Notes under the pieces: generated by a model | Seen by the model: the letters and a program-made list of their open reading frames with translations, nothing else | Told to the model about the DNA's origin: nothing | Database searches by the model: none | Origin: a virus | Taxonomy: Duplodnaviria > Caudoviricetes | DNA length: 43,931 nt | Strand: one strand, 5' to 3' | Virus record (IMG/VR): IMGVR_UViG_3300011335_000766 | Location: 1 to 43,931 of that record | Translations under genes and position numbers: made by a program | Part shown: positions 1-43,931 of the stretch, in pieces | How the letters are laid out: each line of letters starts with the position of its first letter | How positions within the stretch are numbered: position 1 is the first letter of the stretch

Positions 1-462
1 GGTGCTGGCAGTTTGTTATCTGGCGGTGCTGGATCTGCATTGACCGGATTACTAACCGGAGGCTCAGGATCCGCATTAGCTGGATCATTACTATCTGGTG
101 GGTCGGTCAATGCCGGGTCATTGAGTGCATTGGCTGCTAATTACTTTGCACCAGGATCGGGCGCATTAGTAAGCAGTTTGTTGTCTGGAGGAAGTGGATC
201 AGAGTTAGCAAGTTCACTGCTTTCCTCATCTGGGTTAACCAGCGCAATGACTAATTTTGCGTCATCTGCACAATTTGCCAGTGTGTTTTCGGGTGCAAAT
301 TCTTTCTTAGGTGGCGGCGGCAACCCATTGGAAGCAGGCATTGTGGCTGCAAAAGGGTTTAACAATACAATAAATCGAGCCAATCTCAATCAAGCAGTGA
401 CAGCATTGATTGGTAATCCTAAAATAACTGTTCCAGATTTTGCTCCCCAAGGTACCGGATAA
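1..462 (+). CDS. C-terminal part of a Gly/Ser/Ala/Leu-rich protein, probably virion/baseplate-associated (5' truncated by window)
   Basis: The frame is open from base 1 to TAA at 460-462. It has degenerate GSGSALxGSLLSG repeats and lies directly upstream of the gp25-like gene. The function is inferred from context only. Confidence 0.6.
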   Translation, partial: GAGSLLSGGAGSALTGLLTGGSGSALAGSLLSGGSVNAGSLSALAANYFAPGSGALVSSLLSGGSGSELASSLLSSSGLTSAMTNFASSAQFASVFSGANSFLGGGGNPLEAGIVAAKGFNNTINRANLNQAVTALIGNPKITVPDFAPQGTG

Positions 463-465
463 ATA
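458..465 (+). promoter_or_regulatory. T4-type late promoter-like motif (GATAAATA)
   Basis: TAAATA at 460-465, 5 nt before the ATG at 471. The same core recurs before other structural genes; the T4 late consensus is TATAAATA. Confidence 0.6.
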
Positions 466-470
466 TCCGT

Positions 471-845
471 ATGCCTACATTCATCGGATTCAATACACAA
501 AATCAATTTAAAAAATTCACCTTGGTTGATGGTGAATTGATCAAACGCGATCTACTCAATGCGTTTAATATCACACAAGGGCAGTTGCCCGGCCGTCCCG
601 CTTACGGTACTACTTTGTGGGATTTCTTATTTGAAAGCCAAGATCAAACCACCATGTCTGCTATTCTACGCGAAGTGCAGCGTGTGGCCGGCGGAGACCC
701 TAGAGTTTATCTCACTGATGTCAATGTATATCCACAGGAAAACGGTGTATTGATCGAGCTGGAAGTACAGTTTGTTCCTAACACAGATGCCCAATTGCTG
801 AGCGTATTTTTTAATCAGCAACAACGAAGAGCCACTTTTGTATAA
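471..845 (+). CDS. Baseplate wedge subunit, gp25/GPW-like
   Basis: 124 aa with LIKRDLLNAFNITQGQLPGRPAYGTTLWDFLFE...DPRV, matching the gp25 pattern (GERxxxPxFG...LFE...EPR). It sits immediately upstream of a gp6-like gene. Confidence 0.85.
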   Translation: MPTFIGFNTQNQFKKFTLVDGELIKRDLLNAFNITQGQLPGRPAYGTTLWDFLFESQDQTTMSAILREVQRVAGGDPRVYLTDVNVYPQENGVLIELEVQFVPNTDAQLLSVFFNQQQRRATFV

Positions 846-865
846 AAGCAGCCGTTTATTTCTTC

Positions 866-873
866 GGTAAATA
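866..873 (+). promoter_or_regulatory. T4-type late promoter-like motif (GGTAAATA)
   Basis: TAAATA at 868-873 in the 46-bp gap before the ATG at 892. Confidence 0.6.
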
Positions 874-891
874 ACACAATAACATATTATC

Positions 892-3800
892 ATGGCACGC
901 ACTACTAGACAAACAGTTGTATTCGGAGTTGAAGATTGGAAGCGCATCTATCAGACTTATAGAGAAGCGGACTTCCAAAGCTACGACTTTGAAGCATTAC
1001 GCAAGAGCTTCGTAGACTATCTACGACAATATTACCCTGAATCATTCAACGATTACATTGAATCATCTGAATTCATAGCCATGCTGGATGTGATTGCATT
1101 CATGGGTCAGGCCATGGCCTTCCGCAATGACTTGAACACTCGTGAAAACTACATTGACACCGCAGAACGCCGTGACAGTGTGGTTCGTCTAGCTAATCTA
1201 GTTGCATATACACCAAAACGAAACACAGAAGCACAAGGCTATCTCAAAGTATTTTCTGTTCAGACTACAGAAAATGTCACAGATTTCAACGGAATAGATC
1301 TTGCCAACATCACAGTAAACTGGAATGATCCAACAAACTTCAACTGGGCTGAACAATTCACAGCTATTATCAATGCTGCATTGGTAGACACGCAAAGAGT
1401 GGGTCGTCCAGGAAATCGCCAAACTATCGTAGGGGTGGACACTTCAGAATACAGTATCAACTTGGTTCCTGGATTCTTACCTGTCTTACCTTATACTGCC
1501 ACAGTGGACGGTGTAAACATGCCATTTGAAGCAGTGAATTCTACTTCTGTGGGCCGCGATTATATCTACGAACCTGCTCCACAACCCAATGGTATCTTTA
1601 ATCTGTTGTTCCGCAATGATCAACTGGGATTTGCTGCTGCTAACACAGGATACTTCTTCTACTTCAAGCAAGGTGTGTTGCAAAATCAAGACTTCAATTT
1701 AGCTGAACGAATTCCTAACCGTACAGTGAACATCAACATCGAAGGTATCAACAATCAAGATCGTTGGTTGTTCCAGTTGGACAACACCGGCACAGTGACC
1801 AGTGAGTGGCAATATGTTGAATCAGTGTATGCTGCGGCTGTGGAACAATTGGCTCCAGACCAAAGAAAACTATTCTCTGTAACCAGTAGAGCCAATGACC
1901 AGATCACTTTGACATTTGGTGATGGGGTATTCTCAGCCATACCTGTGGGACTATTCCGTTCTTATGTTCGCGCATCAAACGGATTGCAGTATATCATCAA
2001 TCCCGAAGAGATGCAAAGTGTGGTGTTGCCTATCAGTTATGTGAGTCGTTCAGGTCAATTACAGACCATCACATTTACCTGTGGAATCACCACTCCTGTG
2101 AGCAATGCTCAAGCTAGAGAAACCTTGGATGAGATCAAGCAACGAGCGCCTGCTAGATACTATACACAGAATCGCATGGTCAATGGGGAAGATTACAACA
2201 ACTTTCCATTCACCTTGTACAACAGCATCATCAAGAGCAAGGCTTTAAATCGTGCCAGCATCGGTACCAGCCGATATCTTGATCTAGTGGACAACACTGG
2301 AAAATACAGTAGTACAAATAGTTTTGCCAGCGACGGTGCTATCTGGCAAGAAAATCAACTGCCTACATTTTTATTCACCTGGCTCACAAGAAACGAAGTA
2401 GCCAGTGTGATTACTAACCAGATACAGCCGCTGTTGACCACCAATGCATTCATACAGTTCTATTACGCTAATTTTGTTAGGCCTAATTTATTGGTCAATG
2501 ATCTTACATGGAATCAAAGTACCACTCTGGCCAATGAAACATCGGGCTACTTTGTGAATGCGCTGGGATTCCCTGCTGCGGTTGGCACTTATTCTAGCAC
2601 CAATACTCAATACATACAAGTAAGCAGCTTGATAAAGTTTGCTGCGCCTGCTGGATACTATTTTGACGCCAACAATAGACTCCGATTAGGAATACCCACA
2701 CAGGCCTCTGAACGACTGAGTCTTTGGGCCAGCCCGGTTAGTATCTATCTAGATGGAACCAACAATGGACAAGGAAATTTTACCAGTGGTAGGCTCAGCG
2801 GTCAAGGTCCTGTGGTATTAAATAATTTCATCCCCACAGGTGCTATTCCTGTGCAAGTGATTCCTTTGTTGATAACAGATATTCCCAGCAGCCTAGAATC
2901 AGCCATTGCTGATCAAGTATTACTGTATAGGAATTTTGGATTGGGATATGATAATCTCACACAATCTTGGTACTTGATCACATCAAACAATCTTGATGTG
3001 AATGCAGATTTTAGCCTTGCTAATGCACAAAGCACTACAGGTACTAATCAAGATGCGTCATGGATGATACAGGCCGTCACTGATGGTGTGAAATACACAG
3101 TGACTAGCCGTGCGTTGGTTTACAATTTTGGATCAGTGCTACAAACTAGATTCTTCTTTGAAACCGGAAATCGTATCTACGATCCAAGGACCGGTAAAAC
3201 CATCAGCGACTATATAAATGTGTTGAGAACCAATAGCTTGCCAGATTCGAACAGCCCATTGCCTGGCGATATCTATCTCAAGATCATTGGCCAACCTGTG
3301 CAATCAGATGGCTATGTGGATGATTATCAAGTCGTTGTCAGCTATCAAGACAGTGACAGTGATGGCATTGCTGATGACCCAGACTTCTTCAATGAGATTG
3401 TGGCACCTGATGTAAACTCCACTACCAAGTATGTGTTCTTTGAAAAGACTGTGGATTTTGATAATCTGCAACGCTACCTCTTGGTTGAGCCGGTCCGAGT
3501 AAACAGTGATTACGCCACACAAAATGACATTGAATTGGTCAAGACTGAATATATCATTGGACAGATCTTCTATGCTTACAGTCAAGAAATATACACAGGA
3601 CCACTCACAGGGCAAATTGGTGCATTCTACGAACTGGTGCTCAGTGGCACCGGTGTGAGAACTCTAGTAGATGTCACTGCTGACTGGTTAGCAAGAGTTG
3701 GTCGGCCTAGTATATACTTCCAATATAGACACAATGCACCTCTCACAGATCGCATAGATCCTGGAACTACCAACATTATCGACTTGTATGTGGTCACACA

Positions 3801-4344
3801 GAGTTACTACACAGCGTATCAGAATTGGGTCAGAGATAACACAGGCACCGTGGCTGAACCTGCGGTGCCTACCATCAATGAACTCAGCACTGCTTATCAA
3901 GGTCTTAATGATTACAAGATGATCTCAGACAATGTGGTTGTTAATTCTGTAACATTCAAACCATTGTTTGGCCCTAAAGCAGCACAAGAACTGCGTGCCA
4001 CGATCAAAGTGATCCGTGCTGCCAACTCAACTGCTAGCGAAAGTGAAATTAAAACTCTAGTAGTAGCAAATCTCAACGAATACTTCACAATTGATAAATG
4101 GGATTTTGGTGATACCTTTTACTTCTCTGAGCTGGCAGCTTACATCCATCGTAACATGGGCGGCATAGTGAGTTCGGTAGTATTAGTACCATTGGATCCA
4201 TTGAAATACTTTGGTGACTTGTATGAGATCCGTTCAGCACCCAACGAAATCTTTGTCAATGCAGCCGGTGTGAGTTCCGTAGAAGTGATCACAGCATTGA
4301 CCTCAACTAATATCAGAACTGCACCAGGCAGCGGAGTTATCTAA
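892..4344 (+). CDS. Baseplate wedge protein, T4 gp6-like (extended, 1150 aa)
   Basis: N-terminal [14 protein letters not shown]...[19 protein letters not shown]...[27 protein letters not shown], internal LTFGDG and [26 protein letters not shown] are gp6/baseplate-J hallmarks. Confidence 0.88.
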
Positions 4345-7300
4345 TGGCTAGAACCAGAACAGTAGATTTTCTACCACCAATCTTTCAAACTACTACCAAC
4401 AAGCAGTTCCTGGCGGCCACACTGGATCAATTAGTCCAGGAACCCCAGTTTAAGAAAACACAAGGATTTGTAGGACGCCATGTGGGCCCGGGTGTGAATC
4501 CCAACGATTACTATGTGGTTGAGCCCACAGCTAGTCGCGCTAATTATCAGCTGGAGCCAGGGGTGATCAGCTTGGTACCCGACACCAATGATATTTCAGA
4601 TGCTGTCACATATCCTGGTATCACAGATGCGATCGCACGCCAAGGTGGATTTACCAATGATGCTGCAAGACTGTACACCAGTGAATACTACAGCTGGGAT
4701 CCTTTTATAAATTTTGACAAGTTTTCTAACTACAGTCAATACTACTGGTTGCCTGCAGGGCCATTGGCCGTGGATGTCAGCGCCACAGTTGTTCCCACCA
4801 CTGACACATTTGATGTAACTAGGGCAGACAACTATTATGAGTTCTCAGGAGTGGCTGGGGAAAATCCCACAATCACCTTGGTTCGCGGCGGCAACTACGA
4901 GTTTGTAGTCAATCAGACACCCAATCAATTCTGGATTCAAGCCGAGCCCGGAGTCAATGGCGTATTACCTTATGCTCCTAATATCAGTTCAAGAACTGTG
5001 CTAGGTGTTACGAACAACGGTGAAGACTCAGGTAAAATAACCTTTGATGTTCCATACAAAAATGCACAGCAATTCTATTACGACTTAGATCTTATACCTA
5101 GTATCCCTACACCAGGGCAGGTAGATCTACTCACAACTACATTGCAATTTGACCAAGTCAATAATGTGTTCTTGAGTACATTCTTGGAACAATATCCCGA
5201 CGGCATTGATGGTATCACTAACCTGCAGAATCGTACTATAGTTTTTACCAACACTATAGCCGACCCAGAGGATGGCGGCTGGTTGATTACTACACAGTTT
5301 GACCCACTGGTACAAGCTACTAGCAACAACGGATTGCCTGGCAGTTTTGATTATCTCACATACGATCAGACCACACCTATCTTGGATGTTAACACCAGAT
5401 ACAGTGTGTGGCTAATACAATATCAATATACCACCGGTGGCGAGCCAATTCTCAAGTTGTCATCTGTTACTCCTTGTGCGGAGTTTACTAAGTTTACTGT
5501 GCTGTTTGGCGCTGAATGGTCAACCACACAATGGTATCGCAATGCCGAAGGTTATTTTGAACAGATTCCTTTGTTGACCGCAGTGAAAGATCTGTTGTGG
5601 TATCAAGATGGTACCAACCCAGAAATCTTTGGACAGATCAGAATAGTTGATCCCACACAGGCACAGACTATCAATGTAGATACAGACATACTAGGTAAGA
5701 AAAATTATTTGTCTCCCAACGGTGTGGCGTTTACCAATAACTTGCAGATCACATTCCGTGGTAGTGTGGTTCCTACCAGTTATCAGAATCAAACTTATTA
5801 TGTGGCTGGAGTAGGAACTGCGATACAATTATTACCAGTTGGTAATTATGTCACACCTGAACCTTACACCGAGAGTTCTACCATACCATTTGACTCCTTG
5901 CCATTTGATGTAGGAAACTTTGATGGCAGTTTGAATCAACCTTTGCAGTTAGATTACATCACCATGGCCCTGGATAGCCCAGACCTTAATGCATGGACTC
6001 GCTCAAATCGTTGGTTCCATATTGATGTGATAACAGCAAGTGCTGTTTACAACAATACCACGGCTGTGTTGGACAATGCACAACGGGCCAAACGCCCTAT
6101 TGTTGAATTCCGCGGCGGTACTAGATTGTACAACATGGGCACCGAGGCCAAGCAGCCCGTGAATATCATTGATCTAAAAGAAACTGATGCATTGTCAAAC
6201 ATCAATGGACAGATTGGCTATGCAGTGGATGGATATATTTTCCAACAAGGCACTAGAGTTATTTTTGCAAAAGATCTCGACGACCAGGTGCGTAACAAAA
6301 TATATGTGGTCAACTTTATCAATCCAGCTACAGGACCATTACCTGACAGTACATTGGTGGCTGAACCTGTGATTGATCTGGTACCCGCCGATGATGCAGT
6401 GGCCTTGATTGATCAATGTGTGGTATGTTTGAGTGGGGTTACATTGCAAGGTACCACTTTTAGATATGATGGTGTGGCCTGGACCCAGGCACAGCAAAAG
6501 ACCACTATAAATCAAACACCTATGTTTGATGTGTACGATCAAAATGGATACAGCTTGGGTAATCTTGCTGTGTATCCTAGCTCCACATTCTCAACAACCA
6601 AGAACAACCTTGGAGATATTGTTGGTGGCAATGCATTATTCAGTTATGCTCTTGGTACCAGTGGAATAGCAGATACTGTGTTAGGATTTCCATTAAGATA
6701 TCTCAGCTTGAACAATGTAGGGGATATCGTATTTGACAATAACCTGTATTCAGATACATTTATCTATGTCAAAGACAATGTCAGCACAACCGAAAATGTC
6801 AGCATTGGATATGTAAAGCAATACGCCAATAGAACTGTTTACCAGAAAGAAATTGGCTGGCAAACAGCCGAAGTCAAGAGTCTGATCTATCAACAATTCA
6901 GCTTCACTTATGAGTTGAATACTCCATTGGTATTAGATGTGGCAGTGATAGTGCCCACTGGCATCATACCTAGTGTCAAGGTGTTTGTGGGCAGCGTTTT
7001 TCAAGATCCGGGTACCTATTCATACACTACTACCAGTAACACCACCAGTATAACATTTGGTCCAACTGCGGTCATAGTGCCCGGCGATGTGATTGAAGTG
7101 TTGGCTCTCAGCGATCAGGTCAGTGCTGTGGGATTCTATCAGGTACCTATCAACTTGGAAAACAATCCATTGAATAGCAACAGTTCTAGTTTTACTCTAG
7201 GAACTATCCGTACTCATTATGACAGCATCGCACAAAATCTTGTAAATCTAACTGGCAAGATCAACGGTGCTAATAACTCAAGAGACTTGGGCAACATTGT

Positions 7301-10300
7301 TCCTTATGGTTTGATCATTCTGCAACAAAGCTCACCAATGACCTTGGCAGGGTATTTCCTCCGTAAACCAGATTATGATATATTTGCATCATTGGAATAC
7401 AATTCAAGACTGTATGAAAAATTCAAAGCACAATTCTTGAATCAGGCAGTTTCTGGTGATTATGTGAACCTGACCATCCCTGAGATACTTGATGCAGTAT
7501 TTTCTGAGCTCAACACAGGCCGTACAAGTTCTAATCCATTTTATTGGAGTGACATGTTGCCTACAGGCACGGTGTATACACAACTACAGACCACAGTGAC
7601 TCCGATCACAGGGCAGGTATTTGATCTCACCCAGGTATACAATTACACATCGGCCAATTATCAAGGTCTATTGGTTTATGTGAATGATAGATTATTGACT
7701 AGAAACATTGAGTATGTGGTTAGCATTGATGCTCCTATCTTCACTATCATACCCACACTAGCCGTGGGTGATGTTGTGACCATACAAGAATATGACGCAA
7801 CTTATGGCAGTTATGTACCAAATACTCCTACCAAGTTAGGATTGTATCCTGCGTATGTTCCTGAAATTTTCTTAGATGAAACTTATGTCGATCCGGTATT
7901 CGTGATCCGAGGTCATGATGGTAGTATCACTAGAACATTTGGAGACTTCCGGGATCAACTGCTGTTAGAATACGAAATCAGGGTCTATAACAATTTAAAA
8001 CTGGATGGTAATCCTATACCACTCACAGCAGACGAAGTGATTCCCGGCGAGTTCCGTACCACAGACTACACCCAGACAGAGATCCAGGATATCCTGAATC
8101 AAGATTTCTTGACCTGGGTAGGTTGGAACAAACTGGATTACAAGACACAAGAGTATCTGCCAACCAATCAATTCACCTGGAACTACTCAACAGCTTCAAA
8201 CAAACTCACTGCTAACGAACCATTAGTGATTGGTGCTTGGCGCGGTCTTTACAATTATTTCTACGATACAATCTATCCTAATACTAGACCTTGGGAAATG
8301 TTGGGATTCAGTGAACGCCCAATTTGGTGGGAAAATCAATACGGTCCTGCTCCGTACACATCTGGTAACTTGGTATTGTGGGGAGACCTTGCTGCTGGAT
8401 TGGTAAGAGATCCTGTGGCACCCTATGTGCGTCCTGAATATGTTCGTCCAGGTCTACTGGATGTGATACCTGCGGGTAGCGAAGGTGCATTGTTGAGTCC
8501 GATGGAAGTCCTAGTAGGAAACTTCAACAGCAACAACTTCCGTCGTAGTTGGGTAGCCGGTGATGATGGCCCGGTAGAAAATGCATGGCGCACATCTAGT
8601 TCTTATCCCTTTGCGATCATGAGATTGCTGGCGTTGACTCGCCCTGCTGAATTCTTCTCATTGTTTGCTGACAGAGACTTGTACAAATTTGACACCGATT
8701 ACAATCAATACTTGTATAATGGTCGTTACAGATTAGATGCCAACGGCATAGAAGTATATGGCAACGGTACAAGCAAAGCCAGTTATATCGACTGGATTGT
8801 AGACTTTAACCGTCAGAGTGGTATTAACTCCACCACAGCACTCACAGCAGATCTTAAAAATCTTGATGTAAGATTGTGCTACAGGATGGCTAGTTTCTCA
8901 GGAAAGAATCTCTTAGGCATCTACACAGAAAAGTCCAGTCCTAATAGTTTGAATTCTAGTCTATTGTTACCCGATGACAGTTACAATTTGTTGTTCTACA
9001 AGAATGTGCCGTTTGCTCAACTCACATACTCCAGTGTGATCATACAAAGTACCAGCACTGGCTGGGCGGTGTATGGTTACAATATGAGCCAACCATACTT
9101 TAACATCTTGCAGAGTCAAGTAAATGGTAATCTAGCCACAGTTTCTGCAGGCGGAAGTTCAGTACGAGTTCCAATTAGTTACACTAACAATGTGGTACAG
9201 ATTCCTTATGGTTATGTGTTTACCAATCAGACTTTGGTAGCAGATTTCTTGTTAAGTTATGGTGCATTACTACAGAGTCAAGGCTTGGTATTTAAAACAT
9301 TGGAAAATGGTTATGTTCTTGATTGGAACCAAATGGTCAGCGAGTTCTTGTATTGGAGCAATCAAGGTTGGGATACCGGTGCTATTATCAATCTCAACCC
9401 CGGTGCCTCTGAACTGATTGTTGAACGAGCAGGTGCTATCGTGGATAGCATTGCTGTGCAGACCGTGGAAAACATGGTGCTCAACGCAGACCGTACTCCA
9501 TTCAATGCTAGAGATCTTGTGATTGAACGACTTGATAACACATTTACTATCAGAAGTCTAACCCCTGAAACTATCAACTTCCTTAACATCAAGTTTACCA
9601 ATTACGAGAACATGATTGTGTTAGACAACACCAGTATATTTGCTGACCTGTTGTACGACCCTGTCACGGGTGCAAGACAAAGCCGTGTGAGATTAGTGGG
9701 ATGGACTACCACTGAGTGGAATGGACAATTAGACGCACAAGGCTTTATCTTAAATCAAGACAACATCAAGCCATGGGATCCACTGAAGAAATATGCTCGT
9801 GGCGAGATTGTAAAATGGAAAAACACCTACTACAGTGCCACTGATATTGTGCAGCCATCTGCTGAATTTGACATCAACAATTGGACAATATCTGATTATA
9901 CTTTGGTTCAACAAGGGTTATTACCTAACTTGGCCAACAAGAGTGATCAATTGGCCAACACCTACAACATCTACACAGCTAATCTTGAACTAAATCAAGA
10001 CCTGTTTGGGTATGCGTTGATCGGATGGAAACCTCGACAATACATGGTGAACTTGAATCTGGATTCAACCAGCCAGGTCAGTTTGTATCAACAGTTCTTG
10101 GGCAGCAAAGGTACATTGCGTGCCGCTGAGATATTCTCATTTGCCGACCTGGGCCGTGGTCTCACACAATATGACATCTATGAAAATTGGGCTGTGCTCC
10201 GTGGCACATATGGTGCCAATGCAAATCGTAGTTTCTATGAATTGCAACTCAATGAGGCACTGCTGACATCTAACCCTGGCACGATACAAGTTGTGATTCC

Positions 10301-13300
10301 AGGAGAATCTAGTCTGGCCGACCAACCAGTATTGTTGAGTAATCTATGGAAATCTAGTTACAAGATTACCAGCCCCGACATCCTAACTACAACTACGATT
10401 CCTATAACGGATACAGCATTGCCCAGCGCGGGATATGTGAATTTTGATGATGTGGATGTCACAGTATTTGATATCACCGACACTGCATCATTGAATGCTG
10501 CTATTGATTACATTGGTGTAGGTACAACAATCTGGGTAGCCAAGATCAACAACTATGATTGGGGAATTTACAGAACCGGGCAATTGCCAGGTTACTTGAT
10601 TTCGGTTACCACAAATCTTGATGGTACCAGCGTGTTTACTTTCACACAATCACATGGTATCACAGCCGGGACATTGTTTATCGTGAGATTCTTCTCAGAT
10701 GAAGTCAATGGTGTGTATGAGGTATTGAATGTACCAAATCCTAATCAATTGGTAGCTAACTTTAGTTTCACCAACGCCAACCAGATCACTGCATCGGGTG
10801 TTGGAATTGGATTTGTGTTACAAACACAACGGGTAAGCCAAGCCAGTGATGTGATCAATTTACCGTATGCCAACAGTTTGATTCCGGGCAACAAGGTATG
10901 GGTGGACAACAACGGATTGGATCTCTGGCAGGTGTTAGAAAAACAGGATGTGTTCACATCAGCAGCAGAAATCAAAGCAACCGCACCAGTGTCTAATAGC
11001 CAATTTGGCCAGAGCGTAGTACAGAGTAAAAACAATTTATATGTTATAGTCGGCAGTCCAGGATATGATTCAGATGTAGGTGCAGTTTATACTTTCATCC
11101 GCACTTCGATCAACCCATTTGTAGAAAATTCTATTCTTCAGCTAGGCAATGCAGTGGATACTGTTGGATTTGGACATGCGATCAGTGTGGGCAACGAGAC
11201 ATGGCAAGTAGTGGGTGCGCCTGCCAGTTATAACAGCCGAGGTTATGCCAGTGTAATATATCGTACTCCGGGCACAGCCAGCTTTATCAATTCGGCTATA
11301 CTCACAGTACCTGATCCTAGAGATTTAAAATATCCAGCAGAGTTTGGCTACAGCGTGGCTGTAAGTCGTGACGAACGATGGATGTACATCGGTGCTCCAG
11401 GTGTCAACAAGGTATTTGCTTACGGATTGGTCGAAGTTCAATCACAGAGCGTAAAATATACCACCGACGGTACAACAAGTATCTTCAACTACAGTGACAG
11501 CATCGTTATTGATTTCCAAGAGCCTGAACAAATCACCGTGGTCCTAAATAATCAATTGCTGACCTATGGCGTTGATTACACACAGACCAGCACCAGCATT
11601 GTGTTTGCCACAGCACCTGTGAGTGATCTGGTATTACAAATCATCCGTAGAACCACCGCATCTTATGTTGGCGATGGCACAACTAGAACATTCTCTTTAA
11701 ACGAAAAATTGTATAGTGCTGTTAACATCTACAGTTTTAAAGTAGTGTTAGATGGTGTGTTGCAAAGACCAAATATTGATTACACATTCGATGCTGATAA
11801 CAGTAGTGTAGGTAGAGATCTGATATTTGTCACAGCACCTGTGCTGAACGCAGCTATTATAGTGACCACAAACAGTTATTACACCTTTGTTGACACTTTA
11901 GAATTTACTACAACATGCACCGCATCAATATCTGGTAGCACCATGACTGTGTCGTCAGTACCAGTTGGTGCACCACCACTGACCAAGGGCATGATCCTGA
12001 GTGGAACTGGGGTTGCCAAAGGTACCAGAATCACAGCATTGATTTCGGGAACCGGTGGCACTGGCACATATCAAGTGACTCCTGGGCAAACTATATCAGC
12101 CAACATCACTGCTAGACTGCCTGATGGTGCTAGATTTGGTGAAAATATAGCCTGTACCACAGATGGCCGTCAGGTTATGATTGGTACACCCAATGACTAC
12201 TATGATGGTACTGAAAATGCCGGTGCTGTATATGTTTACGATCGTTCAGTACAGAACTTTGTCATAACTGATCCTGCACAAACTTCTTACACAGTAGATG
12301 GAAATCTATTGGTAGCACCCACATCAGTGATTTTGAACAACACCTTCTTGACCAACACAGATGGCAATATAACTGGAAGTTTCTCTGTAAGCGGACCCAC
12401 AGTCACAGTTACATCAACTTTGGCAGTAGGTGACATATTACAGATACAAGCCAACACATTTAATCTATTGCAGATCATTGGCGCCAATGTTCCAAACTCA
12501 GGATCAAACTTTGGTGCAGCGGTTGACATCTGTAGATACAGTTGCAGCTTATACACAGGAGCTCCACAGGAAAGTTCTGTGTTAGACAGTGCTGGATCAG
12601 TACAACGCAATGTAAATCAAAGCAGAGTATATGGTACTATCACTAGCACCAATGCCAACACCTTGCTGGTACCCGGGCAAACTCTCAGGATCAATGATCA
12701 AGAAATTGCTGTAAGCGCACCCGACTATTGGAGCAATTCTAGTACCTACGCAAAAGGCGATATTGTTGAATATGCACAGGCTTTGTACATAGCTACACGA
12801 ACTGTACCTGCAGGTACAGCACTCACCGACACCACATATTGGCAACTCAGCAGCTGGACTGCTGTACTGGCCCAAGACATCAATGCGTCGGGCATTGCTA
12901 ATGTAGTGGCTACAGTGGGTGCATCGGGCACCAGTAACTACAGTTTATTGACCATCAGTGTTAAGAATCTCCTAGCCTCTGAAGAAGGTAACAGACTCAC
13001 TGTATTGCCCGGATTGATCGGAACCGTGTTCCAAAGTCTTGGATTTGATACATTTGTGTATACCCAGACCATTACCAGCCCGGCTCCTGTGATAAATGCT
13101 GGATTTGGAACTGCTATAAACATTGATACTTCAGCATTGACTCTTACTGTTGGTGCACCAGGCGGTAACCTATATCGGCCAAACACATTTGATAGCGGCA
13201 CGACATACTTTGATAGCCGCACCACTACTTTCAATGGGCCATTGTATCAAAGCGGTGTGGTATACACATATGATTATCTACGCAGCGTTGGTGATTCAGC

Positions 13301-16300
13301 AAGTAATCCAGGCAAGTTTGTGTTTGGCCAGCAGATATACGATCAACGAGTGAGAGAATTAGATCAGTTTGGAACCGCAGTAAGCTACACCAATGGTGTG
13401 CTGATGGTAGGCAGCCCAGGTAGTGATGTTGATGACAGCACTTTAAGTGAATTGAATTATGGCCGTGTGTCAGTATTTAGAAACGCTAATCAATCTCCAG
13501 CTTGGGCAGTGATACACGAACAGTTGCCAGTGGTTGATATCGCATTGATCAATTCAGTGTACAGTTACAGCGCGATGACCGGAGCTAAGACCAACTTCTT
13601 TGATTTCTTTGATCCATTGCAAGGCAAGATTCTAGGAGCAGCAGCAGAAAATATCAATTACATTGGTGCTATAGATCCTGCAGCCTACAATGTAGGTGCT
13701 GTGAATAACTATGGTAGGATCTGGGCTGCTACACATGTGGGCGAAATCTGGTGGGATACCAGCACAGTGAGATTTATCGATCCCAATCAGGACAATGTCA
13801 CCTATGCTGCACGCCGTTGGGGACAAGTGTTCCCAGGATCCGTGGTATCAATTTATCAATGGGTCAGCAGTAGTGTAGCACCGGCAAACTATACCGGCCC
13901 CGGAACTCCTCGTGATGTGGTCAGTTACAATGTGATCACTGGATTAAATCCTGATAATATTTTTGCTACCACTTACTATTTCTGGGTACAAGGTATTACT
14001 ACCATTAACACCAGTTCAGGAAAAACACTCAGCACCACTGGCATTGCAAGATACATCGAAGATCCTCGCAGTTCAGGCATTCCTTATGTGGCATTTTTGA
14101 GTGCCAGCGCCACAGGTATCTACAATGCTGTGAATGAAATCTCTGCACAGGATACCATACTCAGCATTGAGTTTGATCGTGAATTGACAGATGCCAATGT
14201 CCATGTTCAATACAGTTTGATTCCACAAGATCGCGCCGACGGATTCTTGCCTGACAACTTGTATCTGAAATTACAGGATAGTTTGTGCGGCGTGAATACA
14301 ACTGGAGCCAAGGTTCCGGACCCAGGACTTAGCATAGCCAACCGTTATGGTGTGCAGTTCCGACCACGACAGAGCATGTTCGCTGATAGATTCTTAGCAT
14401 TGAAGAATTACTTCACCAGAGTCAACTCGGTGCTGTTACAATATCCTATCACTGAAATACGCAGTTTTCCATTGCTGTACAGCAGAGAACCAGAACCACC
14501 TGCAGGATCCGGTGCATGGAACAAACGAGTGCTGGATCTTGAAGAACTCAGTTATCAAGACTTGGCCACAGTACCTGTGGGATATCTATATCTAGTGGCG
14601 AGTGATTCGTCCCAGAATGGTCTATGGACCATCTATAGTGTTACCTCGGCAAAGACTTTTGCTACATTGGATCTAGTTCGAGTACAGAACTATGACACTC
14701 GTAGATACTGGAATCATGTTGATTGGTATCTGCCCGGCTACAATCGTAGCAAACAGATCATTGCCACAGTGGCTGTATACAGCGATCTCCGCAAGTTAAG
14801 CGTGTATCAGGCACCGGTAGGATCCAGTGCGCGAGTAACTGCCAATGCTCAGGGTAGATGGGAAATCTATCTTCGTGCAGCTACCAACACATGGGAAAGA
14901 GTTGCAGTACAAGATGGTACTATAGAACTTTCTGCGGTATTGTGGGATTACCAATTAGGAAGATTTGGATTTGATGTTGAAGTGTTTGATGCACAATACT
15001 TTGATCAAGAACCTGTGATTGAGACCCGTAAAATAATCCAATCTATCAATCAGGAATTGTTAGTTGATGAATTATTGATAGAACGAAACCGTGCATTGGT
15101 CTTGATGTTCAACTTTGTGTTGAGCGAGTTTGAAGCACCTGATTGGTTGAGCAAGACTTCGTTGATTGATGTAGATCACACCATCCGTGAATTGTTACCA
15201 TTCCAGACCTATCGTCAAGACAATCAAGACTTTGTGATTGATTATATCAAGGAAGTCAAACCTTACCATGTACAGATTCGTGAACTAAATCTCATTTACA
15301 ACGGATTAGATGACTATCAAGGAACACTCACAGATTTTGATGTGCCTGCATACTATGATACCGATGTGATTCCCAATCAGTTTGTAAGTCCAATTCTTAC
15401 TCCTTATACAGTGAGCACAGCCGTTGGTACAGGTACTGCCAGCGATATAAGTGATGCAGCACCTGACAGTGCGGTCTGGCAGACTGAACCTTGGAATTTC
15501 TGGTACGACAACTACAAATTAGGCGTAGTTGGAGTAACTGTAGCCGAAGCCGGATCAGGATACACCGTGGCACCTACCGCAGTGGTCAGCGGCGATTGCA
15601 CAGTACCTTCTGTGCTTACTGTAAATATCAACAGTGCTGGCCGTATCACTGGTGTGGATGTGATCAGCACAGGATCTGGATATACCACAACTGCCATCAT
15701 CACACTGGAAGGCGGCAATGGCACCGGCGGACAATTAGTAGCACTAATGGCCAACGCCTTAGTTGATGATACAGCTTATAATTTGGTGCGTAGTTTTGAT
15801 GTCACAATGAAGTATGACAGATATCAATATGTCAGTACCATTGTTGATTGGGAAGCTAATGTGTCATATGACAACGGTACCCAAGTGCGCTATGATAACA
15901 GAGTGTGGGAAGCTAACAGTTCGGATTCCACAGGAGTTGAGACTGCTACATTTGATCCTGCAGATTGGTTGCTGGTAAATGCTGCCACTCTAAGTGGTGT
16001 GGACCGTACCATGGGATTGTATGTGCCCACAGTAAACGAGCCCGGGTTAGATTTGAGTTTGTTGATTGATGGTGTAAGTTATCCTGGAGTACAAGTTAGT
16101 GCTCCAACATTCAATCAAAATACTGGATTCGATGTAGGTAACTGGGATATAAATCCCTGGGATAACATTGCATACGGTCCTGAAGGCCTGCCGACATATG
16201 ATCCAGGAATCTTAGATGCAATATACGAAAGTAGATTCTTAGATATCTATCTAGGATTACGCCCCACTGACATCAATGTGGTGGGTGGCGAGTTTGTAGG

Positions 16301-18398
16301 ACCTTACGAAAGTCACGCACCTGAAGAACTAGTGCCCGGTTCCGAATTTGATACCATGGACTTCCGTGTTTACACCCGTCCAGGATCAGATTGGGACTTC
16401 AATGGACATGGATTTGCTTGGAAGATTGTGAAATGGGTATACAACAGCACCGAGGCATACACACAGAGTTTCGCTGATATCATATCAAATCCTGTGCAGA
16501 TTCGTATGACCAATCAAACACAGCGTCGAGACCTCACTGCTGATATTGCGTATTCCGTGGATTGGGTCAACAACTTTGTAACCATAATTCCTAGTGTAAG
16601 CTCACCACCAGCAGCCAATGGTGATGTATTAGTACTCAGTGTATTTGGTATCGGTGGCGGTAATCAACTGTATAAAAACAGTTTTAATGGTGGGGATGTT
16701 GGTAACTTCTTGAACATTCCTGTAGCAGATGCAGAAATCTTTGACATGGCTATCTTTGTGAATGGTGTATTGATTACCAATTATACATATGTGGCAGGTG
16801 TTAACAATAGCACAGACATCTTGTTCTCTGACACATACATTTACTCAGATGAGATCAATGTAACTGCCATTGGTGCTACTGATGGATCATTACCTTACAC
16901 TTGGTCCACTCCACTGACACAGACATTTGTGAGTTATGGCCAGTTGGATTACATGCTAGACAATTCTATGTCGGGTACCAACATTGCCAACTTGATCGTG
17001 GAGGTAAATGGTATCCGTGCAAGACCACCAGAAGGTGCATTGTACATCGCTGATGGTAGTTCGGGATATGCACTACCTAACCGTGGTGGATACAGTCTCG
17101 GCCTGGTCTCTGACAACGATGTGTATGTGTGGGTAAACAATGAAAGACTCACGCTAGGTAGTGATTACATCGTTGAACCATTCACTGGTAGTGACACAAG
17201 ATATGTTGATATCTTTACCGCACCGAGCATTGGGTCTGAAGTATTGATTAGCGTGACTACTAAAGCAGATTATATCATCCAGGATGACAGCAGCAGCATA
17301 GACAATTATCAGTTATTGTTCCGCACATCAGGTGGATTCTATCCACAGTACGGTGATATCGTAAGTGTAACATCATGGAATGACACAGCACAACAAAGCA
17401 TAGATACATTGTTGTGGCAAGGTCCTGTGACCGAAGGTTCGGTAATAACAGAACCATTTGATTCCTTACCATTTGATTCAGGAACAGTTACCGGTGAGTC
17501 AGGAAGTTTTGACTACACCGAAGGTATACAAGTTATTGTCAACGATTTCCAACTTGGTAGAACCGTTCTCGACCCAACTAGAATGTGGGTTACAAAGAAT
17601 GGTGATCGTATCTTCTACGGCGATGACTATTTGGTTGTTGGCCAAGAGCTTGTTCTTCATGGCCCGGCAATTGGTGTGACCGATGTGGTAGTAGCTCAAT
17701 TGTTCACTGATTCAGTAGTACCCGACGCCATGGAATTCCGTATATTCCAAGACATGCGCGGAGTACAGGCAACCTATCGTATGACTCCATCAACTACAAC
17801 CACTTTGGCAGAACCATTGCGTAAAGATCAAGACATAATTTATGTTAATAATGCCAGCGCATTGACACAGCCTAACTTAGAAGCCAATGTCTGGGGTATC
17901 ATCACCATCAACGGTGAGCGTATCATGTATCGTGTACTTGATTTAAACACTAACACAGTCAGTAGTTTGATGCGTGGTACAGCAGGTACAGCAGTAGCCG
18001 ATCACGCTGTGGATAGTATCGTGTACAATCTGGGCCAAGGTAACTTAGCACCTGCAATCTACCAAGATCAAATAGTGTACACCAACACATTAGCAGATGG
18101 CGTTACAACAACATTCACTGCTGATAACATCGATCTCAGTGAGTTGACTTTGAGTTTTGCTGAACAGGCCATCCTGGTGTATGTTGCCGGATTGAGAGTG
18201 ACCGCCGGATACATTGTGGATTCTGTAGCACCTGCTACTATCACATTTGCAACTGCACCCACAGCAGGATATGAAGTTTCTATTCGTGTAAGACAAGCCT
18301 TGGGTTGGTATCAACCGGCCAATGGCAATCCCTCAGATGGACAAGCATTACAAATAACCCAAACTGATGCCGCAAGGTTCTTCAGAGGACAAAACTAA
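4344..18398 (+). CDS. Giant (4684 aa) multidomain virion/baseplate protein with FG-GAP-like repeats, CBM5/12-like modules and repeated beta-rich domains
   Basis: An uninterrupted 14-kb ORF coupled to the gp6-like gene by a TAATG overlap. It shows seven FG...GAP/GSP/GTP repeats, three W-x4-Y-x2-G-x2-V modules, DGTTxxF repeats and FDxxxFD repeats. Confidence 0.8.
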
Positions 18399-18406
18399 GG
18401 TAAATA
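18399..18406 (+). promoter_or_regulatory. T4-type late promoter-like motif (GGTAAATA)
   Basis: It follows the stop of the giant gene directly and lies 4 nt before the ATG at 18411. The octamer is identical to 866-873. Confidence 0.6.
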
Positions 18407-18410
18407 AATC

Positions 18411-18557
18411 ATGCAGCAAAATCAGCAGACTAAACCACAGCCACCAAAACCACAGCCCGCGGCTCGGCCAAACGAGCGTGGTACCATCGCGGTTTCGGGA
18501 TTTTTGAAGATTTCAGATCCAGAAACCAAGCAAGTATTTGTGGAGACACGAGCATGA
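18411..18557 (+). CDS. Small 48-aa protein (absent from ORF track), similar to the N-terminus of the downstream gene
   Basis: Hand translation: MQQNQQTKPQPPKPQPAARPNERGTIAVSGFLKISDPETKQVFVETRA*. It fills the gap exactly, follows a TAAATA motif and overlaps the next gene by ATGA. Confidence 0.75.
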   Translation: MQQNQQTKPQPPKPQPAARPNERGTIAVSGFLKISDPETKQVFVETRA

Positions 18558-19168
18558 TGATACCTGTTCAAGTACAAGGATTTGTAAAGATCTTTGATCC
18601 AGTTAGTGGCGAAGTTTTTGTGGATAAAAAGAATGCTATCCACTACGAGAACATGAGTATCAGTCTTGCTGAAACTCTCAGCAATCGTACCCTTGCACAG
18701 GGTGGCGGGTGGATCTATCTCATGGCATTTGGTAATGGTGGTAGTTCCGTGGATCCTACTGGCGTGATTACCTATTTGCCGCCTAATACTACCGGTGCTA
18801 ACGCTGATCTTTACAATGAAACCTATGCTAAAGTAGTGGATGATAATTCCGCAGCAGACACCGATGTGACCAATAATTACATGCAAGTTCTGCATACCAG
18901 TGGACAAGTTTATACAGATATCCTAGTTAGTTGTTTGTTGGATTACGGAGCAGTTCCGGGACAGCAAGCATTTGACAACAGCACAAATTTCAACGGCGAA
19001 TATGTGTTTGATGAACTAGGACTCAAAGCAGTCACCGGAGAAGACCTGACGCAACTACGATTGTTGACGCATGTGATCTTCCACCCAGTGCAAAAGAGTC
19101 TGAATCGTCAGATCCAGATTGATTATACTGTACGGATACAGACCTTAACTAACCTAAGTACAGTATAA
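18554..19168 (+). CDS. Putative virion structural (baseplate/tail-fibre attachment) protein
   Basis: 204 aa with MAFGNGG, FDELGL and LLTHVIFHPVQKSLNRQIQIDYTVRI. These resemble the E(L/A)GL...K...I-Y-L pattern of tail-collar/fibre-attachment proteins. It lies between baseplate and fibre genes. Confidence 0.65.
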   Translation: MMIPVQVQGFVKIFDPVSGEVFVDKKNAIHYENMSISLAETLSNRTLAQGGGWIYLMAFGNGGSSVDPTGVITYLPPNTTGANADLYNETYAKVVDDNSAADTDVTNNYMQVLHTSGQVYTDILVSCLLDYGAVPGQQAFDNSTNFNGEYVFDELGLKAVTGEDLTQLRLLTHVIFHPVQKSLNRQIQIDYTVRIQTLTNLSTV

Positions 19169-19196
19169 ATATGTGTATATTAACAGGTAATAAATA
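19164..19196 (+). promoter_or_regulatory. Tandem late promoter motifs: TATAAATA (19164-19171) and AATAAATA (19189-19196)
   Basis: An exact T4 late consensus overlaps the upstream stop codon and a second copy lies 25 nt downstream. GGAG (SD-like) precedes the ATG at 19222. Confidence 0.7.
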
Positions 19197-19221
19197 CCTA
19201 TAAGATTCGGAGCAAGCAAAC

Positions 19222-20619
19222 ATGTCATATACAATCACTCTCACAGATGGTCAGATTTTCGCGGTAATACCAGACGGTACCATCAACACCAGTTCAAGCA
19301 TGACCCTGGTGGGCAAAAACTACGCCGGTTACGGCCAGTTCATCAACGACGATATAATCCGTTTGTTGGAAAATGGTTCCAACACCACAGCACCCGGAGC
19401 ACCGCTAGTGGGTCAACTATGGTGGGATCAGACCACAGACACTATGAAAGTGTACAATGGTACCACATTCAAAGTGATTTCCGGTGCCACTGCGTCGGCC
19501 AGTGCGCCAACATCAAATGTAGCAGGCGATCTATGGTACGATAGCACTAACGCCCAGCTCAATGTTTACAGCGGATCAGCATTTATCTTGGTAGGTCCAG
19601 CGTATACCGCAGGCACAGGTGTAACTGGTGCCATTCCTGCAACTATCACTGATACTGATGCTGTAAGCCATGTGGTGGTAGAATTGTATGTTAACGATTC
19701 TATCGTGGGTATAGTAAGCAAAGATGCATCATTTAATCCTCAGATTGCGATTCCGGGCTTTGCATCCAATGTTCGCCCAGGTATTACACTGGCAACAACA
19801 GTGTCTGGCGTAGGTCAATATTTCCAAGGTACCGCAAACAACGCAAACACAGTGGGCAATATAGCTGCTTCAGGATTTGTACAAACCACAACCAATCAGA
19901 CCATGACAGGTACCTTGGGTATCTTAAATGATTCAGGATTGAGTGTTGGTGCTGATTCTGACTTCCGTGCTTCGGTGACCGGAAGTGATGTATTCTTACG
20001 CAATCAAACACAAGATGGTAATTTAACACTTCAGATCAATGATGGTGGTGTTACAACTACCTTGATCCAAATGTATGGTGCCAACTCAATGACCAGTATT
20101 CCTAACAGCGTGACTGTGAACACAATTGGTGGCGCGACTGCTATTGTAAATGGTGCAGGTAATGCTGTAGGCAATATTGGGTCTAGTTCTAGTTATTTCA
20201 ACACAGTATATGCACAGGCTACCACAGCACTTTATGCTGACGTGGCAGAGCGTTTTGCATCTGATGAAATTTATGAGCCGGGAACAGTGGTTGAACTAGG
20301 TGGCTCGGCAGAAATTACTCGTGTTCAACTTGATGCCAGCGATAAGGTGTTTGGTGTTATCTCTACACGCCCTGCATTCACAATGAATGGTGGCGCCGGG
20401 GACAACGACACACATCCTCCAGTGGCCATGACAGGTCGTGTTCCTGTTAAAGTTACTGGTGTAGTTAACAAAGGTGATCGATTGATTTCCGCTGGTGACG
20501 GCTTGGCTCGTTCGGCACAGCCCGGAGAAGCAACTTCTTTTAATGTTATTGGTCGTGCGTTGACTAGCAAGAACACCGCAGAAGCGGGCACAGTTGAAGC
20601 TATCGTAACAATCAAATAA
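19222..20619 (+). CDS. Tail fibre/spike protein with C-terminal intramolecular chaperone (Peptidase_G2/IMC-like) domain
   Basis: The N-terminus has LVGKNYAGYGQ...LLEN...P.GQLWWD with a repeated GDLWYD. The C-terminus reads YADVAERF...EPGTVV...GVIST.PA..MN...PVAMTGRVPVKV.G.V.KGD.L. Confidence 0.75.
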   Translation: MSYTITLTDGQIFAVIPDGTINTSSSMTLVGKNYAGYGQFINDDIIRLLENGSNTTAPGAPLVGQLWWDQTTDTMKVYNGTTFKVISGATASASAPTSNVAGDLWYDSTNAQLNVYSGSAFILVGPAYTAGTGVTGAIPATITDTDAVSHVVVELYVNDSIVGIVSKDASFNPQIAIPGFASNVRPGITLATTVSGVGQYFQGTANNANTVGNIAASGFVQTTTNQTMTGTLGILNDSGLSVGADSDFRASVTGSDVFLRNQTQDGNLTLQINDGGVTTTLIQMYGANSMTSIPNSVTVNTIGGATAIVNGAGNAVGNIGSSSSYFNTVYAQATTALYADVAERFASDEIYEPGTVVELGGSAEITRVQLDASDKVFGVISTRPAFTMNGGAGDNDTHPPVAMTGRVPVKVTGVVNKGDRLISAGDGLARSAQPGEATSFNVIGRALTSKNTAEAGTVEAIVTIK

Positions 20620-20631
20620 TAGGAAACAGAT

Positions 20632-21618
20632 ATGACTTATTCAACAGGCAGTGTGGTACTGGCAAATGATTACAACACTTTTGCCGGGCAAGTTAACAAC
20701 ATCTGGGGCACCGGCGCTGGTGATTCCGGGTGGGGCCAGACAGCAATCGGTGCTGTAAGCACCGGTGGTATAGTAACCGCTACCAACTGGGCCACCTTGG
20801 TTAACAATCTCGCCGCCGCAGGGGCTCAAACCAATACAACCATAACATCAAGATCAGCACCTACCACAGGAACACTGATCAGTATCTTGCCAGCTGTATC
20901 CACAGACATTACTAATGTTACAGTTAACCGTGGTAATGCTGTAGGACAAGGAACCACTAGCTCAACTTGGACCGGCAACACTGCTAAAACAAGTGCCACT
21001 GGCGATGGAACATCGGCTTGGACTATTAGTTGGACACAAACAATAACATTTGCTAGTGCAAATGCCGCTAGATATTTCTTTAATGCCGGCGGACTGATAC
21101 GGTTGGACATGAGCAAAACATCAACAGGTACAGATATCGATGCAGATTGGAATGCCTTTGTGGGTCAAGTTGGTACCTTGTATTTCAGCGGTCGAGTTAA
21201 CAGTTCAGCACAGACTATTGCTGGCGTAAGTTATACCGGTACTACTCGTATTGGTGGCACAGGCGGCACACAGACCTTTTTGGCTTCAACCACTGGATAC
21301 TATCAACTCACGCCCGGTGCCGGCAACGCTCAGTTGTTCCAATTAAATGACGGTAGTGTATATGCCGGTAACGATATTCGGGTCTATGTTGCACTAAATG
21401 CAGGATCTACAGCAATTACATTTCTTACGACCTGGAACCAAACAGCCGTGAATCTGCCCGGCCAAACTAACAATATTTCAGGTGGAACTGATACTGCTAG
21501 TCCCTATAGTGGATTTGGAACAGCGCCGGCTGTATTATGCCGATATATTCCGCCATCAACCACATATTTGACAACAGCTAGTTGGGGAACCCCAGCTGTT
21601 TCTTCTGCTGTGTCCTAA
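20632..21618 (+). CDS. Thr/Ser/Gly-rich putative virion structural protein (paralog A)
   Basis: 328 aa with an ARYFFNAGGLIR motif and very few charged residues. It follows the fibre gene with AGGA upstream and aligns end-to-end with the next gene. Confidence 0.7.
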   Translation: MTYSTGSVVLANDYNTFAGQVNNIWGTGAGDSGWGQTAIGAVSTGGIVTATNWATLVNNLAAAGAQTNTTITSRSAPTTGTLISILPAVSTDITNVTVNRGNAVGQGTTSSTWTGNTAKTSATGDGTSAWTISWTQTITFASANAARYFFNAGGLIRLDMSKTSTGTDIDADWNAFVGQVGTLYFSGRVNSSAQTIAGVSYTGTTRIGGTGGTQTFLASTTGYYQLTPGAGNAQLFQLNDGSVYAGNDIRVYVALNAGSTAITFLTTWNQTAVNLPGQTNNISGGTDTASPYSGFGTAPAVLCRYIPPSTTYLTTASWGTPAVSSAVS

Positions 21619-21880
21619 TAATATAATAGTAAACAGATATGACTTATACAACAGGCGGATTGATTGAGGCAAGTGATTATAACACTTTTCAAACCAACCT
21701 CAATAGTATTTGGAGCACAGGGTCGGGTGATTCCGGGTGGGGACAAACAGCAATCAGCGCAGTAAGTGTCGGTGGCCAAGTCACTGCTACTAACTGGGCT
21801 ACATTGGTCAATAATCTCTCCACCTCGGGCGCTCAAACCAATACAACCATAACATCAAGATCAGCACCTACCACAGGAAC
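20824..21880 (+). repeat. 50-bp perfect direct repeat shared by the two paralogs (20824-20873 and 21831-21880)
   Basis: gctcaaaccaatacaaccataacatcaagatcagcacctaccacaggaac occurs twice. A second 31-bp identity lies at 21206-21236 and 22216-22246. Confidence 0.9.
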
Positions 21881-22622
21881 GCTGATCAGCATCTTGGCCA
21901 ATGTATCTGCTGACATCAGTAGCTGCACAACCAATCGTGGTAATGCAACAAGTTCGGGTACAGAAGTTGGATATGCCAGCGGTACCACAGCCAAAACTTC
22001 TGCCACTAGTAACGGTTCTCAGGGTGCTTGGCAGATTCAATTCACACATACTGTGACATTTCCTAGTGCCGATCAAGCTAGATATTTCTGGAATGCTGGC
22101 GGCCGAGTTCGGTTGCAGTTTGGTAAATCAAGCACCGGCACAGACATTGATCCTGATTGGAATAGCTTTGCCGGACAGCCGGGGTCCATCTACATTACCG
22201 GCCGGGTCAATAGTGCAGCACAGACTATTGCTGGCGTAAGTTATACTGGAACCACACGCATCGGCGGGTCAGGCGGAACACAGGCCATATTGGCCACAAC
22301 CACTGGTTGGTATCAGTTAACTGGTACTCTCGCTAATCTCTTCCAACTTACTAATGCTACTTCCCCGTATACCGGAGAATATATTCTTACCCAAGCTTCA
22401 TCTTCGGCTACTGTGTTAACCTTGATCACAACTTGGTTCCAACCATCAAACACCACGGTGGGATCTACCACCAACATTTCGGGCGGTACAGCACCGGCAG
22501 TTGGTGCTACCACAATCACAGGAACCGCACCAACCACATTGTGTACATTTTTGCCACCATCAACCGCACAAGGATTGAGCAATAGTTGGGGCACACCCAC
22601 AATCGCTGCTTCAGTAGTCTAA
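21639..22622 (+). CDS. Thr/Ser/Gly-rich putative virion structural protein (paralog B)
   Basis: 327 aa with ARYFWNAGGRVR. It shares long identical peptides with paralog A (GAQTNTTITSRSAPTTGTLISIL, AQTIAGVSYTGTTRIGG). Confidence 0.7.
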   Translation: MTYTTGGLIEASDYNTFQTNLNSIWSTGSGDSGWGQTAISAVSVGGQVTATNWATLVNNLSTSGAQTNTTITSRSAPTTGTLISILANVSADISSCTTNRGNATSSGTEVGYASGTTAKTSATSNGSQGAWQIQFTHTVTFPSADQARYFWNAGGRVRLQFGKSSTGTDIDPDWNSFAGQPGSIYITGRVNSAAQTIAGVSYTGTTRIGGSGGTQAILATTTGWYQLTGTLANLFQLTNATSPYTGEYILTQASSSATVLTLITTWFQPSNTTVGSTTNISGGTAPAVGATTITGTAPTTLCTFLPPSTAQGLSNSWGTPTIAASVV

Positions 22623-22639
22623 TAGGCAAACCTCCACCG

Positions 22640-22668
22640 GGGCAAAAGGTAGACTTTTGCCCTTTTTT
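22640..22668 (+). terminator. Rho-independent terminator ending the structural block
   Basis: Perfect 9-bp stem GGGCAAAAG / CTTTTGCCC with a GTAGA loop, followed by TTTTTT, 18 nt after the stop at 22622. Confidence 0.88.
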
Positions 22669-22678
22669 CGTTTATAAT
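22650..22678 (+). promoter_or_regulatory. Sigma70-like promoter TAGACT-N17-TATAAT overlapping the terminator
   Basis: -35-like TAGACT at 22650-22655, 17-bp spacer, perfect TATAAT at 22673-22678. The ATG at 22685 falls at the expected +1. Confidence 0.65.
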
Positions 22679-22684
22679 ACTTCA

Positions 22685-22990
22685 ATGAATACTGACAACT
22701 TAATCGCTCACGCACGAGCCCGGTTTGATCATGTGGCCGCACGCCGTGTGTTGAAAGAAAAATACGAAGCCCGAATGTTATTCGCCTACAACGGCGGTAT
22801 GTGGCGTGCTGGACCCGAACTCTTGGTATTGTTGGCTACTGTGCCTCCGTGTGATGCAGTAGTGCTAGACTTGTATGAAACTCCTATACAGGTCAGACCC
22901 GAAGAGCTGCGCGGCATGGCCATGATGCGCTGGCAAGAACAGATGAATGCTTGGCATGTGGAACATGAACAACTGAACAAACAACGATGA
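22685..22990 (+). CDS. Hypothetical protein (101 aa; start revised from 22586)
   Basis: The ATG at 22685 follows the terminator/promoter, and the gene overlaps the next one by ATGA. The longer start in the track would run through the terminator and the previous gene. Confidence 0.75.
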   Translation: MNTDNLIAHARARFDHVAARRVLKEKYEARMLFAYNGGMWRAGPELLVLLATVPPCDAVVLDLYETPIQVRPEELRGMAMMRWQEQMNAWHVEHEQLNKQR

Positions 22991-23787
22991 CCACCGGTGC
23001 ATTGATATTTGCGTTTAACAACGAACACACCGATTATCTTGCTATAGCTGCTTGGAGTGCTGATCGCATACGCCGTCATCTTGATATTCCGGTAGCAGTG
23101 ATTACAGATTGCACAGATCCGTCAAGACTTGCTAAGTTTGATCAAGTGATCGCAGCCGATCCGGTTGCAGGTGGAACAAGATATTTTGATGACTACAAAG
23201 AAACTGTGACCTGGTATAATGCCAGTCGAACTGATGCATATAGTTTAACACCTTGGGACCAGACACTGCTGCTAGATGCCGATTATGTTGTTTGCGGCAG
23301 CGAATTAAAGACACTGTTGGACCATTCACAGGAATTTATATGCCATCGCTTGGCCTGGGATATCACTACTACAAATTATTTTGAAGGTTTAAATTATTTT
23401 GGGCATCATAAAATGCCCATGTGGTGGGCTACAGTGATGATGTTCCGTAAGTGTAACACAGCACAATATATCTTTGATTCGATGACCATGGTAAAAAACA
23501 ACTGGAAGCACTACAAAGATCTATACCATATCACCAGCAGTCAGTATCGAAACGATTTTGCACTCAGCATCGCACTGGGTATAGTAAGTGGTCACACATT
23601 AAAAGTAAACAACATACCTTGGAGGCTGGCCAGTGTATTACCCGAACATGAGATCACTCAGATTGACGACGATCGCTTTGAAATCAAATATCAAGATCAA
23701 GGCCGACTAAAAAGAATGGCATGGGGCATAGATTTTCATGCTATGGGCAAAAAACATCTAGGAGACATCATTGCCAGTGCAAAGTGA
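22987..23787 (+). CDS. Putative GT-A fold glycosyltransferase (GT8-like)
   Basis: IPVAVITD, then TPWDQTLLLDADY (DxD), then WATVMMF and RNDFALSIAL. This order parallels nucleotide-diphospho-sugar transferases. Confidence 0.6.
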   Translation: MTTGALIFAFNNEHTDYLAIAAWSADRIRRHLDIPVAVITDCTDPSRLAKFDQVIAADPVAGGTRYFDDYKETVTWYNASRTDAYSLTPWDQTLLLDADYVVCGSELKTLLDHSQEFICHRLAWDITTTNYFEGLNYFGHHKMPMWWATVMMFRKCNTAQYIFDSMTMVKNNWKHYKDLYHITSSQYRNDFALSIALGIVSGHTLKVNNIPWRLASVLPEHEITQIDDDRFEIKYQDQGRLKRMAWGIDFHAMGKKHLGDIIASAK

Positions 23788-24547
23788 ACGCGGCTATTTG
23801 ATCACAGCCATAAACACCCCTGAAGTCAACTATGTAGACTGTGCGTATAACTTGATCAAGACCATCAGGCAGTTTCATCCCGATGCCAAAATCTGTTTAT
23901 TAACTGACCAACCCAATGCTAATTGGTCTGCACTAATAGACTATTACAAAACATTTGAGTTGCCACTCAGCAGCAATCCCTACGCCAACGACTGGCAAGT
24001 GTTTGGTGCCAGTCCATTCAGGCAGACTATCAAACTGGAAGCAGACATGGTTATCGCCAGCGAGATAGATCATTGGTGGACCATGTTTGAGCATAGAGAT
24101 GTTGTGATATCCACCGGCGCTAGAGATTTTTACGATCAACCGGCTACTAGTAGATTCTATAGAAAAGTGTTTGATACAAACAACTTGCCTGATGTATACA
24201 ACGCTATCACTTACTGGAGATTGAGTCCAACTGCACAAGAGTTCTTTGGCCTGGTACGCAGGATATTTGAACACTGGAGTGAGTACAAGACCTTGCTGAA
24301 GTTTCCAGATGAGGTCGCATCCACAGATTTGGTGTATGCTATGGCAGCACAGATCATGGGTCCAGAGCGTGTAACCATGCCATTTGCAACATATCCACAA
24401 ATCGTGCATATGAAACGACATATGATCCCGACTCATTCTGAAGATTGGACAAAGGAACTCACATGGGAACTCAATCCACTAAGGATCAATACTGTGGCGC
24501 AATGGGGTGCAGTACATTATCATGTAAAGGATTGGCGCCATGAATGA
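23771..24547 (+). CDS. Putative GT-A fold glycosyltransferase, paralog of the preceding gene
   Basis: KICLLTD, SPFRQTIKLEADM (ExD variant), YNAITYW, STDLVYAMA and VHMK follow the same motif order as 22987-23787. TTG start. Confidence 0.6.
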   Translation: MPVQSERGYLITAINTPEVNYVDCAYNLIKTIRQFHPDAKICLLTDQPNANWSALIDYYKTFELPLSSNPYANDWQVFGASPFRQTIKLEADMVIASEIDHWWTMFEHRDVVISTGARDFYDQPATSRFYRKVFDTNNLPDVYNAITYWRLSPTAQEFFGLVRRIFEHWSEYKTLLKFPDEVASTDLVYAMAAQIMGPERVTMPFATYPQIVHMKRHMIPTHSEDWTKELTWELNPLRINTVAQWGAVHYHVKDWRHE

Positions 24548-24884
24548 TCAAGAATTCTTAGAATTTTGGAACAACTTCAAGTGGCCAGAAATCACCCTAG
24601 TGTATCGTAGACTATACTACGATGATGCAGGAGAGCCACTGTTTTATAGTCAAGAAGATTTGCCCGGTAAGTACATCGATGTCACTCCTGAGCAGTTTGC
24701 TCTACAGGATCGATCAGTAAAAGTCATCAATGGAAAACTTGTGCGTCGTAGAACTGCAAGGATAGCTAAACTTGTTCCTGCTGAATCGGGTACCCTTTGC
24801 CATGCCAATGATGTGACCATTGTAGTTGATGATCAGCCCGGGCAATATTGGAAGAAAAAAGAAAATGTCGTTGAAACAAATTGA
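24540..24884 (+). CDS. Hypothetical protein
   Basis: 114-aa ORF overlapping both neighbours in the coupled operon. Confidence 0.7.
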   Translation: MNDQEFLEFWNNFKWPEITLVYRRLYYDDAGEPLFYSQEDLPGKYIDVTPEQFALQDRSVKVINGKLVRRRTARIAKLVPAESGTLCHANDVTIVVDDQPGQYWKKKENVVETN

Positions 24885-25779
24885 TGTGGCAGATCTAGAC
24901 TGTGTGTATCTCAGCTATGATGAACCCAACAAAGAAGAACACTGGATCAAGATACGCAACATGGTTCCTTGGGCCACAAGAGTAGACGGAGTTAAAGGAT
25001 CAGATGCAGCACACAAAGCAGCAGCAGAGGTCAGTACCACCGAGCGTTTCATCTTGATTGATGGCGACAATCTTCCAGATCCTGAATTCTTTAACCAGAC
25101 ATTATCATTCCCTACAGAACAACATGAACAGGCGGTGTTCCGTTGGCGTGCCCGTAACCATGTGAATGGACTCATGTATGGCAATGGCGGATTGAGTTCC
25201 TGGACTAGGACCTATGTGCAGAACATGCACACACATGAGAACACCGACGGTCGGACTGAAACTCAAGTAGAGTTTTGTTTTGATCCGTTGTATTGGGCCA
25301 TGCATGACTGTTATTCGACCACATACCCTAATGGATCGGCATTTCACGCTTGGCGTGCCGGATTTCGTGAAGGCGTAAAGATGTGTTTGGATCGTGGCCG
25401 TAGACCTACAGTATCCGAATTTCAAACTCGTGTACATCAACGCAATCTCGACAATCTCACTATCTGGCATAATGTAGGCGCAGATGTGGATTATGGGTAT
25501 TGGGCCATAGCCGGCGCTAGGCAGGGCACATACATGACCATGCTTACCAACTGGGATTACCTACAAGTACAAAATTTTGATGCACTGGCTGAACTATGGC
25601 AAACTGTAGAAAATGAACAGCCCGAACATGTCAGCAACAACATTGCCAACGAATTACATACACAATTAGATTTACCCATGCACATGCTTACAGTTGAAGC
25701 CAGTGATTTCTTTAAACATCATTATCGTAGCAACTGGCGCAACCGTGGTGTCATGGTCCGAGAAGTAGATGTGATCTAA
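24865..25779 (+). CDS. Putative GT-A (GT2-like) glycosyltransferase; start revised from 24826
   Basis: DCVYLSYDEPN...RVDGVKGSDAAHKAAA...RFILIDGDN (DxD)...YGNGG...AWRAGFREGVK. It is homologous to the C-terminal domain of 39598-41211. Confidence 0.6.
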   Translation: MSLKQIDVADLDCVYLSYDEPNKEEHWIKIRNMVPWATRVDGVKGSDAAHKAAAEVSTTERFILIDGDNLPDPEFFNQTLSFPTEQHEQAVFRWRARNHVNGLMYGNGGLSSWTRTYVQNMHTHENTDGRTETQVEFCFDPLYWAMHDCYSTTYPNGSAFHAWRAGFREGVKMCLDRGRRPTVSEFQTRVHQRNLDNLTIWHNVGADVDYGYWAIAGARQGTYMTMLTNWDYLQVQNFDALAELWQTVENEQPEHVSNNIANELHTQLDLPMHMLTVEASDFFKHHYRSNWRNRGVMVREVDVI

Positions 25780-25783
25780 CATT

Positions 25784-27160
25784 GTGAAAAACAAAAGTGA
25801 TTTCCAATCGTCTGCTGAGCAGATGAAAGATCAACTCGGTCCGGCATTGTGCCTGGCTAAATGGAAACAGGTCAGCTTGCACTTGCCTACAGGATTAAAT
25901 AACTCATGTTATCATCCGCCCTTGCATCCGATAGACTCAGCTGCGATTGCTGCTAATCCTGCTGCTCTGCATAACACTGCTCATAAAAAAGCCCAGCGTA
26001 AGATAATGCTACAGCAAGAACGGCCTAGTGAGTGCAGTTACTGTTGGAACATGGAAGACTTAGGCAAGCTGAGTGATCGGCATTATAGATCAGGTGAACC
26101 CTGGGCGGCGATAGATTTTGAAAAAATAAAAAACTCAACTGGAGATGAAGAAAATGTCATACCGTCGTATGTGGAAGTCAATTTCAACAATGCCTGCAAC
26201 CTTAAATGCAGCTATTGCAGCCCGCAGTTCAGCTCTAGCTGGCAACAAGAAGTTGACCGTCATGGGGCATTCCCTACTTTGGTTCCTCATAACGCTGCTG
26301 AGCATTTTAGCGGCAGCCGCAGGCCTATCCCTGCCCGTGATCACAACCCTTATGTAGAAGCGTTCTGGGCCTGGTGGCCCACGCTGTATCCTGAACTCAA
26401 GCACTTTCGCATGACCGGTGGTGAACCCTTGATGGATCGCAACACCTATCGAGTGTTTGACTATGTGTTGGAGAATCCAAAAAGCGATCTTCACTTGGCT
26501 GTGACCTCAAACTTTTCAGTAGAGCCCGAACTATCAACAAAATACTTTGACTATGTTCAACGGCTATGCAGCACTGACATCGAACACTTCATGCAGTATG
26601 TGAGTCTTGACTCGGGCATAGGACCACAAGCAGAATACATCCGGCATGGTTTGGATTTTGAAAGATTGAAAGGCAATGTAGAAACATACCTACGAGACAT
26701 TCCGTATCGTAACAGCCTCACATTTATTATCACAATGAACAATCTGTCAGTAACAGGCTTCCTACCATTGATGCAGTGGATACTAGATATGCGTCGAACT
26801 CACAGCAAGACCTACCAGCGTGTGTGGTTTGATACACCTGTGCTGAGACAACCAGCATGGCAAAGCCTACAGACCTTGCCAGAAAGTTATGCCGCAAAAC
26901 TAGAACAAGCACGAGACTTTATGTTGGCAAACTTAGAAACCGAATCTGATCCGTTTCATGGATTCAAGGACTACGAAGTGCAAAGACTTGAGCGTGACAT
27001 TGCCTGGATGCGATCGGCATCGAATACAAGCAGTCCCCAACACCTAGCCGACTTCTCGAGATTTTTCTCAGAGCATGATCGCCGCCGAGGCACCAACTTT
27101 GAAAAAACATTTCCGGAGATGATCTCCTGGTGGAAACAATGCGGTCTACATGCTAGATAA
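25784..27160 (+). CDS. Radical SAM protein with N-terminal auxiliary Fe-S (twitch/SPASM-like) region #1
   Basis: CNLKCSYC and TGGEP; N-terminal CLAKW...SCYH...CSYC; C-terminal DRRRG. GTG start. Confidence 0.88.
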   Translation: MKNKSDFQSSAEQMKDQLGPALCLAKWKQVSLHLPTGLNNSCYHPPLHPIDSAAIAANPAALHNTAHKKAQRKIMLQQERPSECSYCWNMEDLGKLSDRHYRSGEPWAAIDFEKIKNSTGDEENVIPSYVEVNFNNACNLKCSYCSPQFSSSWQQEVDRHGAFPTLVPHNAAEHFSGSRRPIPARDHNPYVEAFWAWWPTLYPELKHFRMTGGEPLMDRNTYRVFDYVLENPKSDLHLAVTSNFSVEPELSTKYFDYVQRLCSTDIEHFMQYVSLDSGIGPQAEYIRHGLDFERLKGNVETYLRDIPYRNSLTFIITMNNLSVTGFLPLMQWILDMRRTHSKTYQRVWFDTPVLRQPAWQSLQTLPESYAAKLEQARDFMLANLETESDPFHGFKDYEVQRLERDIAWMRSASNTSSPQHLADFSRFFSEHDRRRGTNFEKTFPEMISWWKQCGLHAR

Positions 27161-28256
27161 TCGACGAGTCATCTGTGACACATCTTGTGAGATCTATCCT
27201 GAAATCAAACATCTAGTAGATGATACATTTTGGGAATTTGATAATCCCCAAGAGAATTCAATCACGATATTTGCTCGGCAGACAGTAAACCGCCATTCGG
27301 TCAAGATAAAGGAATTAGCTACAGCAGGCTTCTTCTTGCCAGTATTGGCCAATCCCAGCGAAGGATCCATAGTGCTAAAACTTCAATGCCAACGCCTAGG
27401 ATTGCTGGATCTAGTCACACAAAAGAAAATGTTACTAGTAGGGTGCGGAGACATGGAACCCGAACTCAATTGTTTAGTATATGATTGCTATCTCAATCGA
27501 GTGATCGGATATGAACAAAACATCGAACAATCCGGCCGAGTGGATGAGATATACAACAAAACAAATAAACCCTACAAATTCTTGTTCTTAAATGGTCGAA
27601 CACGCCCTCATAGAAAATACATGATAGAAAAGATGCGTGATGCTAGATTACTAGAACATGCACTATGGACCAATCTAGACACCACTCCTGTATATCATCA
27701 CACATACAATACTGAGTTATTGAGTCGAGAATCTATTATACACTTGCTGCCCGATCAATACGAAGTAGAACAATATCATACAAATATCCAAAATCAATTT
27801 GAGTATTCGTTTATCAAGCACGAACTATTCAACAACCAATGGGGTGATGTATACATCCGTGCCGATCCATATATTGATACCTATTTTAGTTTAGTAACTG
27901 AAACAGTATGTGACTATCCATATAGTCTACGCAGTGAAAAAATCTACAAACCTCTTGCTATGGGTCATCCTTTTGTGGCTGTGGCCAATCGCGGTTTCTA
28001 CAGAGATTTGCATCATGCAGGATTTCAAACATACCACACTTTAATAGATGAATCATTTGATCAGATCGACAACAATCAAGACCGACTGGATAGGATAGCC
28101 ACTGTGGTTGCGGATTTGTGTGCCGGTGATTTAGATGAATTCCTGGTCGCGGCCCGGGCAATAAGTAAGTATAATCAACAACATATGAAGGACTACGGTT
28201 CCAAAATCCGTCGGGAGTTTCCTGAACGGTTTTTACAATTCCTACAACATCAATGA
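27150..28256 (+). CDS. Putative glycosyltransferase-like protein (GT10/GT47-like TEK family) #1
   Basis: FLFLNGRTRPHR...YFSLVTET...SEKIYKPLAMGHPFV...GFQT...IDESFD. The EK motif recalls the GT10 donor-binding motif. It has two paralogs at 37300-39599. Confidence 0.5.
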   Translation: MLDNRRVICDTSCEIYPEIKHLVDDTFWEFDNPQENSITIFARQTVNRHSVKIKELATAGFFLPVLANPSEGSIVLKLQCQRLGLLDLVTQKKMLLVGCGDMEPELNCLVYDCYLNRVIGYEQNIEQSGRVDEIYNKTNKPYKFLFLNGRTRPHRKYMIEKMRDARLLEHALWTNLDTTPVYHHTYNTELLSRESIIHLLPDQYEVEQYHTNIQNQFEYSFIKHELFNNQWGDVYIRADPYIDTYFSLVTETVCDYPYSLRSEKIYKPLAMGHPFVAVANRGFYRDLHHAGFQTYHTLIDESFDQIDNNQDRLDRIATVVADLCAGDLDEFLVAARAISKYNQQHMKDYGSKIRREFPERFLQFLQHQ

Positions 28257-29590
28257 CCGATTTAGAATTTAAGCAACAGGTGCTGGACACCAAGAGTGCA
28301 AGTTTTTGTGCAGCAAAATGGTATAATGCAACCATCTGGTTGGGTAGTGGCATGACCACAAGTTGCCATCACCCGCCGGCCCATTTGGTGGACATTGATA
28401 AAGTTCGGGCCAACCCTAGGCTGCTGCACAATACTGATCAGAAGAAAGAAGATCGTCGCAAGATGATTGCCGGCGAGCGTCCTGCTGGTTGTGAGTATTG
28501 TTGGAAGATCGAAGACATGGGTAGCGATGCCGTTAGTGATCGTGTATATAAGAGTAAGATTTATCCTATAGAGCTGTTAAATGAAGCACATACCAATCCA
28601 CCCGATCAAGACTTCAACCTTCGTACCTTGGAGATTGCTTTTGACCGCACTTGCCAATTTGCTTGCAGTTATTGTAATCCTGCATTCAGCAGCACTTGGG
28701 TTCGAGACATTCGTAAAAATGGACCTTATCAAGGCCTTGTGTCTGATGGCAGGAATCACTTTACTCACGATCATAGCAGCAGTCAGCTTTATAGCTTCGG
28801 TGAAACCAATCCTTATGTGGATGCGTTCTTTGCGTGGTGGGAATCGGACCTACATCGAACCCTCCAAGAACTCCGGATAACCGGCGGCGAACCTTTGATG
28901 TCGGGCGAGACTTGGAAACTGATTGACTGGTTTAAAAATAACCCGGGCCGTAGCCAAACACGCTTGGCCATCAATTCAAACTTGGGCACAGCAGTAGATC
29001 TGGATCGATTGCTTGATAGCATTGCAGGATTAGAAGTTGACTTGTATACATCCAACGAAAGTGTAGGCCTGCAAGCCGAATACATCAGAGACGGCTTGGT
29101 GTGGGATGACTGGGCCAACAATGTGGAACGCTTGTTAGACTCAGGTAAGTTCCGTGGCATACACATCATGAACACAATCAATGCATTGTGTCTGTACTCA
29201 CTGGATCAGTTCTTGGAATGCATAATGAACTGGAAAATAGAATACGGCCGTGATGCTGTGAGTTTTACTTTGAACATCCTGCGATTCCCCAGCTTCCAAT
29301 CACCCTTGATATTGCCCGACGAACTACGCACGGTATTTCGACAACGGTTAGAAGTGTGGCTTGATGCTTGGTGGGATAGTGAATTCTTGCATGAGCACGA
29401 AGTCAATCATGTTCAACGCCTGATTGATTATCTTGACATAGTCAAGACTCCACACTCAGAAGCATTTGATCGGCCCAAGTTGCTGAATGACTTCAAGCAG
29501 TTCTATACACAATATGATCAGCGTCGAGGCAAATGCTTTGATCTGGCATTTCCTGCATTAAAACCCTGGTATGACTCAATACAAATATAA
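28253..29590 (+). CDS. Radical SAM protein with N-terminal auxiliary Fe-S region #2
   Basis: CQFACSYC and TGGEP; N-terminal CAAKW...SCHH...CEYC; C-terminal DQRRG. Confidence 0.88.
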   Translation: MTDLEFKQQVLDTKSASFCAAKWYNATIWLGSGMTTSCHHPPAHLVDIDKVRANPRLLHNTDQKKEDRRKMIAGERPAGCEYCWKIEDMGSDAVSDRVYKSKIYPIELLNEAHTNPPDQDFNLRTLEIAFDRTCQFACSYCNPAFSSTWVRDIRKNGPYQGLVSDGRNHFTHDHSSSQLYSFGETNPYVDAFFAWWESDLHRTLQELRITGGEPLMSGETWKLIDWFKNNPGRSQTRLAINSNLGTAVDLDRLLDSIAGLEVDLYTSNESVGLQAEYIRDGLVWDDWANNVERLLDSGKFRGIHIMNTINALCLYSLDQFLECIMNWKIEYGRDAVSFTLNILRFPSFQSPLILPDELRTVFRQRLEVWLDAWWDSEFLHEHEVNHVQRLIDYLDIVKTPHSEAFDRPKLLNDFKQFYTQYDQRRGKCFDLAFPALKPWYDSIQI

Positions 29591-30830
29591 CAGCAGTGAT
29601 TTAGTTCAGGACATAGATCTTTCAGACCGCGAGCAATTTTTGCTCACTGAATCTAAGACCTTTTGTATCTATCCATGGATACATCTTCATGCATATCCTA
29701 CTGGTGAGGCATATCCATGCTGTCATGCGGAAATGAAATACCCGATAGGAAATTGCCGATCTAATACCTTGTCAGAGATATGGCAAGATCAGCCTATGCA
29801 AAAATTACGGTCAGACATGCTGAGTGAAACACCCAATGTGGCTTGTGGTCGTTGTTACGAACAAGAACAATCAGGATTCTTCTCAGGCCGTAAAAGCGCA
29901 AACAAGCATCACGGACATCATATCAAAAAGTTAGATAAAAATCCATTCGAGATGACCTATTGGGACATACGATTTTCAAATCTGTGCAATCTCAAATGCC
30001 GTAGTTGTGGCTATATTTTCTCCAGTCAGTGGTATCAGGATCAGGCCAAACTAGCAGGTGATGATTGGGACAAGAACCACAAGGTGCTAAACATTGCCGG
30101 GCGCACTGAAACTGATATGTGGGAGCAGCTATTACCACACTTAGATTATGTAGAACAGATATACTTTGCCGGCGGCGAACCCTTGTTAATGGAAGAGCAT
30201 TATCGAATCCTAGACGAGTTGGTTCGGCGGTCTTTGTTCCATGTTAGATTGATATACAATACAAACTTCACACATACAGATTTAAAAGGTAAAAGTGTGT
30301 TTGAGTATTGGAAACTGTTTGATAGTGTAGCAGTAGGTGCTAGTTTAGATGGTGCAAAAGATCGTGCAGAATACATACGCAAAGGAACCAAATGGCAACA
30401 GGTGGAACAAAATCGAATCGACATGCTACGCATCTGCCCAGATGTTGATTTTTACATAAGCCCTACTCTTAGTATTCTAAATGCATGGCATCTGCCGGAC
30501 TTTCATCGAAACTGGGTCGAGCGTGGATTCATTCAGGCACAAGATTTAAATGTAAACATCTTACAAGATCCTCCGCATTATCGAATTGACATCGCTCCAA
30601 TAAAATACAAACAACGACTGCGGATAAAATATCAAGAACACATAGAATGGTTACGAGATAAGGATCCACTACAGCGTGCCACAGTAGGATTTGAGTCTGC
30701 GATTAAATTCATGATGGCCACAGATAACACACAACTCATCGACACCTTCTGGCGTAAGACTCATGAACTAGATAGCATAAGAAATGAAAAATTGTTAGAT
30801 GTGATTCCGGAACTTCAGAGTTTGTTATAG
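29571..30830 (+). CDS. Radical SAM protein with N-terminal auxiliary Fe-S region #3
   Basis: CNLKCRSC, AGGEP, YNTN and ASLDG; N-terminal CIYPW...G...PCC...IGN...CGRC. Confidence 0.88.
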   Translation: MTQYKYNSSDLVQDIDLSDREQFLLTESKTFCIYPWIHLHAYPTGEAYPCCHAEMKYPIGNCRSNTLSEIWQDQPMQKLRSDMLSETPNVACGRCYEQEQSGFFSGRKSANKHHGHHIKKLDKNPFEMTYWDIRFSNLCNLKCRSCGYIFSSQWYQDQAKLAGDDWDKNHKVLNIAGRTETDMWEQLLPHLDYVEQIYFAGGEPLLMEEHYRILDELVRRSLFHVRLIYNTNFTHTDLKGKSVFEYWKLFDSVAVGASLDGAKDRAEYIRKGTKWQQVEQNRIDMLRICPDVDFYISPTLSILNAWHLPDFHRNWVERGFIQAQDLNVNILQDPPHYRIDIAPIKYKQRLRIKYQEHIEWLRDKDPLQRATVGFESAIKFMMATDNTQLIDTFWRKTHELDSIRNEKLLDVIPELQSLL

Positions 30831-30831
30831 C

Positions 30832-32232
30832 ATGACAAAAAATCTGCATCTATACATAACAGAAGAAGATTACACGGAAATGGCCGGACCTAATTGGCCT
30901 GCGTATGTTGATTTCTTGCAAGGATTTCGTGGAGTGAAACCTGAAATACAACAAGAGCTAGAAGAGTACATCCAACAACATCGTAAACAAGGTATAAAAT
31001 TTCCTATCAAAACCGCCACAGCCTGTCAAAGCAAATGGACCTGGAGCACTATCTATCTCAATGCACTTAGCACAGCTAGTTGTCATCGTGTAAATCCAAT
31101 TCCATTTGATCTAGAAGATTTTGACAATTTTCACAACATACCTAAAAAACTCAATGATCGTCGACTCATGCTAGAAGGCAAATGGCCCACTGGTGGATGT
31201 GAATACTGTCAAGAAATTGAAAATTCGGGTGGGCGCAGCGATCGACAACATAATTTAGACATACGGGGCCTTACTCCTCCGGAACTAGAATTAGATCCTA
31301 CTGCTATTTCTGTTACTCCAAGATTGGTTGAGATATTTGCTCAGAACACCTGTAATCTAAGTTGCATTTATTGCAATGGGAATCTCAGCAGCAAAATTGA
31401 ACAAGAAAATATCAAGCATGGGGAATTCGACCAGGGCGATGTAAAAATACCAATCATCGCAGTTCCTACAACAGCAACCAAAGAATATTTTGATCGATTC
31501 CTTAGTTGGTTGGAAAAAAATATACAGCAGTTGGTTCGATTACATCTATTAGGAGGGGAAACATTTATACAGCACGAGTTGATGAATTCAGTGTTGGATA
31601 TACTAGAACGCAACCCTAGTCCAGATTTAGAATTTTGTATTTTTAGTAATTGCAATGTTCCCGACAAGTGGTGGGATCATTACATTGGTCGAATCCATGC
31701 TTTACAGATTGCAGGAAAGATAAAAGTGTTTGATCTAACAGCCAGTATCGATTGCTGGGGCCCTGAACAGGAATATATAAGATCCGGGCTCAATCTGGAC
31801 AAATTTGAAAAGAGATTTGCATGGGCAAGTCAACAAGGTGATTGGTTACGACTCAATGCCAATCAGACTGTTACTGCTATGACTATAAAAACCATGCCCG
31901 GCTTGATTGAAAAGATAAAACACTACGGTAAAAACAAACACATTGGGCATTATTTCGAATTTTACATTGGTCCAGATATGTTTCAACATCCAAAGATATT
32001 TGCTTGGGATTTTTGGAAAGATGATTTTGAAAAAATATTAACTGCCATGCCCACAGACACAGAAGCACAAAGAGAAGCTATTCCCCGTATGCAAGGGTTA
32101 CAAAGTTTGTTAAAACAAAGTTCGCATAACGATCTAGTTTCTATAAAAAAGTTACATGTGTATCTTGACGAATTAGATAGACGCAGATCTACTAATTGGA
32201 GGATACTGTTTCCTTATTTAGATATACTATGA
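30832..32232 (+). CDS. Radical SAM protein with N-terminal auxiliary Fe-S region #4 and extra ~55-aa leader domain
   Basis: CNLSCIYC, LGGET and ASID; N-terminal CQSKW...SCHR...CEYC; C-terminal DRRRS. Confidence 0.88.
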   Translation: MTKNLHLYITEEDYTEMAGPNWPAYVDFLQGFRGVKPEIQQELEEYIQQHRKQGIKFPIKTATACQSKWTWSTIYLNALSTASCHRVNPIPFDLEDFDNFHNIPKKLNDRRLMLEGKWPTGGCEYCQEIENSGGRSDRQHNLDIRGLTPPELELDPTAISVTPRLVEIFAQNTCNLSCIYCNGNLSSKIEQENIKHGEFDQGDVKIPIIAVPTTATKEYFDRFLSWLEKNIQQLVRLHLLGGETFIQHELMNSVLDILERNPSPDLEFCIFSNCNVPDKWWDHYIGRIHALQIAGKIKVFDLTASIDCWGPEQEYIRSGLNLDKFEKRFAWASQQGDWLRLNANQTVTAMTIKTMPGLIEKIKHYGKNKHIGHYFEFYIGPDMFQHPKIFAWDFWKDDFEKILTAMPTDTEAQREAIPRMQGLQSLLKQSSHNDLVSIKKLHVYLDELDRRRSTNWRILFPYLDIL

Positions 32233-33440
32233 AAATACCTCACGACCAATTCTGCGTATTGCCCTGGATCAGTTTAGAAGCCAGTCCTATTGGCACAGTA
32301 CGACCTTGTTGTTTAGCTGATGATGAAATTGTGGATGATGTTGGCAACAAGTTTAAGTTAGCCACTGCTAATTTTTCACACATACAAAACAGCAACCATA
32401 TGACACAGTTACGAACTGAATTTCTTGCAGGACACCGACCAGAAACATGTAGGAAATGTTGGAATGAAGAAGATGCAGGCCGTACATCAAAACGCATGCA
32501 CACATTGGACCGTCTCAAGCACAGTCTCCAAGATGATGAGTGGAGCACAGATGCTAAACCATTGATGTTCTTAGATCTCAAACTAGGTAACATATGTAAT
32601 CTCAAATGTAGAATCTGCGGTTCGTGGTCTAGTTCACAGTTTGCTGGAGAAGAGATTTCATTCACACCGAGAGAAGAACAAAAATCCAGCCATGCTTATC
32701 GGATGTTGCGAGCAGGCGCTTGGCCCAAAGAAAACGCTCATTTCTGGCAGCAGATTGATAGTGTACTTGCTGATATACGATACATCGAATTTACTGGTGG
32801 CGAACCGTTCATGATCGACCAACATTTTGATATGTTGCAAGGTATAGTGGATCGTGGTATAGCTCACCAAGTTGAGATACACTACAACACCAATGGCACA
32901 TTGTTTCCTGATCGTGGTCCAGATATATGGAAGCATTTTAAGACTGTGGAGATAGCATTCAGTGTGGATGACATTGGCCCTCGCTTTGAATATCAACGAT
33001 CAAATGCCTCCTGGGGTACAGTGAAAGAGAACATCAATCGATTTAGGATCATGCGCGAAAGTATGCCTAACTTGCAGTTACAATGCTGCACCACAGTGAA
33101 TGTTTTCAATGTGAGATATCTAGATGAGGTAGCATTGTGGATAGCACTACAGGATTTTGATTTTGTGTATTGGAACATGATGCACGACGCATGGTATTTT
33201 TCAATATCAAGACTTCCAGCAAGTGCTAAAGAACAAATCGCTGATTATCTCAGTGATTGTAATGTTCCTGACCAATACCGAGCAGAATTTGTCCGCATCA
33301 TTGACTTTATGATTCGTGGTGAATCATCCGATGGTACTGAAACCCTGTTACAGATACAAAAGCTAGATCAGCGTAGACAACAAGATCTAAAAAAAGTAGC
33401 ACTTGAATTGGCGCAGATATTAAACTATGCAAAAACCTGA
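32229..33440 (+). CDS. Radical SAM protein with N-terminal auxiliary Fe-S region #5; start revised from 32196
   Basis: CNLKCRIC, TGGEP and YNTNG; N-terminal CVLPW...PCC...CRKC. The ATG at 32229 forms an ATGA overlap with the upstream stop. Confidence 0.88.
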   Translation: MKIPHDQFCVLPWISLEASPIGTVRPCCLADDEIVDDVGNKFKLATANFSHIQNSNHMTQLRTEFLAGHRPETCRKCWNEEDAGRTSKRMHTLDRLKHSLQDDEWSTDAKPLMFLDLKLGNICNLKCRICGSWSSSQFAGEEISFTPREEQKSSHAYRMLRAGAWPKENAHFWQQIDSVLADIRYIEFTGGEPFMIDQHFDMLQGIVDRGIAHQVEIHYNTNGTLFPDRGPDIWKHFKTVEIAFSVDDIGPRFEYQRSNASWGTVKENINRFRIMRESMPNLQLQCCTTVNVFNVRYLDEVALWIALQDFDFVYWNMMHDAWYFSISRLPASAKEQIADYLSDCNVPDQYRAEFVRIIDFMIRGESSDGTETLLQIQKLDQRRQQDLKKVALELAQILNYAKT

Positions 33441-34725
33441 GTCTTTGTGTTTGGCTCCCTGGGTACACACTTATCTTTCTCCACAGACCGAGCGGCGTAT
33501 GTGCTGTGCATCAAGAGAACCTGCACAGAATTTCCAACAATACATTGATACTGAATCAGGAACCGGAACCTATATTCCTATCACACTAGAACAGCATTGG
33601 AACGGCGAGCACATGAGATCAGTGCGGCGTCGTATGATGGCCGGTGAAAGATTGCCCGAGTGTGAAGTGTGCAACGATCAACTGCTAAACACCGATGTAT
33701 ATCGCACATACTTTGGCCAACTATTTGAACATAAATACTCCGCAATTTTAGAACAAACTGATGCAACTGGTCGCACCACGATGCAACCGGTGAGTTGGGA
33801 TTACAGATTCAGCAATCTATGCAATTTCAAATGCAGAACATGTGGAGACATGTTGAGCAGTAGTTGGGAGTCAGAACAAAAGACACACCACATGGTCAAC
33901 TGGAGTAATCCTAAGAATAACTGGATGCGGCCCGAAGTAAGACAACAGATAAGTCAATTCCAAGATACGCAGATTGAACAAGAGTTTAGTGATGCTGTAG
34001 AACAGCACAGAGTAGAAGAAGTATATTGGGTGGGTGGCGAGCCGTTGATGTATGAGCAGCATTGGCGCTACATGCAACGCATAGTAGAACTAGGGGATGG
34101 ACCAAGGGTATATGCTAGATATAATACAAACTTATCCAGGGTGGATTATCACGGGATCAATCTTTATCGCGACATTCTTCCTGGGCTACGAGATTGGCAG
34201 ATATGTGCAAGTCTCGACGGGACAGGAGCAATTGGAGAATACATTAGAACAGGCCTTGACTATGATCGATGGCTTGATAACTTCGGTAAAGCAGTGGCGA
34301 TACGAAGTCACCCTCGTCAAGTCAGAATTGACTTTACGCTCACTCTGCCCGGAATGTTCGAAGTTGGCGCGATTACAGAACTCGCTAGACAATTCGGCGT
34401 AGATATCCTGGCCAAAGTAATCTTTAGTTTCTCACCTGATATTGTTATGAGTCCATTGGCATTGCCTAGGCATTTACTAGAACCTTGGTTAGACGAACTG
34501 ATAGCAGATACACACGGTGCCATGCAGGCAGTGTTGATACAACTAAAAAATCGCCCTACATTCGACGAACAATGGCCCAACGAATACCGATCTGCTCTTG
34601 CTCAAGGCCGTGATCGTGTGTTACAATTAGAACAGATAAGAACACAACCGATAACTATGACCGATATCCTGTCAGCCAGGCCTGATGTATTAAAATGGTG
34701 GATGGAAATTGCTGAATTCAATTGA
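33427..34725 (+). CDS. Radical SAM protein with N-terminal auxiliary Fe-S region #6
   Basis: CNFKCRTC, VGGEP, YNTN and ASLDG; N-terminal CLAPW...MCC...CEVC. Confidence 0.88.
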   Translation: MQKPESLCLAPWVHTYLSPQTERRMCCASREPAQNFQQYIDTESGTGTYIPITLEQHWNGEHMRSVRRRMMAGERLPECEVCNDQLLNTDVYRTYFGQLFEHKYSAILEQTDATGRTTMQPVSWDYRFSNLCNFKCRTCGDMLSSSWESEQKTHHMVNWSNPKNNWMRPEVRQQISQFQDTQIEQEFSDAVEQHRVEEVYWVGGEPLMYEQHWRYMQRIVELGDGPRVYARYNTNLSRVDYHGINLYRDILPGLRDWQICASLDGTGAIGEYIRTGLDYDRWLDNFGKAVAIRSHPRQVRIDFTLTLPGMFEVGAITELARQFGVDILAKVIFSFSPDIVMSPLALPRHLLEPWLDELIADTHGAMQAVLIQLKNRPTFDEQWPNEYRSALAQGRDRVLQLEQIRTQPITMTDILSARPDVLKWWMEIAEFN

Positions 34726-35746
34726 AATAGATCTTCGCAACAAAAATAATCATGTGTTGACCGTATACATTGATGTGGAGGATAACAGTCTCTCACGAAA
34801 GTGGCTTTCAGCATTGAGCCATTTGATTGCTCACAATTATCATCTAGAAAAAAACTACTGTTGGTTAGGATGGGCAGAAGGTGATCGATCTCTAGAATAT
34901 ATCTGTGGTGAAATCAACCGTAGTATCTCAGAGATCAACTCAGCCGATCTTGGATATCAGATTGATGATGAGTTTACTCCGGCAAATACTGTGGCAGATG
35001 ATCTTGGTGTTGACCATGCTCATATGAATCAACTGCACAGGTATTTTGAAGACCTACAAGGCGTGTCAGGAGCAATGAGTCCTTACTACACAGCCGCTGA
35101 TTCAGTCACACGCTGGCACATACGACAGTTGAACCTGTTATGCCATGAGCATGAAAGTTTGGTATTGAGCATGCGTAAGTTAAAACAAGCACCCGAATGG
35201 TGCAGGCCATCACAACTGATGTGCTGGCTACAGTCACCAAGATTTGCATTAGAAACTGAGGATTATGAACTGTTTGGTATAGAAACTATCAACAGATCGC
35301 TAGGTGGAGTTTATGTGGGCGTAAATAAAGCAGTGGGCAAACATCATTGGGAAGTATTCAACGACGAAGGCCGAGACAGTCGGGTGGGCGAACTTGTGAC
35401 CAGTAGTTTGAAATCACAGTCCGAAGCCGCTGGAGATTTTGACATCGAATGGGGAAGAAATCCAGCAGCATATCCTTGGCAGATCAAGGAACTGGATGAG
35501 TTCAGAACCTGGCTGATAGAAAATGGATTTGATCCAGATGATAAATCATTGACCATTGGCCATCCCAAAGTTGCTCAAGTAGATCTCATGCGTAGCTTTG
35601 GGACGACAGATTACAATCTCATATGGAATCAATTGGCCGACCATCTAGATGTTTATAAAATAAGAATCAACAACACTGAGGCTACATACGAGTATCGCTG
35701 GAGCGACCCGGACTACCAGCAACAACAAATAAGGAATATGCTATGA
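34709..35746 (+). CDS. Hypothetical protein within the modification cluster
   Basis: 345-aa ORF (TTG start) overlapping both neighbours. It has His-containing helical motifs (NQLHRYFE, LNLLCHEHE) but no family was recognised. Confidence 0.75.
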   Translation: MLNSIEIDLRNKNNHVLTVYIDVEDNSLSRKWLSALSHLIAHNYHLEKNYCWLGWAEGDRSLEYICGEINRSISEINSADLGYQIDDEFTPANTVADDLGVDHAHMNQLHRYFEDLQGVSGAMSPYYTAADSVTRWHIRQLNLLCHEHESLVLSMRKLKQAPEWCRPSQLMCWLQSPRFALETEDYELFGIETINRSLGGVYVGVNKAVGKHHWEVFNDEGRDSRVGELVTSSLKSQSEAAGDFDIEWGRNPAAYPWQIKELDEFRTWLIENGFDPDDKSLTIGHPKVAQVDLMRSFGTTDYNLIWNQLADHLDVYKIRINNTEATYEYRWSDPDYQQQQIRNML

Positions 35747-35844
35747 ATTGGATCAAAAGAATGTGGGCAAAGATCACATTGGAAATTCGCTATCGTAAAA
35801 AACTTCGAGAACTTCGTAAACGCGATCCTTTTATCTACAAATGA
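35743..35844 (+). CDS. 33-aa basic small protein (absent from ORF track)
   Basis: Hand translation: MNWIKRMWAKITLEIRYRKKLRELRKRDPFIYK*. ATGA overlaps at both ends bridge the two neighbours exactly, and AAGGA lies upstream. Confidence 0.8.
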   Translation: MNWIKRMWAKITLEIRYRKKLRELRKRDPFIYK

Positions 35845-37316
35845 ACTACATAGGTATATCTGCTGGATTCCATGATGCTGCTGTAAGTGTGGTTAATCAG
35901 GCTGGTGATATATTGTTTGCTGCTCACAGCGAACGCTATAGTAAGAGAAAGCACGACAAGGATCTCTGCGAAGATCTGCTATTAGATGCTTTGAGACATA
36001 CAGATTCCGCTCGACTAGAATATCATTACTACGAGCGCCCTTGGATCAAAGCCATGCGACAACTACGCAGTGGTGAAGGGTTCTCTTGGCCGTCGTGGGA
36101 TCGACTGCTCGGGTCAACATACAACATCATGGGTAGACCCAAGATACACACTCATGGCCATCACTTGTGCCACGCAGCAGGGGGATTCCAAACCAGCTCA
36201 TTTGATGATGCCACAATTGTGGTGATAGATGCCATAGGAGAGTTTGATACTGTAACTATTTGGGATGCCTGGTATGAAAACGGCCGAGCACGATACAAGA
36301 AAGTATGGAGCCTGCGATATCCTGATTCAATCGGCTTGTTCTATTCGGCTATGACTGCCCGTGTGGGGCTAAAACCCATGGATGAAGAATACATACTCAT
36401 GGGCATGGCAGCATATGGAGAACCTGTGTATCTTGACGAGATACGGAAGCAACTGCTAGATCTATCAAACGGATTACACTTTAAAAAGAATCTACACATT
36501 GGTGTAGACGATGATTTCTTGCCCATGGCTGATCCTGCAAACATTGCCAGCACAGCACAATTTCTAGTAGAGAGCATGATACGAGATGTTCTACAAAAGG
36601 CCAGAGAGCACGGGCGTAGCCGTAATCTAGTGTATGGCGGTGGTGTGGCATTGAATTGCCTGGCCAATCGATTCTTAGGACAATACTATGAAAAAATTTG
36701 GATCATGCCTAATCCGGGGGATGCTGGCAATAGTCTCGGTGCTAGTTGTTTGGCTCATGGTGGCCGTGTTAATTGGCGAGACTGTTTTCTGGGGCATAAT
36801 ATACCCGGTGCTTACCCGGTAAACGAGATCTTGGATCATCTAGTCACAAATAAGATAGTAGGAGTGGCATCAGGGCGTGCTGAGTTCGGACCAAGAGCCC
36901 TGGGCAATCGTAGTCTATTAGCTGATCCACGAGGACATTCAATTAAGAGCCGGGTGAATGAGATCAAACGACGACAAAAGTTCCGCCCATTTGCACCTGT
37001 GATACTTGAGGAATACGCAGCAGAATACTTTTATATGCCGCCTAACTTCGATACCAGCCCATACATGCAGGTCGTGGCCGACTGCCGCAATCCAGAACTA
37101 TTTCCTGCTATCGTACATGTGGATGGCACCAGCAGAGTACAGACTGTGCCCCGAGATGGCTCGGGTATTCGACAACTGTTAGAAAAATGGTATGTTATGA
37201 CCGGATGCCCTATGCTGCTAAACACCAGTCTCAACATTCGTGGGGAGCCTATGGTCAACGATCGAAAGGATGCAGATCGATTCCAACGGTGCTATCAAGT
37301 CAAGGTGTGTAGTTGA
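35841..37316 (+). CDS. O-carbamoyltransferase, NodU/CmcH/TobZ family
   Basis: GISAGFHDAA, ERYS, HHLCHAA, IDAIGE, GGVALNC, GDAG, EFGPRALGNRS, RPFAP, HVDGTSRVQTV and LNTSLN..GEP. Confidence 0.93.
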   Translation: MNYIGISAGFHDAAVSVVNQAGDILFAAHSERYSKRKHDKDLCEDLLLDALRHTDSARLEYHYYERPWIKAMRQLRSGEGFSWPSWDRLLGSTYNIMGRPKIHTHGHHLCHAAGGFQTSSFDDATIVVIDAIGEFDTVTIWDAWYENGRARYKKVWSLRYPDSIGLFYSAMTARVGLKPMDEEYILMGMAAYGEPVYLDEIRKQLLDLSNGLHFKKNLHIGVDDDFLPMADPANIASTAQFLVESMIRDVLQKAREHGRSRNLVYGGGVALNCLANRFLGQYYEKIWIMPNPGDAGNSLGASCLAHGGRVNWRDCFLGHNIPGAYPVNEILDHLVTNKIVGVASGRAEFGPRALGNRSLLADPRGHSIKSRVNEIKRRQKFRPFAPVILEEYAAEYFYMPPNFDTSPYMQVVADCRNPELFPAIVHVDGTSRVQTVPRDGSGIRQLLEKWYVMTGCPMLLNTSLNIRGEPMVNDRKDADRFQRCYQVKVCS

Positions 37317-38487
37317 TACGATCCACAACCACTTGCAGTCTGTGAGCCATGCCTGCGCGAAATACCTGAGCATTATGCTGTATCTCGGGTGCAAGATCCT
37401 GATATAGACGATGTAAATTATCCTGCCCGGATTGTATCAATGACTTGGTAAGATCTAGCACAGCTTCAAATCGATCTTGATTATTACTGTTTGAATCATA
37501 ACTTTCATCTATACAACGACCAAAAGTCTGATATCCAAGGTCGCGCAGGTGTCGGAGATGATCTGCAGAACTTACCATTACAAAAAATTGATTGTTGAAT
37601 ATGGGTTTGAATGTTTTTTCTGTGATAAATTGCCCACCAGAGTCGTCCACATCGATCATGGTCTCTAACACAATGTTGAAATAACTGTCAGTATACAAGT
37701 CGGCCATGTTCTGATTGTAGGTATTATGAGCGCGGGTATCTAGATCATCTACACGGAATGGGCCAGCGGCAATAAACTGATCTACCCTGGATTGGCATTT
37801 AGCGAGATAACTGTTTCTCAATGCACATCCATAATAATCGTCCTCCCCGCCTAACAAGTGTTGAGTGTAACTGAAGTAACCTTGTTTGTGTAAGCCATGA
37901 CTCCATAGATCGCTCATAAACACCTTGCGCCAAAGTTTATCTATCCTGCACAGTCCGGTATAGGCGCGTGATCTTGGATTGAGATGATATTGAGCATTTG
38001 AATTTCTATCCACTGTACGCCAATACATGAATTCTAGTTCAGGCCAATACACTGAGTTCGGATATTGATCAGCAGAAGAATTGCCTGAAATCAACCATGT
38101 CATTTCTTTGTCTATGCCATGCTGTTCGCAAAGCGTGTTTAATCGATCTCGGATGCGCCCAGGATGATCGCCTTCATGATAGGTAAACACCAGTTTCATT
38201 TCTTTTGATTTTATTTTAGCCATGGCATCGGTGCTGATCTGAGAGATATAGTCTTGACCGAAATCAAACCATCCTGATACCATTGGGTACCATGCGCCAC
38301 AAGGAGCATCTTTGGTTGATACAACTTGATTGGGGATTTTGCAATCTCCGAGATAGTATATAATGCGAGGAAAATCCAATCTATATCCATCCATGTCATC
38401 AATTTGATCATGCAAGTGTACAGGTATACCGTTGGGCATGGGCCTCCTAGTAATCGGATGCCGATAGTCAACTGCTATGTAAATCAT
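37300..38487 (-). CDS. Putative glycosyltransferase-like protein (TEK family) #2
   Basis: YFNIVLET...FITEKTFKPIFNNQFFV...LRDLGYQTF...IDESYD; paralog of 27150-28256. Confidence 0.5.
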   Translation of the reverse strand: MIYIAVDYRHPITRRPMPNGIPVHLHDQIDDMDGYRLDFPRIIYYLGDCKIPNQVVSTKDAPCGAWYPMVSGWFDFGQDYISQISTDAMAKIKSKEMKLVFTYHEGDHPGRIRDRLNTLCEQHGIDKEMTWLISGNSSADQYPNSVYWPELEFMYWRTVDRNSNAQYHLNPRSRAYTGLCRIDKLWRKVFMSDLWSHGLHKQGYFSYTQHLLGGEDDYYGCALRNSYLAKCQSRVDQFIAAGPFRVDDLDTRAHNTYNQNMADLYTDSYFNIVLETMIDVDDSGGQFITEKTFKPIFNNQFFVMVSSADHLRHLRDLGYQTFGRCIDESYDSNSNNQDRFEAVLDLTKSLIQSGQDNLHRLYQDLAPEIQHNAQVFRAGMAHRLQVVVDRINYTP

Positions 38488-39599
38488 TTAGATAAATGTG
38501 TCTTGATTGATTCTAACATGTCGGTAAGTTCGGCCCATAGCACCGATTCAAACCCGCCTCGGTAGAACCAATTCCAGTTGTGTTCAATCACAGGCCAGCA
38601 GGCTTGGAATAGTTCTTGTTTCTCTTGTTTAGAGAGATCATTTAGTTTTTTTAACACAGCAGCAACCTTTTCGGCTCTGCTCAAGTCGTTAGTGTCAAGA
38701 TCATAACTCTCATCCCAAAAATCTCCAAATGTTTGGAATCCATAACTACGCAAGTATGCAAGACTGCCTGCTGTGGCCGACAGTACAAATGGCATACCCA
38801 ATGCGATGGGTTTAAATGATTTTTCGGTAAGTTGTAACCTACGCCCGGTGTACACAGTTTCTGTAACATGATAAACTAGACTTTCGGCACATGGATCAAA
38901 TTGATCCAACCAACAACTGCTCATCCGAGGAGTATTTTCTCCGGGAAATAGTCTAGGTAGATCTATTTTGTTAATCACATCAACGATGTCAAGATGTTGA
39001 TCTTTATAATTTTGGGCAATTTCACCAATGGAAGTATTCTCTACTGGGCACACAGCACTGGCACTGATCCAATTATCCATAAGACCTAGTCGAGCAAAGT
39101 GATACAACATTAACACTCGATGTTGTCGCAACCCACCAATGATCCGATTGGCACTAAAGAAGGTTTTTTGGATCTTCCTCTCAGTCCAAGGTGTGATTTG
39201 AAAAGTTCGATCATATCCGCGATACCAATCTAATGCAGCCCATCCATGGAAAAAATAATAAAAAGGTTGCAAGTTTCTCTGTTTACATATATAATCTATG
39301 TTGGTACTGTTGGTTTCGCTAACTACTATGACTCCTGTTTTTCTAACATGAGGCCTGAATCTTTGTAGGTTGCTATGATCTAACCGATCCAAGGTTGCTC
39401 GATGAAGATTTGGGATCAAAGGTTCTTGGTCAAAGAAATATATAAAACTTTTTTCTTTATCGTCAACTGATTTATAATTTTGAAGACTGTCTGGGTTGCT
39501 AGATCCAAAAGGGTCATGATAAACCATTCCGGTATGCGGCAAATTTTTTCTTATCCAGGGCAAGAATGTATTTTCGTAGAGCTCATCTATCCTGATCAT
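38484..39599 (-). CDS. Putative glycosyltransferase-like protein (TEK family) #3
   Basis: FFSANR...RQHR...HVTET...LTEKSFKPIALGMPFV...LRSYGFQTF...WDESYD; ATGA overlap with 37300-38487. Confidence 0.5.
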   Translation of the reverse strand: MIRIDELYENTFLPWIRKNLPHTGMVYHDPFGSSNPDSLQNYKSVDDKEKSFIYFFDQEPLIPNLHRATLDRLDHSNLQRFRPHVRKTGVIVVSETNSTNIDYICKQRNLQPFYYFFHGWAALDWYRGYDRTFQITPWTERKIQKTFFSANRIIGGLRQHRVLMLYHFARLGLMDNWISASAVCPVENTSIGEIAQNYKDQHLDIVDVINKIDLPRLFPGENTPRMSSCWLDQFDPCAESLVYHVTETVYTGRRLQLTEKSFKPIALGMPFVLSATAGSLAYLRSYGFQTFGDFWDESYDLDTNDLSRAEKVAAVLKKLNDLSKQEKQELFQACWPVIEHNWNWFYRGGFESVLWAELTDMLESIKTHLSK

Positions 39600-41211
39600 G
39601 TTTGATATATTTTATATTGGAACCAAACCAAATCTGTTTGTACACGAGCAACAGGTCGAATCTATTGAGCAAGCACATCAACGGTCACGCACAAGATTCT
39701 TTTGGATGGTCTCATATTTAGTGGATTATACAGGGTTCGATTTCCTTTATGAACCGCCACCTTGGCAATCACATCAACGCCACACATGGCCTAGCCAATG
39801 GCAAGAGGATTCCGGCACATATCTTGTTCCTACTGCGGGCTACACAGACACAAACTATCACTCCGCTCCACAACTACCAAGAACTTTGGCCACAGCCAAG
39901 TACGAGATCGATCACATGGACGGTGCAGCAGGACAGATACCTGGTGTTGCACGACGAGTAAGATACTTTGACAACTACAGAGACACACTAATCCGATTGG
40001 CTAAGAGCATTGGCACAGAACATGAGTTTGTGTGGGTATGCTCTAGCATCTGCGATTATACCAACTTTGACTTCTCGTGGCATCCTAGTCATTGGCAATA
40101 CAATCTACTTCATGTGTTTGCCAGCGATGAACAAAAGTTTGGAGACACATTCTTCATGCATGTGCCTAGTTTTGCAGCAAAGGCAGAAACTGTGGAGTTG
40201 TTGGACTGGTATGATTGTAACTTTGTTGATATCTCAGTTCCTCGTAGACCTATGCCTGTGATACAACACGACTTAGATAGCCATGTTGATGCAGTAAAAA
40301 CAATGACTTGGAAAGGGCCCCTGGCGTTGTTTGTGACCAATACTAACCCTTCCATATCTCAACCCGCTGTGAATCTTTGGAGAGCAGAAACTAAAACTTT
40401 GATACCATTAGATCCGGGTGCCAATGCAGTGATAGTTCCGCAGTCTGTGGTGCCATATATAAAAACACAATTGTATGATTATGCCTATATAGACAAAACA
40501 AAAAGATCTACACAACCTGCACAGTTACAAGATGTGATTTTTATATCCTATGATGAACCCGAAGCAGAGATTAACTGGAAAAAACTACAAGACAAATGTA
40601 CAAGGGCTAAACGGGTTCATGGTGTACAAGGTATGGAAAACGCATTAGCAGCAGCAGCGGAACTGAGTTCCACTCCGTGGTATTTTTGTGTGTTTGGAAA
40701 AACTGAATTGCATCCTGATTTTGACTTTACTTTCCAGCCTGACTACTTTCAACAGCCAAAGCACTACATTTTTTACAGTGAGAATCGCGTGAACAAGTTA
40801 GTGTATGGAGAGATGGCTGTTATCATGTATAATTGCAATCTCATACTTGATAATCAAAATCAAGAGTTTGGTCTTGATTACACATTGAGCTTCCCCCATG
40901 AAGTCATACCCATCATCAGCACATATGGGAACTTCAACACCAGCCCATATCATACTTGGAGAACAGCATTTAGAGAAGTCAGCAAACTGTACGACATGCA
41001 GGAAAAATCGCCATCCGTTGAAACTGAATATCGTATCAACATATGGGAAACCGTGGCCCAAGGTGATTATGCAGAGTGGGCTCTAACCGGGGCCAAGGAT
41101 GGAAGAGAATTCTATCAAAAATACAAAAATGACTTTGCTTATAGGAAAAATAGCTTCAACTGGCAATGGTTAAGAAACTATTTTTCAACTCTCCACGGAG
41201 AGTTCAATTGA
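39598..41211 (+). CDS. Multidomain protein of tandem degenerate GT-A-like units
   Basis: Repeated units FFWMVS..VDYTGFDFLYEP, FVWVCS..CDYTNFDFSWHP and WYFCVF....LHPDFDFTFQP. The C-terminal unit (DVIFISYDEP...RVHGVQG...TWRTAFREVSK) is homologous to 24865-25779. Confidence 0.6.
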   Translation: MFDIFYIGTKPNLFVHEQQVESIEQAHQRSRTRFFWMVSYLVDYTGFDFLYEPPPWQSHQRHTWPSQWQEDSGTYLVPTAGYTDTNYHSAPQLPRTLATAKYEIDHMDGAAGQIPGVARRVRYFDNYRDTLIRLAKSIGTEHEFVWVCSSICDYTNFDFSWHPSHWQYNLLHVFASDEQKFGDTFFMHVPSFAAKAETVELLDWYDCNFVDISVPRRPMPVIQHDLDSHVDAVKTMTWKGPLALFVTNTNPSISQPAVNLWRAETKTLIPLDPGANAVIVPQSVVPYIKTQLYDYAYIDKTKRSTQPAQLQDVIFISYDEPEAEINWKKLQDKCTRAKRVHGVQGMENALAAAAELSSTPWYFCVFGKTELHPDFDFTFQPDYFQQPKHYIFYSENRVNKLVYGEMAVIMYNCNLILDNQNQEFGLDYTLSFPHEVIPIISTYGNFNTSPYHTWRTAFREVSKLYDMQEKSPSVETEYRINIWETVAQGDYAEWALTGAKDGREFYQKYKNDFAYRKNSFNWQWLRNYFSTLHGEFN

Positions 41212-42298
41212 AAAAATCAAGCACAGCCTGTGCGACTGTATCTACATCCCCGAGATTGAGTTGTGCATGAACTGGAAGACTGATACATCTAGCAGATAGT
41301 CGTTCGCTGTTGGGCAGGCTTACTTTGGGCATGTTTCGATACACAGGCTGTTGATGCATAGCCAAGGGAAATTGGATACCTGCTTGAATTCCTTGATCAT
41401 ACAGAGATTCATAAAGATCATCTCTACGGTCAGATTGGATCACAAATTGATTGTAAACATGACTGCTGACTTGGTTTGATTGTGGTAACTGTATTTTATC
41501 ACAATGTTTGAGTAATTCCATATACCGTTGAGCATGTTCGACTCTTTTCTGATTCCATGTATCTAAAAAATCAAATTTGGCCGACAGTATGGCTGCTTGC
41601 ATAGAATCAAGTCGTTCATTCCATCCCACGATTTCATGTAGATATTTTTCTCTACGGCCGTGATCTCGCAGCATTTTGATGTCAGCGATAAGTTTTTTCT
41701 TGCCAGTAACCGCGCCAGCATCGCCCATGGCTCCTAAGTTTTTTCCTGGATAAAAACTAAAACAAGTTAGATCGGCTTGATTTCCGATCGGTTGCCCTTT
41801 GTATCGGCACCCTGCACTTTGTGCAGCATCTTGGATTAGCGGAATACCGGGTGCTAGGGCTCGCAATCTTTGTAGAGCAATTGTTTGCCCGTAAAGATCA
41901 ACAAAAATGATTGCCCGGGTTTTGTCCGTGATAGCCAGTTTGATCTGATCTAGATCTATAGTGTAATATTGATCAATGTCGACAAAGCGAGGTATAGCAC
42001 CAATCTGGCTAACACATTCAGCTGTGCTAATGAAACTCATGCCGGGAACCACAACTTCATCGCCAGGTTTCACACCAACTGCTAACAAAGACAATGTCAG
42101 CGCACTGGTGCCACTGCTTACTCCTGCACAATCTTCGGCACGAGTGTATTGTTTCCATTTGTCTTCAAAATTCTTAACTTCTATACCACCAATGAACGAA
42201 CTGTTATCAATGCATCGTTTGATCGCAGCATCTATAGATGTTTTAGCCTCTGTGTATTCCTGAAACAAATTTGCGTATGGTATAGTTATTGTCTGCAT
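41204..42298 (-). CDS. DegT/DnrJ/EryC1/StrS family PLP-dependent sugar aminotransferase; start revised from 42319
   Basis: SSGTSAL, GDEVVVP..SFISTA, VDLYGQ, QDAAQSAG, CFSFYPGKNLGAMGDAG (PLP lysine), G.NERLD..QAA and ISLP. Confidence 0.93.
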   Translation of the reverse strand: MQTITIPYANLFQEYTEAKTSIDAAIKRCIDNSSFIGGIEVKNFEDKWKQYTRAEDCAGVSSGTSALTLSLLAVGVKPGDEVVVPGMSFISTAECVSQIGAIPRFVDIDQYYTIDLDQIKLAITDKTRAIIFVDLYGQTIALQRLRALAPGIPLIQDAAQSAGCRYKGQPIGNQADLTCFSFYPGKNLGAMGDAGAVTGKKKLIADIKMLRDHGRREKYLHEIVGWNERLDSMQAAILSAKFDFLDTWNQKRVEHAQRYMELLKHCDKIQLPQSNQVSSHVYNQFVIQSDRRDDLYESLYDQGIQAGIQFPLAMHQQPVYRNMPKVSLPNSERLSARCISLPVHAQLNLGDVDTVAQAVLDFFN

Positions 42299-43671
42299 GT
42301 GACTGGTCCTTGATTCCACGGTATACCAAACTTTTCGTCATCTTGAGCCTGATTGATCAATCTACTTACTACATGATCAAACGCATCTAAATATCCAACA
42401 TCAGGTGGCATTGGTCTTATTGTTTTCTCTGATTGTACAAAATCTCGAACTACCTGTTCTACGCTACTATCGTTGATATTTCCGATGATGTATCTTTCAG
42501 CACCAGGACGATCTAAAAAGCCACTTTCGTGATACACATAAACATCGCCTTTGACATCAACTGCTACAGCAACTTGCGGAAAGCTATGTGGTACCATCTC
42601 CTTCCAAGAGATCATTTTCAATGCGCCGGAGTTCCTTCCATGCACCAGTGATTCTAATGCATATCCAAAATCCCAATGTGTAGTAGGCCACTTGTTTTGT
42701 TTGAAATCTTTGATGCGGTCAAAAATATCAACAAGCTGTGCTCGCTCTTCATCACTGACTATGCGAACATTCTGACTGAAATCTTCTCTCAAAGTTACAA
42801 AGTCAACAGGACGAGTAGTATGACTGTTGATATGATCAATGATATCAATCAGCTTCAATACATCTTTAGAGGACCCAGGAAGGATGATCCAGTTTACTCC
42901 CACACGCACATCAGTGGTCGAATTGATGTAGTCAATGATGTTTTGTATGATGCCATCAAAACTTTCTGAATGGCGTGTTACTTTAAACGCACTATCTGCA
43001 TCCACTCCGTATAAACTGAATCTAACTGCGTAAAGATCTTTCATACCAGGGTTTTTCTCTACATACTTAGGGGTCATCATGTAACCATTGGTGTAGAGCT
43101 GCATTTTGTAACCACGCTGTTTGCCGTAAGTGATGATATCACCTAGATACCGATTAGTCAACGGTTCAAGCCCACCACTGATCCTAAATCTATCATCCCA
43201 GAACTGATCAGTCTTGGGATCTTGATCGATGATCTGTTTGAATACATCAAACCCATGTTGTTCAAACTTCCGATCGTATTTGGCAACAGGATTACGCCCA
43301 CAAAAATTACAATAGAACATACAGCTCATACCGGTGTATAACCCAATGCGGTTTGGATACATGTAATGATGATCTATAGCAGCATGTAACGATCCGTTGT
43401 CTAACAATGGGCGGATGGTATTGGTCCAGTACTTGGTACCTTCGCCACGGAGTAAGATATGATTCTGTGCTCGGTTATCTTGTCGTAAGGCATGTGATAA
43501 CTCGCGCAATTGATCCGCAGAAATGTTCAGTGTGGATGCTATTTTTCTTTGAGTCACAAAAGGATCATTGGCTAACATTTCGCACACTTGCATGGACACT
43601 GAGTCCAAGTGAGAAATATCAGAATCCTGATCAACAGTAACGGAACTATGGGTGTAACCTAATCTTGACAT
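42286..43671 (-). CDS. desII: DesII-like radical SAM enzyme (NDP-4-amino-4,6-dideoxyhexose ammonia-lyase family); start revised from 43683
   Basis: GLYTGMSCMFYCNFC, SGGLEPLTN, LYTN, RFSLYG, ILPG, DFVTLREDFS, DFGYAL.SL, PQVAVAVD..GDVY.Y.E.GF...GA.RYI.G and VVRDFV all match, in order, what I recall of Streptomyces DesII. Confidence 0.82.
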   Translation of the reverse strand: MSRLGYTHSSVTVDQDSDISHLDSVSMQVCEMLANDPFVTQRKIASTLNISADQLRELSHALRQDNRAQNHILLRGEGTKYWTNTIRPLLDNGSLHAAIDHHYMYPNRIGLYTGMSCMFYCNFCGRNPVAKYDRKFEQHGFDVFKQIIDQDPKTDQFWDDRFRISGGLEPLTNRYLGDIITYGKQRGYKMQLYTNGYMMTPKYVEKNPGMKDLYAVRFSLYGVDADSAFKVTRHSESFDGIIQNIIDYINSTTDVRVGVNWIILPGSSKDVLKLIDIIDHINSHTTRPVDFVTLREDFSQNVRIVSDEERAQLVDIFDRIKDFKQNKWPTTHWDFGYALESLVHGRNSGALKMISWKEMVPHSFPQVAVAVDVKGDVYVYHESGFLDRPGAERYIIGNINDSSVEQVVRDFVQSEKTIRPMPPDVGYLDAFDHVVSRLINQAQDDEKFGIPWNQGPVTCRQ

Positions 43672-43673
43672 AT

Positions 43674-43931
43674 TTAAACACAATCTAACAACGAATCAAT
43701 GATGTAATCAACTTCAAGATAAGTGAGTTCAGGGTAAAGAGGTAGTGTGAGGCAGCGGCGTGCTAGACTGCTTGCTGGGCTCAGTATGCTGGGTCCTTGG
43801 AGATGTTGATAAGCAGGCAGTTCATGCAGTGGATCACGATAGTGTATCTTTGTCTCGATACCTCGGTCGGCCAGTTTTTGCTGTAGTAGATCACGGTCAT
43901 CCACATCAATCACAAACTTGTGGAAGCTGTG
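43674..43931 (-). CDS. C-terminal part of a second DegT-family aminotransferase (5' truncated by window)
   Basis: The frame is open to the window edge: HSFHKFVIDVDDRDLLQQKLADRGIETKIHY..PLH..PAY...LTLPLYPELT, a typical DegT C-terminus. Confidence 0.85.
   Translation of the reverse strand, partial: HSFHKFVIDVDDRDLLQQKLADRGIETKIHYRDPLHELPAYQHLQGPSILSPASSLARRCLTLPLYPELTYLEVDYIIDSLLDCV

Follow-up and report, generated by a model that had tools for sequence, protein, structure and literature searches.

The window (the whole stretch of DNA analysed, 43,931 nucleotides) is a contig of an uncultured T4-like jumbo myophage from a river. Directly 3' of its tail genes, starting at position 22685, lies a block, or cassette, of sugar-building and tailoring genes. 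The features are as follows (fractions are counts among 80 viral loci; ORF numbers are those of the cultured phage RsoM2USA; bits are NF033640 scores).

18554..22622, +, last four structural genes: baseplate-associated protein, fibre-like protein, two Ser/Thr-rich paralogues
22639..22663, +, intrinsic-terminator-like hairpin overlapping the promoter; conservation judged by eye
22650..22678, +, predicted sigma70-type promoter TAGACT-17-TATAAT at the block head
22685..22990, +, 101-aa conserved protein, no family, no Pfam match (71/80; ORF354)
22987..23787, +, GT8/glycogenin-like GT-A candidate 1, DAD motif (76/80; ORF353)
23771..24547, +, GT8/glycogenin-like GT-A candidate 2, EAD motif, paralogue of 22987 (77/80; ORF352)
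24540..24884, +, 114-aa conserved protein, no family, no Pfam match (76/80)
24865..25779, +, GT-A-like candidate, invariant DGD motif (78/80; ORF350, 36%)
25784..27160, +, N-twitch radical SAM 1, core (316 bits; 79/80; ORF349)
27150..28256, +, GT-B family member 1, paralogue of 37300 and 38484 (67/80)
28253..29590, +, N-twitch radical SAM 2, core (291 bits)
29571..30830, +, N-twitch radical SAM 3, core (386 bits; 80/80)
30832..32232, +, N-twitch radical SAM 4, accessory (195 bits; 9/80)
32196..33440, +, N-twitch radical SAM 5, core (331 bits; 79/80)
33427..34725, +, N-twitch radical SAM 6, core (280 bits; 74/80)
34709..35746, +, 345-aa conserved protein, confident model (66/80)
35743..35844, +, 33-aa basic peptide, coupled to the carbamoyltransferase gene
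35841..37316, +, NodU/TobZ-type O-carbamoyltransferase (PF16861/PF02543)
37300..38487, −, GT-B family member 2, same paralogue family
38484..39599, −, GT-B family member 3, modelled (pLDDT 92)
39598..41211, +, multi-domain GT-A-like protein, paralogue family with 24865
41204..42319, −, DegT aminotransferase B (PF01041)
42286..43671, −, DesII-like radical SAM enzyme, in an ORF running to 43683 (8HZV, E 5e-72; TIGR04426)
43674..43931, −, DegT aminotransferase A, 3' end, cut by the contig end; whole gene in locus L082

The first-pass annotation had placed the start of the block at 22685 and had counted in it seven radical SAM enzymes, a carbamoyltransferase, two sugar aminotransferases, and about seven GT-like genes of three types. 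All of this holds: the ATG lies six bases past a conserved −10 box, six genes exceed the NF033640 cut-off and a seventh is a DesII relative, the carbamoyltransferase and both DegT genes are present, and the seven GT-like ORFs group as three families of paralogues. The tight spacing it described is found, as gaps of at most 4 bp or overlaps, except at one 94-bp gap, which holds the 33-codon ORF. Continuation past the window, also claimed, is seen in L082 (93% identical), where the block extends ~3.5 kb further, with genes for a DegT, an SDR, and a cytidylyltransferase-like protein, and ends at thyX. Because four genes and the cut DegT lie on the minus strand, the block is not a single operon. 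The block also encodes conserved non-GT proteins of no assigned function at 22685, 24540, and 34709, and a tRNA search of the window found none.

A synteny survey established that the genes co-occur across genomes, as the first-pass annotation had supposed: a fixed order of 13 genes is kept in 80/80 viral loci, with hypervariable accessory content (GT25, FkbM methyltransferase, SGNH-type, and epimerase genes in relatives; flavin halogenase and AMP-binding enzymes in some cassettes). A minimal core occupies the same slot in RsoM2USA, directly behind the fibre gene (ORF355–348, same front-end order), and the front-end order recurs in distant contigs at 20–60% identity. One core gene (query, N-twitch radical SAM 2) has matches in an estimated ~940 stored IMG/VR stretches, and the front-end GT pair matched 1,049 protein clusters (50% identity) at E 1e-10. 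A literature search of main texts found no paper on the cassette. That the block is host-derived or chimeric and serves no phage function is scarcely credible. The 24865 family is matched by 37 GTDB loci, but 12 of the 15 full-length GTDB matches at ≥38% adjoin phage structural genes, and therefore represent phage contigs binned into MAGs, and two others lie on 1.5–4 kb contigs. A contig in run X11 spans 22253–23111 with zero differences, the cultured phage RsoM2USA has the same order, and Fe-S motifs are intact in 409/409 full-length core and accessory radical SAM copies checked. We conclude that the block is phage-borne.

The upstream border bears on expression. The promoter scores ≥9 of 12 in 61/62 distinct loci, with a spacer of 17 in 58/62; sigma70-like sites window-wide number 32, vs. 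45.8 in shuffles, and, given this lack of enrichment, the promoter call is based only on conservation. The hairpin and the sigma70-type promoter at the block head argue for an early/middle operon rather than late read-through, and the block probably is such an operon, with its own predicted promoter; co-transcription with the late tail operon was rejected in view of the terminator-like hairpin and early-type promoter between the two. A TAAATA motif lies ahead of the 19222 orthologue in 38/38 loci; the same motif lies ahead of N-twitch radical SAM 2 in 37/69 loci, which may be a coding effect.

Pfam at E 0.01 matched 0/7 GT-like ORFs, and neither PHROGs nor NCBIfam assigned any of them to a GT family; 23771 matched one unnamed PHROG. 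In a PDB profile search with the GT8-like candidates, in which D99 is invariant, glycogenins made up 19/20 rows, but at E 0.03–0.3. For the 24865 family the PDB profile search gave no match, and the Atlas lead was PF00535 in 21% of a cluster at 0.87; profile comparison of the GT8-like candidates with the 24865/39598 family gave 17% probability. The results weakly support GT identity for the two GT-A types. For the third family, a PDB profile search gave nothing useful, whereas a VIA search with the 38484 model returned GT-B enzymes as top rows (Z 8–11.5, 240–290 residues aligned). The model indicates that the family of 27150, 37300, and 38484 has a two-domain GT-B fold, so that a GT fold is seen, by modelling, for one of the three GT-like families. 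FucT ranked fourth (Z 9.8), and the TEK motif of the family presumably resembles that of GT10; PF00852 (GT10) at E 1 matched 0/50 family members.

The best structural matches of 38484 were T4 BGT (Z 11.5, rmsd 4.8, 266 aligned) and AGT (Z 10.5), 1–2 Z above the others, as might be expected if the block were a hypermodification system that places carbamoylated or glycosylated bases in phage DNA (or RNA). Phage carbamoyltransferases act on 5hmC (PMC8670742), the early-type promoter fits this possibility, the cassette is bordered by thyX or thyA, and locus G006 has a GT-B paralogue between helicase and primase, with FolE/QueD/QueE-like genes also present. Hypermodification genes were sought in five near-complete relatives, the genome of the window itself being represented by 44 kb only: PF00303, PF00145, PF01702, and DpdA were found in 0/5 (positive controls matched), as was Tet_JBP in a search without a positive control, and both the dNMP hydroxymethylase that the first-pass annotation had proposed to look for and a C5-methylase were thus absent from all five. 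The one thyA examined has Asn in its PFN motif, the canonical state (PMC8670742), and GT-flanked carbamoyltransferases also occur on unmodified contigs (PMC8670742). ACGT occurs once in the window vs. 66 expected (36 vs. 44 in L002), AGCT occurs 0 times vs. 38–44 expected in three other loci, and one 4-bp palindrome is nearly absent in 7/60 loci; selection against restriction sites therefore continues. The cassette shares the GT-B fold and PF02543/PF16861 with T4 BGT/AGT and the 5hmC carbamoyltransferase systems (PMC8670742), but differs from these in having no hydroxymethylase partner and in having restriction sites purged. DNA shielding by the block is disfavoured, and we regard hypermodification as quite improbable.

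The six N-twitch radical SAM enzymes contain CxxxCxxC and an N-terminal Cys-rich domain and score 195–386 bits, above the curated NF033640 (N_Twi_rSAM) cut-off of 170 bits; the entry is a family label that gives no reaction. The gene for radical SAM 4 has the lowest GC3 among genes measured (0.31). The first-pass annotation had likened the enzyme mix to aminoglycoside and macrolide sugar pathways, and the likeness extends to DesII, DegT, and the carbamoyltransferase, which is TobZ/NovN-like, but not to the six twitch enzymes, whose N-terminal twitch is unlike the layout that we take BtrN to have.

The model of 34709 comprises a split cyclophilin-like barrel and a helical bundle, at chance-level Z. 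Foldseek gave no match, the Atlas was blank, and a VIA fold assignment was rejected, the best scores (Z 9.0 for helical bundles, ~8.5 for cyclophilin-like barrels) both being within chance range. The 33-aa peptide precedes 49/63 carbamoyltransferase genes examined, that of RsoM2USA included, and 18/33 of its columns are invariant; its likeness, as we take it, to SxtK/DUF5989 was rejected, with no Pfam match at E 10. The predicted peptide–carbamoyltransferase complex is weak: it scores 0.58 (best control 0.00), with contact agreement of at least 45% and partner pLDDT of at least 54, a mark reached by 116/157 solved complexes and 2/215 mismatches, but, at ≤0.60, by 18/157 and both mismatches.

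The amino-sugar module at the end of the block has four versions across loci. DegT-B best matches 7b0d, 2oga (which we take to be DesV), 8e75, QdtB, and WbpE in the PDB (E 1e-79 to 1e-64) and is a predicted C3-aminotransferase; the best matches of DegT-A are weak and from the same set. The DesII relative scores 351 bits with TIGR04426, below the equivalog cut-off of 450, and its C121/125/128, E386, and D433 (numbered from 43683) correspond to DesII C141/145/148, E408, and D456. Compared with DesI/DesII/DesV of Streptomyces venezuelae (8HZV, TIGR04426, PMC11434129), it is homologous to DesII over 418 residues and keeps the cluster cysteines, GGLE, E408, and D456, the last of which is essential. 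As in the desosamine genes, the phage DesII is flanked by two DegT, the downstream one close to 2oga; unlike there, the upstream DegT is not closest to DesI and no N-methyltransferase adjoins. The first-pass annotation had proposed to look in the flank for a 4,6-dehydratase; the SDR found there has SSS where 4,6-dehydratases carry acidic residues. The motif at this position is, we assume, TDE in 4,6-dehydratases. The SDR lacks these acids, and locus L161 carries DesII together with the downstream DegT but no upstream one, so that the evidence stops short of a full desosamine route; the 4,6-dehydratase step might be provided by host RmlB. In other phages a Gfo/Idh/MocA oxidoreductase lies next to a similar DegT.

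Orthologues of 39598, which faces this module, range from 438 to 1784 aa in steps of ~66 aa, and their C-terminal domain, which is without DxD/DGD, tracks the amino-sugar module, not the phage. In FastTree trees of a sample drawn with DegT queries, the C-domain of 48 DegT-A-only rows falls on one branch (96) and that of 4 DesII-plus-two-DegT rows on one (99), whereas both classes are scattered in the middle-domain tree; the link could be hitch-hiking, because domain and module adjoin. The DesII relative and the TobZ/NovN-like carbamoyltransferase, with flavin halogenase and AMP-binding enzymes in some cassettes, would also suit a free sugar metabolite, aminoglycoside-like or acylated, that acts against defences or competitors or as a signal, as raised for a cyanophage cluster (PMC7824862). 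We consider this unlikely: a set of seven GT-like genes plus a GT-A repeat protein of variable length would fit a polymer or conjugate, there is no exporter in the window's cassette, and the link to tail genes is fixed.

The interpretation given in the first-pass annotation is thus partly supported: a sugar-building and tailoring block encoded by the phage holds up, DNA hypermodification is disfavoured, and a virion glycan and host-surface remodelling remain. The explanation we favour, with somewhat under an even chance of being correct, is that the cassette is a cytoplasmic glycan assembly line that decorates the phage's own structural proteins with a heavily edited sugar chain. We count as support the kept gene order, the constant front end, the lack of hydrophobic segments and of GtrA (see below), and the disfavoured DNA route; the Ser/Thr-rich neighbours (27% and 32% S+T), candidate acceptors together with the other structural proteins of 18554..22622; the C-domain/module tree; the genes in the same slot of XacN1 (PF11397 GlcNAc transferase, presumably a protein-acceptor family, GT9, and carbamoyltransferase); and the precedent of mycobacteriophage Che8, with glycans on capsid proteins, as cited in PMC11256854 and PMC12619734. 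The same slot in Phosso holds genes with no relation to the cassette. Against a virion glycan we count the separation from the late structural operon, T4 BGT/AGT as top GT-B matches, GT-A calls made on E 0.03–0.3 and motifs, the 20% Ser+Thr of the RsoM2USA fibre-like ORF355, and the absence of a reported glycosylated band from the portion consulted of the RsoM2USA paper (PMC8504454). The 18554 structural gene occurs in 93 records of cultured phages, of which GT searches matched 1 only; this virion type can therefore do without the cassette.

Alternatively, the enzymes could work from the cytoplasm on the envelope of the infected cell (LPS core, O-antigen, or capsule), remodelling it to block superinfection or grazing in a long latent period; this would account for some of the same observations. 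The early-type promoter, the accessory GT25, FkbM methyltransferase, SGNH-type, and epimerase genes, and their hypervariability all fit, and the basic 33-aa peptide might be a membrane tether. At the inner face of the membrane, lipid-linked sugars of the host can serve as substrates for soluble GTs. RsoM2USA has a latent period of 270 min (PMC8504454), and the host O-chain is the reading printed, without experimental test in the parts consulted, for tail-fibre-side GT islands in pelagimyophages and cyanophages (PMC7029224, PMC7824862). However, Gtr-type serotype conversion uses a GtrA flippase and a membrane transferase; GtrA was found in 0/5 near-complete relatives (control matched 8/14), and the window's cassette has no membrane protein, its proteins having no strongly hydrophobic 19-residue window (maximum 1.76). 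The position is fixed behind the fibre gene, and the front end is invariant across different hosts, which would be easier to reconcile with an acceptor made by the phage than with a host O-antigen, given that the latter varies. We therefore judge envelope remodelling possible but doubtful.

According to the virion-glycan hypothesis, whose basis is genes, order, families, motifs, and domain incongruence, and in which reactions, product, and acceptor are all putative, the cassette would be expressed early from its own predicted promoter. The converging right-end operon would turn a nucleotide-sugar into an amino sugar, in which the DesII relative would either deaminate the DegT-A product or act as a dehydrogenase, giving in both cases a 3-keto sugar, whose C3 DegT-B would then aminate. 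The facing repeat-bearing GT-A-like protein would transfer, or cap with, this amino sugar; its repeat array, which varies, might govern how far it reaches or how long the chain grows. Two GT8-like enzymes and a GT-A-like one, partnered by two small proteins, would prime the chain and extend it on a conserved acceptor, for which Ser/Thr-rich proteins of the tail or fibre are the likeliest candidates; the GT-B enzymes would add branches; the five core N-twitch radical SAM enzymes and the carbamoyltransferase would oxidise, epimerise, deoxygenate, and carbamoylate; and accessory methyl-, SGNH-type, halogenase, and epimerase genes would diversify the pattern between phages. A bolder version is conceivable, though we would not expect it to hold in full: a widespread 340–360 kb aquatic myophage lineage armours its virion with a natural-product-grade glycan, with a ruler-like transferase of 66-residue GT fragments setting the chain, a swappable DesII/dehydrogenase module picking the amino-sugar cap, five N-twitch radical SAM enzymes doing new sugar chemistry, and serotype-like surface variation. 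If the virion-glycan hypothesis is right, virion glycosylation would no longer be confined to a few mycobacteriophages but would reach a jumbo lineage that is abundant, the N-twitch radical SAM family would gain its first substrate class, and a DesII enzyme would act outside antibiotic synthesis; if the host-envelope reading wins, the cassette would test a long-assumed role of myophage glyco-islands. A cultured carrier exists (RsoM2USA), and the four-gene amino-sugar module is open to in vitro assay.

The model for the proposed acceptor is Che8 virion glycosylation, reportedly by phage-encoded soluble GTs (Freeman 2023), in a siphophage with few GTs. Homology to mycobacteriophage GTs gave no match with three queries, the GT-B family not among them, and a bridge via an actinobacterial homologue was rejected, also with no match. 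We know of no radical SAM, aminotransferase, or carbamoyl steps in the Che8 system. The GT islands of the pelagimyophage host recognition cluster (PMC7029224) and the LPS-like cluster of cyanophage P-SSM2 (PMC7824862) likewise place variable GT and sugar genes by tail fibres, and radical SAM cassettes are mentioned in passing in the former. Those islands are described there as non-syntenic or sporadic; here, in contrast, the GTs have no Pfam match, a 13-gene order is kept throughout, and the core consists of five paralogous N-twitch radical SAM genes.

Using one core gene as query, we obtained at least 600 matching stretches (an estimated ~940) and retained the best 80, a sample therefore biased to close relatives. 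The order of 13 families is fixed in 80 of these 80 loci, with each family present in 63-80 (loci end at 21 kb); in the window the sugar block occupies 22685..43931. Inserted genes differ between loci and include SGNH/DUF6071, methyltransferase, epimerase, extra radical SAM, GT25 and halogenase genes; variable families number at least 64 among those listed, 58 of which were checked against Pfam. RsoM2USA, a cultured phage with a minimal core, was the sole match when three cassette queries were run against 50,697 phage records, and its front end lies in identical order behind its fibre-like gene; the adjacent structural gene was found in 93 phage records. Among full-length GTDB matches at 38% or above, 12 of 15 adjoin phage structural genes. 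One contig of sequencing run X11 spans the structural/cassette border, and contigs of runs X1 and X7 span the junctions of the GT-A-like gene 39598 with DegT and of DegT with DesII. The RsoM2USA order, the phage neighbours in GTDB and the bridging contigs therefore make a chimeric assembly unlikely, and that the block is an artefact is exceedingly improbable. We conclude from these sequence comparisons that the block is a real, conserved, phage-borne sugar pathway.

The whole virus record is the 43.9-kb window, and riverine and freshwater runs hold DNA near-identical to it. In family searches of the Pfam/PHROGs type, its left half encodes baseplate wedge and fibre-like proteins and a virion structural protein of 4684 aa (4344-18398), the last with FG-GAP matches and weak CBM5/12 matches. 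The wedge protein shares 32-36% identity with its counterparts in cultured jumbo myophages (e.g., SCTP-2, Atu_ph07 and large E. coli phages). Five relatives have genomes of 337-364 kb (95-100% complete), and one, G006, encodes a Gp23 capsid, a T4 portal and a late sigma factor. Further genes of G006 (e.g., at L093:16143, L095:9249, L092:11633, L101:14760-17469) encode a NifU/IscU scaffold, GDP-mannose 4,6-dehydratase, UDP-glucose dehydrogenase, several TctC proteins, B12 radical SAM enzymes and seven members of the GT-B family, and its cassette contains an AMP-binding enzyme and a halogenase. A second RsoM2USA site (L001:19159-24735), separated from the core by 90 kb, groups the carbamoyltransferase and three DUF6071 genes with an N-twitch radical SAM gene. 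GTDB genomes (Haliscomenobacter, Marinimicrobia, Rickettsiales and others) contain jumbo-phage contigs (L107-L121) whose placement there is likely a mis-binning and not a host assignment. In the Sinorhizobium phage Phosso (L145:15245-22369), the equivalent slot behind the fibre gene is taken by four genes for radical SAM enzymes and one for a 306-aa protein with repeated CHxSC units at its end; the enzymes may modify a structural protein. The same slot of XacN1 (L146:10043-20243) holds a GT9, an HtrL/YibB protein, a carbamoyltransferase and a PF11397 GlcNAc transferase, all unrelated to the window cassette except the carbamoyltransferase.

ORF calling, family searches and paralogue comparison of the window upheld the first-pass counts (about seven GT-like genes of three types, seven radical SAM enzymes, a carbamoyltransferase and two aminotransferases). 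Because the seven GT-like ORFs gave no Pfam match, their folds were tested. The structure of 38484, modelled from a 50-row alignment (pLDDT 92), matches GT-B enzymes (best Foldseek E 1e-3), with VIA Z of 11.5 for T4 BGT, 10.5 for AGT and 9.8 for alpha-1,3-fucosyltransferase. The 22987/23771 pair gives weak profile matches to glycogenins (E 0.03-0.3). For the 24865/39598 pair, support is confined to an Atlas lead and a DGD motif, plus the GT genes that neighbour actinobacterial relatives. The distant actinobacterial relatives of 24865 (L128, L131, L138) lie within GT clusters containing GT4/GT1-like and GT2 genes, with an FkbM methyltransferase nearby in two. The 345-aa product of 34709 yields a confident model, for which Foldseek and VIA return no clear fold match. 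A 33-codon ORF occupies the only larger gap in the cassette and travels with the carbamoyltransferase gene.

Sampling with DegT queries yielded 58 distinct loci with a facing 39598 orthologue. The operon converging on it comprises, in the window, DegT-B (41204..42319, minus strand), the DesII-like enzyme (42286..43671, minus strand) and DegT-A (43674..43931, minus strand, cut by the contig end).

Gene content of the converging operon at the 58 loci
SDR and DegT-A alone: 48 of 58
SDR with DegT-A, DesII and DegT-B: 4 of 58, the window among them
SDR with a DegT-B-like gene and a Gfo/Idh/MocA oxidoreductase: 4 of 58
SDR with DesII and DegT-B, without DegT-A: 2 of 58, one with another DegT

QdtB and WbpE act at C3, Gfo/Idh/MocA oxidoreductases can have a 3-dehydrogenase role, and 2oga is DesV. 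DesII occurs with and without DegT-A, and a Gfo/Idh/MocA oxidoreductase accompanies a DegT-B-like gene at other loci; thus DesII may serve as the 3-keto-forming step, by deamination or by oxidation. Deamination to a 3-amino-4-deoxy sugar is plausible by gene content only in the window's type. The DesII relative can be aligned with the DesII structure 8HZV along 418 residues, and the positions named in PMC11434129, D456 among them, are conserved; its close viral relatives are few (six loci; 407 proteins overall). That paper reports that D456 loss abolished DesII activity and that DesII also oxidises TDP-quinovose. Among phages of the window's type, the final 232 residues of 39598 share 79-92% identity. 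Identity of this stretch falls to 57-58% and 45-46% against other-type phages whose first domains are 74-96% identical. FastTree places the module types on separate branches for the C-terminal domain and scatters them for the middle domain (with a long-branch warning for L163). The pattern fits a donor-specific C-terminal domain, and linkage alone could also explain it. The 58 distinct orthologues range from 438 to 1784 aa with a variable, Trp/Pro-rich repeat of ~66 residues (0-21 HMM hits per protein; e.g., L208, L156, L154).

Upstream of 22685, in the gap after the last structural gene, lie a terminator-like hairpin and TAGACT-17-TATAAT. Of 62 distinct loci, 61 have a sigma70-type site scoring at least 9/12, 58 a 17-base spacer and 49 an ATG 5-6 bases downstream; for internal cassette genes (n = 11), such sites score in 0-14 of 55-71. 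TAAATA, which resembles the T4 late promoter, precedes the fibre gene in 38/38 cases and occurs at the cassette head in 2/62. G006 has the sigma70-type site upstream of recA, primase and clpB as well. From the hairpin, the conserved site, the TAAATA split and the G006 sites, we infer that the left operon is probably expressed at early or middle times and transcribed separately from the tail genes. Such separation weakens a simple position-based argument for a virion target, with which it nonetheless stays compatible.

That the block hypermodifies phage DNA draws on the BGT-like fold match of the GT-B model. Against it, a ThyA-fold protein is absent in 5/5 near-complete relatives, as are C5 methylase, TGT and DpdA (controls positive); Tet_JBP was likewise found in 0/5, in a search without a positive control. 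In PMC8670742, carbamoylation of DNA is linked to a homologue of ThyA that has Asp177; the single thyA checked carries Asn in its PFN motif. FolE, QueD and QueE-like genes occur in G006 (L104:9966-15799), where no TGT/DpdA was found. ACGT occurs once in the window (1-43931) vs. 66 expected, compared with 36 vs. 44 expected in near relative L002 and 37 vs. 47 in another; AGCT is absent from three other loci. Other members are depleted in AGCT, CATG or AATT. The ACGT depletion is a restriction signature, recent and lineage-specific, and may assist host assignment. Continued purging of restriction sites would be unexpected in phages with shielded DNA, and DNA as the target is very improbable.

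A virion glycan, to which we give nearly an even chance, is our tentative reading of the product; the host envelope as target is possible though unlikely, and a free metabolite improbable. In the accessible text of PMC8504454, RsoM2USA ORF358 is annotated, ORF356, 359 and 361 are detected in virions, and 'glycos' occurs once, about a different ORF. Moraphages are the subject of PMC12619734. Literature searches, with most subscription papers and all supplements outside their range, returned no paper on this cassette and no published description of a fixed radical SAM core, a swappable DesII module and a repeat transferase. PMC7029224 and PMC7824862 read GT islands in pelagimyophages and cyanophages as host O-chain modification. 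In kind, as a glyco-island beside tail genes, the cassette belongs to what is known already.

Follow-up and report, generated by a model that had tools for sequence, protein, structure and literature searches.

A DesII homologue between two DegT aminotransferase genes in an uncultured phage, and a possible amine-shifting route to a deoxyamino sugar

To our knowledge, the Streptomyces enzyme is the only DesII that has been characterised, and it has become a model for how a radical enzyme chooses between elimination and oxidation. Another way of preparing C3 of a sugar for amination is presumably that of WbpB/WbpE and GnnA/GnnB, which we take to be pairs of a Gfo/Idh/MocA 3-dehydrogenase and a C3 aminotransferase. 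What DesII does depends on the group at C4 of its substrate: an amine leads to deamination, an equatorial hydroxyl to dehydrogenation and an axial hydroxyl to partial dehydration (PMC11434129). The family role of the Gfo/Idh/MocA 3-dehydrogenase with its C3 aminotransferase is stated in a preprint (10.1101/2021.09.04.459008).

Here, we have analysed a window of 43,931 nucleotides, the whole of IMG/VR record IMGVR_UViG_3300011335_000766, in which a DesII-like gene lies between two DegT-family genes. A viral DesII is apparently undescribed in print: in line with the initial annotation, which knew of none, we found none in the literature, in 50,697 records of cultured phages or in predicted structures of viral proteins, where the best TM was 0.48.

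The trio and its viral setting

That the window is viral came from a family search, which found baseplate and virion families. The closest cultured baseplates are those of jumbo phages of 290-490 kb, with 33-36% identity to that of the window. Host contamination or a cellular contig was rejected on the viral families, the jumbo-phage baseplates and the loci of the relatives. The DegT - DesII - DegT trio described in the initial annotation is present as three contiguous ORFs on the minus strand (Table 1). The likely start of the radical SAM gene is 2 nt past the stop of DegT-A, and DegT-B begins with a GTG codon and overlaps the stop of the radical SAM gene. The order DegT-A, DesII, DegT-B is kept in relatives with as little as 45% identity in DesII and is therefore not due to chance.

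In the tailoring cluster, six ORFs score over the NF033640 cut-off, and the carbamoyltransferase was recognised by PF02543/PF16861. Part of this cluster is syntenic with the cultured phage RsoM2USA, where it lies behind the virion genes. In the window, the cluster comes after genes for fibre-like proteins at 19222-22622. The convergent neighbour of the trio is the likely user of the sugar, as a glycosyltransferase (GT) predicted from its modelled GT-A-like fold. The best Foldseek matches of this domain are SunS and WrtF (E 1e-4, TM about 0.4); Pfam gave no match for it and the Atlas only weak GT leads. The GT-A-fold gene is found at 63/63 DegT-A loci, and the 3' part of this gene moves together with the DesII-DegT-B block.

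Table 1. Features of the window around the trio
Feature	Coordinates	Strand	Remarks
DegT-A, 3' end of a DegT/DnrJ aminotransferase gene, phage-specific family	43674..43931	-	85 codons; PF01041 E 2e-14; gene cut by contig end
DesII-family radical SAM enzyme	42286..43683	-	likely start ATG 43671, 461 aa
DegT-B, full-length DesV/QdtB/WbpE-like (C3-type) sugar aminotransferase	41204..42319	-	PF01041 E 1e-97
Convergent gene, C-terminal domain with predicted GT-A glycosyltransferase-like fold	39598..41211	+	model pLDDT 92
Post-fibre tailoring cluster	22987..39599	.	six twitch-domain radical SAM genes, carbamoyltransferase, several putative glycosyltransferases

The DesII homologue and its two aminotransferases

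The radical SAM gene encodes a true DesII homologue, whose catalytic mode is predicted. It matches S. venezuelae DesII (PDB 8HZV) over residues 36-453 with 33% identity (E 4.8e-72; next match E 0.21), and the DesII equivalog model TIGR04426 with 351 bits (E 8e-105), below the family cut-off of 450 bits; a Streptomyces DesII (L126) reaches 856 bits. The predicted model superimposes on 8HZV with TM 0.87 and rmsd 1.8 Å over 433 columns, and has the three-domain fold, the single CX3CX2C cluster and the GGE and ribose motifs of the DesII structural family (C121/C125/C128, GGLE at G170-E173, R221/S223/Y225). The acids E386 and D433, equivalent to E408 and D456, are conserved in the window; these acids and the cluster cysteines are kept in 22/22 phage-clade rows, which counts in favour of the reading preferred below. 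Clade-wide changes near the active site are R407 to H385, and Arg167 and Gln195 in barrel strands. The dN/dS against L001 is 0.07. The likeness to DesII seen in the initial annotation is borne out by sequence and structure, and another radical SAM family was rejected; the phage proteins form a separate clade.

The family is wider than the mainly actinomycete distribution first assumed. DesII relatives are common among environmental bacteria such as SAR11, and were also seen in Omnitrophota, cyanobacteria, one thaumarchaeote and marine phages. Most lie beside or are fused to Gfo/Idh/MocA proteins, and 18 of the 34 closest family representatives scanned are Gfo-DesII fusions. The flavoprotein adjacent to DesII in SAR11 had no useful PDB match.

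DegT-B is, as judged by sequence, a DesV/C3-type aminotransferase, the class that the C3 step of a desosamine pathway calls for. It scores 251 bits with DesV, 228 with QdtB and 222 with WbpE versus 126-142 with ArnB and 114 with DesI, and 153 bits on the DesI model TIGR04427 (cut-off 650); its dN/dS against L001 is 0.10. The references follow the labels in the above preprint (10.1101/2021.09.04.459008), which names 3NYU, 5U21, 3FRK and 2OGA as C3 enzymes and 4ZAH, 2PO3, 3DR4, 2FNU, 1MDO and 4ZTC as C4 enzymes. Pcryo_0638 is given as a C4 enzyme in another source (PMC8040287), and PDB 7B0D, 7N63 and 8E75 were accordingly left out as labelled references. The DegT tree is a quick tree.

DegT-A is cut by the contig end, and its full-length sequence was taken from relatives; the fragment in the window is 94-96% identical to DegT-A of L220 and L216, 72% to that of a DesII-free phage and 26-33% to DesI, WecE and ArnB. 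The desosamine-type pathway proposed in the initial annotation would call for a DesI-like C4 enzyme. No DesI homologue was found at this position, and DegT-A scores as C3-type instead: the L001 protein reaches 77 bits on the DesI model against the cut-off of 650, and the DegT-A profile gives 159-199 bits with C3 enzymes and 88-101 with C4 enzymes. DegT-A was accordingly rejected as a DesI orthologue. The fragment sits in the alignment behind that profile, and its own score was not used, being circular. The long catalytic loop typical of C3 enzymes is present in 28/28 DegT-A sequences, which also argues against a C4 role; WecE, a C4 enzyme, has a long loop as well. The preprint also cautions that a high score on a C3 profile may come from a C4 enzyme (10.1101/2021.09.04.459008). 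On a presumptive mapping of the C3 motif, 27/28 DegT-A sequences have Asp in place of the Tyr three residues before the catalytic Lys and lack the following Gly. Since the catalytic Lys itself is kept, a ColD/E1-type dehydratase was rejected.

Gene context and competing readings

Behind a shared SDR gene lies a slot with three interchangeable contents, one of which is the set of DesII, DegT-B and the GT gene. The slot was scored at 51 loci, where the DegT-B-type gene is accompanied by Gfo/Idh/MocA at 35, by DesII at 15, by neither at one and by both at none. The phage-clade DesII loci (n=58) comprise 29 with DegT-A, seven with another second aminotransferase, 14 with one aminotransferase and eight too short to score, with Gfo at none; these records overlap, and at 90% they form 23 clusters (9, 3, 7 and 4, respectively). 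The counts leave out L050, in which no DesII ORF was called, and L054, which is fragmented.

The reading we prefer, tentatively and with a little less than even confidence, is that C4 amination, radical deamination and C3 amination yield an NDP-3-amino-3,4-dideoxy sugar for the GT-A-fold protein. On this view, a keto-sugar would be aminated at C4 by DegT-A, a role that its sequence class speaks against. For the DesII homologue, we predict removal of the C3 hydrogen and loss of the C4 amine, giving a 3-keto-4-deoxy sugar, of which DegT-B likely aminates C3. The neighbouring GT-A-fold protein would move the product onto a glycan of the phage, which probably sits on the virion. We infer all of these reactions, and likewise the nucleotide, the acceptor and the state of C6. 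The amine-in, amine-out, amine-in logic of the route first proposed fits the context best; the trideoxy identity of its sugar is unsupported.

A C4 amine would fit the dependence of DesII on the C4 group (PMC11434129), and gene context suggests that DegT-A feeds DesII, since a second aminotransferase occurs at 36/50 scorable phage DesII loci and at 0/35 Gfo loci (within the slot, 9/15 DesII loci). Both halves of the midpoint-rooted DesII tree contain DegT-A loci, and DegT-A beside DesII is under purifying selection (dN/dS 0.079, one pair) even with a DegT-B-type GT next to it. In L009/L227, the second aminotransferase has a short loop like DesI and ArnB. Extended SDRs are a family acting at C4, and such an SDR is the sole linked partner of lone DegT-A at 60/63 loci, with Gfo at 0/63 loci and in none of 5 whole records, of which two are 100% complete; Fisher tests on the locus counts take no account of relatedness and were not used as evidence. 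Evidence also points the other way. A single aminotransferase accompanies DesII at 14 loci, which belong to 4 or more separate lineages. In L011/L019, one aminotransferase that nests with the partners of Gfo is now found with DesII, which in L011 replaces Gfo. Of 13 cellular DesII-like loci with 8.8 kb or more on either side, 8 are devoid of DegT. The cassette SDR, in which the Asp-Glu pair of RmlB is missing and the motif is epimerase-like, may not release a 4-keto sugar. Linkage alone could explain both gene retention and the GT tree.

The slot counts could also reflect a radical 3-dehydrogenase that replaces the NAD-dependent Gfo, in which case the C3 hydroxyl of a neutral NDP-sugar is oxidised, DegT-B aminates C3, the resulting 3-amino-3-deoxy sugar retains the C4 hydroxyl and DegT-A acts in a parallel route. 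Consistent with this, DesII is missing from 5/5 whole Gfo-type records, the best NCBIfam match of the Gfo proteins is the UDP-GlcNAc 3-dehydrogenase model (under cut-off), GTs from DesII and Gfo loci interleave, in-place swaps are seen (L011/L012 and L249/L250), and DesII dehydrogenates TDP-quinovose (PMC11434129). We regard this as unlikely: it leaves the second aminotransferases of the DesII loci unexplained, and the Gfo-DesII fusions would join a dehydrogenase to a reductase, which is futile or epimerising only. DesII may instead be a 4-dehydratase, the SDR giving, by epimerisation of an NDP-sugar, a galacto form whose axial C4 hydroxyl is expelled before DegT-B aminates C3; the same 3-amino-3,4-dideoxy product would then arise with no C4 amine. 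This would provide a single mechanism for phage loci with one aminotransferase and for DegT-free, Gfo-linked cellular loci, and would suit the epimerase-like SDR. Moreover, DesII partly dehydrates TDP-fucose (PMC11434129), and Streptomyces DesII nests within the Gfo-fusion clade (FastTree, midpoint root), which may make deamination the derived activity. We nevertheless find it quite improbable, as DegT-A retention is not explained, loss of water in DesII has a high computed barrier (23 kcal/mol; PMC11434129), and comparison of active sites across clades revealed no residue separating deaminase from dehydratase or dehydrogenase.

A strict copy of the desosamine pathway, in which DegT-A is DesI and RmlA/RmlB of host or phage supply dTDP-4-keto-6-deoxyglucose for dTDP-3-amino-3,4,6-trideoxyglucose or desosamine, is very improbable, even though gene order and the DesII/DesV likeness agree with it and a host could provide the precursor. 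The window genome is itself incomplete; in near-complete relatives, RmlA (PF00483, 0/5 records) and an RmlB-type SDR were not found. The three SDRs of G001 are, by inspection, the cassette SDR, a GalE-like and a Gmd-like protein, and no DesI was found in G001 (99%) and G002 (95%), whose only full-length DegT genes are DegT-A and DegT-B. For DesVI, a stand-in query, the methyltransferase beside DesI/DesII in L128, had no match in the cassette surroundings covered (window, L001-L054, L216-L295). With no RmlA, RmlB or DesI found in the near-complete relatives and no match to the DesVI stand-in near the cassette, desosamine itself is unsupported, and nothing found indicates dTDP, a 6-deoxy group or a desosamine-type product.

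It is also conceivable, though we doubt it, that DesII is used in two ways, as a C4-to-C3 amine shifter and, where DegT-A was lost, as an NAD-free stand-in for the 3-dehydrogenase. A large family of jumbo phages would then vary its virion glycan by swapping slot modules, and DegT-A would have evolved C4 specificity inside a C3 lineage. If true, this would be the first primary, non-antibiotic role of DesII and a natural series for the balance between lyase and dehydrogenase.

Comparison with known systems

Modular variation of phage glycans has seen little experimental work, and these loci point to it, and to phage-made rare sugars, in an abundant group of uncultured jumbo phages. They also make the question of elimination versus oxidation testable, because they hold natural variants of DesII that share the active-site acids but differ in context, with two aminotransferases, a single one or a reductase beside them. 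DegT-A offers a direct test of reading C3/C4 specificity from sequence.

The phage trio resembles the TDP-desosamine steps of S. venezuelae (DesII 8HZV/8HZY, TIGR04426; DesI 2PO3, TIGR04427; DesV 2OGA) in the fold and active-site acids of its DesII and in having an aminotransferase on each side, the downstream one C3-type. It differs in the separate clade of its DesII, in an upstream DegT that is not DesI, in that RmlA/RmlB/DesVI were not found, and in lying in a viral glycan context, not in a polyketide cluster. In Streptomyces plasmids (L126-L128), DesII likewise lies immediately downstream of an aminotransferase, but the partner is a true DesI (610 bits on TIGR04427 in L128) and no C3 aminotransferase follows; the pair in L126/L127 presumably has a chalcose-type use.

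The Gfo-DesII fusions and DesII-Gfo-flavoprotein sets of SAR11, Omnitrophota, cyanobacteria and marine phages, located in cell-surface sugar clusters, have the same enzyme family and residues, whereas their partner is a presumed 3-ketoreductase (for a 4-deoxy sugar) and not an aminotransferase. A further comparison is the pair of Gfo/Idh/MocA 3-dehydrogenase and C3 aminotransferase, which 35 relatives use in the slot with aminotransferases related to DegT-B; in the window, the oxidoreductase's role in the cassette is taken by a radical SAM enzyme.

A phage cassette slot with three fillings

By sequence the window is phage DNA, with baseplate and virion families found by family search and distant relatives that include cultured jumbo phages. 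The initial annotation had seen a DegT–DesII–DegT trio, and ORF calling recovered it as three contiguous minus-strand ORFs in the last 2.7 kb, the DesII homologue lying between two DegT-family aminotransferases, DegT-A upstream and DegT-B downstream. Sequence upstream of the truncated DegT-A was taken from relatives. The cassette is real, conserved and under selection.

Features of the window and of related loci (L numbers)
Feature	Position	Strand	Remarks
Virion structural protein	4344-18398		4684 aa; weak FG-GAP and carbohydrate-binding matches
Paralogue of GT-A domain	24826-25779
Six twitch-domain radical SAM genes	25784-34725		one run; NF033640, 6/6 above cut-off
First of three paralogous proteins	27150-28256		C-terminal block common to all three
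Carbamoyltransferase	35841-37316		NodU/CmcH type; kept beside cassette in most relatives
Second paralogous protein	37300-38487
Third paralogous protein	38484-39599		weak Atlas lead (score 0.79) to GT10 fucosyltransferase-like proteins
GT-like gene	39598-41211		about 410 to 1780 aa with relatives; internal repeats precede constant C-terminal GT-A domain
DegT-B	41204-42319	minus	complete
DesII homologue	42286-43683	minus	radical SAM gene
DegT-A	43674-43931	minus	tail, truncated at contig end
DegT-B next to DesII	L016:11143-12216		broken by one in-frame TAA (decay or sequencing error)
Flavoprotein	L037:8823-9878		also in L021-L029, L037-L053
Mini-DegT	L131:8440-9144; L133:7156-7767; L134:5788-6378		200-230 aa; short (DesI/ArnB-like) catalytic loop

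The slot has three fillings, namely DegT-A alone (the common one), a Gfo type (Gfo/Idh/MocA oxidoreductase) and a DesII type. Among 63 viral DegT-A loci, an SDR gene lies upstream in 60 and the glycosyltransferase-like (GT-like) gene downstream in all, with DesII in two and Gfo in none. Of 154 viral DegT-B relatives, the best 80 include 51 slot loci, which hold Gfo (35), DesII (15) or neither (1), never both; at 90% clustering, the 32 clusters, window included, divide into 23, 8 and 1. DesII is absent from all five whole Gfo-type records and Gfo from all five DesII-type records, and the labels change at least twice on the tree. Most simply, Gfo and DesII would both provide a 3-keto sugar for amination by DegT-B. 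A single SDR family, with the catalytic Ser/Tyr/Lys and without the Asp-Glu of RmlB, occurs with all three fillings.

The DegT-A end is identical to the base in close relatives with and without DesII and divergent beyond, and DNA identity between the window and its relative L001 is 82-90% across 40632-43631 and 65-83% elsewhere: DesII, DegT-B and the GT C-terminal domain travel as one block. The GT domain is GT-A-like in a predicted model. In its tree, all 41 DegT-A-only rows fall on one side of a 99% branch; DesII and Gfo rows are intermixed, and the window groups with these. Some of this pattern may be due to linkage.

The DesII homologue and its aminotransferases

The middle gene matches Streptomyces venezuelae DesII at E 4.8e-72 (second-best match, E 0.21), and its predicted structure (pLDDT 91) has a TM score of 0.87 to 8HZV. 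It keeps the three cysteines, GGE, the ribose motif, E408 (E386) and D456 (D433), all named in the DesII structure paper (PMC11434129). As its 351 bits on TIGR04426 fall below the cut-off of 450, it is DesII-like by structure, yet outside that equivalog. Judged from sequence and model, it is a DesII homologue, as initially proposed. Searches of the literature on DesII, phage DegT and radical SAM glycosylation clusters, with subscription journals thinly covered, yielded no viral DesII, in line with the initial annotation, to which no described one was known.

DegT-B scores 251 bits with DesV, 228 with QdtB and 222 with WbpE, versus 126-142 with ArnB and 114 with DesI; its sequence is nearest to C3 enzymes, as labelled in a preprint (10.1101/2021.09.04.459008). 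DegT-A is a separate family with ~27% identity to DegT-B. Its profile (29 members, including the window's fragment) scores 159-199 on C3 and 88-101 on C4 enzymes. For a C3 enzyme DegT-A is atypical too: in 27 of 28 proteins, the Tyr that precedes the catalytic Lys is Asp and the Gly that should follow is missing. Of the proposed C3/C4 pair, DegT-B fits the C3 role by sequence; DegT-A as DesI was ruled out, the L001 protein scoring 77 bits on the DesI model.

Possible routes to the sugar

The conserved residues do not fix the reaction, because DesII itself has three: deamination of a 4-amino substrate, dehydrogenation of TDP-quinovose and, in part, dehydration of TDP-fucose (PMC11434129). The order initially proposed, C4 amination, radical deamination and C3 amination, is favoured by the distribution of second aminotransferases and by DegT-A dN/dS. 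The phage-clade DesII loci number 58, of which 16 are viral and 42 come from the 80 best of 182 metagenome matches, with overlap between records. DegT-A is present at 29, a different second aminotransferase at 7 and a single aminotransferase at 14, and the other 8 are unscorable; none of the 35 Gfo loci has a second aminotransferase within 5 kb. DegT-A loci lie to either side of the midpoint root of the DesII tree, and dN/dS beside DesII (one pair) is 0.079 for DegT-A, 0.088 for DesII and 0.085 for DegT-B. The sequence class of DegT-A speaks against its feeding DesII, and so does the recurrence of loci with a single aminotransferase, a state with at least four changes on the tree; no other DegT was found in three records of this single type, 6-21% complete. 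We tentatively prefer this deaminase route, at somewhat below even probability. That the DesII homologue replaces Gfo as a 3-dehydrogenase would agree with the slot pattern and with the TDP-quinovose reaction, with the second aminotransferases against it, and is rather unlikely; a 4-dehydratase, with TDP-fucose as its precedent and the retention of DegT-A against it, is slightly less likely again. Over all readings, the product is probably a 3-amino-3,4-dideoxy sugar.

A strict desosamine copy, for which the trio itself speaks, is highly improbable. The further desosamine genes expected in relatives did not appear: RmlA was not found in the near-complete genomes G001 (99%) and G002 (95%), whose remaining SDRs are, by inspection, GalE-like and GDP-mannose dehydratase-like, and no DesVI-like match was found near any cassette. 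In L220, the closest relative that extends upstream, the order is ThyX, some unannotated ORFs, SDR, DegT-A, DesII. The only DegT genes in G001 and G002 are DegT-A, DegT-B and a 200-240 aa mini-DegT of a deazaguanine cluster. Mini-DegT genes have FolE, QueD, QueE, GalE-like and glycosyltransferase genes as neighbours, and may take part in modifying DNA with an amino sugar or be a hidden source of C4 amine. In three phages (L013, L254, L257) DesII is present twice, along with an aminotransferase that is ArnB-like (C4-type); L013 has a sulfotransferase as well.

The wider DesII family and the tailoring neighbourhood

At E 1e-30, the DesII homologue matched 68 of 1.84 billion cluster representatives, and 18 of the 34 closest scanned are Gfo::DesII fusions. 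DesII had been described initially as known mainly from actinomycetes; of the 24 genomes from a GTDB scan with a pattern that did not catch actinomycetes, 15 are Pelagibacteraceae. Gfo accompanies 12 of the 13 cellular loci that have 8.8 kb or more of flanking DNA on each side, and 8 of the 13 have no DegT. Streptomyces DesII is nested within the fusions, separate from the phage clade (FastTree, unrooted). The antibiotic enzyme thus forms one branch of a family that serves mainly in surface-sugar clusters. In SAR11 and marine phages, DesII and Gfo are accompanied by an uncharacterised flavoprotein with no PDB match, sometimes Gfo-fused, which may be the electron donor to the radical enzyme. 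A genome bin of cyanobacterial origin has a fragmented Gfo::DesII fusion (L054) beside sugar transferases.

Next to the cassette, and after the virion and fibre-like genes, lies a cluster that combines glycosyltransferase-like, twitch radical SAM and carbamoyltransferase genes. Some twitch enzymes are sugar dehydrogenases, so one may provide the keto sugar for DegT-A where Gfo is absent; the carbamoyltransferase suggests that the glycan is carbamoylated. The cultured phage RsoM2USA, in which no DesII was found, has a reduced copy of the tailoring cluster behind virion-identified ORFs (PMC8504454). We infer that the cassette sugar would be used for virion glycosylation.
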